Shown here: in pieces, positions 1-64,000 of the stretch
Numbering within the stretch: the stretch's first letter is position 1
How the letters are laid out: every line of letters begins with the position of its first letter
Virus record (IMG/VR): IMGVR_UViG_3300044701_003563
Direction: 5' to 3' (one strand)
DNA length: 64,000 bases
Source of the DNA: a virus
Program-made: the position numbers and the translations under genes
Notes under the pieces: generated by a model
What the model was told of the DNA's origin: nothing
The model's input: only the letters and a program-made list of their open reading frames with translations
Database searches by the model: none

Positions 1-74
1 AAGATTTCCCCAATCCACCACCAACCAACTTGGATTTTCTCAAAGAAGTTCATAGGACGATTGTAGAGTTTCAT
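1..74 (-). CDS. hypothetical protein (3' end runs off window)
   Basis: ATG at 72-74 overlaps the upstream stop (ATGA) behind a GAGG SD; reads MKLYNRPMNFFEKIQVGWWWIGEI... Confidence 0.55.
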   Translation of the reverse strand, partial: MKLYNRPMNFFEKIQVGWWWIGEI

Positions 75-217
75 TCTTCATCCTCATCAAATAAAGCATC
101 CCAATCAGGATGAGGCATACCAGCAAGTACCATTTCACCACATTCAGGGCAGTGAAACATACCAATAGGAGCATCTTTGTAGATGTCTGCTGTTGGGTCA
201 AAAGTGCATTTAGTCAT
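71..217 (-). CDS. small hypothetical protein, 48 aa, with CPEC motif
   Basis: Hand-translated MTKCTFDPTADIYKDAPIGMFHCPECVEMVLAGMPHPDWDALFDEDEE*; overlaps neighbours at both ends. Confidence 0.6.
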   Translation of the reverse strand: MTKCTFDPTADIYKDAPIGMFHCPECGEMVLAGMPHPDWDALFDEDEE

Positions 218-389
218 AATAAGTGTTAGTGTTTCCGTAGTTTAGATAATACCAGAACAACTTTCTCATTCTTTCTTCATTAGGATATCCATCAAGATGG
301 TTCCACATATGATTTCTCCAAGAATACACACAATATTCAAAGAGATGGATTGAAGTATAGATGTTCCACTTCTTCCAGGTGTCAGTCAT
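210..389 (-). CDS. small hypothetical protein, 59 aa
   Basis: Hand-translated MTDTWKKW...NTNTYYD*; ATGA-coupled to 386..568. Confidence 0.6.
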   Translation of the reverse strand: MTDTWKKWNIYTSIHLFEYCVYSWRNHMWNHLDGYPNEERMRKLFWYYLNYGNTNTYYD

Positions 390-568
390 TCTTCTATCCT
401 TTCATAATCAGCAAAACCATCTGGATTTAGATGTCCTACTGTGAGTTTGATACTTGTTCCAGTAAGTTCGTGTTGAAGAACAACTCTATGAGAATACTGC
501 TCTATTACAACATAAACATCATTAGAGTTCTTATGTTTCCATTTAGAACCTATTGGTATTTCAGTCAT
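386..568 (-). CDS. small hypothetical protein (SH3-like pattern IGSKWKH...YVV)
   Basis: ORF track; ATGA overlaps on both sides. Confidence 0.65.
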   Translation of the reverse strand: MTEIPIGSKWKHKNSNDVYVVIEQYSHRVVLQHELTGTSIKLTVGHLNPDGFADYERIEE

Positions 569-810
569 TCTTCATCCTCACCGTAAGCACGCCATTCAAG
601 ATAATCAAGTTGATCTTTAATTTCTTTAAGTTCCCCATCCAAACAAGCAATAAGTTTTACGATGTGGCAGTATTGTTTATAATGTTCCGAATTATTGAAT
701 TCGTCTTCAGCATCTTCTATTGTAAGGTAAATGTGCTGATTGGTCTTATGTAAATCAGCATAGACCTTACCATCCTGCCTCTTCAACATAATCACATAGA
801 ATTCAGTCAT
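565..810 (-). CDS. hypothetical protein
   Basis: ORF track; ATGA-coupled. Confidence 0.65.
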   Translation of the reverse strand: MTEFYVIMLKRQDGKVYADLHKTNQHIYLTIEDAEDEFNNSEHYKQYCHIVKLIACLDGELKEIKDQLDYLEWRAYGEDEE

Positions 811-1070
811 TCTTCATCCCACCCATCAAAGTATTCTGTGAAAAAGTTGAAACTCAAACCAACATCACCAACCTGGAAATCTGCTCCAAACAGAGAAGAG
901 GAAGTGAAAAATGAGAGTAGGATGTGTAATCCACCATTACTATGGACTAAACTACTGGGAGTTTCATAATTCACCCAAAGAAATGTGCGATTTTTGAAGA
1001 TACCAAACTGCCAGGTGTGGGAGGTTTCTTCATCATACCAAGATTTCTTATCGTATTGGAAAATTTTCAT
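807..1070 (-). CDS. hypothetical protein (probable start MKIFQY)
   Basis: ATG at 1068-1070 overlaps the stop of 1067..1237. Confidence 0.6.
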   Translation of the reverse strand: MKIFQYDKKSWYDEETSHTWQFGIFKNRTFLWVNYETPSSLVHSNGGLHILLSFFTSSSLFGADFQVGDVGLSFNFFTEYFDGWDEE

Positions 1071-1237
1071 CGGTTCATCCACTCTCTCAAATCAACAATG
1101 TCGTACCAGTCATAAAATTTAGAAATTTCATTCCATTTTTCTATTGCTTCTGATTCATATTCATAGCAACCAACCCAATCACCAGTTCCACGGGAAGGAT
1201 AATACTGGTATCCAGCAATTAGCAAATAATGTTTCAT
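1067..1237 (-). CDS. small hypothetical protein, 56 aa (YYP.GG..DW-type phage family)
   Basis: Hand-translated MKHYLLIAGYQYYPSRGTGDWVGCY...DWYDIVDLREWMNR*; ATGA-coupled. Confidence 0.65.
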   Translation of the reverse strand: MKHYLLIAGYQYYPSRGTGDWVGCYEYESEAIEKWNEISKFYDWYDIVDLREWMNR

Positions 1238-1410
1238 CGGTCAAAGTATCCAGAAGGTTTGTATTCACATACATAAAGTGTTTTTAGTTGAACATCAAAG
1301 GGGTCAATATTGGGATAGTATTTTTTAATGTAATCCTTACATTCTTCACGGGTATCAAAGGCACAAAGGATTTTTCCTTCATACCATGCTGATTCAAGTG
1401 CGTCAATCAT
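1234..1410 (-). CDS. small hypothetical protein, 58 aa
   Basis: Hand-translated MIDALESAWYEG...PSGYFDR*; GGAGG SD upstream. Confidence 0.6.
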   Translation of the reverse strand: MIDALESAWYEGKILCAFDTREECKDYIKKYYPNIDPFDVQLKTLYVCEYKPSGYFDR

Positions 1411-1413
1411 TCT

Positions 1414-1641
1414 TCATCCTCCACAAAGTTTAAGTGCTGGAACTTTTTCATAACCTTTATGAATATCGTAAGGAGTTGCCTCTTCGTGTTTTCCATAAAA
1501 CCAAGAAGTGTTATAATTCAAATAAATTTCCATTTCTTCAAAATAAGTAACATCATCTACTCCACCTTCATACCCACGAACAACTACTCTCAAATCTTGT
1601 GGATACTCTTTGAGTTCTTCAATCAATTCAGCAATAGTCAT
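1414..1641 (-). CDS. hypothetical phage protein (MTIAELIE.L...P.D..V..GYEGG family)
   Basis: ORF track; N-terminal motif common in small phage proteins. Confidence 0.7.
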   Translation of the reverse strand: MTIAELIEELKEYPQDLRVVVRGYEGGVDDVTYFEEMEIYLNYNTSWFYGKHEEATPYDIHKGYEKVPALKLCGG

Positions 1642-1802
1642 TCTTCATCATCCAAAGTAAATTTCATTTCTTCAACCCAACTATGGGATAGGATTGCTTC
1701 GGCAAGAGCAGCAGCACCAAGAGAATGAGAACCATCCACTTCACGAATAATTTCTGCCAGTCGGATAATGTGTCCTACTTTTGGTGGTAGTTTGTTAGTC
1801 AT
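1638..1802 (-). CDS. hypothetical protein (LAEIIREVDG.H.LGA.ALAEAIL motif)
   Basis: Probable start MTNKLP overlaps the stop of 1795..1980. Confidence 0.6.
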   Translation of the reverse strand: MTNKLPPKVGHIIRLAEIIREVDGSHSLGAAALAEAILSHSWVEEMKFTLDDEE

Positions 1803-1980
1803 AAATTTTGGGTTGTTGGGGATCTTTTCTCCATTCTCTAATGAAGCACAAGAAAGGTTCTGTCTTGTGGTCCATCTGTGCCATCCAGTGAATGCCATCT
1901 ACATCAACAGCATCCAGGTAATGAATGCGGGTCTTGGGGTCAATCACACGGATGACTGATACAAACTTTACTGGTGTCAT
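1795..1980 (-). CDS. hypothetical protein
   Basis: ORF track; ATGA-coupled to 1977..2417. Confidence 0.6.
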   Translation of the reverse strand: MTPVKFVSVIRVIDPKTRIHYLDAVDVDGIHWMAQMDHKTEPFLCFIREWRKDPQQPKIYD

Positions 1981-2417
1981 ACTCTCTCCATTTTAGCAAG
2001 TGGTTCATTGCCCCATTTCATCGGGGGATCATAATTCACACCAATCATTTCAGGCCATTTCCTTTCAGAACCTTCACTTTCAATGATATTCTGCTCTACA
2101 GCACGTTCCCATGAGAGTTTGTGCCGAATCACACAATGAAGATCATAAAGAATCCCATTGCTCTCTGGAAGATTCTGATTGCCAATGCCAAGTGAAGAGG
2201 CATATCCATCAATGTTGTTGATCATGTGCTTGGATAGCAGTGCTCCGATGATTTGAAGATCATTACGAAGTTCTTCATAGTCAACAGGTTTCTTAAGAGG
2301 TAGATTGTCTTCAATCTCCCTCCACTGTCCCAGTTGAACCCGTTGAAGCAAGTCAGTTGCCTCTTGAAGTGCCCATGCCTGCTTTTCAGTGATCGTGAGA
2401 GTGTAGGTTTTGGTCAT
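1977..2417 (-). CDS. hypothetical early protein
   Basis: AAGGAG SD and extended -10 promoter directly upstream. Confidence 0.75.
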   Translation of the reverse strand: MTKTYTLTITEKQAWALQEATDLLQRVQLGQWREIEDNLPLKKPVDYEELRNDLQIIGALLSKHMINNIDGYASSLGIGNQNLPESNGILYDLHCVIRHKLSWERAVEQNIIESEGSERKWPEMIGVNYDPPMKWGNEPLAKMERV

Positions 2418-2438
2418 TGCTCCTTTGCGGATGAGATC

Positions 2439-2497
2439 ATTGTAGCATCAAAAAGGCACTCCGCAGAGTGCCTGGTGGACAGTTCCCGAGTTGTATC
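2439..2497 (-). promoter_or_regulatory. early promoter (TGnTACAAT) overlapping terminator hairpin AGGCACTC/GAGTGCCT, with upstream dyad element
   Basis: Minus strand: aactgtccac-caggcactctgcggagtgcctttttga-TGcTACAAT. Confidence 0.7.
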
Positions 2498-3614
2498 AGG
2501 AAGTATATTCGACAGTCAGTTCGGGAGTCGATTCCTCAGCATTCACGTTGAAATCGGCATCGAACTTGTCATAGGTCTGCAGGAAGATCTGCTTGGTCTC
2601 ATCATCGAATCGGTTGATGCACGCCTTCAGTGCTTTTTCCTTGTTACCAAAGATGCTATAGGCACGGATGATGTGAACCAGACGACGGGTGCTGATAATC
2701 TCATCCACACCACCATCGAAGAAGGTTTTACGGATGTTATCTGCCCAGTCAACGAGTCGTTTGCAGAAGTCACGGTCTTCCACCCCAAGGTCCAGGGCAG
2801 TGCCTTCAAGGATCTTCTGCTCCACAGAGGGGGCAGGATAGGACTGCTCCATGGTCACAGGGAACCGTTCCAGGAATGCCTCGTTGAGCACGTTGGTGCC
2901 GATGAAACGACCATCATCAGAACCCTTACCTTTGGTGTTAGCAGTGGCAATCACGTTGAAACCAGGAGCAGGTTTCACATAACGACCAATCTTCTTCAGG
3001 AAGACACCTTTACCTTCAAGAATGGACTGTAGGCACAGGATTTTGTTGCTGGCAAGGTCAATTTCATCAAGAAGCAGGATTGCTCCTCGCTCCAGTGCTT
3101 CAATGACGGGACCGTTGTGCCAAGCAGTATCCCCATTGAGAAGGCGGAAACCCCCGATAAGATCATCTTCATCAGTTTCAATAGTAATGTTGACACGAAT
3201 CAGTTCACGTTTCAGTTGAGCACATGCTTGCTCGACACTGAAGGTCTTGCCGTTACCAGAGAGACCAGTGATGAACACAGGATAGAAGATCTCCGACTTG
3301 ACAATCTTCTTGAGATCGGCAAAGTTACCGAAAGGAACAAAGGAATCATCCTTGTCAGGAATCATGCACTGCCTGTCTTCAGCAGGAATCACAGAAGGAG
3401 ATTGATAGGCATGTTCGATCTCTTGAACACGTTGCATAGTCATCTCCAGGTTCCAACGACCGCGGGTGGTCTTGTACTCTTCAAGACGACGGGTGATGGT
3501 GGGATAGGAGACATCGTTCATAGCACAGTAGGCACGGACATCAGCAGCAGTGATCTCAGTGCCGTAGGTGGTCTTGAGATCTTCGATGATTTGGTCTTGA
3601 GTCATGGCAATCAT
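2496..3614 (-). CDS. cobS: CobS/MoxR-family AAA+ ATPase of T4-like cyanophages
   Basis: Walker A GLSGNGKT, Walker B LLLDEID, ATANTKGKGSDDGRF, LNEAFLERF. The ORF-track start at 3698 spans the promoter, so the real start is probably 3614 or 3605. Confidence 0.9.
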   Translation of the reverse strand: MIAMTQDQIIEDLKTTYGTEITAADVRAYCAMNDVSYPTITRRLEEYKTTRGRWNLEMTMQRVQEIEHAYQSPSVIPAEDRQCMIPDKDDSFVPFGNFADLKKIVKSEIFYPVFITGLSGNGKTFSVEQACAQLKRELIRVNITIETDEDDLIGGFRLLNGDTAWHNGPVIEALERGAILLLDEIDLASNKILCLQSILEGKGVFLKKIGRYVKPAPGFNVIATANTKGKGSDDGRFIGTNVLNEAFLERFPVTMEQSYPAPSVEQKILEGTALDLGVEDRDFCKRLVDWADNIRKTFFDGGVDEIISTRRLVHIIRAYSIFGNKEKALKACINRFDDETKQIFLQTYDKFDADFNVNAEESTPELTVEYTS

Positions 3615-3639
3615 GTGGGTGGTTGTTTGAACTGAAGTA

Positions 3640-3698
3640 AGTATAGGGCAAAGGTGGGGTGGGCAAGGTCCGCAGTGGACACTTGCCCAACTGTCCAT
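3640..3698 (-). promoter_or_regulatory. early promoter (TATACT) with dyad GGACAGTT...AAGTGTCCAC
   Basis: Plus strand gtggacacttgcccaactgtccat at 3675-3698; -10 at 3640-3645. Confidence 0.65.
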
Positions 3699-5884
3699 CA
3701 GGCAATCAGTTGGACAAATTCGTTGAGGATCTTCTTGTTCATCTTCTTGGATGTCAAGGTCTTCTTCATTGCATTACGAATCTGAATCTTGGTTGCATTC
3801 TCCTCAAGTTGCGAAAGATAATCAGTTTGATTATCCATACCTGCCATTGCAATACCAAAGTATTTACTGTAAGGAGAATCGGAAATGGAGAATGACTTCT
3901 CTTTCTTCCAATCAGTCATGAGTTTGGTCTTTTCACCAAAATTCACATAGTAATCCATGAACTTTCCAGCATCAAATCCGTTCTCAAGAATACGAATACC
4001 AATGAAATTGACATTCACAAACTCATCCTGGAGAGCTTCCAGAAGAGTATCTTGAGCAAGATAGGCATTGTTCCTGATCTTGTAAACTTTTCCAGTGGCA
4101 CGATTACGAACATAGTGCTGATTGTCACTATAGAAAATACTCCTCACGCCCCAATAACCAAACTTGCTATTGGTATCTGGATCAATCCAATCTTTTTTAA
4201 TGTGAACGGAATACTGAAGGGGATTACCTTCACCATCAGTCAGAAGAATACAATGAACCTTTTGAACATTGTTCTTCTTCTGGAACTGGGGAAGAATTTC
4301 TTTCAGACACATCATAGTTTCATTCAAAGGAGTTCCAGACAGATGCATAGAAGAAGGAATACCATAACAAGTCCAGTGATCGAAATTGTATGCAACCCTC
4401 CAGATGTTAAGCATTTGCTTCTCAAGTTCACGCGATGATGTCTTACTGGAGAAGAAATTCATCAAACTGAAGGTGGGATCCAACCTCATCTGGTAATTTT
4501 TGTTTTCTGGTTCCATGGAAGAAGCAGTTTCAGACCAGTTGTTGGTGAAAGCATAAACATCAAAAGGAATACCACACTTCTTGCAGAAAGAGATGAGATT
4601 GTAAAGTTGCTTCAGAGTTTGAAGCATCACTTTACTCATCGAACCAGACCAATCCAAAATGAACACCAAACCATGGTTCTTACCATCAGGAATGGTTGTT
4701 ACTTTCTTGAACAGATCCTCATTGTACTTGTAGGTATGCAGTTTGGTGCAGTCAAGAATACCAGTGCGAGCAGTTGTGGCACGGGCATAAGAATCTGCTG
4801 CCTTGCGGCATTCAAACTCTTTCACCAGATAGTTGACTTCCTTCACAGATTCTGTCTTGTATTTTTGATACTCAGAATCTGGAGCATTGAATGGAGTAGG
4901 ATAAAGATAACTTGTAGAAGGTTCTTGTGCTTTGAAGTGAGATTCAATCAACTTGTGAACATCCTTGGTATCCACTACATGATTCTTCAGATTGACATTC
5001 GGAAACTCAAGATACACTGCATCCTTTGCGCTCTTATTGATAAGATCACGAAGATTATTCTTAAGCATATCATCAGTGCGAACCTTGGGCTCTTCATCAA
5101 CTGGTTGCTTTGGATCGTTTCCAGCACCTTTCACATTCTCACCAGAAGTGGAAGGTTGATCGGAATCTGCAGAAGGATGTGCCTGGGATTCTTCAGATTC
5201 TTGCGATTCTTCAGATTTACCTTCATCCTTTGGTTGCTGTTGACCAGCATCACTGGGAGGTTGTTCTTCCAGAGAACCACCACCACTACCTTGTTCAGTG
5301 TAGTCCGCCTGAATGGATATATCCAGAGGAGTAGGGTTTTTCTGTTTGCAATAATCATAGAGTGCCTGTGCAGCATTCAGAGCATCATCAAAAGATTCTG
5401 CTTTATCAATCATATCAATGATGACATCTTCTTCGGGAGTGAAGGAAATATCAACAAAGTTGCCGATCTTGAAGTGCAGGTTGGCACGATCTGCAAGATT
5501 CATCTTGGAAATATCTTCATTCTCAAGGCAGAAGAAATCATCATCCTGCATTTGCTGGTATCCTTTGAAGAAGGTCTTTGGAAGACCACCATAACGACGT
5601 TTCATCAGTTTCTCAATGCGAGCATCTTCAGTCACATTCACAAACTGAGGAGGAATCTTATGGGTTTCCGTCCAGTCGATGTTAGGAGTGTAGAGAGCAT
5701 GACCAACTTCGTGTGCAACCAGAAGGTCGAACACTTCATCAGTTGCTTTTCCCCACATGGGAAGAGTCAGGACACGGGTTTGAACGTTAAATTGTGCGGT
5801 GTCACATTGCTTGTGCTCCACGATCAGGTTCTCTGTGGCAAGCACACGGGCAATTCCACCTTTGACTTCGTAGTTGACAGACAT
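3698..5884 (-). CDS. CobT-like protein: N-terminal HEXXH metallopeptidase-like domain, acidic linker, vWA domain (partner of the AAA+ ATPase)
   Basis: AHEVGHA...NVTEDARIE; MIDAS motif LDWSGSM, GTPL, LLTDGE. Confidence 0.85.
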   Translation of the reverse strand: MSVNYEVKGGIARVLATENLIVEHKQCDTAQFNVQTRVLTLPMWGKATDEVFDLLVAHEVGHALYTPNIDWTETHKIPPQFVNVTEDARIEKLMKRRYGGLPKTFFKGYQQMQDDDFFCLENEDISKMNLADRANLHFKIGNFVDISFTPEEDVIIDMIDKAESFDDALNAAQALYDYCKQKNPTPLDISIQADYTEQGSGGGSLEEQPPSDAGQQQPKDEGKSEESQESEESQAHPSADSDQPSTSGENVKGAGNDPKQPVDEEPKVRTDDMLKNNLRDLINKSAKDAVYLEFPNVNLKNHVVDTKDVHKLIESHFKAQEPSTSYLYPTPFNAPDSEYQKYKTESVKEVNYLVKEFECRKAADSYARATTARTGILDCTKLHTYKYNEDLFKKVTTIPDGKNHGLVFILDWSGSMSKVMLQTLKQLYNLISFCKKCGIPFDVYAFTNNWSETASSMEPENKNYQMRLDPTFSLMNFFSSKTSSRELEKQMLNIWRVAYNFDHWTCYGIPSSMHLSGTPLNETMMCLKEILPQFQKKNNVQKVHCILLTDGEGNPLQYSVHIKKDWIDPDTNSKFGYWGVRSIFYSDNQHYVRNRATGKVYKIRNNAYLAQDTLLEALQDEFVNVNFIGIRILENGFDAGKFMDYYVNFGEKTKLMTDWKKEKSFSISDSPYSKYFGIAMAGMDNQTDYLSQLEENATKIQIRNAMKKTLTSKKMNKKILNEFVQLIA

Positions 5885-6057
5885 GGGTGCGGTTTGTTTG
5901 AACTGAATCCAATATACGAAAAAACCTCCCGTTTCGGGGAGGTCATGTGCCGCTTTTTGAAGTGGCTCAGTCGGGCCTTTGCTTGTCGCAGTGCCTGTGG
6001 TTTAAGTTTCCGTTTCTGCTCCTTGCGGGAGTGGTGTTGCCAATTCGGGACTTTCAT
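5824..6057 (-). CDS. small very basic protein (MKVPNWQHHS...KPQALRQAK)
   Basis: Lys/Arg-rich; follows the promoter at 6080-6138; 3' end overlaps the next promoter and gene. Confidence 0.5.
   Translation of the reverse strand: MKVPNWQHHSRKEQKRKLKPQALRQAKARLSHFKKRHMTSPKREVFSYIGFSSNKPHPCLSTTKSKVELPVCLPQRT
5911..5968 (-). promoter_or_regulatory. early promoter (TATATT) with GC hairpin and dyad element
   Basis: Hairpin acctccc...gggaggt at 5924-5943; dyad at 5947-5968. Confidence 0.6.
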
Positions 6058-6140
6058 TGTTTTGATCTTGTAGTTGATCATAGTATTCAGAGTTTTATCG
6101 CACCACAAGGTATCTTGTGACACTTCTGAATCTGGCATAT

Positions 6141-6308
6141 TTATATATCACATTCATAGTTGTATCTTGTAGTATCCTTCAGAAAAACTTTAAGTGTTTT
6201 TCCATTATCTTGAAGAGAAAAACTAACATCTTCAACATTCCAATTGGAATAGGATCTTCCAAACCGATCAATGACTTCAAATCTGGTAACTTTATTGTAG
6301 TTTTCCAT
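6141..6308 (-). CDS. small hypothetical phage protein (VTRFEVID..GR.Y...SLQD.GKTLKVF family)
   Basis: Hand-translated, 55 aa. Confidence 0.65.
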   Translation of the reverse strand: MENYNKVTRFEVIDRFGRSYSNWNVEDVSFSLQDNGKTLKVFLKDTTRYNYECDI

Positions 6309-6497
6309 TTAACTTTCAATCTCTTTAGACAACATCAATAGTGAATCTAATCCATCATTCATCGCAATGTCTGCAATTTTTTTTACGAATGAAGAAAGAA
6401 TAAGTTTTTGAGCCCTTTCACGATCTTCATCAGTTTTTATTTGATTTGAAGCAGCATTACACTGACCACAAAACCACTCATACAAATCGTTTGTCAT
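6309..6497 (-). CDS. hypothetical protein
   Basis: ORF track; probable start MTNDLY. Confidence 0.5.
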   Translation of the reverse strand: MTNDLYEWFCGQCNAASNQIKTDEDRERAQKLILSSFVKKIADIAMNDGLDSLLMLSKEIES

Positions 6498-7110
6498 ATC
6501 CATATTTTTCAAAGTCTGCTCCATATAATTCATTTATCATTTCAAAATCTTTTGGTTTTAATTGATCAACTTGTGGATAATCTTCAGGTCTTGCACCATG
6601 TTTCTGCAATTTTCCAGATGGTGATTCAATTCCCAAAATTGATGCAATGTCATCAATTGCATCATCATACTCTTCAAATTTATAAACTTTATCAATTCCA
6701 GCAGCAAAAATATTTTGATATATTGAATTTGGAATTAGGTTATTCCATTCATCATGATAATCATTAATATGAGCACCTCCAACACAATGAACATTAATAT
6801 ATTCATTATAATTAAATCTCAGATAACTTTCATCTGGTGTTTCTCTATTTGGTCCAAAATGTCTATTTTGATAGGAATCTGCAATGATAATCTGTGACAT
6901 TATATGCTCATATGGATTTCTCACAAAAGCAAATTTAAAGTAATCATTGAAATATTCAGGATATGCCCTATCTCTAGCATAACCAGTCGTAATATGCTTT
7001 GTATTATGACGAATATTCCATTGATCTTCTCCCTGTAACCATCTTTCTATGGTTGTTCCACCCGTTCTTTGAACGTGAATAAAAATACATTTATAATGAT
7101 GACAGATCAT
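6478..7110 (-). CDS. sulfotransferase family 2 protein
   Basis: PAPS-binding motifs IFIHVQRTGGTTI and FKFAFVRNPY; C-terminal Y..DFEKYGY. Confidence 0.8.
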   Translation of the reverse strand: MICHHYKCIFIHVQRTGGTTIERWLQGEDQWNIRHNTKHITTGYARDRAYPEYFNDYFKFAFVRNPYEHIMSQIIIADSYQNRHFGPNRETPDESYLRFNYNEYINVHCVGGAHINDYHDEWNNLIPNSIYQNIFAAGIDKVYKFEEYDDAIDDIASILGIESPSGKLQKHGARPEDYPQVDQLKPKDFEMINELYGADFEKYGYDKRFV

Positions 7111-7715
7111 ATGATGCCTCCGAGGATTAAGTCAATGTATGGATTTATGCTATTTTCATTTGTGTGAGTTGCTGGCTCAATAGCGTTGACATATTTATAA
7201 ACATAAGACCTACCCCTGTCTATCCAAGGTAGAGTAAACACGTCAGCAAAGTTATCGACTACCATTTGAAATGCATCATCAATACGATCTCTGCCAAGAA
7301 CATAAAAAATAGCAACCGATTGAGCATAAAACTCCATCAGTTTCTCATCGTCTCCATGCTTAAATCCAGCAATATAAATGTCTCTGGTTTCGTCCAAAAT
7401 ATCATGGATAGTCGGATCAAATCCGATTGTCTCCCCATTTTTCAACGTAATTTGCTTGTTTTTAATAGCACTCATAGACAGTTTCATGCATTCGCGTGTC
7501 TGTTCCAATGTTAGATTGGTAACTCCATCTCTGTAGGCATATTGAATGCATCCATTAGTGCATTCAATTGCACGAATCAGGGCAGCATGTTGTTTGCCAG
7601 TCTCAGATTGCCTTCTCCAAATTGACTCCCACTTGGCAACATATGCTTTAAACATGTCATTCTTGGAGTAATCTGCCATGTATGGCACTTGTGCCAATTT
7701 TTCAAAGTTTATCAT
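7107..7715 (-). CDS. hypothetical alpha-helical protein
   Basis: ORF of ~200 aa coupled to the sulfotransferase; no motif recognised. Confidence 0.7.
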   Translation of the reverse strand: MINFEKLAQVPYMADYSKNDMFKAYVAKWESIWRRQSETGKQHAALIRAIECTNGCIQYAYRDGVTNLTLEQTRECMKLSMSAIKNKQITLKNGETIGFDPTIHDILDETRDIYIAGFKHGDDEKLMEFYAQSVAIFYVLGRDRIDDAFQMVVDNFADVFTLPWIDRGRSYVYKYVNAIEPATHTNENSINPYIDLILGGII

Positions 7716-7896
7716 CTTTAATTCCCGCTTTGTATCCTTCTTCAAATGCTGCTTTTATCCAAGTGATTATCGTAGAAACATCCTTCGTATCTGCAGCATA
7801 ATACAAGTCATCGATCAATCTTTCCGACCTAAATGAATAACCTTCAAGTTCATAGAACCATTCATCAAATTGTTCTTGCATGTAATATCTATTCAT
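7702..7896 (-). CDS. hypothetical protein (F.EWF.ELEGYS.RSER family)
   Basis: ORF track. Confidence 0.65.
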   Translation of the reverse strand: MNRYYMQEQFDEWFYELEGYSFRSERLIDDLYYAADTKDVSTIITWIKAAFEEGYKAGIKDDKL

Positions 7897-8026
7897 TGTG
7901 ATTGAAACCCTCCGACTATTTTCAAGATATTGGTATTATTATATACGGTGATAGTTCCAGCAACTCCAACTGCAGCACCAACAAAAAATGTAATGATCAA
8001 CAATTGACTCATAATAAACATCTTAA

Positions 8027-8236
8027 TCATGCAAATCCCCCTTTACTGGACTTTGACTTCTTTTTAGGAATATCAATCACTTCAATGTAATCAACATACC
8101 TTTTATCATAATCCATCCATGCCTTTCTGGCAAGATCATACTCCTCATACTTCACTTGCTTCCCATTCGTATAATGAAGTATATAATGATGCCTATCATA
8201 AGGAGCATCAGATGTTACGGTAAAGAACTGAGTCAT
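8027..8236 (-). CDS. hypothetical cyanophage protein (PYDRH.Y...KGGF)
   Basis: ORF track; resembles small cyanophage proteins. Confidence 0.65.
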   Translation of the reverse strand: MTQFFTVTSDAPYDRHHYILHYTNGKQVKYEEYDLARKAWMDYDKRYVDYIEVIDIPKKKSKSSKGGFA

Positions 8237-8463
8237 ACTTCCTCAAAATAACGGAATGCATCACGAAAAACTTCATCATCATCACTTGAATCTAAGCACA
8301 ACCATCCAGCACATAAGGATTCTGAAACACATTCCCATGCACGAACTGCATCCTGATGGGAGATGTCATATCCTCGATCGGCAAACACTTTGACAATGCG
8401 ATCAATGTCATTAGTGTATTCGTGATGATGATTGTATGGATCCCTAAACTTTAGTTTTTTCAT
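8233..8463 (-). CDS. hypothetical protein
   Basis: ORF track; ATGA-coupled. Confidence 0.65.
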   Translation of the reverse strand: MKKLKFRDPYNHHHEYTNDIDRIVKVFADRGYDISHQDAVRAWECVSESLCAGWLCLDSSDDDEVFRDAFRYFEEV

Positions 8464-9284
8464 TTTGATTTACCATGAAGAGGACAGTCGCCATTGACCC
8501 ATTTACGATCATCTGGCATTTCTGCGTTATCCATTACTGGACATTTACATCCTTTTTTTACTGCCTCTTTAGATCCAGGAATCAAACCATTCCATGTCAT
8601 CATGTTGTCACCTGGAACCCAAAATCCATCTGCTGTCATTTCATAACCTTCAGCAACCATTTCACCATAAGTTAATGCTTTACTATGGTCATCACTCCAA
8701 AATTTGCCCCATGCATCTTCACATTCTTTAGATTTATCGTCTTTATCACATGTAAGTGGTTTATTTGCCCATTCCAACTCACGGGTGGTCATTTCTTTGC
8801 ATGATTCCTTATCTTCTGCAGCATCGCACATCGCATTAATCTCTTCATCAGTATAACGAAGTGCTTCCATATCACTATGTCCCCAAGGTGGCATACAATC
8901 TTCGTTTTGCTTCTTTTGCATGTTACGTCGGAGATCCCAATATCGTTTTTCCCAATTTTCTGCAAGTTCTTCATATACTTTGATTCTTGCGTCGATATGT
9001 TCTTCCATGACAAGATCAAACTCATGTGCAAGTTTTTTCATGTCATCTTCGTTGTTCATTTCATTAAACGCAAGATTACAGGCACCTTTCATGATGCCAT
9101 ACTCATTGTGTCCAATGGAACGAAGGAAATTACTGAAGAACCTGAACAATTGCATTGTACTCAGATCTTCTGCAGGAATCTCCATAGTGATATGCTCTTC
9201 TGGAAGAATATCATCACCATAGTAAGTTCCAGTATATTCAAATTTACTATCGTATTTGAGTGTAAGTTTTGCGCCGTGAGTCAT
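8460..9284 (-). CDS. hypothetical protein with C-terminal Cys/His cluster (GCKCP...DCPLHG)
   Basis: Has its own sigma70 promoter and GAGG SD. Confidence 0.75.
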   Translation of the reverse strand: MTHGAKLTLKYDSKFEYTGTYYGDDILPEEHITMEIPAEDLSTMQLFRFFSNFLRSIGHNEYGIMKGACNLAFNEMNNEDDMKKLAHEFDLVMEEHIDARIKVYEELAENWEKRYWDLRRNMQKKQNEDCMPPWGHSDMEALRYTDEEINAMCDAAEDKESCKEMTTRELEWANKPLTCDKDDKSKECEDAWGKFWSDDHSKALTYGEMVAEGYEMTADGFWVPGDNMMTWNGLIPGSKEAVKKGCKCPVMDNAEMPDDRKWVNGDCPLHGKSK

Positions 9285-9307
9285 GATGAGTCCTCAAGTG
9301 ATAATAA

Positions 9308-9341
9308 TAGAATAACACCCCCGACTCAAGGAGTCAAGGGG
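9308..9341 (-). promoter_or_regulatory. sigma70-like early promoter TTGACT-17-TATTCT, with -35 inside a hairpin
   Basis: Minus strand cccc-TTGACT-ccttgagtcgggggtgt-TATTCT. Confidence 0.7.
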
Positions 9342-9602
9342 TATAAGGGATGCTTATCAGTCAACCAACATACATTCAATGCATGATTTTAGTTCTTGCA
9401 TATCTTCTTTGCTCAATCCATCCAATGTAATTACATGATTGTCATCAAATGCAATGTTAATTCCATAAATTCCAGTGATTTCATCAAAATATCCAGAAGT
9501 TTGAACTGTCATGATTGTTTAGGTCTCCAATTTGATGGTGGTTTATAATCTTTGGTGGGTCTATAAAGATTTGGCCAAGTATCACGAATGATATCTGCGG
9601 TT

Positions 9603-9812
9603 TTATATGGGGTATGGGTACTGATCACTTTTTTCTATTTTGTGTATTTGAAAGTACATTTTATAATATTTGTTTTTTAATAGTTCAATCATTTCAAAAT
9701 CCTCATGCTCTTCCATCCTCTTAAGAAGATAAGAGCAACCTTCCAATTCACTGAGAAGACGAGATATAGTAATGCTTGTAATTTTTTCTGGAACGTTCCA
9801 ATCAGGGATCAT
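9603..9812 (-). CDS. hypothetical cyanophage protein (RLLSELEG.SY)
   Basis: ORF track. Confidence 0.6.
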   Translation of the reverse strand: MIPDWNVPEKITSITISRLLSELEGCSYLLKRMEEHEDFEMIELLKNKYYKMYFQIHKIEKSDQYPYPI

Positions 9813-10119
9813 AAGTTTTGATTTTTTTGAGTTTTTTGCGAATTAATGAAACTGAAATTCTATCATCAGATTGAGATGTTGTCTGTATGGAGGATAACCA
9901 TGTATCAAATTCATTTAAAATATCATCAGCAATTTCAGATGAAAATAAAAATTTAGATCTTAAAATTTCATAAAAAGATTGGTTTTCTGTTTTTGTGGAT
10001 TTTTTTCCAGCATCGAAAGCATCACGGAAAAAAGGCCATGCAAAATCAGAATCTGATGGCCAATCACCATAGATTTTCTTCCATTCTTCTTCTGCGAGGG
10101 TTTTTCCTGTAAATTTCAT
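9802..10119 (-). CDS. hypothetical protein
   Basis: ORF track; coupled. Confidence 0.6.
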   Translation of the reverse strand: MKFTGKTLAEEEWKKIYGDWPSDSDFAWPFFRDAFDAGKKSTKTENQSFYEILRSKFLFSSEIADDILNEFDTWLSSIQTTSQSDDRISVSLIRKKLKKIKTYDP

Positions 10120-10292
10120 GCATTATACCCATCAAATCTTAAAAGAGCACGACGACACTCATATGCAACAAATTGATTAGGAAAAGTTGCTATTTTTTGA
10201 AAATTTTCTTTGCGATAGATTGCCCATCGACTGCTTCCAACCACTGCTCGGACGATGTAAGGATTGTCCAAACCAAGAGGATAGGGGTTCAT
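10116..10292 (-). CDS. small hypothetical protein, 58 aa (MNPYPLGLDNPY...)
   Basis: Hand-translated; downstream of the promoter at 10317-10374; ATGA-coupled to the next gene. Confidence 0.6.
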   Translation of the reverse strand: MNPYPLGLDNPYIVRAVVGSSRWAIYRKENFQKIATFPNQFVAYECRRALLRFDGYNA

Positions 10293-10399
10293 GAGAATTC
10301 ATGTGTTGATACTTGTAGTATAGTGGATTCGACCATCGGTTGTAGGAGTGTTGTGACACTTCTTTATCTGGCATAACAAGTCAAATAAATTTTTAGTAT

Positions 10400-12124
10400 T
10401 TATGACATGTAGAAATGTGGTACGGTGTCAAATTGTTTTATTTCTCTTAATAATTTCTTAGATGCGATTGCTCTTATTGCTCCCTCAAGTCTACTTGAAG
10501 TAAGATCAGAATCTTTGATGATATGATAACCCTTTTTAGTAATAACACCAAATATTGTCATGAAGATTTTTCTTTTTAAAAAGTCCTGTCCACCACGAAG
10601 CATAAAATAAGAAATCTGACTGTGCTCATAGAATGAATTAAGCATACTATCAGATTGATTTATTTTAGTTCCAATTGATGTTTGTGTAGCCAAATTTATG
10701 ACAGCCATCTTATATCTTCTCCACAATTCACCTTCAGCAATATTATTTGCTTTTTCATATTCAATAAAAAACAAGTCAAGATTTTTATTTTTATTCACAC
10801 CAAGATTGAAATTTTTAGATTTAATTTCTCTCAAAGCACTTGAATAAAAACTTTGCAAATTTTTAACTTTCATTTCACCTGTAACATCAGTTTTATATGT
10901 TATTCCGTTCATTTCTCCCTTCTTCTTAATAAATCTTGTAAGTTTTCCTTGCTTATTAAACTTTGGTTCTTTGGGAACAATGGGAAAACTAATTTCTCTT
11001 TTAGAATTTTGTAATGGTTGATTAACATTTGCTCTTGTGTTTGCAGATCCAGTTAAGGTATAATTTAATGCCTTTTGTCTAATATTAGACAATTCTGCCA
11101 TTATTCTATTATATTCCGAGTATTTAAATAGGAATGTTTGCAATGTTTCAATTCCTGTTCCCCCAACCCATTGATCAGAATATCCTGGGACACTTTTATC
11201 AAATCCACCATTGAAACCTGCTGCTCCGCCACCAGCAGTTTGTGCTTTTGTCCAAGATTTAAGTACAAAATCAACATCGGTTGGATATAATCCCAACTTT
11301 TTATAATTAAATCTAAAATTAAAATCCCAAGATGCATTTTTTAAATTTTTACTTCTAATCTCTATTGTATCGTCGATTAGTTGTCGAATATTAGTATTTT
11401 TATCAGATAAAAGAGATATAAATTTGGTGTACGGATCAAGTTGTTTTTGCATTTTTTTATTTAAAATATCTTCTTCTGCGCCAACAATCTTAATATTTTT
11501 ACTTGCACTTATGACACTTGGAAGTTTTAATGACACTCCAAATAAATCGTGAGATTTCCAATACTTAATCAATAACTTATTGTACATATCAAAATTATTG
11601 ATTAAGTATAAGGTATTTTTATTAATTATCTCATCCTCAAATTCTTTCCGAATATTTTTTTTCGATTGCTTTTTAACAATATAAATGTCAGCACTGGATA
11701 AAATGTCTCTTTTAAAAGGTAACTTTAGTGCCAATATAATTTTATCAAGTGCTTTATCTTTAATCGTAATCATAAATGAATCTTTTTGATCCAAGAATTC
11801 ATACTGCGAAAAGTTTTTTGAGATATTATTTGAAAGATAGAATTTTTTTGCTACATCATATACTATTTTTACGTCTTTAGATCCTTCCTTTTTGCCCCAA
11901 TTTGCATATAATCTATCAAAATCAAATTTTTCACCCAAATATTGAGTATATTCATTTATTATAGAATTATTTGGCTTTTCATTTGGATCAAAAAGTTTAT
12001 AAAAAGATTCCATATGAGCATCAGAATCTGATGATCTATATTTTTGAACAGCAAAATGTGCAAATGCCATGCACTGTATAAGTTCTTTGCCTAAATCGTC
12101 TTTGGTTTTTTTGCCTTTTGCCAT
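10400..12124 (-). CDS. AT-rich Lys-rich protein, possible PD-(D/E)XK nuclease-fold domain
   Basis: E...ADIY...GVSLK motif arrangement; 574 aa. Confidence 0.5.
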   Translation of the reverse strand: MAKGKKTKDDLGKELIQCMAFAHFAVQKYRSSDSDAHMESFYKLFDPNEKPNNSIINEYTQYLGEKFDFDRLYANWGKKEGSKDVKIVYDVAKKFYLSNNISKNFSQYEFLDQKDSFMITIKDKALDKIILALKLPFKRDILSSADIYIVKKQSKKNIRKEFEDEIINKNTLYLINNFDMYNKLLIKYWKSHDLFGVSLKLPSVISASKNIKIVGAEEDILNKKMQKQLDPYTKFISLLSDKNTNIRQLIDDTIEIRSKNLKNASWDFNFRFNYKKLGLYPTDVDFVLKSWTKAQTAGGGAAGFNGGFDKSVPGYSDQWVGGTGIETLQTFLFKYSEYNRIMAELSNIRQKALNYTLTGSANTRANVNQPLQNSKREISFPIVPKEPKFNKQGKLTRFIKKKGEMNGITYKTDVTGEMKVKNLQSFYSSALREIKSKNFNLGVNKNKNLDLFFIEYEKANNIAEGELWRRYKMAVINLATQTSIGTKINQSDSMLNSFYEHSQISYFMLRGGQDFLKRKIFMTIFGVITKKGYHIIKDSDLTSSRLEGAIRAIASKKLLREIKQFDTVPHFYMS

Positions 12125-13425
12125 TACTCTTCCTGTAAATCTACTCCAAGTAATTCATTCATCAAAGTTCCTTTTTCGATATAATGTCTATAGACTATAT
12201 TACCTTTTGATGTTGATTTATCTTGTCTTGCTCTAACCTGAAATAATGATTTTGTATTATCATATCCTTTAATTTTTATTTGAATTTTAGGAAAATCACT
12301 ATTAGTTAATTGATAATCTGCATAAAATTGCTCATTAACAATATCCCAAGTTGATTTATTATCATCAACCCATTGTTGCAGTTTTTCAAAATTTAAAAGT
12401 TTAGTATCTTGTCCAAGGATTAACATTCTCATTTGTGAATTTCCGCCAGTAGCATGTTGTTTAATTCCTTTTACCAAAATGTCTGGATCGACACCGTTTT
12501 GATTAATTTCTTGCGCTATTTTTTGATATGCAAGTTGAAATGCTTCTGCAACTTTATGATTGACTATCAAATTATTATATTTTAATTTATCCGATTTAAA
12601 TTGATGACCAAAAATGCCATTTAAAAAATTGTTAGTTGTATCAAAATCCGATCCAACTGCTTGTCCAAATTGTTTCACAGACTCAGCTTTTACCGAAAGA
12701 TCCAATTTTATTTTTAAATTTGCATTTGGATCCTGACCTGTGCATCTAACTTCAGTATCTACCTTTCCTCCTTGTTTCCCCTTTCCAGTAACTGTTATTT
12801 CATCTATTCTATTATTCTCATAGATCAATGTTGACCATGCTTTAACTTTTGACGTATTTACATATTGAAGTGCCGATTTAACATGTGTTTTATATTTCGT
12901 CTCATCTGTTCTTGTAAACAAAGAATCACTTTTTGTAAGAGATAAAGTGACTGTTAACTTATCTTTATCTGGTATATCTTTATTATCGGATGTTGTTTTT
13001 AATTTTGATTTTTTATTAAATTCGTTTAAAAAGTCATAATATTGCTCTTGAGTTATATTATCGTTTTTATGTTTAAATCTACATCCTATAGCAACTGTCA
13101 AAATACTTTCAACTGTATTTCCCCAATTAGTTTTTGATTCTGTTGGTATTTGAAATATTATTTGTACTGTATTTTTTCTATTATCAGTTATTGTTAAAGT
13201 ATCACCATTCCATCTTTTTTCTGTTATAGCAAATTTTTTGGATATTAAAAATTCTACAAATTTATCTTTTTTTTCCTTAGTAAGTTCATATCCATATAAA
13301 TTATCAATTATAAATCTTTTTTTGGTAGGATTGCCAGAAAATCTAAGCATTCCAAATTTTTTCCCATATCCAACTGATGTGAAATGTTCAATTATATTGC
13401 TTGATTCTAAGGGAAATCCTTCCAT
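12124..13425 (-). CDS. AT-rich protein, possible PD-(D/E)XK nuclease-fold domain
   Basis: GNTVE...GGKVD...LSVK...FGQ arrangement; 433 aa. Confidence 0.45.
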   Translation of the reverse strand: MEGFPLESSNIIEHFTSVGYGKKFGMLRFSGNPTKKRFIIDNLYGYELTKEKKDKFVEFLISKKFAITEKRWNGDTLTITDNRKNTVQIIFQIPTESKTNWGNTVESILTVAIGCRFKHKNDNITQEQYYDFLNEFNKKSKLKTTSDNKDIPDKDKLTVTLSLTKSDSLFTRTDETKYKTHVKSALQYVNTSKVKAWSTLIYENNRIDEITVTGKGKQGGKVDTEVRCTGQDPNANLKIKLDLSVKAESVKQFGQAVGSDFDTTNNFLNGIFGHQFKSDKLKYNNLIVNHKVAEAFQLAYQKIAQEINQNGVDPDILVKGIKQHATGGNSQMRMLILGQDTKLLNFEKLQQWVDDNKSTWDIVNEQFYADYQLTNSDFPKIQIKIKGYDNTKSLFQVRARQDKSTSKGNIVYRHYIEKGTLMNELLGVDLQEE

Positions 13426-13426
13426 A

Positions 13427-13813
13427 TTATTTTCTTGTTACTTTCCTATAACCACCTGCTTTTGTTTCTTTTGCTCTCAAACCGCCAGGTCTTTCATTTG
13501 GTTTCTCATAAGAAGCACGGGGACGACGACGAGCAGCAATGGTATTTTTCCATGCTGAACTATCTCTTGGTTCTTCTTTAGCATCTTGTGCTTTTTTAAC
13601 AAGATCCATTGTATGTGCTCTTTCACGATAAGAATCTCTTTCAGGATCATTACGAGAATTTCTTCCCAATGCAGGATTACCCAACATCACTCTTGCGCCA
13701 TGTTGGGCACGTTTTCTATACATTTTTTCATCGGGAGTTTTTCCAGATGGAAGTTTCTCATCTGGAGCATATCTTTTCTCTACCAAAAGCATGAATTCAG
13801 AAAATGTAATCAT
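13427..13813 (-). CDS. basic putative internal head protein with CTS-like N-terminus (MITFSEFMLLVE)
   Basis: Resembles the T4 capsid-targeting sequence MKTYQEFIAE; Arg/Lys-rich body. Confidence 0.55.
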   Translation of the reverse strand: MITFSEFMLLVEKRYAPDEKLPSGKTPDEKMYRKRAQHGARVMLGNPALGRNSRNDPERDSYRERAHTMDLVKKAQDAKEEPRDSSAWKNTIAARRRPRASYEKPNERPGGLRAKETKAGGYRKVTRK

Positions 13814-14505
13814 TTTTTCTTTCCTCTGGATTCTTCGTGTCTTTTTCTTCTGAAATCAGTTTGATACTTACCACTTGCAACTTCTGGATGATCACTTTCT
13901 AATCTTCTATTTCTATCCCTCAGCACATTAATTCTATCTTGCACATTTTCTTTGTCTCTATCCTTCCAATCAACCTTTGCCTCAGCAATTGTCATAAAAT
14001 CTTGAAAGGTCAATGACTCTTTTTTAGATCCCCAGTTTTCCCTATTTCTTAAAGCAGCACTAATTTTTTTTGCTCTTGCTTTACTTTCAGGTGTTGGAGT
14101 TCTCGCATATGTATATTTTTGTGTGGTATCCTGCCCAGTTGAAAGAAGTCTCTGCTTTTTCTTAGCAACAGACATTGGAGATGCTCCTCTCTTTCTATGA
14201 CCTTCAGGAGTTCTTCTTCTCAATGCAGGTTCTTCTGCTCCAACACCTCTGGATGGAACAGTAGTTGGTTCTGGAGGTTCCTTTTTCTTTTTCTTTGGTT
14301 CTTCAGGAATCGGATCATTTTTTTGTCTTGCATTTCTACGAATTTCTGCAGCTTGTCCAGCAGTAACTCTTTGAGGAATAGGTGCTTGCTGTGAACTTGC
14401 ACGTCTTCCTCTTCCTCCAGACACATTTTCATTCAGTTCCTGATCACCATACATTTCAAAATAAACTTCCGTTAAGTTTTTCATAGAAATGTCCTCAGTT
14501 GGCAT
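13810..14505 (-). CDS. basic low-complexity putative internal virion protein
   Basis: Internal LTFQDFMTIAE|A; ELNE| type prohead-protease-like sites. Confidence 0.55.
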   Translation of the reverse strand: MPTEDISMKNLTEVYFEMYGDQELNENVSGGRGRRASSQQAPIPQRVTAGQAAEIRRNARQKNDPIPEEPKKKKKEPPEPTTVPSRGVGAEEPALRRRTPEGHRKRGASPMSVAKKKQRLLSTGQDTTQKYTYARTPTPESKARAKKISAALRNRENWGSKKESLTFQDFMTIAEAKVDWKDRDKENVQDRINVLRDRNRRLESDHPEVASGKYQTDFRRKRHEESRGKKK

Positions 14506-15400
14506 AATTGCCAGAATCTTGTGCTTTTTTGCGGAGTGCCTGAATCATTTTGCTATCTCCTGCTTGTCCTGGTTGCTTTTTTAGATTTTCTCTTCTCTTC
14601 TTTTCAAACTCATGTCTTTTTGCTGGAGACATTTTTTTCTTTGGAATTGGGAGGCCAGCAATTCCAATTTCGGTCTCATCTTTTTCAAGAATGATATCAA
14701 TCCATTCTTCACCAGCGTGTTCTGCAATCAGTTCTGCTGCTTCAATACTATCAGCATATCCCTCAACATACAAATACTCAACAACTTCTTCAAAAACAGG
14801 CTTACCATTCTTTGTGGGAACAGTGCCCTTTGCTTTCATTCTTGCTTGTGCTGTTTTCTTTGCTGCTGCTTCTCTTTGTCTTTGCAATCTATCAGACACT
14901 GCATTATCAATTGCATCATCTTCGTCCCAACGAACTCTGTTACCTGATGCAGTTGTTCTATAAGTTGCTTCCGACATTTCACCTTCCATCTCATAACCCA
15001 TGTTGAGTTTCTGTCTTTCTGCTGGAGTCAATGCACCTCTCTGTGCTCCTCTTGCTGCCTGCTTTGCTTTATCTGCAGGAGTTTCTGCCTTGTGTGCGTA
15101 ACCATGCAATCCTGGGTTGGAGGATGTGGTGTTGCGGAAGTCACCTCTCTGCTTTGCAGCAAGTTGTTGCCTTGCCTTAGGATCTACACCACTTTGTCCA
15201 TAGGTCTGCTTGTCTGCCAGAGCAGTTGCACGATCTGCTGCCTGACCACCACCAGTGTTTTTGGCAATCTTTTGACGAATTGCTGGTTCATCCAGTCCAC
15301 GTTTTGCCATTGCGGTTGCTTCATCCACTTCTTGTGAAGCATAAACATCTTGATATGCTTGGAACAGCTCAAAAGCATCTTTTCCAGTGATATTAGGCAT
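14495..15400 (-). CDS. putative internal virion protein (Ala/Lys/Gln-rich)
   Basis: Start MPNITG 20 nt after late promoter TATAAATA; VDE|A, MSE|A, ILE|K sites. Confidence 0.6.
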   Translation of the reverse strand: MPNITGKDAFELFQAYQDVYASQEVDEATAMAKRGLDEPAIRQKIAKNTGGGQAADRATALADKQTYGQSGVDPKARQQLAAKQRGDFRNTTSSNPGLHGYAHKAETPADKAKQAARGAQRGALTPAERQKLNMGYEMEGEMSEATYRTTASGNRVRWDEDDAIDNAVSDRLQRQREAAAKKTAQARMKAKGTVPTKNGKPVFEEVVEYLYVEGYADSIEAAELIAEHAGEEWIDIILEKDETEIGIAGLPIPKKKMSPAKRHEFEKKRRENLKKQPGQAGDSKMIQALRKKAQDSGNYAN

Positions 15401-15420
15401 TTTTCTAATTACTTTTTGAT

Positions 15421-15428
15421 TATTTATA
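15421..15428 (-). promoter_or_regulatory. T4-type late promoter TATAAATA
   Basis: Plus strand tatttata at 15421. Confidence 0.75.
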
Positions 15429-15452
15429 AAAAAAAGAGGGGCATTGCCCCTC
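15428..15452 (-). terminator. rho-independent terminator
   Basis: GAGGGGC-AAT-GCCCCTC hairpin followed by a T-run on the minus strand. Confidence 0.8.
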
Positions 15453-15455
15453 AAA

Positions 15456-15776
15456 TCAAAAAAGTTCAACTTTATTTTTTGTCACAAGTTCAAGCATACT
15501 GCTTGACTTTTTTGAAAATTTTTCAAAATAATCAACACACTCTTGAATTGATTCTTTCAACTCTTTATAGAATTGATTTGCATCAACATTTTCATCAGAA
15601 ATGTAATCAAAGACAACATCATCAAGTCGTTCTTTCCTTGCATGATTGTAAGATGTCTTTGCATAGTTATGAGGATAAGTGTCTTTGCTTGGATCAATTT
15701 CCTCAGGACCAGTAATCTTAATCACATCATCCTCCATAAAGGAATTGTAAAGAATGTCGTCGTTACACATAATCAC
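15456..15776 (-). CDS. hypothetical cyanophage protein
   Basis: ORF track. Confidence 0.65.
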   Translation of the reverse strand: MIMCNDDILYNSFMEDDVIKITGPEEIDPSKDTYPHNYAKTSYNHARKERLDDVVFDYISDENVDANQFYKELKESIQECVDYFEKFSKKSSSMLELVTKNKVELF

Positions 15777-16180
15777 TTATTCATCTGTAGTGTGGGAACA
15801 GGCATACCACCCTCAGTAGGCACATAGATGGTCACATTACCTTTGTTAGATCCTTCTTCCAGTCCAGTGATATACAGATACTGAAGATACTCACGATTAT
15901 CTTTCAGCGAATCACCAATGATTTGGTTTGCTTTGGCAACACCAGTAGCACGAATAATCTCAGCATCAGCTAGTTGTTGAGCACTATCTTTCTTTGCTTG
16001 TGCTTCCAACACTGCTACCTGACGAGTATATTCTGCTTTCTGAAGTTCTGCCTTACCAGCAAGAGATTGTTGCCACACATTATATTGTGGACCACCGATA
16101 AAGATGAGACCACCAACTACCACAACACCAACAGCAATGAGAGCAATGGCAGGGTCAATAAATCCGTTTTGTTGTTTCAT
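15773..16180 (-). CDS. membrane-anchored SPFH/band-7-like coiled-coil protein
   Basis: N-terminal TM helix; G.AEL..AE..RQ...EA...AEIIRA.GVAKANQIIG.SL...YL.YL...IYVPTE. Confidence 0.7.
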   Translation of the reverse strand: MKQQNGFIDPAIALIAVGVVVVGGLIFIGGPQYNVWQQSLAGKAELQKAEYTRQVAVLEAQAKKDSAQQLADAEIIRATGVAKANQIIGDSLKDNREYLQYLYITGLEEGSNKGNVTIYVPTEGGMPVPTLQMNK

Positions 16181-16202
16181 AATTTTTTACCTTTAATAAA
16201 GT

Positions 16203-16628
16203 TCAGGGAGTAATCCAATCGTCATAAGATTCAATAACACTCTCATACCCATCATACTCATCAATACGATAGGCACCAGAGACCTCTTGAATAGTAAGGT
16301 TAGCATAATCACTATTTGCTTTGGCACCCAGTTCTTCTACAACTTGAACAAGAATAGGATCGTGACGGGAAACATTACGGTCATACCAAGTTTGTTCAGA
16401 ATGCTTTTTATTGTAAGCAAGACGTTCAGTAAGAGACATAGAATGCCAATTTTTTTGTTCAACACGTTCTTCGGGTGGAACCAACCAAACGGTGAATACA
16501 TCCAGAGATTTGAATTTAGGGTCTTCCTCAATCCAAACTTCTTTTTCTTGAAGTTCCCAATAACGCTTACATGCTTCACGGGACAGACCGAACCCACCAT
16601 AGCAGGCATTGTAGACAACTTTAGTCAT
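16203..16628 (-). CDS. conserved phage hypothetical protein (N.CYGGFGLS...RHDP.LV.VVEELG...EYDG.E)
   Basis: Recognisable widespread phage family motif. Confidence 0.75.
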   Translation of the reverse strand: MTKVVYNACYGGFGLSREACKRYWELQEKEVWIEEDPKFKSLDVFTVWLVPPEERVEQKNWHSMSLTERLAYNKKHSEQTWYDRNVSRHDPILVQVVEELGAKANSDYANLTIQEVSGAYRIDEYDGYESVIESYDDWITP

Positions 16629-16895
16629 CGTTTAGATTCAGCAAGAATTTGTTCCAAAAGTTCTTTGTCACGTTTTTTATTGTAAATGCCGATGATAATA
16701 TCAGCAACACAATAACCGAAGGCAAATGCTGCCATAATAGTAGTAACCATAGTTAATGACCTGAATTACGATAAAGATTATCTTCAAGAATATTCAGTTT
16801 TTTCTCCACTTCCTCCCATTTCTTATTGGGACTGTGGATAGCATAGTTGAAGAGGAGGGCTGTTGCCAACCCACCAAGATAAAAGAGCAGAAACG

Positions 16896-17264
16896 TCATG
16901 CTGGGTTTTGAGTAAAACGAACTTCGTTTGGATCCATTTTCTTCAAAACAGACATGAGAAGATTGCTGTTTCCACCGTAAAGATTATAGTAGTTCATTTC
17001 CAGAACTTTCTTATCGCATCGTGCAATGTTGAAGAACACCATATAAATGGAGTCATCACTGCGTTTGGGGTTAATGTTGCGAATTGCCTGTGCGAAATAA
17101 CCGAATCTCAGGTCGTTATCACGCTCAGAGAATCCACCAATCATCAGATAGCATTTTACTGCTGCTTGGAATTCTGCGACTGTCCAAGGCATAACATACT
17201 TGCCATCTGCCCTGAAAGTTTTGACGTGAGAAGGGATCTTGTGAACAGTGGGTGTTGCAGTCAT
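16896..17264 (-). CDS. hypothetical early protein
   Basis: Directly downstream of a TTGACA/TATAAT promoter. Confidence 0.7.
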   Translation of the reverse strand: MTATPTVHKIPSHVKTFRADGKYVMPWTVAEFQAAVKCYLMIGGFSERDNDLRFGYFAQAIRNINPKRSDDSIYMVFFNIARCDKKVLEMNYYNLYGGNSNLLMSVLKKMDPNEVRFTQNPA

Positions 17265-17287
17265 GAATGAAGAAGTTGTTCGGTGGT

Positions 17288-17323
17288 ATTATAGGATGAT
17301 TGGGAGGAGTGTCAACCCCTCCC
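17288..17323 (-). promoter_or_regulatory. consensus sigma70 promoter TTGACA-16-TATAAT with -35 in a hairpin loop
   Basis: Minus strand gggagggg-TTGACA-ctcctcccaatcatcc-TATAAT. Confidence 0.75.
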
Positions 17324-17332
17324 TCTCAAACG

Positions 17333-17515
17333 TCAGGAAATAGCAGCAGGGGTGCCACTTGCCCACTGAGCAAGACGAACGACACTTGCCTTGCGAGCAG
17401 AACGCAGTTTGCGACCACCATTCAGAATGGACAGGGCAATCAGTTGCTCACGGGCAGTTTGACGATCCACGGTAGGATCGGTGATGGTTTCCAGAACTTG
17501 TTGGGAAATTTGCAT
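17333..17515 (-). CDS. small early protein, 60 aa
   Basis: GGAGG SD; own promoter TTGCAC-18-TATATT plus dyad at 17585-17606. Confidence 0.7.
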   Translation of the reverse strand: MQISQQVLETITDPTVDRQTAREQLIALSILNGGRKLRSARKASVVRLAQWASGTPAAIS

Positions 17516-17604
17516 GGGGGGAAGACCTCCGTTTGTTTACCTAAGTAATATACCATGGGGGAAGGGGGCAGTGCAACCACCCTTGTGCCAGTTTAGAAAG
17601 TGTC

Positions 17605-17790
17605 CTACACCCAGTACAGACCATCAATAATCTGCAGTAGATGCTCACGGATATTCATGCATTCGTGATAGCAGTGCTGTTCATGTGCATAAGATTCCAA
17701 TTCTTCATCATGCAGAATTCTCTGTCTGAACATTTCGACTGCTCGATTATGCTTATCACTAATTAGTTCACCATCAGGAGCTCGTGACAT
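17605..17790 (-). CDS. hypothetical cyanophage protein
   Basis: ORF track. Confidence 0.6.
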   Translation of the reverse strand: MSRAPDGELISDKHNRAVEMFRQRILHDEELESYAHEQHCYHECMNIREHLLQIIDGLYWV

Positions 17791-17961
17791 AATATAAATC
17801 CAAATTACTCATCCATTGTAGCAGGATCTTTAGGATTTGTATAGGTCCCAAAGTAATCGATATAAGATAAAAAAGAGTTGATGTTGATCGGTCTATCAAG
17901 TGACCGACAACATTCAACCCAAGATTCGTAATCTTCTTGTATATCTGGACCTAACTCTAAC

Positions 17962-18198
17962 TTAACTTCCCTTGCCATGATCTGTTTCGTAATATGCAGA
18001 AACTACCATATCATCATAAGCAGTAGGCAGTTTTCCAGATTCCCCTCTACGGGACTGCATACGATTCTTCTTATCTACTGGATATTCATCCAGTTCTGGA
18101 TCATTCAGAATTTCATCTAACTGTGACTTTTCATTTGTAGTTTGTGGGTGACGCAATGCACCTGGATGGTAGATGTCTTTTCGATGAGTACGACTCAT
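17962..18198 (-). CDS. hypothetical protein (MSRTHRK...LPTAYDD)
   Basis: AGGAGG SD before MSRTHR. Confidence 0.6.
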   Translation of the reverse strand: MSRTHRKDIYHPGALRHPQTTNEKSQLDEILNDPELDEYPVDKKNRMQSRRGESGKLPTAYDDMVVSAYYETDHGKGS

Positions 18199-18221
18199 AA
18201 ATCCTCCTATACACAATTTAA

Positions 18222-19082
18222 TTATAACATGTCCTTATACTTGTTCGCAACATAGTGTACAAAACTATTTTGCAAAGCATGATGCCATTCATCAATATAT
18301 TTAACGTGAATTCCTTCCATTCCTGGAATTGGCCATTTTCCACCTCTAAGCCAAACTCTTTGAGAACTACCTGTGGTATCATCTTGTTCTGTCATTACCA
18401 AAACATTTGATCTATTGAATGTTTTAATTCGATTTGAATAATCAAATGATATAGAATCAAAGTATCTGGCAATTACTCTTTCAATATTAATTAATCGTTG
18501 AGTATATTTGAAATCATGCAGTATCTGTGGTGAGCAGACATAGTGCATGATATTTAATGCTTCCTCTGCAAATTTTGATGGGAACTGTTGAAATCTATCA
18601 GTAATTCCACCATAGGTTTCACCTTTCGGAACCCAATAATATTCATTATCAAGAATTGGTTGATCAAACAAATAAAAGTAATCAGATCGAGTCAGAATAA
18701 TACGATCATACTTCCGAATCGTATCCAAATGGTTATTTAAAAGATAATGCCTAAATGCAACTAAGATTGCACCAGAACCAAATCCCTTTGATTTGCCGAT
18801 TCCAGAAAACCCAATGTTATTTCCTTCATATTCACACCACTCATAAATCTCCCTCCAATTACCTTCAATTTCATTGTCCAAATAATACTGTTCCCAGTTA
18901 TCATATTTTGGAACTTCCCAAAGATATTTGGCCTTAGAATATAAGGATGAAGTTTTATCTTCCTGCTGCTCAAAACATAATGCAAGATGAGCTTTATATG
19001 GTTTAAGAAGATGATCATACATGCTCTTCCAAACCACCTCGTTTCCTCTCGGTGTGCCGATTAAAATAACAAGTGTTTTCAT
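18222..19082 (-). CDS. glycosyltransferase-like hypothetical protein
   Basis: MK..VIL.G..R N-terminus, YDRIILTRSD, GITDRF pattern seen in glycan-cluster proteins. Confidence 0.5.
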   Translation of the reverse strand: MKTLVILIGTPRGNEVVWKSMYDHLLKPYKAHLALCFEQQEDKTSSLYSKAKYLWEVPKYDNWEQYYLDNEIEGNWREIYEWCEYEGNNIGFSGIGKSKGFGSGAILVAFRHYLLNNHLDTIRKYDRIILTRSDYFYLFDQPILDNEYYWVPKGETYGGITDRFQQFPSKFAEEALNIMHYVCSPQILHDFKYTQRLINIERVIARYFDSISFDYSNRIKTFNRSNVLVMTEQDDTTGSSQRVWLRGGKWPIPGMEGIHVKYIDEWHHALQNSFVHYVANKYKDML

Positions 19083-20065
19083 AATTTATTGGCTATGCAG
19101 AAGTTATTCGACTTTACTTTAAATTTAAAGTCAGAATCATTTGACTTGAAGATCAAACCCTTTCTTTTTGTCAATGGTGACATTGAAGGACCATTTGCAT
19201 AATTAACCAGTTCTCTAATGTTTGATGCAACTTCAAACAGAGGCATAGAGTGTTTAAAAATGCCTACATGATCAAATTTACAATACTCTGCAAGGTCGGA
19301 AAATATCTGATATCTTTCTTTCGATGTAGAAAAAGCGGACTTTTCAATGTCGTAAATGTCGTGAATGTAGAACTTCCTTTCACCATACACTCGTTCATGA
19401 TTTGAGTAAATTCCTTCACCAACGATTGTTCCATGAATTGCATACTGATCACGATAGTTAATCATTGGATCAATCAGATTCAGTTGTCTTGCAAACTTCC
19501 AGAATGCATTATCTGTTGTTTCAGTAATATCATATTTCTCTGAGCACAAACCAAATCTTCCATTCTTAACATAAACAGTCATTTCAACTCCATCAAGTCT
19601 TGGAGTAATTTCAAATGATTCTGAATAATGATCAGTGAATATTGATTCCGCAATATCTTGAGCATATGAATACTCAATTTTTGGAATAAAAGATGGATAT
19701 GTTCGATAGTCTTTACATTCAAATTCTTCGGGAAGGTCTCTTTCCCAAATACGAACTTCCAAATTGTCGTTATATTTGTCTGCGTCTAAAACAATTCCCT
19801 CTGAAATATGTCCACCACGTTTCATGACAGTAAGATATCCACCCTTGACACCCTTATATTTCTGAGCATCAATAATTGGAAGTAATTCATCTGGAACCCA
19901 GGAACCAGAAGGAATGAAAGTAACCTTATCGTTGACGTTATAATTGCCCTTTTCAAAAACAACTTGCCATCCTTTATCAATAAAACCAATTACAAAATCG
20001 TTATTATCTTCGATTTCTTCGATCTGCGTAATTGTTCCGATTCTAGCTGTATTTTTGCGGTTCAT
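19079..20065 (-). CDS. DRB0094-family RNA ligase homologue with degenerate catalytic motifs
   Basis: N-terminal OB-like domain (GWQVV..KG...SEG), FIPK; motif I reads RLDG, motif III HGT, motif IV RKGLIFK, motif V FKVKS. Confidence 0.75.
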   Translation of the reverse strand: MNRKNTARIGTITQIEEIEDNNDFVIGFIDKGWQVVFEKGNYNVNDKVTFIPSGSWVPDELLPIIDAQKYKGVKGGYLTVMKRGGHISEGIVLDADKYNDNLEVRIWERDLPEEFECKDYRTYPSFIPKIEYSYAQDIAESIFTDHYSESFEITPRLDGVEMTVYVKNGRFGLCSEKYDITETTDNAFWKFARQLNLIDPMINYRDQYAIHGTIVGEGIYSNHERVYGERKFYIHDIYDIEKSAFSTSKERYQIFSDLAEYCKFDHVGIFKHSMPLFEVASNIRELVNYANGPSMSPLTKRKGLIFKSNDSDFKFKVKSNNFCIANKL

Positions 20066-20507
20066 TTTCTTCTATCATTAAAATGCCATCTAAATGATCG
20101 ATTTCGTGTTGTATCACACGAGCCGTCAATCCACTATACTCTTCAATATGTGGTTTTCCTTTACGATCCCTATATTTGACTTTGACTGTCTTTAATCTTT
20201 TTTTATGTATAAAGGTTTGGGGAAGACTCAGACATCCCTCTTCTCCCATTTCCCATTCATTTGGAGCAATTGCAATCTCTGGATTAATCATATGAATAAT
20301 TTTATTGCCATCTGATATGACAATGATTCTTTTTAAAAGACCAACTTGATTTCCAGAGATTCCAACTCCATTGTGTTGAAGCATCAACTCTTCCATTCTA
20401 ACACAGATTGTGCGAATGGTATCATCAATCTTATCGACTCTTCTTGCTTTGCGATGAAGAACCTTATCGTCTTCTGATCCTTCGATGATGAGCTTCATGA
20501 TGCTCAC
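20043..20507 (-). CDS. def: peptide deformylase
   Basis: GVGISGNQVG, EGCLS, QHEIDHLDG. Confidence 0.93.
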   Translation of the reverse strand: MSIMKLIIEGSEDDKVLHRKARRVDKIDDTIRTICVRMEELMLQHNGVGISGNQVGLLKRIIVISDGNKIIHMINPEIAIAPNEWEMGEEGCLSLPQTFIHKKRLKTVKVKYRDRKGKPHIEEYSGLTARVIQHEIDHLDGILMIEENEPQKYS

Positions 20508-20508
20508 C

Positions 20509-20862
20509 TCACATATCGACTTCCGTATCTCTTACGACAAATTCAGGTTTACTTTCATGCATCAGATCATATGCTGCCTTAAAACCTTTCCAACGTTCGT
20601 AGTTAGAAAGAAGTTCAGTACTTCCATACTGCTCAATGAATGCTTGTGCAGCAGGATCCATTTGATGTTCTGGTTCTTCTTCCAGATACAAATTACTAAC
20701 TTCTTCAAACAATTCAGCAACATCCGCATTTGAATATTGCTCTTTCATTTCTTCATTCATCATCGAGTAATATTGAAGTGCGTCGTAAAGAATGTTTAAT
20801 TGCTGTTCGTTTAGACGCAGAGAGATCTTGTAATTGGCCATTGTCATGATGGAATTCCTCAT
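20509..20862 (-). CDS. hypothetical protein
   Basis: ORF track. Confidence 0.6.
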   Translation of the reverse strand: MRNSIMTMANYKISLRLNEQQLNILYDALQYYSMMNEEMKEQYSNADVAELFEEVSNLYLEEEPEHQMDPAAQAFIEQYGSTELLSNYERWKGFKAAYDLMHESKPEFVVRDTEVDM

Positions 20863-20875
20863 ATTATTTAGAGTT

Positions 20876-21082
20876 TTATTTTTCTTTTGGTCGATTACAT
20901 ATTACATGGCATACATTGCAATACGTAGAATAACCATATTTAAACTTATTCACAGTTTGAAAGTGATCAGTGTTGAGTGGTTTAATTTCACCGCAACACT
21001 GACACTTGTATTCAGCGGGGACAGATTTGAATGTTTTTGCACCCCTGAGTTTTGATAACATTTTCCCAAAAAATTGCGTCAT
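20876..21082 (-). CDS. small Zn-finger-like protein (CQCC...KPL...F...C..C)
   Basis: CxxC pairs. Confidence 0.55.
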   Translation of the reverse strand: MTQFFGKMLSKLRGAKTFKSVPAEYKCQCCGEIKPLNTDHFQTVNKFKYGYSTYCNVCHVICNRPKEK

Positions 21083-21154
21083 CGATTTTTAAAAATGTAG
21101 CAGTTTGTTTTGCAAATCCTTTTTTCTTCGGTTGATCATAAACGACATCATACT

Positions 21155-21343
21155 TCATTTGTCACTCTCCTTAATTAGTTTAATGTTTTTCCATTCTGGA
21201 CGTTGAACGACAACCTTTACGTTTCGTACTGGTTCTTCAGGAAACTCTCTGATTAGAATTGATAATGAAGAATCACATATGAAAGAAATACGTCCAATCA
21301 GATTTTTATACTGAACTAATACTCCCTCTGAAAATTGTGCCAT
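21155..21343 (-). CDS. hypothetical cyanophage protein (SH3-like)
   Basis: ORF track. Confidence 0.6.
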   Translation of the reverse strand: MAQFSEGVLVQYKNLIGRISFICDSSLSILIREFPEEPVRNVKVVVQRPEWKNIKLIKESDK

Positions 21344-21344
21344 A

Positions 21345-22037
21345 CTAAAAAAACTTCTTTAGAATTCTTTTGTTCACATCATAGAGAGCAAGAAAAACGT
21401 ATTCTCCTTCATCACCGCATTCTCCATCAAGAATCAAACAGTGATCACGATCTACAACAACATGATAATGTCCTGCAACCATTCGATAATCATGTCTACG
21501 GGGACTATCCCACCATGAGATTCTCCCACTGGAATCTACGGGACCATAGATCATCACATTTTTTAACTTAGTATTGATCGAATCATATTCGACCAAATGA
21601 AAGTCTTCGTATTCAGGAACTTCAATTCTGGAAGAGAAGTACGCATGAGCACACCGATACTCTTCTCCATTCTTATCACGAAACGCGATTCCATACGGAC
21701 GAGTTTCCAACCATTCCTTCAAAACTTCAGAATCTACAGAAGAATTTTCAAATTCTTCAACAGTTCTTTCAAGTCCATGATTCAGAACAACTTTGTTTCC
21801 TTTCAGGTGACGAATCAGTTTGTTCTGATGATTTGACTGCAATACAATTGCACCCAGTGCTTGCTCTGCTTCTCTCACAAGAGAATAAACTTCCACACTC
21901 TCACTCACAAAACACCGACTATCGAACAAATCTCCGAGAAGTATCGGTGTAAGTTCGTGATCACGGCAATAGAGAAGTGCCTGTGAAAGTCTTCCGTAAT
22001 GGGAATGTACATCCCCAATTAACGCATAATTCCTCAC
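21345..22037 (-). CDS. calcineurin-like metallophosphoesterase (Pnkp-phosphatase/ApaH-like)
   Basis: GDVH, GDLFD, SNH, HA, GH motifs. Confidence 0.85.
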   Translation of the reverse strand: MRNYALIGDVHSHYGRLSQALLYCRDHELTPILLGDLFDSRCFVSESVEVYSLVREAEQALGAIVLQSNHQNKLIRHLKGNKVVLNHGLERTVEEFENSSVDSEVLKEWLETRPYGIAFRDKNGEEYRCAHAYFSSRIEVPEYEDFHLVEYDSINTKLKNVMIYGPVDSSGRISWWDSPRRHDYRMVAGHYHVVVDRDHCLILDGECGDEGEYVFLALYDVNKRILKKFF

Positions 22038-22318
22038 AATTTGTCTACCTCTTCAATAAGTTTTTCTACATCAGATTCGGACAGAAAGCCAATGACCTTC
22101 TTCTCAAACCCTGTGATGTGAGTATCATAGCACATTTCCCCGTGCTTGAGCAATGCTGCCTCGTAGAACCCCTCCTCTGCCCCATGAGAGTTCCCCTGAA
22201 CCTCATCGAAGATTTGGACTACACTGAGTTGATACCCACGCCCACATTGGATTTTTGCGGTCTTTCCGTATGCTCCGTTTACGTTATAGGGACGAAAGGG
22301 AATGTCTGAGAATTTCAT
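22034..22318 (-). CDS. conserved phage hypothetical protein (GY.LSVV...S.G...G.YE.A...V.G.L)
   Basis: Motif pattern. Confidence 0.7.
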   Translation of the reverse strand: MKFSDIPFRPYNVNGAYGKTAKIQCGRGYQLSVVQIFDEVQGNSHGAEEGFYEAALLKHGEMCYDTHITGFEKKVIGFLSESDVEKLIEEVDKL

Positions 22319-22551
22319 TGGTTCTTATGTATCTTATGTAATTAGGCGTTTTACGCCACTCTATCAGAGGAAAACTATGCGTTAATCCAATGTATGTTGC
22401 CTATCTTGGAGTTTCTCCATATAATAATAAATCGAAGCATCGTTGTAAAATGCATAAAACCTCTGAGGATTTTTTGCTTTCATTTCAATAAGAAGATTCA
22501 ACCAGTCCCAATCGCAATCAACTCCCCAACCATAATATGCATCATTCATGA

Positions 22552-22692
22552 TTAAAATACTGCGGTAACTCCAACAACTTTTGCTTTGGGATTGCGAGCA
22601 AGAGCAGTTTCCCTTGCGTCTTGATAATTTGCTGCTTCTACAATTTCTTCAAATACTTTACCAGCAACGTAAAGTTTAACTTTGCATTTCAT
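22552..22692 (-). CDS. conserved small cyanophage protein (MKCKV.LYVAG...ALARNP.A)
   Basis: Probable start MKCKVK. Confidence 0.7.
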   Translation of the reverse strand: MKCKVKLYVAGKVFEEIVEAANYQDARETALARNPKAKVVGVTAVF

Positions 22693-23176
22693 GTTGTTCT
22701 CCAAATTGAATAACTTTATCAAATCCCTCGTCTTCAGTGGGAGGGACAAAAACGGAGTGCATTTGAATTAGCACTCGTTGTGGAACGACCTTTCCAGTTC
22801 TCTTTCTATTGCGTTTCATTGCCTCTTCAAGAGAAATATTGCTGTAGACAGCAACTTTAGTGTAATGCTCTGGAATCTTTTTGAGTTTCTTTTGCCTTAC
22901 CTTTGGAGTCAGATTGGTCTGGTCCCAAACAATACTCATGTTATTTTGAACGGCAAACTCAAGAAGTTTATTCATTTCTTCAGTTGCTTCTTTGATTGTA
23001 CGATCAAAGATTTCATTGTAAGTTGTTCCTTCTTTCTTTGCTTTTTCTTCAATGTAGTTATCAGTGGAGAGAAAAGTGTATCCAGTATTGAAAAAATCAG
23101 TATAATCCAAACCTTGTTGTATATACGTTGATTTTCCAGATGCTGGAATCCCACACATCATTACAAGATTAGGCAT
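22676..23176 (-). CDS. AAA_33 / polynucleotide kinase-type P-loop kinase
   Basis: GIPASGKST, LSTD, VWDQTN, RN..R...VP. Confidence 0.85.
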   Translation of the reverse strand: MPNLVMMCGIPASGKSTYIQQGLDYTDFFNTGYTFLSTDNYIEEKAKKEGTTYNEIFDRTIKEATEEMNKLLEFAVQNNMSIVWDQTNLTPKVRQKKLKKIPEHYTKVAVYSNISLEEAMKRNRKRTGKVVPQRVLIQMHSVFVPPTEDEGFDKVIQFGEQHEMQS

Positions 23177-23645
23177 ACATGTACTCTCTCCATTCTTCGA
23201 TATTACTGTAATTCAATGCCAGTGTGACTTTGTTATAAGGTGCCTTGGGAATGCGTTGAAGTTTCATTCCAGTTTGTTCCAGGTATCTATCACCTTTCTT
23301 AGTGTTGCAAGTAGAACATGCAACCACAAGGTTTTCCCATGTATCCTTGCCACCTTTAGATTTTGGCAGAACATGATCAATCGTAAGACCCTTTGTGGAT
23401 CCACAGTATTGGCATTTATGATTGTCTCTACGATAGATCATATCCCGTGAAGGACGAATGTTTCTAAATTGATCGACAGGAATCTTGATGTAATTAACGA
23501 GACGAATTACTCTTGCAGAAAGAACTTGTGCCTTTTCCTTCAAGACAAGGACAATTGCACGTTTCCAATTTGTGAGATTGATTGGTTCATAAGATGCATT
23601 GAGCACAAGAACCTGACTTCTTGGGGAAATGTGGTAGTGTTGCAT
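23169..23645 (-). CDS. HNH endonuclease (bacterial VLVLNASYEP type)
   Basis: RD...CQYCG...TIDHVLP.SKGG..TWENLV.AC..CN..K. Confidence 0.9.
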   Translation of the reverse strand: MQHYHISPRSQVLVLNASYEPINLTNWKRAIVLVLKEKAQVLSARVIRLVNYIKIPVDQFRNIRPSRDMIYRRDNHKCQYCGSTKGLTIDHVLPKSKGGKDTWENLVVACSTCNTKKGDRYLEQTGMKLQRIPKAPYNKVTLALNYSNIEEWREYMYA

Positions 23646-23646
23646 T

Positions 23647-24831
23647 TTACTCTCCTGCGGTTGCGTTAGAATAGTTCCAATCGAGGTTCCCCCACAGCCA
23701 CCGATTGTCGTTAAGTTTTGCTTGTGAAGTAAGGGATTTGCGAATCATTTCTTTAATGACTTCTATGGTAGGTCGTCCACCTCGGATTGCATACATGATA
23801 GGAGCATGGAATGGAAGAATCATCTTCTGAACAAAGTTCACTGCAAATTCTTTTTTATCTGGATACATGGTATTTCCAGCATTGTAAAGATCATTCATGT
23901 CCATTGCGGTGTGTTCCACAGAGTCCCAGAATGCTTTCTGGAAGTTCTTTAGTCGTTCAGCATCCTCTTTAGTTAAGAGGGGAATCATATCATCCACAGC
24001 ATCGTCCAGGACTACCTGAATGACATTTTTTTCCTGGTTGATGGATTCCTTGGACTTGTGACGCAGAATATAATCATCTGCTTTGACCTTGATCATATGA
24101 CCAGTATCAAACCGAAGAACGATACCCTCGTTGTCTTCCCACTCACGAACCTGTTTCACAAATAGTTCAATGTTCTGGACAGAAAGACCATCCACTGCTT
24201 TGACTACAGGAATGCCGTAGTTTTTACCAGTTTCAACAATCAGTGGATAATTGACATAAGTTCCACTTAGAGTGTCCCTAACAGCAGTGAGAATCAATTG
24301 ATCCTCGGGATAGTCAATCACAATACGATTTTTACGAGAGCACCACTCAAAAATAGGAGTCAACCCACAAGCAATAGAAGAACGAATAAACTCAGTGTAT
24401 TCAGGTTTATCAGCAATGAATTCTTCTGCCTGCTGAGCAATATCAGTAACTCCAGCTTTGGTTGCAAGAACAAATCCATCAGCAGTTGGAATCGGACGGA
24501 TCATACTACCATCCAGTTTCTCCAGAACCACATGAGGTTCATACAGATTGATCTTATTCAACTGGGTTTCTTCTTTCTCGCCAGCATTGAAGAACTTATG
24601 GTATGGACGGGAAATCAGTTTCCCTTCCTTGTTAAAGATCAAACCACGACATTCCCGACGAATTGAAGATGCATGAGGATCTTCTAAATCCCATGCAAAA
24701 GTTTCTTCAAATGCAACAGCATAATTGATAACGGTGTAATCGCCCTTAGCCATCACACGGATTTCATCGTATCCATTGATATCATCAAGGACATCTTCGA
24801 TGGTTTCAATTTGGGGGAAATCGTAGTTCAT
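23647..24831 (-). CDS. rnlA: T4 Rnl1-family RNA ligase
   Basis: RECRGLIF, RPYHKFFN, motif I EKLDGS, FEW, RIV, EGIV, KVK. Confidence 0.9.
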   Translation of the reverse strand: MNYDFPQIETIEDVLDDINGYDEIRVMAKGDYTVINYAVAFEETFAWDLEDPHASSIRRECRGLIFNKEGKLISRPYHKFFNAGEKEETQLNKINLYEPHVVLEKLDGSMIRPIPTADGFVLATKAGVTDIAQQAEEFIADKPEYTEFIRSSIACGLTPIFEWCSRKNRIVIDYPEDQLILTAVRDTLSGTYVNYPLIVETGKNYGIPVVKAVDGLSVQNIELFVKQVREWEDNEGIVLRFDTGHMIKVKADDYILRHKSKESINQEKNVIQVVLDDAVDDMIPLLTKEDAERLKNFQKAFWDSVEHTAMDMNDLYNAGNTMYPDKKEFAVNFVQKMILPFHAPIMYAIRGGRPTIEVIKEMIRKSLTSQAKLNDNRWLWGNLDWNYSNATAGE

Positions 24832-24851
24832 TAGTCCTCTTGTTCAAACCT

Positions 24852-24910
24852 ATTATAAAACCCCCTTAACCATTGGTCAAGGGGGCAGTGGTCAGTTTTT
24901 GGATTGTCCT
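24852..24910 (-). promoter_or_regulatory. sigma70 early promoter TTGACC-17-TATAAT in a hairpin, with dyad element
   Basis: aactgaccac-tgccccc-TTGACC-aatggttaagggggttt-TATAAT. Confidence 0.8.
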
Positions 24911-25266
24911 TTCCGTATTTTATTTCTTGCAAACTTCAGTAATTTTCCACCAGCCTTTGCACCAGCATTAAACATAGATGCACCTTGTCTAACTGTTTTT
25001 TTACTTATTGCCCTTTCTCTTTCTCTTACAGCATCCAAATGTTCTTTATCAGATTCATACTCAGATTTCTGTGCTTGAGATTTTCTTTTTATTTCACTCA
25101 TTTTTCTTTTCATTCGTGAAGTAAAATTTCCAGAAGATTTAGATTTTTTTAAGGCAGCATCTCTTCTGGCAGATAACTTTTGGGCAGAAGCAGTTGCCCT
25201 CTCATATGCTTCTTTATCTTTAGCATAAGATTGAACATCTTCATTAAATTGTTGCCAGGTTTTCAT
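24892..25266 (-). CDS. basic putative internal head protein with CTS-like N-terminus (MKTWQQFNE)
   Basis: Near match to T4 CTS MKTYQEFIAE; late promoter ATAAATA at 25285-25291. Confidence 0.6.
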   Translation of the reverse strand: MKTWQQFNEDVQSYAKDKEAYERATASAQKLSARRDAALKKSKSSGNFTSRMKRKMSEIKRKSQAQKSEYESDKEHLDAVRERERAISKKTVRQGASMFNAGAKAGGKLLKFARNKIRKGQSKN

Positions 25267-25292
25267 TGCTTTTCTTCTTTTTTTTATTTATT

Positions 25293-25318
25293 AAAAAAGG
25301 GAGGAATAACCTCCCTTT
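25293..25318 (-). terminator. rho-independent terminator followed by late promoter
   Basis: AAAGGGAGG-TTATT-CCTCCCTTT plus T-run. Confidence 0.75.
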
Positions 25319-25320
25319 AA

Positions 25321-25509
25321 TTAAATTACTTGAAGAAATGCCCAATGTTTAGTTTTAGTATCAAAGTCAAGAAAAGGATCTTGATCATCAAGAACAAACT
25401 CAGAAAACAGAGCACTTGCATCTTCAATTCTATTTTGCTCATGAAGTTCTGTCATTCTCTGGCACCAGAAAGCTTCAAGGTTCAGAATAAGTTGTTCTTG
25501 TTCAGTCAT
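25321..25509 (-). CDS. hypothetical cyanophage protein
   Basis: ORF track. Confidence 0.6.
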   Translation of the reverse strand: MTEQEQLILNLEAFWCQRMTELHEQNRIEDASALFSEFVLDDQDPFLDFDTKTKHWAFLQVI

Positions 25510-25648
25510 AGATCATCCATCCTATTCATAGTTTGATAAAGAAGTTCAATTTCTTCTTGAAGTTCTTTGATTTTATTTTCAAGAACTTCAACTCGTTTTT
25601 GTTGAAGTTCTTTTAGTTCAAAAATTTTAGAGTCGTGAGGGGTAAACA

Positions 25649-25882
25649 TCAGGTGGTAAAAGATTCAACAACTTGAGATTCAACTTCTTCAGCAAGAGCA
25701 AAAACCCTTGCATTCAAGATTCGATCACGAAGATTTGGATAATAATCAACATTGAACTCTTGATCAGCTTCAACGATCAAATCATAACATTCCTCATCAT
25801 TTTCTGCAACTACGTTCCAAATTCCACCATATTCGGAAGTTGGGAAAGGACAGAAGTGATCGACAATGTACAGGTTTTTCAT
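25649..25882 (-). CDS. conserved cyanophage protein (PFP.SEYGG.W.V.A)
   Basis: Motif; promoter TTGACA-17-TAAACT upstream. Confidence 0.7.
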   Translation of the reverse strand: MKNLYIVDHFCPFPTSEYGGIWNVVAENDEECYDLIVEADQEFNVDYYPNLRDRILNARVFALAEEVESQVVESFTT

Positions 25883-25905
25883 CTTTGTTTTTAAACGACT
25901 CCTAA

Positions 25906-25962
25906 AGTTTACTTGGTAGTTGTGGTTTTGTCAAGGGATTGTGCCACTTCAAAAGGTGGCAC
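25906..25962 (-). promoter_or_regulatory. early promoter TTGACA-17-TAAACT with near-perfect dyad GTGCCAC-N8-GTGGCAC
   Basis: Plus strand 25941-25962 gtgccacttcaaaaggtggcac. Confidence 0.75.
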
Positions 25963-26094
25963 ATTGTCTACATATGACAGAGATTTGACAAACAATGAAG
26001 TAAAAAGTTCCATTTTTTCTGGATGAACACTCGCAGGATTATCATTGATTGCATTGCGAAGTGCGTTAAGTTCGTTCCATTCTTGTTCTGTCAT
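25909..26094 (-). CDS. hypothetical cyanophage protein
   Basis: ORF track. Confidence 0.6.
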   Translation of the reverse strand: MTEQEWNELNALRNAINDNPASVHPEKMELFTSLFVKSLSYVDNVPPFEVAQSLDKTTTTK

Positions 26095-26189
26095 GCTCTT
26101 TGTTTGAATTGCCTTACTATATTATCAGGAAATCCTGACAAACTTTGATTTTTTAATTATTTTTTTATGTTTATGTTACAAATTGTAAC

Positions 26190-26438
26190 TTATGATCCAA
26201 AAGTGAAGAATGACTTGCCACTTGGACCTTCATCATTATCATCTTTCATAGATTTAATTTTCGATTCCATCATATCAAAAAGATTATCAATTGAAATCAA
26301 ATGATCAATTGCCGCGATCATTTCAGCAATTTGTTTGTTTACGAAAGGTTTTTCATTTCTTGCAGAAAACGCAAGGGCATTCCTAAGATGAGATTCTGCA
26401 TCCCTCAAACTTTCTTCAACTTGTTTTGACAGAGCCAT
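26190..26438 (-). CDS. conserved cyanophage protein (LRNALAF.AR.E.P)
   Basis: AAGGAG SD; motif. Confidence 0.7.
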   Translation of the reverse strand: MALSKQVEESLRDAESHLRNALAFSARNEKPFVNKQIAEMIAAIDHLISIDNLFDMMESKIKSMKDDNDEGPSGKSFFTFGS

Positions 26439-26492
26439 GTGTTTCTCCTTTTTTATTATTTTATAACGAAAGAACAGATAAGTAAAGTTCGG

Positions 26493-26702
26493 TTAACCCT
26501 CTGTAATGTAAACAACCTTTTCTTTAGGTTTAATAATCTGTTTGCGAACAAATTTTGTAGCAGATTCTAAAGAATGAAATTTAATTTGCCTGGGAGGAAA
26601 ATCAAAATCAAAAAAATCCATCCACATAAAAAACCTTTGATATTGTGGAATAAAGACTACTTCCCCGTTAAGATCGGCCTTTTCTAAAACTCGGTATCTC
26701 AT
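26493..26702 (-). CDS. hypothetical protein
   Basis: ORF track. Confidence 0.55.
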   Translation of the reverse strand: MRYRVLEKADLNGEVVFIPQYQRFFMWMDFFDFDFPPRQIKFHSLESATKFVRKQIIKPKEKVVYITEG

Positions 26703-26894
26703 TTGATTACCTTAGATGGTGGATTAGAATAATCAACATCATTCCAGTGCCTAATGACACCAGCAATGATAAAGCAGTTTGTAATCAGATAGGTTGCAAA
26801 GATAATAGTTCTAATCAATGCAACTTTATCAGATTCTTTATTACATTTTGATGCTTTTTGCCCTAAAGATTTTGCCCAAAGTCCCCAAAGAGAT

Positions 26895-27149
26895 TTATTC
26901 CTCTTCATTGTTTCTGGGTTCTGTTGATTCAATTTTATACTCCTTTTTATTAAGTTTAGCCCTTTCAATGTATTTTTTCATGTGCTCTTCGCACTGAAAG
27001 TAACATACCTTTTTATCATCTTTAAGATGCTTTAAAGTATAAGGAAAAACCTCATGAAAAGGTTCGGAGAAAATAATATCTTCTCCTAACTTTTTAATAG
27101 GACTAATTACTTTGGTTTTCAGTTTCGTTGCTTTCTTTCGTCGTTGCAT
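26895..27149 (-). CDS. hypothetical cyanophage protein (K.CYFQCEEHM.KY..R)
   Basis: ORF track. Confidence 0.6.
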   Translation of the reverse strand: MQRRKKATKLKTKVISPIKKLGEDIIFSEPFHEVFPYTLKHLKDDKKVCYFQCEEHMKKYIERAKLNKKEYKIESTEPRNNEEE

Positions 27150-27249
27150 GGATTGCTTTAATCAATTTGGAAGCAGCAGGGGTTTCCTCCCACTCCCATA
27201 TTGTACCATCCTTTTGGGTGTATGTGCGAGTAGTCATAAGTAATTTTAA

Positions 27250-27543
27250 TCAAAGATTTTCTTCTTGTTCAGTTTCAATTATAAGATCAGATTTTGGATA
27301 AGAACAGCAGAGCAGTGCAAATCCTTTTTCAATCTGATCGTCATCAAGGAATGTTTGTTCTTCATCATCAATTTCTCCATCTACAATTCTACCAGTACAA
27401 GCAGAGCAAGCACCAGCACGACAGGAAGAAGGGAGATCTAAACCTGCATATTCAGCAGCATCAAGAATGTATTGATCGTCAGGACATTGAATGGTTTGTT
27501 CAGTTCCATCGGAAAGTTTAAATGTAATGTTATATTCGGTCAT
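27250..27543 (-). CDS. petF: plant-type [2Fe-2S] ferredoxin
   Basis: [22 protein letters not shown]...Q.FLDDDQI..GF.LLC..YP.SD. Confidence 0.95.
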
Positions 27544-27579
27544 AATAGTAAGTAATTAAACTCAATATAATTTATGCAT

Positions 27580-27801
27580 TTAAAGTTTTCCACCTACTTC
27601 ACCATCATAAGTTTTAGTTTCGTGAAAACTTTCTTGTAATCCTTTAAGGTAAAAATGAGTTGCAGAAATACATATATCCTCAGCAAGAGATGTAATTAAT
27701 GCTTTATCGTCCTTATCATAAGATACCCAAGTTCCCCATCTTTGCTTCTTAACATAAAAAGCATCATTTATCCATTTTTTTTCTTCGTTATTCATAATCA
27801 A
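27580..27801 (-). CDS. conserved cyanophage protein (...YDGEVGGKL)
   Basis: Motif. Confidence 0.65.
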   Translation of the reverse strand: MIMNNEEKKWINDAFYVKKQRWGTWVSYDKDDKALITSLAEDICISATHFYLKGLQESFHETKTYDGEVGGKL

Positions 27802-27925
27802 TCACGTTCATCTAATCTTCCTTTAATGTATCCTATAAACATTCCACACATGAAAGATACAAAGAGAAATAAGATATGTGATGTAAAATCTATTAATTCA
27901 AGGATTTCCTGATAATCCATGAAAT

Positions 27926-28246
27926 TTAATCTCTCTGTCTCCAATCTTCTGGTTTATCTTGAGTCCACCAATCTTTCATGTCATCTATACTGTCAAATCC
28001 ACGTTTGCCGAATCTTTCATGACCCAAACCACCAATATCAAGTTGGTTCAAAAAATCATCCATATCACCTTCTTTCATGTCTGGATTCTCTGCCTTTCTT
28101 CTTGCCTGGCGGAGTATGGTAGCAGCAGAACGATTTGCTTTAGCAAGTTTTTCTGCCCAGATCATGTCTTCTAAACTGACTTCTTCATGAAGGGCAATCT
28201 TCTGACAAATACCTTCCAGACGGATGCGATATTGTGTAGAGAGCAT
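27926..28246 (-). CDS. conserved cyanophage protein (MLSTQYR.RLE.IC...DMIWAEKLAK.N)
   Basis: GGAG SD before MLSTQY. Confidence 0.75.
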   Translation of the reverse strand: MLSTQYRIRLEGICQKIALHEEVSLEDMIWAEKLAKANRSAATILRQARRKAENPDMKEGDMDDFLNQLDIGGLGHERFGKRGFDSIDDMKDWWTQDKPEDWRQRD

Positions 28247-28279
28247 ATGTAATCTCCATATTGGGTTATTTAGCATTAG

Positions 28280-28468
28280 TTACTTAAATCGTTCTGCCAA
28301 ATCATTACACTTAGCAAAATCCTGATATGATTGCTCAGATCGTTCATATAGAATATCACAAATCTCTTGAAGAATGGTGTCGTTATCAATACCATCTTCA
28401 ATGTATGCGTAAAGTGCTTCTCGCAGATACCTCTGACGATTCCATTCAGGAGAATAGGGTTTATACAT
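28280..28468 (-). CDS. conserved cyanophage protein (YKPYSPEW.R.RYL)
   Basis: Probable start MYKPY. Confidence 0.65.
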   Translation of the reverse strand: MYKPYSPEWNRQRYLREALYAYIEDGIDNDTILQEICDILYERSEQSYQDFAKCNDLAERFK

Positions 28469-29483
28469 TTTTAATCCACCTATCATTAGCAAGTGTCCAT
28501 TGAACAACTTCTTTCAGTCGTTCACAAACTGGTTTTGGTTCCCAACCCATTTCCTTCATTTTAGTTCCGTCAAGAGCATAACGAAGATCATGACCAGGAC
28601 GGGAAGAATGGAAATCTACAAGTTCATACTTAAGTTCTTTTCCTTGAGCATCTGCAATGAATTGTGCAAGTTGAAGATTATTCAGCTCCTCTGCTCCAAC
28701 AATGTTGAACTTAGGACACTTTGCACCACCCCAAGTTGTTCCAAAATATTTAATCGACTTTGAAAGAAAGAGAACTGCGTCTGCAACATCTTCGGCATGA
28801 ATATAATGCCTTGATCCAGGAATAGTTTTTGTATGATCACTGTGAATGGTAATCGTCTCACCATCCCTCACTTTGCGAATACACATGGGAATGTACTTCT
28901 CAGGATGCTGCCTTTCACCAAACACGTTCATCGTATGCGTGATGATGACAGGAAGACCATAGGTGTTCTCAAATGCTACGGCAAGTTCCTCACCACCCGC
29001 TTTGGATGCACTGTAGGGGTTTGTGGAGTTGTACCGATCATTCTCCTTGTACTTGATGCCATCAGGAGCAGGTCCAAAGATCTCATCTGTGCTGAAGTAC
29101 AGAAACTGATCAAGATTATCCTGAGTCCTCGCAAAACTGAGGATGTTGCAGGTTCCCACAACGTTGTCCATCACAAATTCCATAGGATACTCAATACTTC
29201 TATCGACATGAGATCCTGCAGCAAGGTGGAAGATGTAATCGACTTTGCCAATCTCAGAACAAATCAAAGGATTCAGTTCTGCTTTTAGGTCATGATGTAC
29301 AATTTTAACTCGCTTTCTAACGTCCTCAGGAAAAGAAAGCATAAGATCGTGCAGACGATTAAGGTTGCCACTATAATCAAGGCGGTCAAGAGTAACAATA
29401 TCCCAATCAGTATCTCTAAGAATCTTTCCAATAAGATGATGAGCAATGAACCCTGCTCCTCCAGTAATAAGTGCTTTTTTCAT
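28461..29483 (-). CDS. rfbB: dTDP-glucose 4,6-dehydratase (extended SDR)
   Basis: ITGGAGFI, HLAAGSHVDRSI, STDE, YSASK, NVFG..QHPEK.IP, RPGHDLRYA. Confidence 0.88.
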   Translation of the reverse strand: MKKALITGGAGFIAHHLIGKILRDTDWDIVTLDRLDYSGNLNRLHDLMLSFPEDVRKRVKIVHHDLKAELNPLICSEIGKVDYIFHLAAGSHVDRSIEYPMEFVMDNVVGTCNILSFARTQDNLDQFLYFSTDEIFGPAPDGIKYKENDRYNSTNPYSASKAGGEELAVAFENTYGLPVIITHTMNVFGERQHPEKYIPMCIRKVRDGETITIHSDHTKTIPGSRHYIHAEDVADAVLFLSKSIKYFGTTWGGAKCPKFNIVGAEELNNLQLAQFIADAQGKELKYELVDFHSSRPGHDLRYALDGTKMKEMGWEPKPVCERLKEVVQWTLANDRWIKNV

Positions 29484-29683
29484 TTTTCAATTCTCCAATG
29501 ACAATTACCTTTTTTTTCAACACAAAATCTGTACTGCTTATTTAGTGATTGCAAATAAAACATAGTTTCAGTTTCATTTTCGACCAAGCATGAATGGAAT
29601 AAATCCATATCTTCAGAAAACCTGATTTTTGCTTGTTTGGACAATGGAATGACTGAGATGAATTTCTTTCGTGTTGCGTTCAT
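29480..29683 (-). CDS. hypothetical cyanophage protein
   Basis: ORF track. Confidence 0.6.
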   Translation of the reverse strand: MNATRKKFISVIPLSKQAKIRFSEDMDLFHSCLVENETETMFYLQSLNKQYRFCVEKKGNCHWRIEK

Positions 29684-29881
29684 TTTAATATGTCAGGGGA
29701 TAGTTGTCAATTAAAAACAGTTCCAGATTTTGGAAGAGATCTGTGCTCTGCGATAAATTTTGCAGCAGATTTTGCTGTCCTACAAACCTTTAGTTGTTGC
29801 CCATTGTAAATCACCATAAGTTGATTTACAAAAGGAACTGCTGCGTATCCATCGTCAGTAATAAATCCATCTAACATATTT

Positions 29882-30478
29882 TTATTCCTTATACCCGTCG
29901 TTAATTTTGAAGTAGTTCAAATCTTCAGTGTACCTTTTAAGGATGCAGTAGCAAAGATCGTTATAGATGATGGCATTTTTTTCAAGTTGTTCATCACTAC
30001 TATCAAAGCTATTGGTCATGCATTCGACCATAACCTGATTTGGAATGGTTGCAGTCAAAAGAACCAAAGCAGCAATAATAAAGGAGGATGAGTGATGTCC
30101 AATAGAAAGAGTGGGCATCTTAATGATCTCATCAAAAGGTTTAGGATCCATCTTTTGATACTGCTCTTCATTATCGCAGTACCATGAGACAGCTCCCATT
30201 CCACAAATCCACACAAGATCCTTGATGAAAGCATCTTGTGTATCGATGTCAAGTTTAAAAATTTCTTCCTTAGGTGGGCATTTGCCATTGAAGATCATTT
30301 CAACCATTTCGGATGGGACATCTTCAAAATCTTGATCAATTTGAATCATGTTTGAGAGATCATGCCTTTTCAGAAGGCACTCAATGAAAGAATGAGTAAA
30401 CTCAGTACACTCATTACTTTCCTGTTTAACCTCAGCAATCCGTTGATTGAGGGCAGAAATGTCAAAGTTTTCAGTCAT
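29882..30478 (-). CDS. hypothetical acidic protein
   Basis: ATGA-coupled to the helicase. Confidence 0.65.
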   Translation of the reverse strand: MTENFDISALNQRIAEVKQESNECTEFTHSFIECLLKRHDLSNMIQIDQDFEDVPSEMVEMIFNGKCPPKEEIFKLDIDTQDAFIKDLVWICGMGAVSWYCDNEEQYQKMDPKPFDEIIKMPTLSIGHHSSSFIIAALVLLTATIPNQVMVECMTNSFDSSDEQLEKNAIIYNDLCYCILKRYTEDLNYFKINDGYKE

Positions 30479-31707
30479 TTTTGGATAGTAGCAATGCAGG
30501 GTTGACCTTCGGTGAATACGGTATCGACTACTGCCTGAAGACGACGAGCAGTTGCAATACCAGTGTTGGAGTAAACAGGGACATGAATGAGACCAAACGA
30601 CTTAGTGTAGTTGTCAAGATCACCAGCAGCAACCTTACCACTACGAATGTTGGATGCGTCTTCGGGATGAAGACGGATCACACGACCAATCGTTTGACAC
30701 ATCTGGATTACGTCCATCTGACGCATCATAACACATGCTGTCAATCCAGGGCAATTGATGCCTTCAGACAGAATGCTGTAGTGAAGGATAACAAACTTCT
30801 TCTCGGGATCATGACCATACTGACTCAGAACGTTGAAGAACTCCTCACGGGTGACTTTCTCATTGTTGATAAAGGCACCATGCTTAGAAGTGATCCACAG
30901 CACATCATACCCGTAGGATTGAATCTCAGGCATGAAGTCGGTTTCTGCAAGCATTCGCATCAGAACCTTAGTGTTGGGAGCAGCAACAAGCACTTTCTGC
31001 ATGTTGTCGCCGTTGATGATGGTGTCAAGCAGAGTCATGCAGTCACGTTCTGCACCGAACTCCTTGTCACGTTCCATGTTGATGTTGACTGCATTAACAA
31101 CAGGAGGAATGATAGAACCATTCTCAATCAGTTCTGGAGCAGGAACGTTGATGATGACGTTGCCATAGACCTGAGCATTGTTCATGCCAGGTTTGTTCCA
31201 GGCAGCACTGTGCTTGGGAGTTGCGGTGAAGAAGTAGGAACGATCTGCCTTGTCACTAAGAATCTCAGTGGAAGTATAAAAGGACTTCTTGACACTATTG
31301 TGTGCCTCATCAAAGTAGATGGTATTGATATGGACACCAGAATCAACAACCTTCTGAAGGGAGTTGTAAGTGGTGAAGGTAATGCGATGACCATCAACGG
31401 CATGGTGCCAAGCATGGATCATTGCGGTCTTGGTCGTGCTAAAGTGATCGGTTTCACCAGAATGCACATGAATGATGTGGGCATTGTCGATGTGCTCAAG
31501 GAACTCAGAGCACAGCTGAGATGCCAGGAGGATGCGTGGAGCAACCACTACGAAGTGCATGGACTCAGAGGAGGTCTTCATCTGCCCAATGGCATTGAAG
31601 ATCATGGTCAGGGTCTTGCCAGCACCAGTCGGCATGACGAGTTGACCCTTGCTATGCTTGAGCATGGCATCGAGAGCACGTTGTTGGTGCGGTCGGAGTT
31701 GAATCAT
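30475..31707 (-). CDS. SF2 DEAH-box helicase (ResIII/UvsW-like)
   Basis: LRPHQ, MPTGAGKT, DEAH, TAT, LSEGI, QTIGRVIR. The ATG at 31728 abuts the -10 box, so MIQLRPHQ at 31707 is preferred. Confidence 0.88.
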   Translation of the reverse strand: MIQLRPHQQRALDAMLKHSKGQLVMPTGAGKTLTMIFNAIGQMKTSSESMHFVVVAPRILLASQLCSEFLEHIDNAHIIHVHSGETDHFSTTKTAMIHAWHHAVDGHRITFTTYNSLQKVVDSGVHINTIYFDEAHNSVKKSFYTSTEILSDKADRSYFFTATPKHSAAWNKPGMNNAQVYGNVIINVPAPELIENGSIIPPVVNAVNINMERDKEFGAERDCMTLLDTIINGDNMQKVLVAAPNTKVLMRMLAETDFMPEIQSYGYDVLWITSKHGAFINNEKVTREEFFNVLSQYGHDPEKKFVILHYSILSEGINCPGLTACVMMRQMDVIQMCQTIGRVIRLHPEDASNIRSGKVAAGDLDNYTKSFGLIHVPVYSNTGIATARRLQAVVDTVFTEGQPCIATIQK

Positions 31708-31728
31708 CGGTCTGTCGTGTGTGGTCAT

Positions 31729-31799
31729 ATTATAGCATGAAAAGACCCCCCTGGTGGGTTCCAGGAGGGGGGTCAGTGTGCCAGTTTTTAATCCGACTA
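31729..31799 (-). promoter_or_regulatory. extended -10 early promoter (TGcTATAAT) with GC hairpin/terminator and half-dyad
   Basis: aaactggcac...gacccccc...gggggtc-ttttca-TGcTATAAT. Confidence 0.7.
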
Positions 31800-32507
31800 C
31801 TTTATTTTTTTCATCTCTTCAGAAATTTTCATATACAAATTAAATTTTGCTTCAAGGAGGCTCTGGAGAGAGTATGACATTGGGCAATTCAACTTAATAG
31901 TTGTATATGAATTTTCCAGAAAGATATTATTATTTAAAGTGACTGGATTTATATTTGAAAGATCTAAAAAGTGAATGTGATCTTTCTCAAAATCAGCATA
32001 AATTCCATCCCCCTGAGCATAATATCTTGTTCTAGCATATTCATCTTTAACCAAACCAACTCTAAAGTCAAAACAATTAGTTTGATTTAAAATAATAAAT
32101 TCACATGTACTATTATACTTACATTCTTCAAGAAAAGAGTGTATGGTGGCTTCTCCCGACCCATAAAAATTTTTCATTTTAATTGGAGAGGTATCATCTT
32201 TTTGTACTATTCCTCTTTCAAAAAGTTTTCCATTTTTATCATTAGGTTTTCTTACTCTAAAGATATTTTGCTGACTTTTATATTCAATTGGCGATTTAAA
32301 AAGTTTATAGTCTCTTCCATTTTCATCAATATGTTGCAAAGGTATTGAACAAAAATGAGAGAATGCTTTTTCTCTCATGGAAGAGACCAACATATTATCA
32401 GATCTACTTTTAAATCCTATATCATTATGAATGTCCATACAAAATCCAACAAATGAGTCCCAATCACAATTATTTTGAATTAGATCGGCAATTTCTTCAA
32501 GATTCAT
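31797..32507 (-). CDS. hypothetical protein, possible PD-(D/E)XK nuclease
   Basis: E...GRD-x8-EYK; own promoter TTGACA-17-TACAGT at ~32530-32558. Confidence 0.5.
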   Translation of the reverse strand: MNLEEIADLIQNNCDWDSFVGFCMDIHNDIGFKSRSDNMLVSSMREKAFSHFCSIPLQHIDENGRDYKLFKSPIEYKSQQNIFRVRKPNDKNGKLFERGIVQKDDTSPIKMKNFYGSGEATIHSFLEECKYNSTCEFIILNQTNCFDFRVGLVKDEYARTRYYAQGDGIYADFEKDHIHFLDLSNINPVTLNNNIFLENSYTTIKLNCPMSYSLQSLLEAKFNLYMKISEEMKKIK

Positions 32508-32554
32508 GGAGTTTGTAGTGGTTGACAGAACTGTAACCGATTATATCTAATTTG

Positions 32555-35500
32555 TCAATCCTCAATTTGAAAATCTTCTGCCCAGCACTCACCGTATCCA
32601 TTTTTCTGGTCATCATATGGATAATGTTGCAATCCTTTACGGTTCCATTCCAGATCAATTCCTTCTCTGGGGAAAGACTTAAATGCTCTAGTAGTAACAT
32701 TTTGACTAACTTGATGGGATTGATTCCATCCTCCGCAATTGTCATGTAAATATTTTTCAGGTTCAAGTAACATGATGTTGATTGTTTCATCAAATTTAGA
32801 GCAATATCTTGCTCCAATATAAGTTTCATTTCTAACAAAGAAAGGATAATATTTGTGAAGATTTTCTTTTGATATTTTAATTTTATCAGAAAGACCATTA
32901 TATTCTAATGGAATATCATACAATTCTTTTACATTACAACTTTTTCCCCAAAAAACATGATCTCTTGGATGAAACAAAAGATTTGGATATATTCCAGCAA
33001 CAAAAATCTGATCTTCAAATTCTCGATTATTCAACAGGTAATTGTACATATTATGCATACTTTCATCATAATATCTTTGATCGGTTCTCATTTTGGCGCA
33101 ATACTCAGTTGTAACTAATTCAAGTCCAGCATGAGCACTTGCTATTTGTAAATTTCTATTGTCAGTTCCTGGAATTGGTTTTTCTATTTCAACAATTTTA
33201 ACTCTATCATGATCAATAGATCCGTCATACTGTCCCTTCCAAGTAGAAAGAATTATATTATTAATAAAATCTAGTTTAAGGTATGAATTTATAATATTTG
33301 GAGTCTCTTCATCAAAATGCCCAGCAAGGACAATATCAATTTTTCCAATATCGTTATTTACACTATTGGTTTCTTCATTTTTATTTTTATTGCAGGAAAG
33401 ATTTTCCAGTATATCTCGATATTGCTCGGTAAAGAAGCACTCAATGTTCTTAAATTTTTCTAGTTCTTTTTCTACTTGAACTTTATATTCTTCTGGAATT
33501 TCATAATTATCTTTAATATCCATCAAAATATTATAAGATTCTTCAATTTTACCCCAATCCCAAGCAGCAAGTGCTTGCTCGTACATAATAGCAAATTTCC
33601 CAGGAAAATGAACATCCGTTTTAAAATTGGGAATAGAATCAAAACTGGAAAAATTTAAAGCTGTTGATGCGTAAATATAACAATCTTGCCAAAATCCTCT
33701 TTTTCTGCAGAAATTACTCAGATGATAATATGCTTCTGGTCTATGTGGTAATAATACCAATGCTTGTTGTAAAATTCCTTTTGCGGTCATATCTCTAGTT
33801 CCTTGCCTATCATAACAATAAGCACCATGAATTAAAGATTCATAAGCATAATGATCGTTTTCAAATCTTTCTGCTGCTCTTAAGAAGAAAGAAAGTGCAG
33901 CCGCATCTTGACCATGAACTTCATACCAAAGTCCAATTTTAAAATTAAGTTCTGGATTTTCAGTATCAGATGAATATTCAGTCAGCAATTCTTCAATATC
34001 CAGAACAATTTGAACATAGTTTTGATTTTTTACATGCACCATTGATTTTTCTCCTAAATTTTCTACTTTTTCAAATGCCCAATCATTTGCTGAAAGTGAT
34101 TTTACTTGTCTATATCCCATATTATACATCAAACTTTGAATTTTTTCAGCATTCTCATCCAAGTGAAGGTATTCAAATTCTACTTTTTTTATCAAATATT
34201 TTTCCCAATTAAAATTAAGTAATATATCCGATTCTAGACCTTCAATGTCCAATAATAACCAATCAATTTCTTTAAGATTGTATCTATCAAATAATTCTTC
34301 CAATGTAATACAGGAAATTTCAAAAGTTTCAATATTTCCATCCGTGAGGGAAGATCCAGGCCAATCAATACATTTTTGAATATGTTCTTTTTTGCAAGAT
34401 GCGATTTCGTAATTTGATTCTTCAGGATGATAATAAAAGGTTAGATGATCATGTTCATGCGATGGACTTTTTATTCCCAAATTTTCTACAAAAATATTAT
34501 TATATTTTTTATAGCATTCTTTTACAGAATCTATATGTATTTTATTTGCATCTACAAATAGTCCAAATTCTATTTCATTTTCTTTATAATTTAAAGACAA
34601 ATACTCATATAAATCATCATACCCTCTATTACAACCAATTTGAACTACTTTTAATTTTTTTAAATTATTTTTCCCAAAAATTAAATTTAAATTATTTTTT
34701 GAATTATTTTTCCACCAATTTAAATTGTAAGTATAGCTATCGAGATGATTTTCCTTAATACCACTATCTATTTCAGAAAACGTGGTCCCTAATTTAAGAT
34801 CTTCTAGAAATAAATTGACTGAATATACTTTACCATGTCCCCAGAATAAAACATTTTCTGGCATTGGATACCATCCAGTATCATAAACTTCCAAATTAAA
34901 TTCATTTTCTGAAACATAATATTGATCAATAATACGTTTTGCGTATTCTTTAGTGAGAATATAAGCAGTTACTGACCAATCGGTTTGCCATCTATTTTCA
35001 AATTTTAAATCTCTTTGTTCATCCCTAATACAATAAAGTTGAACGCAGTCAGCATCATCTGGAAGATTTTCAATGAACTCTTTCCAGGTAAAATCCCAAT
35101 ATTTTAAAGATTCCAAACTTAGATCATCTTCACAAAAGAATCCATATTTTTCATCAGATTCATCATACCATTTTTTAATCATTTTGATATGTGAAACTAC
35201 ACATCCTTTAGTCCCACTATCTAAAATATTAACTTGAGATCCAGTAACTATATCATTAGACTGATCAAATCTTTTAGATATTAATGGATTAAATTCAGTT
35301 ACTCCATTTTTTTTAAATTGTTCTATTAAATTTTTTTGCCTATCTTTACTTTCTTCAAGACTAATAAAATTTACTTTTGGAAAATCTTCAAGTTTTTTTA
35401 TATTATTTACTTTTTTTGCATGAAAATATCTCTCGGATATTTCTTCCAATTTCCATTCATGAATCCTTTTAATATAAAAATTATCAATTTTACCAATGTC

Positions 35501-36280
35501 ATTTTTATTCAATGACACATGAAGTGTAGACAAGACATAATCAACTTCCCACTCAAGTTGATCTTCTGAGTAAATTTCTTTAAGGTTATTATATATTTCT
35601 TCTCTAATGTAAGGTTGATCTACATGTCCTTTAAAATTTTCAACCCTTTTACTATCTGGATGGGGAATATGAATTATAGAATTATCAAAATCAATTTTTA
35701 CTTTTTTGAGTCCAGATAATTCCAATCTTTTAAATATTTCTTCATCTTCAAACGCATAATAGTTGTGCAATAACTCATTATACCCATTTATTTTATTAAA
35801 ATTTTCTTTCTTGGTAAAAAGAAGTCCAATCAAATACTTATAAAATGGAGAATATGATTTATCGTATAGGAGCAATCCTTCTCTCCCCAGTAACATGTAA
35901 TTATAATCTTCTGGAAATTGAGATTCATCAACAGCATGTTCATATTCTCCACAGACAAATTCATTATCTTTAGGGAAATATCTTTCAAAAAAATTATAAT
36001 ATGGATTTATTACATAATCACAATCAACTTTTAAAATATATTCTCCTGTAGCAAAATCAGCCGCAAGATTTAAAGGTTGAGGTTGATTAAAATATTTCTC
36101 ATCAGAGACTTTAATAATTTTTATTCTCGGATCATGGGAAAGTAAAAAATCAATTGATTCATCAGAATCCCAATCCACAATTATTATTTCTGTTATTTCT
36201 TTAAATTTAACCCAAGAATTTAAAGAAACCCGTAAAGCATCAATTCTATTTTTGCAAGAACAAATTAATGATACACTCAT
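32555..36280 (-). CDS. multidomain glycan-modifying protein: GT2 + GT25 + FkbM methyltransferase + TPR + WavE-like
   Basis: GT2 (EIIIVDW, KVDCD, GYNE..YAFED); GT25 (ISLEES.DR, GC..SH, EDD); FkbM (VQIG, TLEEL..IDWLLLDIEG, FE); TPR (RPEAYY.L); WavE (IILSTW, NRNLQI, KMRTDQ, FHPRDH.FWG). Confidence 0.8.
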   Translation of the reverse strand: MSVSLICSCKNRIDALRVSLNSWVKFKEITEIIIVDWDSDESIDFLLSHDPRIKIIKVSDEKYFNQPQPLNLAADFATGEYILKVDCDYVINPYYNFFERYFPKDNEFVCGEYEHAVDESQFPEDYNYMLLGREGLLLYDKSYSPFYKYLIGLLFTKKENFNKINGYNELLHNYYAFEDEEIFKRLELSGLKKVKIDFDNSIIHIPHPDSKRVENFKGHVDQPYIREEIYNNLKEIYSEDQLEWEVDYVLSTLHVSLNKNDIGKIDNFYIKRIHEWKLEEISERYFHAKKVNNIKKLEDFPKVNFISLEESKDRQKNLIEQFKKNGVTEFNPLISKRFDQSNDIVTGSQVNILDSGTKGCVVSHIKMIKKWYDESDEKYGFFCEDDLSLESLKYWDFTWKEFIENLPDDADCVQLYCIRDEQRDLKFENRWQTDWSVTAYILTKEYAKRIIDQYYVSENEFNLEVYDTGWYPMPENVLFWGHGKVYSVNLFLEDLKLGTTFSEIDSGIKENHLDSYTYNLNWWKNNSKNNLNLIFGKNNLKKLKVVQIGCNRGYDDLYEYLSLNYKENEIEFGLFVDANKIHIDSVKECYKKYNNIFVENLGIKSPSHEHDHLTFYYHPEESNYEIASCKKEHIQKCIDWPGSSLTDGNIETFEISCITLEELFDRYNLKEIDWLLLDIEGLESDILLNFNWEKYLIKKVEFEYLHLDENAEKIQSLMYNMGYRQVKSLSANDWAFEKVENLGEKSMVHVKNQNYVQIVLDIEELLTEYSSDTENPELNFKIGLWYEVHGQDAAALSFFLRAAERFENDHYAYESLIHGAYCYDRQGTRDMTAKGILQQALVLLPHRPEAYYHLSNFCRKRGFWQDCYIYASTALNFSSFDSIPNFKTDVHFPGKFAIMYEQALAAWDWGKIEESYNILMDIKDNYEIPEEYKVQVEKELEKFKNIECFFTEQYRDILENLSCNKNKNEETNSVNNDIGKIDIVLAGHFDEETPNIINSYLKLDFINNIILSTWKGQYDGSIDHDRVKIVEIEKPIPGTDNRNLQIASAHAGLELVTTEYCAKMRTDQRYYDESMHNMYNYLLNNREFEDQIFVAGIYPNLLFHPRDHVFWGKSCNVKELYDIPLEYNGLSDKIKISKENLHKYYPFFVRNETYIGARYCSKFDETINIMLLEPEKYLHDNCGGWNQSHQVSQNVTTRAFKSFPREGIDLEWNRKGLQHYPYDDQKNGYGECWAEDFQIED

Positions 36281-36301
36281 AATGTCAAAACTATATTTTC
36301 T

Positions 36302-36778
36302 TTATTTAACCGATTTGAAAAACAATCTTTTGTAGTCGTTGCAAAAATCCGTGCAAATTCCTTTTGAATTTGTAAGATAACCATTACTTTCTTCAGAATG
36401 ATAAAAATCTGTAATTTCTGGAAGCACAATTATGGATTTATGATATGGTTTTTTGCCTGGATACACCCACCCTATTCCATGACTTGTGATTGTATATTGA
36501 TCATTTTCATGCCAAAAATAATTAAAAGATGTTTCAGAAAAAAAGTCAAGTGCTTGAACATTTTTACAATGAATCCAAAGATATTTTTTTCTTCGTATTA
36601 ACCAATCAAAAGTCACATGATGCTGAGGATTATCATGTCCAAGAAAAAGTCCGTTATCTTCTCTAATATCAATTTCCACATCAAATCCAGATTTAATGGC
36701 CTCATCAATATAGTCTAAACTATTTTCTCTCAATGGATTTGGTCCATCGAGATTTCCTCTATGTGCGATTATTTTCAT
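36302..36778 (-). CDS. glycerophosphodiester phosphodiesterase-like protein
   Basis: IIAHRGN, ENS, DVEIDI, LGHD, WIHCKN, ICTD. Confidence 0.8.
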   Translation of the reverse strand: MKIIAHRGNLDGPNPLRENSLDYIDEAIKSGFDVEIDIREDNGLFLGHDNPQHHVTFDWLIRRKKYLWIHCKNVQALDFFSETSFNYFWHENDQYTITSHGIGWVYPGKKPYHKSIIVLPEITDFYHSEESNGYLTNSKGICTDFCNDYKRLFFKSVK

Positions 36779-37101
36779 TTTTTTGTTAAGGAAATTTTAT
36801 CGTTTTGTATACCAGGAAGTTTCACACATACTATTTCACAATCTTCTAAAAATTCTGGATCTGCAATTTCAAAAGGGGTTAAAGTAAAAATATCTCCAGC
36901 ATTTAATTCCACTCCTTGAAGAATCATTCTACCACGAACCAACAAATTTATTTCTGTGACTTTTTCATGGTAATGAATATCCCATTGCTCACCCTTCGGA
37001 TGAGTTTTATAAGAAACTTCAACTGCATCAGTTTTATACGCACAATCAAAGTTTCCAATAAACCATCCACCAATCATTCTATCAAGTCTATCTAATTTCA
37101 T
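36775..37101 (-). CDS. cupin-fold protein
   Basis: GGWFIGNF, HYH...TEIN....G, GDIF...P.E. Confidence 0.7.
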   Translation of the reverse strand: MKLDRLDRMIGGWFIGNFDCAYKTDAVEVSYKTHPKGEQWDIHYHEKVTEINLLVRGRMILQGVELNAGDIFTLTPFEIADPEFLEDCEIVCVKLPGIQNDKISLTKK

Positions 37102-38222
37102 AGATTATATTTCTCCCAATCAACACTATCAAATCCAGAGTCAGTAATTAAATTAATTGCTACAGATCTATCGTTGTCTTCATCTTTGAGTTTATCATTG
37201 ATTAAAACTCTAACTCCACTAGAAACACCCATAATCAAATGATCCCAACATATTCCCAGAGATTTAAGATGATTCTCTGTCATTTCTCTGGCAGATTCTT
37301 TTCTAGCAGTTGTTAAAATAATTTTATATCCTTTAGAATCCCATTCATTAAATTTATTATTAACTCCAGGAAGAACTTCTGGATCAATTTGATTTAGATC
37401 ACTAAATTTATGACAGTGTTTTAACACTGTTCCATCCAAATCACAAAAAATTGTTTTTGGTTTATTTGTATAAAATTCCTTTAACTTTCCAAGATAAATT
37501 GAAACATCTTCGGGAGTTCCTAATGGAATATAACTATTTTTGGGAATAAAAAATGGAACAATAGAATAATTTCTTTCAATCAAATAATTATAAGTTTCTG
37601 AGATATAACATTCTGGAAGTCCACTTATTCTAAAATGTTTAAGTAAATTTTCAGAAGACTCTACAAAATCTTTTCCTCTTGCCCAATAATGTATTCCAAC
37701 AAGAGCATTATCACTAATTGGATCTTTTTCCACAATCTTTACAATTTTGCATCCATTAGTATAATTTTCTTTAATTTTAGCAAAACTATTTTTAGGATCT
37801 TTTGATTTAAATAATACAACTGCTCCATCTACGGAAAGATTGTCTGAGACTTCTTCCAAAAAAGCATTAGGATCCCAATCCATGAGTTGATCGCAATTCG
37901 TAATAATCAACTCTTCTTCATTATCAATTAAATGCTTTGCATAAAGACAAGTTTCACTGCATCCACTTGTAACATTATCAATGCGAATTTCTTCACAATT
38001 TGGATCTAATTTTTTAAGAATCTTTGTCAGTTCTTCATTGTATTGAGGATCTTCATAATTTCGGGTAATGAAAATATATCTTCCAGGAATACCAAGAGAT
38101 TCTACAGAATGTTCAATAAGAGTTTTTCCATTAACTTTAATCAAAGGTTTAGGTGTTTTAATTCCATTTTTAGAAAACCTACTACCAAGTCCCGCCATTG
38201 GGATAATGATATTCATAATCAA
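37098..38222 (-). CDS. sugar nucleotidyltransferase (GT-A) fused to a C-terminal HAD phosphatase
   Basis: IIIPMAGLGSRF...PKPLI, NCDQ, LGTPED; HAD motif DLDGT, TTAR, INDK. Confidence 0.85.
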   Translation of the reverse strand: MIMNIIIPMAGLGSRFSKNGIKTPKPLIKVNGKTLIEHSVESLGIPGRYIFITRNYEDPQYNEELTKILKKLDPNCEEIRIDNVTSGCSETCLYAKHLIDNEEELIITNCDQLMDWDPNAFLEEVSDNLSVDGAVVLFKSKDPKNSFAKIKENYTNGCKIVKIVEKDPISDNALVGIHYWARGKDFVESSENLLKHFRISGLPECYISETYNYLIERNYSIVPFFIPKNSYIPLGTPEDVSIYLGKLKEFYTNKPKTIFCDLDGTVLKHCHKFSDLNQIDPEVLPGVNNKFNEWDSKGYKIILTTARKESAREMTENHLKSLGICWDHLIMGVSSGVRVLINDKLKDEDNDRSVAINLITDSGFDSVDWEKYNL

Positions 38223-39214
38223 TCCTCAAAAATATAATTTTTAACAAATTCCTTAGATGCTTTTAAAAGATATGATGCATTATCTTGAAATCCAAAAGTA
38301 ATTAGATAATCTTCTTTATATTCAGTCATTCCAACTGCAAATTCTATTTCCGCATTCAAAAATGAGAATCTTTTAGAAACTTTAACAATGTTCCAATCTT
38401 CATCAAAGACAACAAATCTATGTCTGTAAGTTCCATCTTTTCTATAATGAGGACTTTGAGTTAAAAATGTTTCATGTGTTAAACAAAATCTATGCTTTTC
38501 ATCAAACCTAAGAACTTGAGATCCTCCACGAAGATCAATACATCCAAGATCTTTCCAATGATGTGAGACAACTTTTTCTGTTTTTTTAGATTCTAAATCA
38601 TATTTTACAATTTCAGTTCCATTAGTCCACTTTAAGAAGTGATATGGCATATCGAGAATTGGCATCCAATTTTTCTCGCAATAAGAATCATCATTTCCAG
38701 GGGTAGGAATACGAATTTGATTTATTTCTTTTACATATCCATCACCAATCTCAAGTTCACATAGTTCCATTCTACCAATACCTGTGGTTTCTAAATCTCG
38801 TCTAACTCCACAAGTATAAAATTTTCCTTCCCATCTAAAAATACGAACATCTTCTAACCCAACAAAATCCCAAAGTTCTTTATTGGGAAATTTTGTCGTA
38901 TCAATATGATGGTATTTTTTGATTCTCATGTCCTCATCAAGTTCACACATAATATTCCATGTGCGAAGACGAAGATCATTTTCTGGATGAATATAAACTA
39001 AAGGACCCCAATGATGCTCAAACTTTTTTGTTTCTGAATGATATAATGTGTAATTAATATTTCTAAGATTTACCCAAATTTTATCCCCATCCACATAAAT
39101 TGAAGGGTTCATTAAAGCTGGACCCTTTAAATCTTTAGATGGAATAACAAGAGGATGAATACTTCCTCCATTTTGAATAGCAAGTTTTACCAGATTATTT
39201 GGATCTACAGTCAT
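38219..39214 (-). CDS. five-bladed beta-propeller glycosidase/phosphorylase-like protein
   Basis: NPS, GLEDVR, EKNWMP, RGGSQ, Y.HRF, IEFAVG, FGFQD. Confidence 0.7.
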   Translation of the reverse strand: MTVDPNNLVKLAIQNGGSIHPLVIPSKDLKGPALMNPSIYVDGDKIWVNLRNINYTLYHSETKKFEHHWGPLVYIHPENDLRLRTWNIMCELDEDMRIKKYHHIDTTKFPNKELWDFVGLEDVRIFRWEGKFYTCGVRRDLETTGIGRMELCELEIGDGYVKEINQIRIPTPGNDDSYCEKNWMPILDMPYHFLKWTNGTEIVKYDLESKKTEKVVSHHWKDLGCIDLRGGSQVLRFDEKHRFCLTHETFLTQSPHYRKDGTYRHRFVVFDEDWNIVKVSKRFSFLNAEIEFAVGMTEYKEDYLITFGFQDNASYLLKASKEFVKNYIFED

Positions 39215-39237
39215 GAATATCTCAAGTCAATTCGATA

Positions 39238-39313
39238 TATTTAGAATCTTATCAGTATAGTCGTTTTTATTTCAAAAAGCAAGCTTGACTTAGGTTCAAT
39301 TTTTTGTTACAAT
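39238..39313. promoter_or_regulatory. back-to-back sigma70-like promoters plus late CTAAATA box
   Basis: Minus: TTGCTT-17-TATACT (39282-39254) and CTAAATA (39244-39238). Plus: TTGACT-17-TACAAT (39285-39313). Confidence 0.6.
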
Positions 39314-39350
39314 GTCCTTGTCAAGGATGATAGTTATATTAATAAAGTCT

Positions 39351-39905
39351 CTAAGATACTTCTCCCCAATTATAAGATTGGTAAGTATAAGGTTGTGGAG
39401 TTTGTGATATCCATTCAATTTCATTAACTTCAACATAGGATCTAGTAGCAGCTCCACCTCCAACACCTCCAGCAGTTTGTGCTACCAGCAATTCTACTCC
39501 AGAACCTGTTGCAAGACTTGGATTAATTGTACTTGCATTTACTTCAAGTACTGCTGTTACATTAGTTGCTCCAGTGTTTGTTGCCGATGCGGAAATATTT
39601 CTTGTTGTTCCATTTTCAAATAAAGTCAATGTTGCTGTTACGTTTTGACCTCCCGTTCCACTATTAGCTGCATTTCTTCTTCTAAAAGAACATCTGAATG
39701 TTTGAATTCCAACTAATCCAGGTCTATCGAAAGTTTGTGTTGGAGTTGGAAAGGACACGCGAACTTGAGTTTGTCCACCTCCATTTGCATCGAGATATAC
39801 TGTATCGGCACTACTTACACCATTATCAATATTACCAACAGTTACAGGTGCTGTATAATTTGCAGAAGCTAAAATTGCATCAGGAAATAAAGTTTGATAT
39901 GGCAT
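39351..39905 (-). CDS. putative virion/fibre-associated beta-rich protein
   Basis: Thr/Gly/Ala-rich; last gene of the structural operon. Confidence 0.6.
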   Translation of the reverse strand: MPYQTLFPDAILASANYTAPVTVGNIDNGVSSADTVYLDANGGGQTQVRVSFPTPTQTFDRPGLVGIQTFRCSFRRRNAANSGTGGQNVTATLTLFENGTTRNISASATNTGATNVTAVLEVNASTINPSLATGSGVELLVAQTAGGVGGGAATRSYVEVNEIEWISQTPQPYTYQSYNWGEVS

Positions 39906-39907
39906 GA

Positions 39908-41371
39908 TTATCTAGATCTAAGTATTAGTGATAATGTGGCATTTACTGCAGATGTTGGAATTGTTGTTACTCTAAATCTTAATAAATCTCCTCTATTAAG
40001 TTGAGTTGTCCACCCAGTTAATGCAGTATTTGAAACAGCAATTGCTGAACTCAATGCTTGTCCACCATTGCTTATGTCTGCCCATGATGGTGTTGCTGCA
40101 AAAGTTGAACGTTCTACGATAATTGTCATGCTGTCAGATACCCCAGCAATTAATCTTGCTTCAATGATTGTGCAATCATTTGGTATTGAAAGAACAACCG
40201 TTGATCCACTTCCAATTGGATTTGAACCTCCATAAAATACAGCATTTACAACTCTTCTATTATCAACCCACTGCATAATTCCAGACGCATCTCTTTGGAG
40301 AATGTCATCTTGAATACCATCTGTTGCTGGTAAAGTTACTGTATAATCTGTAGTTGGGTTATTAAATTTAAAAGATGCAAACTGAGTGTTTCCACTATTT
40401 GCAAATCTGAAACTTTTATTTCCAGAAAGTGTTACATTGTTTGTTGGATCTAATACAATTTCACCAGATGTTACATTAACGAGATTTAAATCTGCACCCG
40501 TTGATCTTATTATTGGCTCGTTTCCTTGATAACCAACAGTTAATGTTACTGCATTAGTTGGATTTGAGATTGAAATGGCATTTGGGTTTCCAGCTAATGC
40601 AGTTGTTCTTATTAAAACACCTTCTCCTGTAGTGTTTGTTATAGGACCTACTGCCAATCTAGTGGTTACAGTTGCTATTCCAACAGTCGTCGTTGTTGGG
40701 CTTGTTTTATTTCCAACAAAAAGATTTCCAATTAATTCTATCGTATTGGTGTTATCATCAAAAATAAGATTTGTAGACCCTCCATGAAGTCCACCGTTAT
40801 TATATTGAATTGATCCGTCGGCTCCAGCAACACTATCAAACTCACCAAGAAGATCTGGAGCCCAATGAAGTGTATGCTCACCACTTACTGGATTTGTTAA
40901 TACTTTTAATACAGAACCTCCAAGTCCAACATGTTGAGGTAAATTATAAACTAAATTATTTACTCCATCTATATTTGAAGATGCTGAATGTTTGATCTGA
41001 GAATATAAATCAACACTATCTTTAAAAATTACACCACTTCCTGCGTTAAAATATACACTACTTCCATTTGTAGTAGCTGCAGCACCAGCAAAAACGCCAG
41101 AATTGTTGTATTGTAATTGAGTATTACTTCCAGATGCTGGAGTATCTGACCAGGAAAGAGTTCCAGATCCATCAGTTTTTAATACTTGATCTGAATTTCC
41201 ATCATTTAATGGTAGAGTTAATTGATAAGACGATGCTAATGTATCAGGGCATTTTATATCAACATAAGCACTTCTATCTCCATCTTGTAATCGAATTGTT
41301 GCACCTACACCAGATACTCCAGAAATAACTTCTGGATTTTTAAGTATTTGACCTCTTGATAATTCTGCCAT
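39908..41371 (-). CDS. tail fibre-like protein
   Basis: Three copies of LP..DG...VL..D.SG.L.W, QYN.G..G repeats; probable start MAELSR. Confidence 0.7.
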   Translation of the reverse strand: MAELSRGQILKNPEVISGVSGVGATIRLQDGDRSAYVDIKCPDTLASSYQLTLPLNDGNSDQVLKTDGSGTLSWSDTPASGSNTQLQYNNSGVFAGAAATTNGSSVYFNAGSGVIFKDSVDLYSQIKHSASSNIDGVNNLVYNLPQHVGLGGSVLKVLTNPVSGEHTLHWAPDLLGEFDSVAGADGSIQYNNGGLHGGSTNLIFDDNTNTIELIGNLFVGNKTSPTTTTVGIATVTTRLAVGPITNTTGEGVLIRTTALAGNPNAISISNPTNAVTLTVGYQGNEPIIRSTGADLNLVNVTSGEIVLDPTNNVTLSGNKSFRFANSGNTQFASFKFNNPTTDYTVTLPATDGIQDDILQRDASGIMQWVDNRRVVNAVFYGGSNPIGSGSTVVLSIPNDCTIIEARLIAGVSDSMTIIVERSTFAATPSWADISNGGQALSSAIAVSNTALTGWTTQLNRGDLLRFRVTTIPTSAVNATLSLILRSR

Positions 41372-44346
41372 TATGCTTGTGCCTCCGTCCAACTAAGAGA
41401 GATATCAACAATAGCATTATCTGATGCGCCACCATCTGGGTTGTTTATAACCACTGCAAGAACTTCTGGACCATCTGGATATGTTCTATTTCCACCCAAT
41501 ATGCTATTTTGCAATTCTTTAATTCCAGTAAGGTCAAAAATTTTACTCTCATCAGATCTTAATTGGAATCTAAAAAGAATTTCACCATCTCTTGGAATAA
41601 GAGTTTCGGTAGTACTATATTGAACAAAAGATGGTTGATAATAATTATTTGTTCCAATTGTTACTCGATTTGCAGAAATCCAAGATGTATTTTCATATCC
41701 TGTAGAATTTAATATTCCAATAACTTCAATTGTTGTTGGTTGAATATTTCCTGTTCCAAGTTTTGAAGATACATATAAATTTCCAAACTTAATAAGAGAT
41801 CTATTAATTAGTTCCCTTTCTCCAAGATTGCCAATTAAAGTATCGGAAACTGAAGGAGCTGGTCTAAGTACTCCAACTAATACTTGTGCTCCACCAGCAA
41901 CATCAATTGTATTTCTCGTTAATGAAAATTGAATAGTAGGGTCCCCATCAAATCCTCCATCCATAATTACCGATGACCCCCAGTGAGTAATTGTTGGAGC
42001 ACAAGTAGTATTGATTAATATTACTGAACTATGTTCTGGATGATTCCATGATTGTAATCTTTTTCCTGCTTCAGCAATTCCACCAGGACCGTAAAATGTT
42101 CTTTCTGATCCACTTAAGAAAATACTATAGTTTGTAGAAGTTGTAACTCCAGTTAAAGTATTACCTGATTTTCCAGTGTAACTCATAATCTCATGAATAT
42201 AATTATCAGATCCACTAATTGTTTGTTTACTGGTGACTTCAACATATTCTGGATATCCAGGAAGTGGAGTTGGGAATTCATTAGCATCCTTCAAATTCAA
42301 AGTTGTAGTTGTAAATCCTGTCTGATTAGTTAATTTACTTCTTGCAGTATTATGAGACACTTCATATCTTGCTGGAAGATTTCCAGATCTCATGTATGCT
42401 TCTGTATTTTTATTATTATTTGCAATACGATGTGCAATAATCCATTCACCTAATGGACCACGAATAGCATAATCAATATATCCAGCACCATACCAAGAAT
42501 ATTGTATTCCAAACATCTGCATTTTTCTAAATGCGTCTCCATCAGTTTTTAAATTAAAATGAGATGGTCCTTTTCCATTTATAGTATCAAAGTTGAAATC
42601 TTCTTGCGGTACTCTTTTATCTTGTATTAAACATATTTTAGAACCTGAGAAAGAAGCTCCTCTATATGGAGGTGAAACATGGCACGTAGTATTACTTGAA
42701 ATTCCTACAACTTGATATCTCTGTCCTTTAATTTGTAAGGAATCTCCGACTATAAGTTGATCTGCAAATTTAGTGCCAATACCAAATATTTCTGTACTTC
42801 CAACATTCATGGATGCAAATCCAGATAATTGGTATGTTGATGACCTTTTAGCAATATAAATTTTTTGACCATCAAATTCCCAATACATTCCATTAAAATC
42901 ATCAAATATTCCAAGTCTTACTGCAGCTCCTGCCCATGTTGTAATTCCAACTTTTGAATCTACAGTAACTATTGATGTTCCAGCAATACCAGCAGCAGCA
43001 TCTACTATAATAGCCTTTTCACTGGTAATTCCAGAAACTGTATAATATTTGTTGATTAATGAGGAATCTCCAGAAGCAGTTGTACTAATTCCAATAAGTT
43101 TAATTCCTGCTCCAGTTTGTAATCCATGAAAATCTGAAGTTGTTATTTTTATCTGTGTTTTATTATTAATAATTTCCAAATCATCTACATCAAAAGATGG
43201 AGCAAGAAGTGCTCCAGTAGAGAAAAGAATTCCCTTTCCTGCTTGATATCTAAAATATCTTTTTGTTTGTCTTTTTGCTTCTAGTCCATGAACGGGCAAT
43301 AATGATCCAGTTTTTACTCCACCATCAAAAGGTGCATGTTCAAAGAAACTGTCATTTATTGCATAGACTGCTGTATTTGTTGTGTTTGGAACGTCCGTTA
43401 GAGTGTTTCCAGAATCATAATTAATTGATCTTCCGTCTACAACTTGACGAACATAAAATCTTCCTTCATGAGTTTGTCTTCCAGCTCTGTTATCTGCAAC
43501 TAAAATTGGAGAACCTGGAACTAAACCATGAAATCCAGAAAATGTAACGGTAACAATACCAGAAGTTGCTCCAGTTTGATAACTCGTAACTGGCAAAACC
43601 CCTCTTTCAAAAATTCCACCCTCTTTTGCTTGAGTATAATTGTTGAGTAAAGAAGATCCAACAGAGATTACTCCTTTTGCTCTATAAGATGAAGTTTTTG
43701 CTGTAACAGAATCTCCACTTTCAACAATAAAAAGTCCATCTGCAAGTGGATTTCCAGTTCCCCTTACAGATATAACTCCACCAGTAACAGGAACATCAGT
43801 TGATGCAACACCAGCATTATAAGTTACAGTAATCAATGAAAATGGAGAAACCCCATTTGAAACTATGTTATTAATATCTTGAGTTGGTTTTGGAAATTCA
43901 TAAAAAGAAGGAATATTTCTATTTAATCCTAAGTTATCCCATTTTGTTAATTGAATTCCATACTCAAAATCCGCGTCAATTAATGCTTCTGGACTAGAAA
44001 CTCTTTGCCTTTCTATAGAGTCTAAACCAAATTCTGGAGGTCTTGAAATAATTCCTCTTCTTTGATCTTCAACTACAACTTGCAATCTATCTTCCGCAGA
44101 CATCCCAGATGTATCCGCAAAAAAATTAAAAGTGCATGTCCCATCAATTGCTTCTGGGTAATCTTCATCCCCTAAATGATCATGTTCCCATGTTGCGCCT
44201 TTAGAGGGATCTGAAAAATTATAAATTATAACATTTCTTGTTGTATTAACAACTAAAAGTAAATCTTCAAGTTCAATATGTCCTGGAATCTTTAATGTTC
44301 CAGCAACAGGATCAAATTTATATAATTTTTCAAATCTTCTTGCCAT
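41371..44346 (-). CDS. large virion structural protein
   Basis: 991 aa, beta-rich; RVS.P.ALIDADFEYG.Q.TKW, RQTKRYFRYQ.GKG, YSWYGAG, YMRSGNLPARYE. Confidence 0.7.
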   Translation of the reverse strand: MARRFEKLYKFDPVAGTLKIPGHIELEDLLLVVNTTRNVIIYNFSDPSKGATWEHDHLGDEDYPEAIDGTCTFNFFADTSGMSAEDRLQVVVEDQRRGIISRPPEFGLDSIERQRVSSPEALIDADFEYGIQLTKWDNLGLNRNIPSFYEFPKPTQDINNIVSNGVSPFSLITVTYNAGVASTDVPVTGGVISVRGTGNPLADGLFIVESGDSVTAKTSSYRAKGVISVGSSLLNNYTQAKEGGIFERGVLPVTSYQTGATSGIVTVTFSGFHGLVPGSPILVADNRAGRQTHEGRFYVRQVVDGRSINYDSGNTLTDVPNTTNTAVYAINDSFFEHAPFDGGVKTGSLLPVHGLEAKRQTKRYFRYQAGKGILFSTGALLAPSFDVDDLEIINNKTQIKITTSDFHGLQTGAGIKLIGISTTASGDSSLINKYYTVSGITSEKAIIVDAAAGIAGTSIVTVDSKVGITTWAGAAVRLGIFDDFNGMYWEFDGQKIYIAKRSSTYQLSGFASMNVGSTEIFGIGTKFADQLIVGDSLQIKGQRYQVVGISSNTTCHVSPPYRGASFSGSKICLIQDKRVPQEDFNFDTINGKGPSHFNLKTDGDAFRKMQMFGIQYSWYGAGYIDYAIRGPLGEWIIAHRIANNNKNTEAYMRSGNLPARYEVSHNTARSKLTNQTGFTTTTLNLKDANEFPTPLPGYPEYVEVTSKQTISGSDNYIHEIMSYTGKSGNTLTGVTTSTNYSIFLSGSERTFYGPGGIAEAGKRLQSWNHPEHSSVILINTTCAPTITHWGSSVIMDGGFDGDPTIQFSLTRNTIDVAGGAQVLVGVLRPAPSVSDTLIGNLGERELINRSLIKFGNLYVSSKLGTGNIQPTTIEVIGILNSTGYENTSWISANRVTIGTNNYYQPSFVQYSTTETLIPRDGEILFRFQLRSDESKIFDLTGIKELQNSILGGNRTYPDGPEVLAVVINNPDGGASDNAIVDISLSWTEAQA

Positions 44347-44352
44347 TTTTAA

Positions 44353-47300
44353 TTATACTCCGAATATGATTGAATAAACTATAGAATCTGTAACTGTTCC
44401 AAATTGATTTATATTTGTTGGGGAATTTGTAGATTTAACAGCATACCCAAAGAAGGAATCTGTAACTTTTGGTGCCTCAACAAATGCGATAGTAATTGGG
44501 TCTGCTGCTTTATTATTTCCACCACCACCAATTTGATTGGTGTTAAATCCACGATTATTTGATGGATCTGGTTCTTGAATAATTCCACCGACAGAAAGTA
44601 TAAATCTTGCCAAACTGTCTATCTCATTATTTATGAATCGTGCAAGATTTCCAGATCCAACAGAATATCCTTGATTTGCAAATAATACTTTATCATATGG
44701 AGTAAATGTAGTTCTAGACCCATCAAACACCTCTTCAAATGCAATTATGACTGTTTGATCTGGAATTGATACTTGTTTTCCTTGTGTTCCTTGTAATCCC
44801 TGATTTCCTTGTGTTCCTTGTGTTCCCTGGAAATTGCTAAGTGCGCCTTGAAGACCTTGCAATCCTTGAACACCCTGGAGTCCTTGAGTTGCTTGAACTC
44901 CCTGATTTCCTTGTAAACCTTGAACACCTTGGACTCCCTGATTTCCTTGAAGACCTTGAACGCCTTGAACACCCTGATTTCCTTGTAATCCTTGGACACC
45001 TTGGACTCCCTGATTTCCTTGAAGACCTTGAACGCCTTGAACACCCTGATTTCCTTGTAATCCTTGGACACCTTGGACTCCCTGATTTCCTTGTAATCCT
45101 TGGACACCTTGGACACCTTGAACTCCTTGATTTCCTTGGAGACCTTGAACACCTTGGACACCTTGGACTCCCTGATTTCCTTGTAATCCTTGGACACCTT
45201 GGACACCTTGAACTCCTTGATTTCCTTGGAGCCCTTGGACACCTTGAACTCCTTGATTTCCTTGAAGACCTTGGACACCTTGGACTCCCTGATTTCCTTG
45301 AAGACCTTGAACACCTTGGAGACCTTGAACTCCCTGGAGACCTTGGACACCTTGGACACCCTGATTTCCTTGAAGACCTTGAACACCTTGATTACCTTGG
45401 AGACCTTGGACTCCCTGAACTCCTTGATTTCCTTGAACTCCCTGGAGACCTTGAACACCTTGGACACCCTGATTTCCTTGAAGACCTTGAACACCTTGGA
45501 CACCCTGATTTCCTTGAAGACCTTGAACACCTTGGACACCCTGATTTCCTTGGACACCTTGGACACCTTGATTTCCTTGGAGACCTTGAACTCCTTGAAC
45601 TCCTTGATTACCTTGGAGACCTTGGGTTCCTTGAACACCTTGAACTCCCTGATTTCCTTGGAGACCCTGAACACCTTGAACTCCTTGAACTCCTTGATTG
45701 CCTTGGAGACCTTGGGTTCCTTGAACACCTTGAACTCCTTGATTTCCTTGGAGACCTTGAACTCCTTGAACTCCCTGATTTCCTTGTAATCCCTGAGTTC
45801 CTTGAACTCCCTGATTTCCCTGGAGACCTTGGGTTCCTTGAACACCTTGAACTCCTTGATTTCCCTGGAGACCTTGGACACCTTGGACTCCCTGATTTCC
45901 TTGTAATCCTTGGACACCTTGGACTCCCTGATTTCCTTGTAATCCTTGGGCACCTTGGACTCCCTGATTTCCTTGTAATCCTTGGACACCTTGGACACCT
46001 TGGACTCCTTGATTGCCTTGGAGACCTTGGGTTCCTTGAACACCTTGAACTCCTTGATTTCCTTGGAGACCTTGAACTCCTTGAACTCCCTGATTTCCCT
46101 GGAGACCCTGAACACCTTGAACTCCCTGATTTCCTTGTAATCCCTGAGTTCCTTGAACTCCCTGATTTCCCTGGAGACCTTGTACACCCTGAGTTCCTTG
46201 AGCACCTTGGAAACCTTGAAGACCCTGTGTTCCTTGAACCCCTTGATTGCCTTGGAGACCCTGAGTTCCTTGAACACCTTGAACTCCCTGATTTCCTTGG
46301 AGACCTTGGACTCCTTGATTTCCCTGTAATCCTTGGACACCCTGAACGCCTTGGAAACCTTGAAGACCTTGTGTTCCTTGAACTCCCTGATTCCCCTGAA
46401 GTCCTTGTGTTCCTTGAACACCTTGGAAACCTTGAAGACCTTGTGTTCCTTGAACTCCCTGATTCCCCTGAAGTCCTTGTGTTCCTTGAACACCTTGGAA
46501 ACCTTGAAGACCTTGTGTTCCTTGAACTCCCTGATTTCCTTGAAGACCTTGAACTCCTTGGGTTCCTTGAGTTCCTTGGAAACCTTGGAGACCTTGAACA
46601 CCTTGAACACCTTGATTTCCTTGGAGACCTTGAACACCTTGGACACCTTGGAAACCTTGAAGACCTTGTATTCCTTGGACTCCCTGATTTCCTTGGAGAC
46701 CTTGAACACCTTGGACACCTTGGAAACCTTGAAGACCTTGTATTCCTTGGACTCCCTGATTTCCTTGGAGACCTTGAACACCTTGGACACCTTGGAAACC
46801 TTGAAGACCTTGTATTCCTTGGACTCCCTGATTTCCTTGAACTCCTTGATTACCTTGAAGTCCCTGAGTTCCCTGGACTCCTTGATTACCTTGAAGACCT
46901 TGAACTCCTTGATTACCTTGAAGACCTTGTGTTCCTTGTACTCCTTGATTACCTTGGAGTCCCTGAGTTCCTTGAACTCCTTGATTACCTTGGAGTCCCT
47001 GAGTTCCTTGAACTCCTTGATTACCTTGGAGTCCCTGATTTCCTTGAACTCCTTGATTTCCTTGTAAACCCTGAACACCTTGGGTTCCTTGATTGCCCTG
47101 AACTCCTTGATTGCCTTGAAGACCTTGGGTTCCTTGGACTCCTTGATTACCTTGAAGACCTTGTGTTCCTTGAACTCCTTGATTGCCTTGAAGACCTTGG
47201 GTTCCTTGAACTCCTTGATTTCCCTGAAGACCTTGGACTCCCTGGACTCCCTGATTGCCTTGGAGTCCCTGAGTTCCTTGAACTCCTTGATTTCCCTGAA

Positions 47301-48894
47301 GACCTTGGACTCCCTGGACTCCCTGATTGCCTTGGAGTCCCTGAGTTCCTTGAACTCCTTGATTTCCCTGAAGACCTTGGACTCCCTGGACTCCCTGATT
47401 GCCTTGGAGTCCCTGATTTCCTTGGAGACCTTGGACTCCCTGGACTCCCTGGACTCCCTGATTTCCTTGAAGACCTTGAACTCCTTGATTTCCCTGGAGA
47501 CCTTGGACTCCCTGGACTCCCTGGACTCCCTGATTTCCTTGAAGACCTTGAACTCCTTGATTTCCCTGAAGACCTTGTATTCCTTGAACTCCCTGATTTC
47601 CTTGGAAACCCTGAAGACCTTGTGTTCCCTGGACTCCTTGATTTCCCTGAAGACCTTGAACACCTTGATCTCCTTGCAATCCTTGAACTCCTTGAGTTCC
47701 CTGGTGTCCTTGAAGACCTTGAAGACCTTGAACACCTTGATCTCCTTGCAATCCTTGAACTCCTTGAGTTCCCTGGTGTCCTTGAAGACCTTGAAGACCT
47801 TGAACACCTTGATCTCCTTGCAATCCTTGAACTCCTTGAGTTCCCTGGTGTCCTTGAAGACCTTGAAGACCTTGAACTCCCTGATTTCCTTGGAAACCCT
47901 GAAGACCTTGTGTTCCCTGGACTCCTTGATTTCCCTGAAGACCTTGAACACCTTGATCTCCTTGCAATCCTTGAACTCCTTGAGTTCCCTGGTGTCCTTG
48001 AAGACCTTGAAGACCTTGAACTCCCTGATTACCTTGGAGACCTTGAACTCCTTGAACTCCTTGAGTTCCCTGGTGTCCTTGAAGACCTTGAAGACCTTGA
48101 ACTCCCTGATTTCCTTGCAATCCTTGAACTCCTTGAGTTCCCTGGTGTCCTTGAAGACCTTGAAGACCTTGAACTCCCTGATTACCTTGGAGACCTTGAA
48201 CTCCTTGAACACCCTGAGTTCCTTGAAAATTACTTAATGCGCCTTGAAGACCTTGAGTACCCTGAGTACCTTGTAAAGCAGTTTTCCAAGAAACAGTTCC
48301 ATCGCCATTTGAATAAAGAAGGTCATCTAAATTCCCACCAAATCCATCTTTATCGTATACTGTTCCGTCTAATTTCAAACTGCCAGCAACATGTAATTTG
48401 GAGTCGGAATATACAATAGTTGTTCCTATTCCTACAGAACCATTAATATATGCTCCACTATAAACTTGAAATAACTGATTTGGTGTTCCAGTTGTTACTC
48501 CAGTTCCTACTCCAATACTTACAGTTCCATTTAAAAATGTTGTAATTCCAGCAACAAATAAGGTTTGTGTCCTTAACTTTTGAATTGCAGCTTCATCAAC
48601 AATTTGCCCCCCAGTAATTTCTGTTGGACCTGCAAAAAATGTTCTTGCAGTAACTACCCCCGTAAAATATCCATCTCCATCGACCCATAAAGCAGCTCCC
48701 TGAGGAGTTTCTGTTCCTATTGCAACTGCATCTGAAAAATATCCTTTTCCTTCTACATGTAAATCTAATATTGCATTATTTGTTCCTACTCCAACTTTAC
48801 CAGCAGCAATCGACAGTACTGTTTCATTTTCCGTATATGAAACAATACCAATATTAACTCTGCGTTGACGATTGCTTAGGTAATTTTTTGCCAT
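44353..48894 (-). CDS. giant collagen-like (Gly-X-Gln)n fibre protein with GIGT-repeat N-domain and globular C-domain
   Basis: ~1150 aa of G-X-Q; N-terminal VGIGT fibre repeats; C-terminal GGIIQEP...IAF.EAP domain. Confidence 0.85.
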   Translation of the reverse strand: MAKNYLSNRQRRVNIGIVSYTENETVLSIAAGKVGVGTNNAILDLHVEGKGYFSDAVAIGTETPQGAALWVDGDGYFTGVVTARTFFAGPTEITGGQIVDEAAIQKLRTQTLFVAGITTFLNGTVSIGVGTGVTTGTPNQLFQVYSGAYINGSVGIGTTIVYSDSKLHVAGSLKLDGTVYDKDGFGGNLDDLLYSNGDGTVSWKTALQGTQGTQGLQGALSNFQGTQGVQGVQGLQGNQGVQGLQGLQGHQGTQGVQGLQGNQGVQGLQGLQGHQGTQGVQGVQGLQGNQGVQGLQGLQGHQGTQGVQGLQGDQGVQGLQGNQGVQGTQGLQGFQGNQGVQGLQGLQGHQGTQGVQGLQGDQGVQGLQGLQGHQGTQGVQGLQGDQGVQGLQGLQGHQGTQGVQGLQGDQGVQGLQGNQGVQGTQGLQGFQGNQGVQGIQGLQGNQGVQGLQGNQGVQGVQGVQGLQGNQGVQGLQGNQGVQGVQGVQGLQGNQGLQGNQGVQGVQGLQGNQGVQGTQGLQGNQGVQGVQGLQGNQGVQGTQGLQGNQGVQGVQGLQGNQGVQGTQGLQGNQGVQGTQGLQGNQGVQGTQGLQGNQGVQGNQGTQGVQGLQGNQGVQGNQGLQGNQGVQGTQGLQGNQGVQGTQGLQGNQGVQGTQGLQGNQGVQGLQGNQGVQGTQGLQGNQGVQGNQGVQGIQGLQGFQGVQGVQGLQGNQGVQGIQGLQGFQGVQGVQGLQGNQGVQGIQGLQGFQGVQGVQGLQGNQGVQGVQGLQGFQGTQGTQGVQGLQGNQGVQGTQGLQGFQGVQGTQGLQGNQGVQGTQGLQGFQGVQGTQGLQGNQGVQGTQGLQGFQGVQGVQGLQGNQGVQGLQGNQGVQGVQGTQGLQGNQGVQGTQGLQGFQGAQGTQGVQGLQGNQGVQGTQGLQGNQGVQGVQGLQGNQGVQGVQGLQGNQGVQGVQGTQGLQGNQGVQGVQGVQGLQGNQGVQGAQGLQGNQGVQGVQGLQGNQGVQGVQGLQGNQGVQGVQGTQGLQGNQGVQGTQGLQGNQGVQGVQGLQGNQGVQGVQGTQGLQGNQGVQGVQGVQGLQGNQGVQGVQGTQGLQGNQGVQGVQGLQGNQGVQGVQGNQGVQGVQGLQGNQGVQGVQGLQGNQGVQGVQGLQGVQGNQGVQGVQGLQGNQGVQGLQGNQGVQGVQGLQGVQGLQGVQGLQGNQGVQGVQGLQGNQGVQGVQGLQGNQGVQGVQGVQGLQGNQGVQGVQGVQGLQGNQGVQGVQGVQGLQGNQGVQGVQGLQGNQGVQGVQGLQGNQGVQGVQGLQGNQGVQGVQGLQGNQGVQGVQGLQGNQGVQATQGLQGVQGLQGLQGALSNFQGTQGTQGNQGLQGTQGKQVSIPDQTVIIAFEEVFDGSRTTFTPYDKVLFANQGYSVGSGNLARFINNEIDSLARFILSVGGIIQEPDPSNNRGFNTNQIGGGGNNKAADPITIAFVEAPKVTDSFFGYAVKSTNSPTNINQFGTVTDSIVYSIIFGV
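44775..48275 (-). repeat. 9-bp periodic (CAR GGN NNN) tandem repeat with higher-order 27-63 bp units
   Basis: ccttg/ccctg recurs every 9 nt; near-identical 63-bp blocks at ~47660-48170. Confidence 0.95.
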
Positions 48895-48896
48895 TG

Positions 48897-49256
48897 TTAG
48901 TTAAGAGTTTCTAATATACTTCCTACAAATTTTAAATTAGTTCCAGAAACTATTCCCGCATTATTACTTGATGATATTACCAATCTATCTCCACTTTCTA
49001 AAATTAATTTTCCACCAAAAAGATTTAAAGTGTCTGTCCCAGAAACTGGATAACTTTTCATCAATTCAGTATCTACTGGAGATCCAGAAACTATTCTCCT
49101 ATGTAAAACAGTAACATCTTCAGAAACATTGCCAACATTTGTTACCTGCGCTAACAAAAAAACCCCAGTATATCCAATTGGAGCTGTGTAAACTTCTTGT
49201 TGTGTTGTCTGTAAAACTTTTGTTACAGTTTGGAATACATTAAGTGCTAATGCCAT
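48897..49256 (-). CDS. small structural/chaperone-like protein, paralogue of 59321..59689
   Basis: ALN.F.T...YT.PIG....Q.TNV...G.L.LE.GD.L.IS...S.LET. Confidence 0.75.
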   Translation of the reverse strand: MALALNVFQTVTKVLQTTQQEVYTAPIGYTGVFLLAQVTNVGNVSEDVTVLHRRIVSGSPVDTELMKSYPVSGTDTLNLFGGKLILESGDRLVISSSNNAGIVSGTNLKFVGSILETLN

Positions 49257-49260
49257 TTCT

Positions 49261-52200
49261 TTAATCTCCTCCTAATGCTAGGATAAATGGTGTCATAGTT
49301 GCAAACAAACTCTTGGAATAAAAATCACCAGTAATAGATCCTGTAGTTTGATTAATAATTACACCGTCACCAATTTTAAAGTTTCCTGCTTGATCTGTGC
49401 TTGTGTAAACAACTAATCCACCATTACGAGCATCAGTTTCATTTTCTGGAATAGGAACTCCTCCCAATCTAGGCAAACATTTATCTATATCAATTCCCGT
49501 ACCAATATATTCAAGTGAATGTCCAGATGCCAATACTCTACTTTGTTTATAAAATGGAACTTCTGTTCCAACACCAACAAAATAAGGAACATTTTCTCCT
49601 ACAGTTATTGTTGTAATTCCTGAAGAAACTTCTGTTGCTTCAGTAATTACATAATAAGTTGGAGTAAGTTCTACTATTGCTGTAGCTGTATTTATTCCAC
49701 TTTGAGGTCCAGTAATTGTAATTTTTGGAGGAATCTTATATCCTCTTCCACTGGATACGAGTTCAATATTTGTTATTGATCCACTTCGTATTTCAGCAAC
49801 CGCTTGAGCTGGAATTCCCCATTCAACCTCTGGAGATTCAAAAGATAATGTTGGAGGTTCCGAATATCCACTTCCTGAATTTAAAATAATTACATTTTTT
49901 ACAGTATAATAAAGATCCTCAAAATAAACTACTTGTCCGTTGAAAGGTCTTATGACATCAATCTTTGCAGTTCCACCAGAAACATAATAGTGTTCAAATG
50001 GAGCAGTGCCAACATATGCTGAAAACACAGTACTTGCTGCAGATACTGATGGAAGAGGAGATATATTCAAATCTGCATTAAAAATTGCAGTTGTAACTAT
50101 TCCAACTAAATTATCAATATAAGATTTAACATTAGAGCAAGAGTTTTCACTATTATTACTCTGAGTAGTTGGATCTTCAATTAAATCAAAATTCTTCTTA
50201 TTCAACTGATTATTAATTGCAAGTTTCATGTAATCTCTTGCAGATTCAAAAGAAGTGATTGTTTGTGGTATTTCATTCTCAATGCTGTTATCGAGAGATC
50301 CATCCAAATTAAAATAAAATTTAGTTGCGTCAATTGTGTTCTCATTAGTATAATCTCTTACATCAAGAGATACATAATCAATTAAATAACCAATATCTCT
50401 ACGACACTTTGATAATCCTAAGGAATATATTCCTTCATTTATTGGTGGCAGTTCAGTAAGATCTGAGGAAACAATTACAGAAGTAACAATTCCAGTAAGA
50501 GTATCAATTGTATTTCTAACATTTGTACAAGATGTTGGATTTTTATTAGAAGTAGTTCCTATTCCTGGATTTGAATCTGTAGTGAGAGTAAGATCTTGTA
50601 TATTTAATTGATTAGTAATTGCTTTCTTTGAAAATTCAGATGCCTGCATGAATACATAAACAGATTCTGATTCTTCCCCGAGCAATGCCGTTGTTGCAGA
50701 ACCAACATTATTAAAATATTGCTTTGTAAACTCAGAAGCATAATAATTTCCGCCAACAAATAAATCAGTTGCGATTGCATCGACAAAATATCTCGTATCC
50801 CTTATGCACTTATTGGTTGTAGAAATTCCCAGGTTCTCATTGAATGTTGATAAGAATGCGGTTGTTCCAACTCCAATTACATTAGTGGATATTGCAACTA
50901 ATGTGTCTATATTATTTTGAACATCAATACAAGAATTTGCATTTCCTGATGGAAAAACTGGAATATCATTACCTGCTCCAAGATATTCTGCAGTTCCAGA
51001 AGATATTCCAATAGTTTTGATATTTAATTGATTTGTAACTGCTCTTTTAAATAGATCTCTTGCGGCATTAAATGCAGTTATTGATTGAGATTCTTCATTA
51101 ATCAATCCATTGGAAATTGGTTGACCAGTTTGAGCATCAAAATACTGTAATGTAAAATCTCTTGAATACTTATTTCCACCTGTAAATAAATCTGTTGCAA
51201 TTGCATCTATAAAATATCCAAGATCTCTCGCACATTTTAATCCTCCAGGAGAACTGGTTGTTCCTATTCCTGCTAAAGTATGAGGTAATACATTAGTACT
51301 ATCTTGAACATAATACCCAAAATTTTGTGGTGGAAGTGACAGTAAATTTCCATTATCAATTACCGAAGTTATGATTCCAACTAAGTTATCAATATTGGAA
51401 CGAACGTTTGCACATGAGTTTGGATTTGTGTTTGATCCAGTTAGTGGGTCTACAGTTATTGTTAAATCACTATAAGCAGCACCGACAAGAGTGTTGGTAA
51501 TAGCATCTTTCATCAACTGCTTTGCTTGTTCAAAAACATAAATGGATTCTGATTCTTCTCCAAGTAATCCATTATTTGTAGGATTTCCATCAGCATCAAA
51601 ATAAAATTTTGCAAATGCTATAGAATAACTATTACCACCTGTGAATATATCTGTCGAAACTGCATCAATGAATAAACCAGTATCTCTCTTACATTTATCC
51701 ATTACAGCAGCAAAGTCAGTCCCAGCAAATCCTGGATTATTGACTGCGGAAGTAAAAGCAATAGAAACTATTACGTCTTTATTATTTTGAATTAAACGAT
51801 ATGAATCTGCATATCTTGATCTTGCATTTGTTTGATTATCGCCTGGAAAATAAAAATCTGAATGAGCAATTGCTACAGCAGCAAGTGACTTATCAATAAT
51901 TTCTTGTCTATTCTTTTGAATTAAACCAGATCCATCATAAAATCTTGATCTCTCATTAGTTTCTGGTTCATCTGGAAAATAGAAGTCTGATGGAAATCCT
52001 ACTGCAAGTTTTGATGCTGCTTTGTCAGCAATTTCTCTTTGATTTTGCTTAATAAGACGATATGAATCATAATATCTAGATCTATCAGTTGTTTGCTCAT
52101 CTCCAGGTAAGTAAAAATCTGGATAATTTAATGCAATAGATGCTAGTGCCTTATCTTGAATTTCTTTCTTATTTGCTTGAATAGAATTATATGCATCATA

Positions 52201-53301
52201 ATATCTTCCAGGAGCAACAATAAACGGTTCAAATATGTACCCATAATTGCCCGTAGGATATTCAAGTTGTGTGATCCCTCCATCAGAACTGCAAGTAAAT
52301 GCAAGTCCCACAATTGAAACTCCAACACCTACTTTAAAATTGTGTTCTTGGTCCGTATATGCAGTTAAAATTCCAGTTGTATGATCATATATTGCATTCG
52401 TGATATTTAAAGTTGGTACAGTTAAATCAATTACAAATTGATCTGTACTTGTACCTCCCTCAACTATTGTTCCAGTGTATTTTTTTGGACCAACACCATC
52501 TGCAACTAAAGCATAATTTCCAAAAGAAGAGTTTGAGTTTGTTAGATCGCAAGCACCACCCGACCCACAAAAAACTGCTATGTCGTCACAAATTGTAAAT
52601 AAAGAAACTAGCTGAGCATACCCTTCATTTGTAATAGAAACTCCTATACCACCTTGATTATATTGAGTATATGAGTCAAGAACCATTGATTTTAAAGGTC
52701 CTATGGCATAAGTACCATCGACCTTCATTCCTATACTATTCGGAATAAAATTTGTGCAGTTTTGAATGTATGGAGATTGATTAAAATAACCTACCTTTTC
52801 TGGGTTAAACGTAAAAATTGCTTTTCCTGGATTTAAAGATCCAGTATATGACATCTCCGCAACATAATTTCCATTTGCAACATAAAATAAATCCTTATCT
52901 GGATTTAAAGGTGATACTGTAACTTCTCTTAAACTGTCTCCAACTACACTAACCTGACTTGGCAGTGCTATTGGATTGTCTTCCAAATAAATACCAGCAC
53001 TTACTTTTATAACCGTTCCAGTTTCTGATGCATCTACTGCAGATTTAATCGTTGCCTTTGCATCTCCAAGTTTTTTTCCAGTATTATTATCGTTTCCGTC
53101 CTTTGTTACGTATAAAATATTGGTTACTGTTGCACCAGCACCAATTCTAACTATATCGGGAACAAATCCTACTCTTTCTCTACGAGCATATAACTCAATA
53201 TCATTAGTATTTAAAGCCAATTCACCTAATTGGAGTTGTCCTAAACTTGGCTTACTCCCTGGTGTTGTTGATCGTTTAATACGAATTATTGGTCTTGTCA
53301 T
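49261..53301 (-). CDS. large fibre/spike protein with beta-helix-like core and inserted helical repeats; paralogue of 59692..64000
   Basis: I.IKR...L..GELA.N N-terminus; YV.K.G.D.N.G....AKATI; PYIQNCTNF...DSYTQYNQGGIG; repeated KC.RD..Y.IDA. Confidence 0.75.
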   Translation of the reverse strand: MTRPIIRIKRSTTPGSKPSLGQLQLGELALNTNDIELYARRERVGFVPDIVRIGAGATVTNILYVTKDGNDNNTGKKLGDAKATIKSAVDASETGTVIKVSAGIYLEDNPIALPSQVSVVGDSLREVTVSPLNPDKDLFYVANGNYVAEMSYTGSLNPGKAIFTFNPEKVGYFNQSPYIQNCTNFIPNSIGMKVDGTYAIGPLKSMVLDSYTQYNQGGIGVSITNEGYAQLVSLFTICDDIAVFCGSGGACDLTNSNSSFGNYALVADGVGPKKYTGTIVEGGTSTDQFVIDLTVPTLNITNAIYDHTTGILTAYTDQEHNFKVGVGVSIVGLAFTCSSDGGITQLEYPTGNYGYIFEPFIVAPGRYYDAYNSIQANKKEIQDKALASIALNYPDFYLPGDEQTTDRSRYYDSYRLIKQNQREIADKAASKLAVGFPSDFYFPDEPETNERSRFYDGSGLIQKNRQEIIDKSLAAVAIAHSDFYFPGDNQTNARSRYADSYRLIQNNKDVIVSIAFTSAVNNPGFAGTDFAAVMDKCKRDTGLFIDAVSTDIFTGGNSYSIAFAKFYFDADGNPTNNGLLGEESESIYVFEQAKQLMKDAITNTLVGAAYSDLTITVDPLTGSNTNPNSCANVRSNIDNLVGIITSVIDNGNLLSLPPQNFGYYVQDSTNVLPHTLAGIGTTSSPGGLKCARDLGYFIDAIATDLFTGGNKYSRDFTLQYFDAQTGQPISNGLINEESQSITAFNAARDLFKRAVTNQLNIKTIGISSGTAEYLGAGNDIPVFPSGNANSCIDVQNNIDTLVAISTNVIGVGTTAFLSTFNENLGISTTNKCIRDTRYFVDAIATDLFVGGNYYASEFTKQYFNNVGSATTALLGEESESVYVFMQASEFSKKAITNQLNIQDLTLTTDSNPGIGTTSNKNPTSCTNVRNTIDTLTGIVTSVIVSSDLTELPPINEGIYSLGLSKCRRDIGYLIDYVSLDVRDYTNENTIDATKFYFNLDGSLDNSIENEIPQTITSFESARDYMKLAINNQLNKKNFDLIEDPTTQSNNSENSCSNVKSYIDNLVGIVTTAIFNADLNISPLPSVSAASTVFSAYVGTAPFEHYYVSGGTAKIDVIRPFNGQVVYFEDLYYTVKNVIILNSGSGYSEPPTLSFESPEVEWGIPAQAVAEIRSGSITNIELVSSGRGYKIPPKITITGPQSGINTATAIVELTPTYYVITEATEVSSGITTITVGENVPYFVGVGTEVPFYKQSRVLASGHSLEYIGTGIDIDKCLPRLGGVPIPENETDARNGGLVVYTSTDQAGNFKIGDGVIINQTTGSITGDFYSKSLFATMTPFILALGGD

Positions 53302-53353
53302 TGAAGATAAGGTTCCCTAAGTCCCTATCGATAGGGAGTTTTTTTATTATTTA

Positions 53354-53530
53354 TCAGAAATCATCAGATCCATTATCTACAGACGCAGTTGACTGTATGG
53401 ATCTTTGAAGATCTTCAACCTGTTTTTTTAATTGTGCAATCTGCGTTTCAAGCAGAACGTTTGCATTGAAAAGATCAAATGATCTTTGCTGATATACAGA
53501 AAGTAATGACTTATAATCTTCTTCTGTCAT
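53354..53530 (-). CDS. small coiled-coil protein, 58 aa (not in ORF track)
   Basis: MTEEDYKSLL...LETQIAQLKKQVEDLQ...DDF*; late promoter TATAAATA at ~53552-53559. Confidence 0.65.
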   Translation of the reverse strand: MTEEDYKSLLSVYQQRSFDLFNANVLLETQIAQLKKQVEDLQRSIQSTASVDNGSDDF

Positions 53531-53560
53531 GATATTATATAAACTCTGACCTATTTATAG

Positions 53561-54352
53561 TCAATAAAATCCACCGTCTATAGAAATATTTTCCAAATTT
53601 CTTTCTGAATTTGAACAAGAAATAACTTGAGATTCTCCAGAACAATCACTGAGCCATAAACCACTTATTACCATTGGTGCATAAACAACTGATGATGTAT
53701 CTATGATTGGATCTGTTGTTGCAGCACCAAATTCATTTGCTATAATGGAAACATTTGATGCTATTCCAATTCTACCAGTACTATCATCCCAAAAAATTCC
53801 AGATCTATATCTAGTATTTGATTTATAATAATTAAATAATACGCCCAAATCCCATGTGGTATTTGATGGGGAAATAGTTCCCAATCCTACATTAAAAATT
53901 CTTGCTTGAGTGTCAAAAATTTCTGTATTAAACTTTGAAGATGTTCCACCTACAGAAATATCTCCGTCTACTTCAATTTCTCCAGATAAAACTGGATCAA
54001 TAATTCTATTTGTCCAAAATAAATTTCCATCTCCATCAGTGGAAAGAATATAATCATTAATAGGAGCTGGTGGTAAATAATATCTAAAAGTAGACGGGAC
54101 ATTAGAGGGTGCTCTTAACCCAATAAAGTTTGCTCCGTTATCAGTATTTTCATATAAGTTTATTCCACCACCAGATCCAGAAGATTCCCTTCTCCAGTAT
54201 CTATCGGAACCAAAAAACCTATTTCCAAACAGAGTTCCATCAAATCCAATATAAAAGTCTCTAGTATCTGTAGTTACTCCAGGTTCTCCTAATGCCAATC
54301 CAGGAAGATCTGAATAAGCACCTCTTTTAAATTGAATTACTGGCAGTGGCAT
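53561..54352 (-). CDS. fibre-related structural protein (Mtd-N-like N-terminus)
   Basis: IQFKRG....PGL..GEP..TTDT...YIG; shares the L.AP...Y.LP...L.TDG.G.L.W module with 39908..41371. Confidence 0.7.
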   Translation of the reverse strand: MPLPVIQFKRGAYSDLPGLALGEPGVTTDTRDFYIGFDGTLFGNRFFGSDRYWRRESSGSGGGINLYENTDNGANFIGLRAPSNVPSTFRYYLPPAPINDYILSTDGDGNLFWTNRIIDPVLSGEIEVDGDISVGGTSSKFNTEIFDTQARIFNVGLGTISPSNTTWDLGVLFNYYKSNTRYRSGIFWDDSTGRIGIASNVSIIANEFGAATTDPIIDTSSVVYAPMVISGLWLSDCSGESQVISCSNSERNLENISIDGGFY

Positions 54353-54354
54353 AA

Positions 54355-54696
54355 TTAAAATCCTCCAGCATCGGTATCAATTCTATCGTCGAGATCTTGA
54401 TCCATACGATCGAGGAAGGAAGTTGCATAACCAACAAATCCAGGTTGTATTGTTTCTGTTTCTGCTGCAGCAGTGAACACTTTATCTGGATTAACAGCTT
54501 TCCATTTTCCAGTTGCAGCATTATACATTAAAACATATTGATCATTTGTATCTTCACCATCAAAATCTACTAAATCTGAAAATCTTGCTGGCACTCCTAC
54601 ACCCCCCGTTTGAACATTAACTTTAAATTTTTGTTCTGGTCCTATTTTGATGTTAAAACTTTGAGAATTTGTTTTTGTTACTTTAAAATCTGTCAT
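54355..54696 (-). CDS. small structural protein
   Basis: SDL.D......YVL.YNA.TGKW and D.G.F fibre-type motifs. Confidence 0.65.
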   Translation of the reverse strand: MTDFKVTKTNSQSFNIKIGPEQKFKVNVQTGGVGVPARFSDLVDFDGEDTNDQYVLMYNAATGKWKAVNPDKVFTAAAETETIQPGFVGYATSFLDRMDQDLDDRIDTDAGGF

Positions 54697-55034
54697 AGTG
54701 ATGTACTATCGTTTACTATGATTGATCCTTCAACGACCTTAACAGTATAACCAGTATTTTGATCGACAAGAAAAACATCAAAATAATTTCTACCAGAAGA
54801 TAAATCAGCGGTATCAGTTCTCCCCATCGAGATTTTTACTGATGGAGAATTTACATTTCCAATTACTTCCGTGGTAAATGATTTTGATCTTATTGCTGTT
54901 GGATGCTTTCTAATTTTGGAAACTGCGTCATAATTAACTAAAGAAACAGGACCATTATCTGGTCCAGACACATTAAATGTAGCACTAAAATCAGTGCCTT
55001 TTTCCAAACTTATATTTACAACAGCAACTGACAT
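54693..55034 (-). CDS. Ig-like/BppU-like small structural protein
   Basis: GTDF..TF...IRK...T..L..GR..FDV...V.EG...V; late promoter TATAAATA at 55054-55061. Confidence 0.65.
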   Translation of the reverse strand: MSVAVVNISLEKGTDFSATFNVSGPDNGPVSLVNYDAVSKIRKHPTAIRSKSFTTEVIGNVNSPSVKISMGRTDTADLSSGRNYFDVFLVDQNTGYTVKVVEGSIIVNDSTSL

Positions 55035-55067
55035 TGTTCTGAGATTTTAGAACTATTTATAATTTAA

Positions 55068-56594
55068 TTATGGATATTGTCTCGTATTTATTCCAACTGC
55101 CGCTGGTAAATGTGGTAGTGTATTTGGAGGAATAAGTCCAAAAGTATCTGCCCAATTAACTAAAAGATTATAATATTGTCCAGGAGCAGTTCTAGCGGAG
55201 TTTGTCCAAACTGGCCATCCATTGTTTCTATTTTCAGTTATCGATGCATTTGGATTAAAATCATAATAATTAACTGTTACAGTCTGCCCATTTATAGTTT
55301 TTTGTTGAGTCGATAATCTTTGACCCCCATACTCCCTAACTATAAATTGATTTCTTGCAACAAAAAGAATTCTTACATGCCCACATCCACCGTTACCAGC
55401 AAAAGGAGTTTCAGTTCCAGCTTGTCCACTTGTCTGAGCAGCACCTCCTCCGCCACCATACAATCCACCATTAGGTCTTACCTCTGGAACTGAAAACTCA
55501 TTATCAACACTTCCATTAAATCCCCTTAAACCATTTCCATTTGAAAGATTTTTATAATTTTCATTAATAAGAGGATCTCCAAAAAATGCACCCGAAACGA
55601 AATAATCAGTATCTAATATAACTTCCGTTCCTGTTGCTCTACCATCAGCACCAAAAGAACCTCCCTGTCCACCTCCTCCAGTATTTCCAGAAGATAACGT
55701 TAAAACTCCACCATCTATAACAGATCCATTAAAGAAATAATATGCTTTTTTTCCATTTGGACCCACTCCCCAAAATACTCCTACACCACCTCCACCTCCT
55801 CCAGAGTCTGCTCCTCCACCACCACCCCACATTCCTCCACCACCACCTCCGCCTTGACCATCTTGAGATTCTTGAGTGCCAGCAGTTCCACCATTTCCTC
55901 CATTACCAAACCATCCTCCAGCACCTCCACCACCGCCATCTTGTCCACCACCAACTCCACCCTGAACACCACCATTACCACCATTACCACCTCCAATAGT
56001 TCCCCATGCAAATGTTCCAACTGCGGATCCAGTTCCACCTTGATTTCCAGATGTAATTGCTCTGGCATCTTGCTTAGGCAAAGCGGATTCATTAAATTGA
56101 GTCGTTCCATTCCTAGAATCAATTCTTATTGAATCTGTAACATAAAAATCTTGCCCCCCACCTTGAGCAAAAACAATTATTGTTCCTCCTATACCAGTTC
56201 TACCAGGAACACTTGCATTATTATCTGAAGCAATATAACTAGTTTGCCCAGGACGACCCCATGAAGCATCCCATCCAAGTTGATCAACAACTAAGGTGTG
56301 ATTGCCAGTTCCACCAACTCCAGCCTTTACTCTTAGAATTTCCCCAGGAACTACTGGCATACTATTAATCCAACGAAGTCCACCTCCTCCACCCCCAACA
56401 CCAGGAGTTTGATTGTTTCCTGCACGGCCACCTCCACCTCCACCAATACAAACTGCAGTTATACTTGTAATTCCAGCAGGAACCTGCCACAAATATTCCC
56501 TAGTTGAACAAGCAAAACTTACTTCACCTATAACTGGAAACTTTGTTGTGTCAAGTATATAATGAATTCCACCTTGAGCATCTGGACCTGGCAT
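55068..56594 (-). CDS. glycine-rich adhesin-like protein (polyglycine loops)
   Basis: W.VPAG.TSI..VCIGGGGGG...GGGGGG..W......V.PGE.L....G.GG; final G..G.VRI. Confidence 0.75.
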   Translation of the reverse strand: MPGPDAQGGIHYILDTTKFPVIGEVSFACSTREYLWQVPAGITSITAVCIGGGGGGRAGNNQTPGVGGGGGGLRWINSMPVVPGEILRVKAGVGGTGNHTLVVDQLGWDASWGRPGQTSYIASDNNASVPGRTGIGGTIIVFAQGGGQDFYVTDSIRIDSRNGTTQFNESALPKQDARAITSGNQGGTGSAVGTFAWGTIGGGNGGNGGVQGGVGGGQDGGGGGAGGWFGNGGNGGTAGTQESQDGQGGGGGGGMWGGGGGADSGGGGGGVGVFWGVGPNGKKAYYFFNGSVIDGGVLTLSSGNTGGGGQGGSFGADGRATGTEVILDTDYFVSGAFFGDPLINENYKNLSNGNGLRGFNGSVDNEFSVPEVRPNGGLYGGGGGAAQTSGQAGTETPFAGNGGCGHVRILFVARNQFIVREYGGQRLSTQQKTINGQTVTVNYYDFNPNASITENRNNGWPVWTNSARTAPGQYYNLLVNWADTFGLIPPNTLPHLPAAVGINTRQYP

Positions 56595-56618
56595 AAATTA
56601 ATTCCTCTTAAAATAATA

Positions 56619-59315
56619 TTATGGTGATACCTTAGAATAATAAACTATTGCTTTCAATCCCTTTCCTCCAGTTCCTATTCCAGTAATATCAAATCTTAAT
56701 TGATCATTTCTATTTAAAACTTGATTTGGGAATGTTGTTGGTGAATTTAAGAGAGTTGGGGTATTAACAAATCCAGTTTCACTTTGGTAGTTTCCTACTG
56801 CGATATTTGCTACTGTTGTCCGACTTGAGTATATACTTGTCCAAGAATTAAAGGAAGCTGGGCTAGCATTTCTATCTGCATATAAAACATCTACACTGGT
56901 AATTCCAACAACTGCAGCAGATGAAAGTGAAATTGTTGGTGGTTCTGTAATTCTACACTTAAATGGAACCCTAAATGTTACTACACTTGTTCCAATTCCA
57001 ATGTTTGTAAATTCATCTCCAAGTGCAACAATCAAAGATGTTTCAGAGTTTCCACCCTGAAGGCCCTGAACTCCTTGATTTCCTTGAACTCCCTGTAATC
57101 CTTGAAGTCCTTGTCTGCCTTGGGTTCCTTGAGCACCTACAAATGACACTACTAAATTAAATTGATCATTAAGAACGGGAGATCCATTAGAACTAATTTT
57201 CGTTACAAAATAACTTCTGAATGCTGCTCCATCAGTAATTCTATTGGTAACAAAGAATGAAGCAAAAGTATTAGAGTCTCCAATTTTTGTAAACGTAAAG
57301 ATAGCTTTTTGTGGATTATTTACAGCCTCAACGGCATCCAGTATCGATACAATTGAATTTCCTTCAAAATCAGTTTCGTCTATTGCAAACTGAGTAAAAG
57401 CTCCAGTCCAGGCAGTGCTAAGTCTAAAATATCCATTTCCAGTAGGATCTGCTATTGTCTGTACAGTATCATATAAGAATTTACCACCCAATTGTTTTGC
57501 TGCCGCAAGACCTTGAATTCCTTGAAGACCTTGAACACCTTGATTTCCTTGTCTTCCTTGAAGTCCTTGAATGCCTTGAACACCTTGAACACCTTGTCTA
57601 CCTTGTGTTCCTTGGAATCCTTGAGCACCTTGAGGACCTTGAAGACCTTGAAGACCTTGTATAGAAATATCTCCAACATTAACCCATGTTGTTCCATTGG
57701 CTTGCAATACCCAGACTTCATTGGTAACACTATCAACAACACCATTTCCTGGTTGAGCACCTGGAAAAGTAGCTGTTAAGTAAGTGGATGGATCTGGAGA
57801 CTGTGAGGAAATATTTGCGGCTGTTCCAATAATAATAATAGAAGTTCCAATTCTTCCTTGAATACCTTGATTTCCCTGAACACCTTGATTCCCCTGAACA
57901 CCTTGAAAACCTTGTGTTCCTTGTATTCCTTGTCTTCCTTGGAATCCCTGATTTCCTATAGTTCCTTGTGTTCCTTGTCTTCCTTGAACACCTTGAGTTC
58001 CTTGGAAGTTTCCAATTTGACCTTGAACTCCTTGAAGACCTTGCCTTCCTTGGAGACCTTGATTAAAACTTTGACCAGAAACGCCTTGATTTCCTTGCAG
58101 TCCTTGCAGTCCTTGAACGCCTTGTTCTCCTTGAAGACCTTGTAAAGATCCAGAAAGACCTTGAAGACCTTGGACACCTTGGAAATTACTTAGTGGACCT
58201 TGAACGCCTTGGGATCCTTGTGTTCCTTGAACACCTTGAGAAGTTCCTGAAAAACCTTGACTGCCTTGAATTCCTTGAACTCCTTGACCACCTTGCCTTC
58301 CCTGAAGACCTTGAACTCCTTGAACTCCTTGAGCACCTTGTCTACCTTGAGTTCCTTGGAAGTTTCCAATTTGTCCCTGAACGCCCTGTGTTCCTTGATT
58401 TCCTTGAGCACTTCCAGGAAATCCTTGGGCACCTTGAAAACCTTGATTACCCTGAATACCTTGCCTTCCCTGAAGACCTTGAACTCCTTGAACACCTTGA
58501 AGACCTTGCCTTCCTTGTGTTCCTTGGAAATTACTTAATGGACCCTGAACACCTTGAAGACCTTGAACACCTTGATCTCCTTTAAATACTGCTTGTCCAG
58601 ATATTCCCTGAAAACCTTGGTTGGACAATCCTTGCAATCCTTGCAATCCTTGTTGACCATTAACACCTTGGGTTCCTTGGAAATTACTTAAAGCTCCTTG
58701 AACACCTTGATCTCCTCTAATACCTTGATTTGCAATTCCTTGAACACCTTGGTATCCCTGAGATCCTATTGTCCCTTGGAATCCTTGAGTTCCTTGTGGT
58801 CCTTGAACTCCTTGATTTCCCTGAAGACCTTGAAGACCTTGAGTACCTTGTCCACTTGCTGTTCCCTGAGTTCCTTGGAAATTGCTAAGTGCTCCTTGCA
58901 GTCCTTGAGTTCCTTGTCTCCCTTGATTTCCCTGAAGACCTTGAGTTCCCTGTCTCCCTTGGGTTCCTTGGAAATTACTCAAGGCACCCTGTAGACCCTG
59001 CATACCTTGGGTGCCTTGATTGCCTTGCATACCTTGAGAACCCTGAGTTCCCTGCAGACCTTGAATGCCGTCAGTATCCAAATCAAATGGATCGATCCAA
59101 TATCTTCTCGGATCTCCAGGTCTAGCTGCTAAAACATAAGTTGATCTTGGAAGTCCCAATCCTGGCGGATTATTACCAGTAGATGCGATACCAACCGAAG
59201 GATCACCAAGATGAGGTTCAACCTGATCTAATCCAATGTAACTATATCTATCACTGGTAATTCCAGTTGCATCTCTTCTGAGAGATCTTCCTGTGTTGTA
59301 TCTATTTCTTGTCAT
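56619..59315 (-). CDS. collagen-like (Gly-X-Gln) fibre protein with interspersed globular domains
   Basis: Three G-X-Q tracts (~57860-59075, ~57505-57660, ~57055-57135) with recurrent G(A/P)LSNFQ / GQIGNFQ kinks. Confidence 0.85.
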   Translation of the reverse strand: MTRNRYNTGRSLRRDATGITSDRYSYIGLDQVEPHLGDPSVGIASTGNNPPGLGLPRSTYVLAARPGDPRRYWIDPFDLDTDGIQGLQGTQGSQGMQGNQGTQGMQGLQGALSNFQGTQGRQGTQGLQGNQGRQGTQGLQGALSNFQGTQGTASGQGTQGLQGLQGNQGVQGPQGTQGFQGTIGSQGYQGVQGIANQGIRGDQGVQGALSNFQGTQGVNGQQGLQGLQGLSNQGFQGISGQAVFKGDQGVQGLQGVQGPLSNFQGTQGRQGLQGVQGVQGLQGRQGIQGNQGFQGAQGFPGSAQGNQGTQGVQGQIGNFQGTQGRQGAQGVQGVQGLQGRQGGQGVQGIQGSQGFSGTSQGVQGTQGSQGVQGPLSNFQGVQGLQGLSGSLQGLQGEQGVQGLQGLQGNQGVSGQSFNQGLQGRQGLQGVQGQIGNFQGTQGVQGRQGTQGTIGNQGFQGRQGIQGTQGFQGVQGNQGVQGNQGIQGRIGTSIIIIGTAANISSQSPDPSTYLTATFPGAQPGNGVVDSVTNEVWVLQANGTTWVNVGDISIQGLQGLQGPQGAQGFQGTQGRQGVQGVQGIQGLQGRQGNQGVQGLQGIQGLAAAKQLGGKFLYDTVQTIADPTGNGYFRLSTAWTGAFTQFAIDETDFEGNSIVSILDAVEAVNNPQKAIFTFTKIGDSNTFASFFVTNRITDGAAFRSYFVTKISSNGSPVLNDQFNLVVSFVGAQGTQGRQGLQGLQGVQGNQGVQGLQGGNSETSLIVALGDEFTNIGIGTSVVTFRVPFKCRITEPPTISLSSAAVVGITSVDVLYADRNASPASFNSWTSIYSSRTTVANIAVGNYQSETGFVNTPTLLNSPTTFPNQVLNRNDQLRFDITGIGTGGKGLKAIVYYSKVSP

Positions 59316-59320
59316 TTATC

Positions 59321-59689
59321 TTACTGTTTTGCAGTTTCTAATACACTTAAAACGGACTCAAGTTTCCAATTTTCCGATGCGGAAATGAAAAGAACATCAC
59401 CAGTTTCCAAAGCAAGTCTTCCATCACCAACAATATTATATCCATCATTTGGAGGAATAATTACTCCATTTGATAATTTAAAGCTGACAACTCCAGTCAC
59501 TGGATCTGGATCCCTTGCATGTAAAGCAGTTATACTTGATATTCCAACAGAATTTCCCGTAGAAACATTGGTAATTTGCCAATTAATAATAATACTAGCA
59601 ACACCAATAGGACAAGTATAAATTCCAACATTATTTGTTGTAACTCTTGTTCTAATTGTTCTAAATTTATTAAGTGCAATTGCTGCCAT
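59321..59689 (-). CDS. small structural/chaperone-like protein, paralogue of 48897..49256
   Basis: Shared motifs, see paralogue. Confidence 0.75.
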   Translation of the reverse strand: MAAIALNKFRTIRTRVTTNNVGIYTCPIGVASIIINWQITNVSTGNSVGISSITALHARDPDPVTGVVSFKLSNGVIIPPNDGYNIVGDGRLALETGDVLFISASENWKLESVLSVLETAKQ

Positions 59690-59691
59690 TT

Positions 59692-62600
59692 TTACTTACC
59701 TAATGCGATGATGAGTGGTGTTACTGTTTGCAATAGACTTTGACTGAATGCCCTTCCACTAATTGTTCCAGTTAACTGATTAATGGTCAAATCAGTTCCA
59801 ATTCTAAAGTTACCTGCTTGATTTGTACTTGTAAATACAACTTGTCCTCCATTCAATTTCACAACTTCATTTTCGGCAATTGTCACACCCCCAAGTGCAG
59901 GTTTTGCTTTATTAATGTCTGTTCCTGCTCCAACCCATTCAAAAGAAATTGTTGTTGCAATTTGCAAACTTAGTCTAGAAAAATATACAGTAGTATCTTC
60001 TTCTATTGTATTATTTAGATTCTGCGTAAGAACAACTGTTGATATTCCAGTAATTCCATTATTCCACGGAATAGTGGCAGACTCTACAAAATAATATATA
60101 GGTTCCATTTCAGCTTGAGCTATTGCTTGTGTTCCCCCAGCAAATGGGGGATCAATAGTTACTATAGGAACATTTCTATACTGACTTCCTTCACTAATAA
60201 CATCAATTGAAGTTATTGCTCCCGTTACAGGATCTACGTTTACACTTCCTTCAGCACGAATTCCTCTTGCATTTTCGGGAGGAAGTTCAATAGAAACATT
60301 TGGGGGAACTAAAGCACTGTATCCACTTCCACCATCAATAACATTTAATCTCTTAACACTCTTGAACAATTCACCAAAATAAAGTGCTTGTCCATCATAT
60401 GGTCTATATGTACCTACCCCAGCAATAATTACTCTATCTTGTTCAACTTCTGCCCTTTCATCAACAAAACCTGTCATGTGATAAATTGATTTTGTATTTG
60501 CATCACCAACACCACTGGAATATAATCCATAATTTCCAAAAGAAGCATTAGAGTTTGTAAGGTCACACTGTCCACCAGATCCAGTGAAAATTGCAATATC
60601 ATCACAGATAGTAAAGATAGAAACTAACTGAGAATAACCGCCATTAGTAATAGAAACGCCTATGCCACCTTGATTATATTGAGTATATGAGTCAACACTC
60701 ATTGTTCCAGTTACGCCAATATCATCTTCATATCCAGGTTCTGCATCAAATCCATCAACTTTCATTCCTATACTGTTACCGACAAAATTAGTGCAATTTC
60801 TGATATAAGGTCCTTGTGTAATTGGCCCAACACCTGGGGAATATGGAGGAATTATATAACCATCTCCAATATAAGTATGAGGTATTGTTGAAATTCCAAC
60901 ATCTAAAGTGAAAGTTGAACTCTTTCTTTGTGTTACATTTCTAACTGTTCCGCCAGAAACATATGTGTGTGGGAAAGGTCCTACCCCAGTATTAATTGTG
61001 AGATCATTTCCATTAACTCCATAAACTTTAAATACATAACCAAATTTTCCAGATGGATAAATTGGTGTTGTTTGAGCACCACTGGCACAAGTAAATTCAA
61101 AATCTCTTATTTCTATTAAATCATCAACAGAAACTGAAAAATTTGGATCAGTTACTGTAATTGTTGTTACTCCTGTTGTATGAGTATATTGACAATTTGT
61201 GGCATTATATAATCTATCGGAAATAATATCTACAACTTTAAAATCATTTCCATAAAACTTTCCGCCGAATTCAGTTTGAATAGATTCTGATGGGAAAGTT
61301 GCTGTAATCGTTGGACCCCCACTGCTGCAAGAATAAGTAAGATCACGAATAGTTACAATATCTTCTCTTGAAACATAAGCTCCTGGGGCGGTAATTGTAA
61401 CAATTCCAGAAGTATGGTCATATGGAGCACTGGTTATGTTAAACGTCCTATCAATTACATAACCATCTCTTTCATAAGTATGAGGTAATGTAGAAACTCC
61501 AACATTTAATGTATAGTCATCCCCATTTACATCATCAATATAAAATCTATATCCATAAAATCCTGAAGGAAATACTGATTCGGAAACTGGACCTCCAGAA
61601 GAACATGAAAATACTAAATCCTTTATTTCTATTCTGTCGCCCTTTCTTGCATTTAATCCAGGTACGGTCACTATAACTTTACCAAATACCTCGTCATAAG
61701 TAGCACCAGATACAAACTTAACATTACTAAATGGGATACCTTCCCCTCTATTTCCTGGGAATGACGTAGTAATTCCTGAAGTTTGTCCATATCCAATTAT
61801 TGTAGTTACAACACCTACCAAATTTCTAATTGTAGAAACTACATTTTTGCAACCAGCAATAGATTCGTTTACTCCTTGGGGGAAAAATTCCTCACAACCC
61901 AGAGAAGGATCTTTTTGAATAGCAGCATCTTTTACTTGAGTAAAAGATTTAGTAAATTGTGATCTTCTTTCAATTGTTCCAGATGAATAGGGCCATTCTG
62001 TAATCGTGCTCCATCCTACAGATCCAGCTTCCGCACTACCATCTCCAGAATGATAATGTGCAATTGTGGATGGACCTACCAAAACTTCAAATGTGTTTGG
62101 ATTTGCAGAGAAAAATGCATTATCTTGTGGAAGTCTAAATACGCAGAAAATATTTCCATAATATTTTCCACCATATTCAGTTTGTGCTTCCTCTGATGGA
62201 AAATATGCAGTTGAAAAACCAGGACCACTTCCGCAACCAAATATTAAATTCTCAAAATAAATTGGATCTCCTGGTCTTATATCAGCATCTTCTACTGTAA
62301 CATCATTCCCATTTTGATCTTGAATGAAAACCGTTGCAAATCCGCATTCATTATCATACAAAACATTACTAACAACAAGTTTTCCATATGTAGAAATTCC
62401 TGCTGCTCTAGAACTTAAATATGAAAAATTGTTATTATTAATAATTGATCTTGCAATTAAAAATGAATGTTCTAAGGTTGCTACTGTTTGCTCGACCTCT
62501 TGTGGATTTTTAAGAATTTGTGGAATTAAATTCCAGTCATCATCATAATAAGCACTTCCTGCGTTTATTGCCTCACTATTTCCACCTCTAGTTAAATCAT

Positions 62601-64000
62601 GTACTATCCTTTTCCATACATCCTTAATATCATCTCTGCAATCTTGTTCTACATCAAGATTAACTCCAAAAGTTGTAGTAATCCCAGAAAGATATGTTAA
62701 TCCATTGGAACTTATGTATTGTTGATATAACGTATTTGTAACAATACCAATATTGGTTTTAACGTCATCTATGGTAAGTGTGCAATTTCCAGGAAGTGGA
62801 TCGTAACTTAAGTCCTGATATACCCCTCTAGATCCATATGCATTGCTATTTGCAAATGTCGTAGTTCCAAATCCAACTGCTGCTGGGGATGTTGCCCAAT
62901 CAATGTTATTAACGACATGAGTTGCTATTCCAGCAGCAAAACTTAAAGCATCTACAGTAGCTTTTAAAATACTATTGTTATTAGTATCATTGCCAGTAAT
63001 GTGAAGAAGAGCACCAGCATCACTGAAATATGTTCTAGCAGCACCTATTGATTTTTTATTACTTCCAGATTTTAAATCATTAACTAAAGATTTTAATATA
63101 TCTTTAACATCATCTTCACAATTTACTGGGGCAGTTGGAACGCCATTGACCGAAATAACGAATGGTTGACCATTACTTCCAAGATATCCAAGGGTTCCTA
63201 CATTTCTAGCAGTTAAAAATCCTACAGTTTCTGCAGCAATATAATCAATATTTGCTTCTATTTTTTTAGCAGCATCTTGTGCAAGATGATCTCCAGCATA
63301 ACCACTATATCCACTATGCAGCCAAGCAACAGATTCATTTGCAAGAAAGTCTAGATTAAATCTAAGCATTCTTGCGGCATCAAAATATCGATCTTCCTTT
63401 GTGCCCAAAAGTTTTTCAAGAGATACCATTGCAGCTCCATCTCTTGCGTTTTTTCCTATAAAACTTAAATCAGTTATATGGCAACCATTGTTGACATAAA
63501 ACATATCCTTTTCAGGAAATTTTGGTGTTATTACAACGTTTCTTAGTTCAGTTCCTTCTACAGCAACAAGTTCATTTAAAACTATTGGATTTTCTTCAAC
63601 ATAAATCCCAGGATATACTTTAATAGTATCTCTTGTTAAAGCAACAGATGCTGCACTTTTAATAGTTGCCTTCGCATCTGCTTCACTCAGCCCACTATTT
63701 GCATCATCACCATTTGTAGTAACAAATACTGTTTTACCTACTGGCGCAAAAGATTGAATTGTTACAATACCTTTTCCAGGTACTTGCGTTTCATCAATAC
63801 TAATTCCAGGTCCTGCAACAATTTGAGTTACAATACCAACAAGTCCTGATCCATCACCAGCATATTTTCCAACAGTAAGAGTATCTCCAACTGTAAGATC
63901 ATTAGAAATTAAGGCGCTATTTGATACTGATAGGTTTCCAATAGTTGCGCCAGTTAAACTTGCAGATCCTGCAGAAAGAGATCCAAATAAACCAGAAGAT
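59692..64000 (-). CDS. large fibre/spike protein, 5'-truncated by the window edge; paralogue of 49261..53301
   Basis: Frame stays open upstream of the Met at 63504 (GKTVFVTTNGDDANSG...AKATIKSA...GIYVEENPI); PYIRNCTNF...DSYTQYNQGGIG; C-terminal FTSTNQAGNF.IG...TP.I.ALG. Confidence 0.8.
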   Translation of the reverse strand, partial: SSGLFGSLSAGSASLTGATIGNLSVSNSALISNDLTVGDTLTVGKYAGDGSGLVGIVTQIVAGPGISIDETQVPGKGIVTIQSFAPVGKTVFVTTNGDDANSGLSEADAKATIKSAASVALTRDTIKVYPGIYVEENPIVLNELVAVEGTELRNVVITPKFPEKDMFYVNNGCHITDLSFIGKNARDGAAMVSLEKLLGTKEDRYFDAARMLRFNLDFLANESVAWLHSGYSGYAGDHLAQDAAKKIEANIDYIAAETVGFLTARNVGTLGYLGSNGQPFVISVNGVPTAPVNCEDDVKDILKSLVNDLKSGSNKKSIGAARTYFSDAGALLHITGNDTNNNSILKATVDALSFAAGIATHVVNNIDWATSPAAVGFGTTTFANSNAYGSRGVYQDLSYDPLPGNCTLTIDDVKTNIGIVTNTLYQQYISSNGLTYLSGITTTFGVNLDVEQDCRDDIKDVWKRIVHDLTRGGNSEAINAGSAYYDDDWNLIPQILKNPQEVEQTVATLEHSFLIARSIINNNNFSYLSSRAAGISTYGKLVVSNVLYDNECGFATVFIQDQNGNDVTVEDADIRPGDPIYFENLIFGCGSGPGFSTAYFPSEEAQTEYGGKYYGNIFCVFRLPQDNAFFSANPNTFEVLVGPSTIAHYHSGDGSAEAGSVGWSTITEWPYSSGTIERRSQFTKSFTQVKDAAIQKDPSLGCEEFFPQGVNESIAGCKNVVSTIRNLVGVVTTIIGYGQTSGITTSFPGNRGEGIPFSNVKFVSGATYDEVFGKVIVTVPGLNARKGDRIEIKDLVFSCSSGGPVSESVFPSGFYGYRFYIDDVNGDDYTLNVGVSTLPHTYERDGYVIDRTFNITSAPYDHTSGIVTITAPGAYVSREDIVTIRDLTYSCSSGGPTITATFPSESIQTEFGGKFYGNDFKVVDIISDRLYNATNCQYTHTTGVTTITVTDPNFSVSVDDLIEIRDFEFTCASGAQTTPIYPSGKFGYVFKVYGVNGNDLTINTGVGPFPHTYVSGGTVRNVTQRKSSTFTLDVGISTIPHTYIGDGYIIPPYSPGVGPITQGPYIRNCTNFVGNSIGMKVDGFDAEPGYEDDIGVTGTMSVDSYTQYNQGGIGVSITNGGYSQLVSIFTICDDIAIFTGSGGQCDLTNSNASFGNYGLYSSGVGDANTKSIYHMTGFVDERAEVEQDRVIIAGVGTYRPYDGQALYFGELFKSVKRLNVIDGGSGYSALVPPNVSIELPPENARGIRAEGSVNVDPVTGAITSIDVISEGSQYRNVPIVTIDPPFAGGTQAIAQAEMEPIYYFVESATIPWNNGITGISTVVLTQNLNNTIEEDTTVYFSRLSLQIATTISFEWVGAGTDINKAKPALGGVTIAENEVVKLNGGQVVFTSTNQAGNFRIGTDLTINQLTGTISGRAFSQSLLQTVTPLIIALGK

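Follow-up and report, generated by a model that had tools for sequence, protein, structure and literature searches.

In the long tail fibre of T4, genes 34-35-36-37 encode, in this order, a large proximal component, a small protein of the joint and the distal fibre, whose host-facing distal part varies. In the literature read, we found no account of how T4-like cyanophages attach their fibres, and their many giant 'tail-fibre-like' genes are left there without a place. The proteins gp10 and gp12 belong to a core set limited to the non-cyanophage T4-like phages (Sullivan et al. 2010, PMC3037559). Already listed as tail-fibre-like are orf293, orf294 and orf295 of P-SSM2 (T4-GC 288-290; PMC1079782), the last of which has been proposed to combine a fibre and a gp10-like baseplate domain in one fusion protein (Sullivan et al. 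2005, PMC1079782); 'Bacteriophage collagen' is cited in the same article as Smith et al. 1998.

Along the 64,000-nucleotide stretch of viral DNA analysed here (the window), three genes occur twice in the same order, as a sequence-only reading had proposed, encoding a large protein, a small protein and a fibre; all lie on the minus strand (Table 1), with intergenic gaps of 2–5 nt within both triads. The large open reading frame of triad 1 is truncated by the window end, with 66 residues falling outside; the genome record (L014:13681-18186) gives the full-length protein as 1501 aa. The module itself is already known from elsewhere, being that of P-SSM2 orf293/294/295: the large protein P0002 is 56% identical to orf293 over the shared parts, the small protein P0004 is 49.6% identical to orf294, and the fibre N-terminus is common to both. 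P-SSM2 and, with counterpart genes, S-SRM01 (gp329-331), B3 (gp329-331), S-B05, S-CAM7, S-SKS1 and S-SCSM1 all carry these three families, ordered as in the window and only a few bases apart. The genes are annotated as tail-fibre-like in some isolates; we found no description of them in the literature as a linked unit. Whereas each isolate record, that of P-SSM2 included, holds one triad, the window holds two, and there are several uncultured contigs with two or three. The large protein, usually about 620 aa in isolates, reaches 1346 and 1501 aa in the window because of nested inserts, and the isolates' third genes encode non-collagen shafts, some with what appears by eye to be a C-terminal intramolecular chaperone motif.

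Table 1. The two triads and the genes that follow them in the window
Feature	Coordinates	Strand	Basis
Triad 1 large protein (type 1)	59692..64000	-	BLASTP against triad 2; PHROG 17885/3442, E 1e-244
Triad 1 small protein, 122 aa, clade 1	59321..59689	-	Jelly-roll family, phrog_1276
Triad 1 fibre, 898 aa, type-1 N-terminus	56619..59315	-	Pfam Collagen PF01391
508-aa protein after triad 1	55068..56594	-	Pfam Gly_rich_2
113-aa β-sandwich protein	54693..55034	-	LtfC-like / phrog_3304 ('L-shaped tail fiber protein assembly')
113-aa protein, no family	54355..54696	-	Conserved in sister contigs
263-aa fibre-like protein	53561..54352	-	Mtd_N-type N-terminal motif (PF18454, 26.7 bits)
Triad 2 large protein (type 2), 1346 aa	49261..53301	-	β-helix and conserved C-terminal 245 aa
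Triad 2 small protein, 119 aa, clade 2	48897..49256	-	Jelly roll, AlphaFold2 pLDDT 89.6
Triad 2 fibre, 1513 aa	44353..48894	-	Conserved ~45-aa N-terminal segment, Gly-X-Gln collagen
991-aa protein after triad 2	41371..44346	-	phrog_5838 'virion structural protein'
494-aa protein	39908..41392	-	Weak PHROG 'virion structural protein' match, C-terminal part

A survey of 164 viral-contig loci (84 of type 2 and 80 of type 1) placed the large-protein C-terminus directly upstream of the small gene in every case (84/84 and 80/80) and the matching fibre N-terminus directly downstream in 156 (80/84 type-2 and 76/80 type-1), with type-2 fibre N-termini at none of the 80 type-1 loci. When 171 triad instances were typed, 78 proved to be S1-L1-F1 and 82 S2-L2-F2, and no cross-combination of the window's two types was seen among them. 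Co-occurrence and order are thus kept across related genomes, as the earlier proposal of a modular triad would have it. Mean pairwise identity over 50 non-redundant loci peaks in the last 95 aa of the large protein (82%), the small protein (75%) and fibre residues 1–45 (63%), and stands at 28% for fibre residues 46–120 and 25% for residues 121–200; the variable element is the distal part of the third gene, identity dropping after fibre residue 45.

The large proteins had been said to share long conserved blocks, and BLASTP between them recovers three, with the quoted motifs present: an N-terminal part (47% identity, E 2e-22), 109 aa of the β-helix core (70%, E 2e-40) and the C-terminal 240 aa (42%, E 3e-46). 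In triad 1 a fibre-like N-terminus precedes a right-handed β-helix interrupted by an insert of ~870 aa, and the last ~245 aa are conserved; the triad 2 protein begins with IRIKRS...GELALNT, has a contiguous β-helix at about residues 50–275, and bears a nested insert of four helical modules between the β-helix and the conserved C-terminal 245 aa. The N-terminus of the large protein looks like a fibre attachment motif. No Pfam or NCBIfam family was found for either large protein, only sub-threshold phycobiliprotein matches in the P0002 insert; these databases likewise gave no enzyme family, no catalytic residues could be assigned, and sequence searches of solved structures with both proteins returned nothing useful. 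Modelling of a 620-aa homologue (L082:8132-9991), at moderate confidence (pLDDT 67.5), gave a predicted fold that matches the tailspike of cyanophage Pam1 (7EEA; Z 17.6, rmsd 2.5, 191 residues aligned) as well as alginate lyases and tailspike depolymerases (Z 13–17), with a Foldseek match at E 4e-6, so that the anchor or spike envisaged for this protein is, by predicted structure, β-helical and tailspike-like. The core fold is shared with the Pam1 tailspike and with the Sf6, CBA120 and Klebsiella depolymerases (Z 13–17.6, ~190–215 residues aligned); unlike theirs, the triad β-helix carries large nested inserts and is the most conserved part across phages rather than the host-specific part. The C-terminal 95 aa, where conservation of the large protein is highest, stay unfolded when modelled as a monomer (pLDDT about 25–35), consistent with a segment whose folding would require a complex.

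The small proteins align end to end, as had been observed (37% identity, E 8e-15), and the triad 2 copy is predicted with confidence to be a jelly roll. This ~110–120-aa phrog_1276 protein lies directly downstream of the large gene in both triads. Its fold matches are generic (best Z 9.4) and indicate no function; phage cement and turret proteins are among its neighbours, weak matches (Z 6.6–6.8) include C1q-like and collagen NC1 trimer heads, and the predicted viral structures closest to it include proteins of S-SCSM1, S-TIM5 and MaMV-DC that are named as virion or virion structural proteins. No Pfam or NCBIfam family was found for it, the protein and its profile returned nothing useful from the sequences of solved structures, and the neighbouring 113-aa, 184-aa and 263-aa proteins show no kinship with it. 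A protein atlas search yielded unnamed viral clusters only. Neither a word-based nor an exhaustive profile search found the small domain fused to the large protein or the fibre; longer forms, which the word-based search did not find, emerged from the exhaustive profile search as insertions of domains into the small protein and not neighbour fusions. In an uncultured non-T4 lineage the triad order is kept, and the small protein there carries 680–1370 aa of the helical module that decorates the window's large protein. A scan for the P0227 locus found nothing with a single protein and succeeded when based on an alignment.

Both third genes encode collagens with the kink described earlier, proline-poor Gly-X-Gln runs with LSNFQ breaks in each (five, plus two IGNFQ, in the first collagen and two in the second). 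The 898-aa fibre, which scores 194 bits against PF01391 (cut-off 27.2), has its collagen runs interrupted by these LSNFQ/IGNFQ breaks and contains two non-collagen inserts; in the 1513-aa fibre, a fibre-repeat region lies between the ~45-aa N-terminal segment and a collagen of 370 unbroken G-X-Q triplets (residues 225–1334), with Gln in 380 of 381 triplets when all collagen runs are counted and no proline at all. Each ends in its own non-collagen C-terminal domain of ~140 aa. The DNA of the two collagen genes is only about 68% identical, at the level of the repeat, and recent gene conversion between them was rejected. Long Gly-X-Y runs with non-collagen ends are shared with the collagen-like phage tail fibres of PF01391, from which the triad fibres differ in the nearly invariant Gln at Y, the absence of proline and the single 370-triplet run; lacking proline, the predicted triple helix would need other contacts for its stability. 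Collagen is not, however, the defining third member that it had been taken for: about half of the related third genes encode a different shaft, and in all six isolates examined the third gene lacks collagen. Among the 84 related loci, 42 distinct collagen-like ORFs also have Gln at 40–100% of Y positions. A profile of the fibre N-terminus matched the trimeric Bdellovibrio fibre protein Bd2133 (E 6e-7); with that protein and its relatives (PDB 8OND, 8OJN) the triad fibres share the repeat G-x-V-G-I-G-T...L-x-V-x-G, placed after the fibre N-terminal segment, but only this short repeat is common, and the Bdellovibrio proteins have no triad context.

Different genes follow each triad, as the earlier reading had it, a Gly-rich protein in one case and the 991-aa and 494-aa proteins in the other. 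These genes may, as proposed earlier, encode tips of the same appendages; each collagen protein has a non-collagen domain of its own at the C-terminus. Conservation of the 508-aa Gly-rich protein in two sister contigs is limited to its first ~190 aa, and the protein that occupies the corresponding position in L082 shares 34% identity with the 991-aa protein. Five copies of the T4 late-promoter motif TATAAATA lie on the coding strand, two of these within the triad region, and five is the number expected by chance. The claim that these appendages are unlike T4 gp34-38 appears to hold at the level of sequence, in that Pfam, NCBIfam and solved-chain searches gave no similarity to gp34, gp35, gp36 or gp37 and the PHROG families matched by the triads, named 'tail fiber protein' or 'virion structural protein', are not tied to gp34-37. 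In layout, the order of large protein, small protein and fibre, with a variable distal part, does parallel gp34-gp35-gp36/37. This likeness is a functional analogy only: protein 1 of the triad is a tailspike-like β-helix and not a rod, and gp35 has 372 aa against the 115-aa jelly roll of the triad.

On balance, we think it somewhat probable that the region comprises two co-resident, type-distinct cyanophage fibre cassettes, with a conserved three-protein joint and an exchangeable fibre. The first gene product, a β-helix protein, would serve as the tail anchor of the fibre; the second, a jelly-roll protein of ~115 aa, would be part of the virion; and the third would be a trimeric fibre with its first ~45 residues conserved and the remainder freely exchanged. 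In the window its shaft is predicted to be a collagen-like Gly-X-Gln helix that lacks proline and is joined to a C-terminal domain of its own. The jelly-roll protein may form one physical joint with the C-terminus of protein 1 and the N-terminal segment of the fibre, with the distal fibre swapped by recombination just past residue ~45 and the types kept apart so that each fibre would mount only on its own anchor, yielding two independent fibre sets for the virion. Adjacent genes share their history, so the non-mixing of types may partly reflect linkage. A bolder formulation, which we hold to be plausible though short of an even chance, is that the jelly-roll protein is a dedicated and type-specific joint between a conserved β-helix anchor and interchangeable fibres, serving one to three mutually orthogonal plug-in fibre sets per virion, in cyanophages and at least one other, uncultured lineage; equally tentative are its further elements, a swap point after fibre residue ~45 and an anchor and joint that bear the same nested surface modules.

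It is hardly credible that the second triad arose by chimeric assembly or by recent tandem duplication and is without functional meaning. The viral record is metagenome-derived and estimated to be 61% complete, which would suit such a reading, but both triads, in this order and with their four spacer genes, recur in two other independent contigs, every ORF is intact, and the paralogues are only 37–42% identical and belong to two deep clades, the P-SSM2 orf293-295 type and the S-CAM7/S-SKS1 type, each with single-triad relatives. This depth, together with the divergence of the collagen DNA, does not support the local duplication that the sequence-only reading had implied: by their sequences, the two triads are old, diverged copies of one cassette. 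Were the three proteins instead separate co-transcribed tail or baseplate parts, the fibre N-terminus, which could dock on another conserved tail part, would plug into the baseplate or a different fibre protein and not into the large protein, and the small protein would decorate or cement some other site, as its cement and turret fold neighbours, the gp10-like domain proposed for P-SSM2 orf295 and the lack of any fusion linking the three proteins might suggest. We judge this unlikely, given the strict adjacency and order at 164 loci as well as in a second phage lineage, the conservation maxima exactly at the two gene junctions, and the way in which large C-terminus, small protein and fibre N-terminus vary together by type; moreover, a profile of 35 fibre N-termini, covering the first 120 aa only, matched no solved T4 gp10 chain at E values up to 10.

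The other alternative makes the small protein an assembly or trimerisation chaperone for the large C-terminus or the start of the fibre, setting the collagen register for example, and not a stoichiometric part of the virion. Such a role, which had also been put forward for it, would suit a small protein tightly coupled to its neighbours, a large C-terminus that is unfolded alone in the model, and the weak trimer-head fold matches, yet it strikes us as quite improbable. Chaperone genes of the gp38 or Tfa type lie downstream of the fibre gene, whereas the small gene lies upstream; Pfam, PHROGs and NCBIfam gave no match between the small protein and the gp38, Tfa or gp57A chaperone types; the protein is present with or without a collagen shaft; and the relatives that bear up to 1370 aa of the large protein's surface module are hard to reconcile with a transient chaperone. 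Presence in the virion, which the appendage reading supposes, is indicated by S-SCSM1, in whose record the homologues of the whole triad, gp026/027/028, bear the label of virion proteins; in S-TIM5 and MaMV-DC, too, proteins structurally close to the small protein are annotated as virion structural proteins. For S-SCSM1 this assignment rests on the record labels and a figure legend (PMC9602691); 45 proteins are reported there from virion mass spectrometry, 13 of them of unknown function, and the proteome includes some non-structural proteins (PMC9602691). Of the two roles for the small protein, that of chaperone is thus the less likely, and a structural one agrees with the three-protein joint that we favour.

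A conserved cassette would explain why these genes travel together, and the number of cassettes, one in isolates and two or three in some uncultured contigs, would mark the number of fibre sets per virion. The sharp boundary between constant joint and variable fibre offers a testable unit for host-range evolution in phages of Synechococcus and Prochlorococcus, and the collagen-like Gly-X-Gln shafts, being free of proline, offer a natural case in which to test the stability of triple helices. A type-specific jelly-roll joint, if true, would be a fibre-attachment system without a described counterpart.

The window is the minus strand of bases 63877-127876 of a 127,876-base IMG/VR record estimated to be 61% complete, and its gene content (CobS/CobT-like genes, a helicase, RNA ligases and many tail-fibre-like genes) identifies the source as a T4-like cyanophage, with Synechococcus and Prochlorococcus myoviruses as its best database relatives. 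All open reading frames (ORFs) that the sequence-only reading had assigned to two triads, each comprising a large tailspike-like gene, a small gene and a fibre gene, lie where it had placed them, all on the minus strand and with 2-5 nt between genes inside each triad.

Triad genes and neighbouring features of the window; sister contigs are UViG_3300047510_002062 and UViG_3300021963_007290
Feature	Position	Strand	Observation
Triad 1 large gene	59692-64000	-	ORF exceeds window end; 1501 aa in genome record
Triad 1 small gene	59321-59689	-	
Triad 1 fibre gene	56619-59315	-	898 aa
508-aa protein	downstream of triad 1		Candidate tip; first ~190 aa conserved, remainder divergent
TATAAATA, second copy	55054-55061	-	
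113-aa protein	54693-55034	-	phrog_3304 'L-shaped tail fiber protein assembly', E 6e-19; Pfam LtfC-like beta-sandwich, below threshold; kept in both sister contigs
263-aa fibre-like protein	53561-54352	-	N-terminus above Pfam threshold for Mtd_N, the major tropism determinant N-terminal domain (26.7 bits vs 26.3)
TATAAATA	53552-53559	-	T4 late-promoter-like motif ahead of 58-codon ORF
Unlisted 58-codon ORF	~53354-53529	-	Just upstream of triad 2 large gene; coiled-coil look; gap of similar size in sister contigs
Triad 2 large gene	49261-53301	-	1346 aa
Insert of triad 2 large protein	50080-52400		Sub-threshold phycobiliprotein matches in the repeated helical module (Pfam Phycobilisome 20.9 bits; TIGR01338 23.7 bits)
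Triad 2 small gene	48897-49256	-	
Triad 2 fibre gene	44353-48894	-	1513 aa
991-aa and 494-aa proteins	downstream of triad 2		Candidate tips; matches to virion structural protein families
394-aa protein	23647-24831	-	phrog_562 'RNA ligase and tail fiber protein attachment catalyst' (T4 gp63-like), E 3.5e-71

The long blocks said to be common to the two large proteins resolve into three. Identity is 42% over the C-terminal 240 aa (E 3e-46), 70% over a beta-helix core of 109 aa (E 2e-40) and 47% over a more N-terminal stretch of the helix (E 2e-22). In triad 1, ~870 aa lie between this N-terminal stretch and the core; the triad 2 protein has an unbroken helix, after which comes a big insert filled with a Cys-x-Arg-Asp helical module. 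The sites of beta-helix interruption differ between the paralogues, and relatives of ~620 aa are without most inserts. A moderate-confidence model (pLDDT 67.5) of one such minimal homologue (620 aa, L082:8132-9991) predicts a right-handed parallel beta-helix, matching the tailspike of cyanophage Pam1 (Z 17.6, rmsd 2.5, 191 residues) and, further, PL6 alginate lyases, tailspike depolymerases and pectin methylesterases; the last ~95 residues of the large homologue show the highest sequence conservation, yet are unfolded in this monomer model (pLDDT about 25-35).

The small proteins do align end to end (37% identity, E 8e-15). The small protein is confidently predicted to adopt a jelly-roll sandwich (pLDDT 89.6). 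Its nearest predicted viral structures are members of its own family and small proteins of S-SCSM1, S-TIM5 and MaMV-DC that are named virion or virion structural proteins. Among solved structures, Bacillus Ena subunits, the KHP40 trimeric cement protein, archaeal virus turret proteins and nucleoplasmin were matched (best Z 9.4); these are generic small oligomeric jelly rolls that give no pointer to function. The small gene occurs once in every phage record listed (79 places in 79 records; 86 in 86).

The two third genes encode collagen-like proteins that have Gln at the Y position and carry the LSNFQ register breaks ascribed to them. The triad 2 fibre has 370 uninterrupted G-X-Q triplets and zero proline, and the triad 1 fibre 14 shorter runs. 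Forty-two distinct collagen-like ORFs occur at 84 type-2 loci (L004-L093). All except one have Gln at 40-100% of their Y positions, and most contain almost no proline, so that shafts of the proline-poor Gly-X-Gln kind are frequent among these uncultured phages. The LSNFQ break seldom occurs outside the closest relatives of the window. In the isolates named below, the third genes have an N-terminus in common with the window fibres, and non-collagen shafts. Those of S-CAM7 (L009:9381-15425) and S-SCSM1 (L011:9283-11418) end in an …IAQEVE… motif, which by eye we take to be the intramolecular chaperone that endosialidase-type fibres carry at their C-terminus; neither collagen fibre of the window has it. 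A profile of fibre N-termini (first 120 aa) matched fibre proteins of Bdellovibrio that are trimeric, the similarity lying in a G-x-V-G-I-G-T repeat (E 6e-7), and matched no solved T4 gp10 chain at E up to 10.

Isolates carry the same arrangement of a large family gene, directly followed by a ~110-117-aa small homologue and then a long fibre-like gene: P-SSM2 orf293/294/295 (T4-GC 288-290), S-SRM01 gp329-331, B3 gp329-331, S-CAM7, S-SKS1 and S-SCSM1 gp026-028. An HNH endonuclease gene lies directly upstream of the large gene in S-SRM01, P-SSM2 and S-SKS1 (L001:8573-8944, L002:8571-8942, L010:5780-6151) and is missing from that position in the window; it may bear on cassette movement between genomes. 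The S-SCSM1 triad, with three further genes, sits between the small and large terminase genes (L011:3995-15729), away from other fibre genes.

Gene order, for which a synteny survey had been suggested, is also kept across viral contigs. A search with the type-2 small protein gave 84 loci, of which 84 had the large C-terminus directly upstream and 80 the type-2 fibre N-terminus directly downstream; its type-1 counterpart gave 80 loci, for which the corresponding counts were 80 and 76, with the type-2 fibre N-terminus at 0 of 80. A few loci were counted in both surveys. The 171 triad instances comprise 78 all-type-1 sets (plus 4 without a fibre match), 82 all-type-2 sets (plus 4) and 3 of a third, more distant type, with no cross-combination of the window's two types among them. 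A maximum-likelihood tree splits the small proteins into two clades (support 100/98), the triad 1 copy grouping with S-CAM7 and S-SKS1, and the triad 2 copy with P-SSM2, S-SRM01, B3 and S-SCSM1. The module had been called duplicated: two homologous triads there are, but given two supported clades and collagen DNA only about 68% alike, a private duplication does not hold. Rather, the clades and the conserved cassette types indicate that the triads are old co-resident lineages.

Mean pairwise identity across 50 non-redundant type-2 loci was 64% over the 150 aa preceding the last 95 aa of the large protein, 82% over those 95 aa, 75% for the small protein, and 63%, 28% and 25% for fibre residues 1-45, 46-120 and 121-200. 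By these alignments, the constant element is the block across both gene junctions, with the distal fibre exchanged.

Beyond the homology, gene order, folds and conservation pattern shown by these comparisons, we infer contacts, stoichiometry and orthogonality of the triad proteins, and propose that the product of each triad would be a single composite side fibre. Its beta-helix protein, a trimer, would be mounted on the tail through the N-terminus; a conserved joint would unite the large C-terminus with the jelly-roll protein and the initial ~45 fibre residues; and the variable, host-facing end would lie on the distal fibre, here a Gly-X-Gln collagen-like shaft (~300 nm for the 1513-aa fibre if fully helical, an estimate that assumes the customary per-residue rise). 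Cross-assembly between the fibre sets would be prevented by having two diverged types in the genome. A 2005 paper (PMC1079782) lists P-SSM2 orf293 and orf295 as tail-fibre-like, and all three S-SCSM1 proteins carry the label 'virion protein' in the genome record; the S-SCSM1 paper (PMC9602691), in which CsCl-purified particles were analysed by mass spectrometry, reports 45 proteins, 13 of unknown function. Less probably, the three proteins are independent baseplate parts.

The small protein could alternatively be a chaperone. An exhaustive profile search returned 791 relatives, most of 105-120 aa and several of 797-1480 aa. The expanded form, 789-1480 aa long across its lineage (P0224, P0226, P0227, P0234, P0249, P0259 and P0269; loci L174-L186, for example L179:5326-16112), occurs in none of the isolates. 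These long forms have the first strand, MALIPLNTFKTKT, at the N-terminus and the remaining jelly roll in the last ~105 residues, with 680-1370 aa inserted between first and second strands: the same helical module as in the triad 2 large protein. Their loci keep the order of the triad: first comes a large protein matching in both the beta-helix and the C-terminus, next the expanded small protein, and last a third protein with a type-1-like N-terminus. The large surface decoration of the neighbouring protein is thus accepted by the small protein too, which is easier to reconcile with an exposed structural component than with a transient chaperone. The two-triad arrangement is very unlikely to be an assembly artefact; both sister contigs carry both triads in the window's order, separated by the same four spacer genes (about 460-508, 111-113, 103-113 and 263-279 aa), and two further contigs hold type 1 and type 2 triads about 18-21 kb apart, one with a third triad of the more distant type, whose small protein has 226 aa (L172:186-5666).

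The gene families and their adjacency are already visible in published isolate annotations; in the cited literature we found no description of a strict three-part cassette with a defined swap point, of two non-mixing triad types, of genomes with two or three cassettes, or of nested expansion of the small protein. The cassette belongs among phage tail-fibre modules, and, because long-form triads adjoin the non-T4 head genes of an uncultured phage lineage, it reaches beyond T4-like cyanophages.
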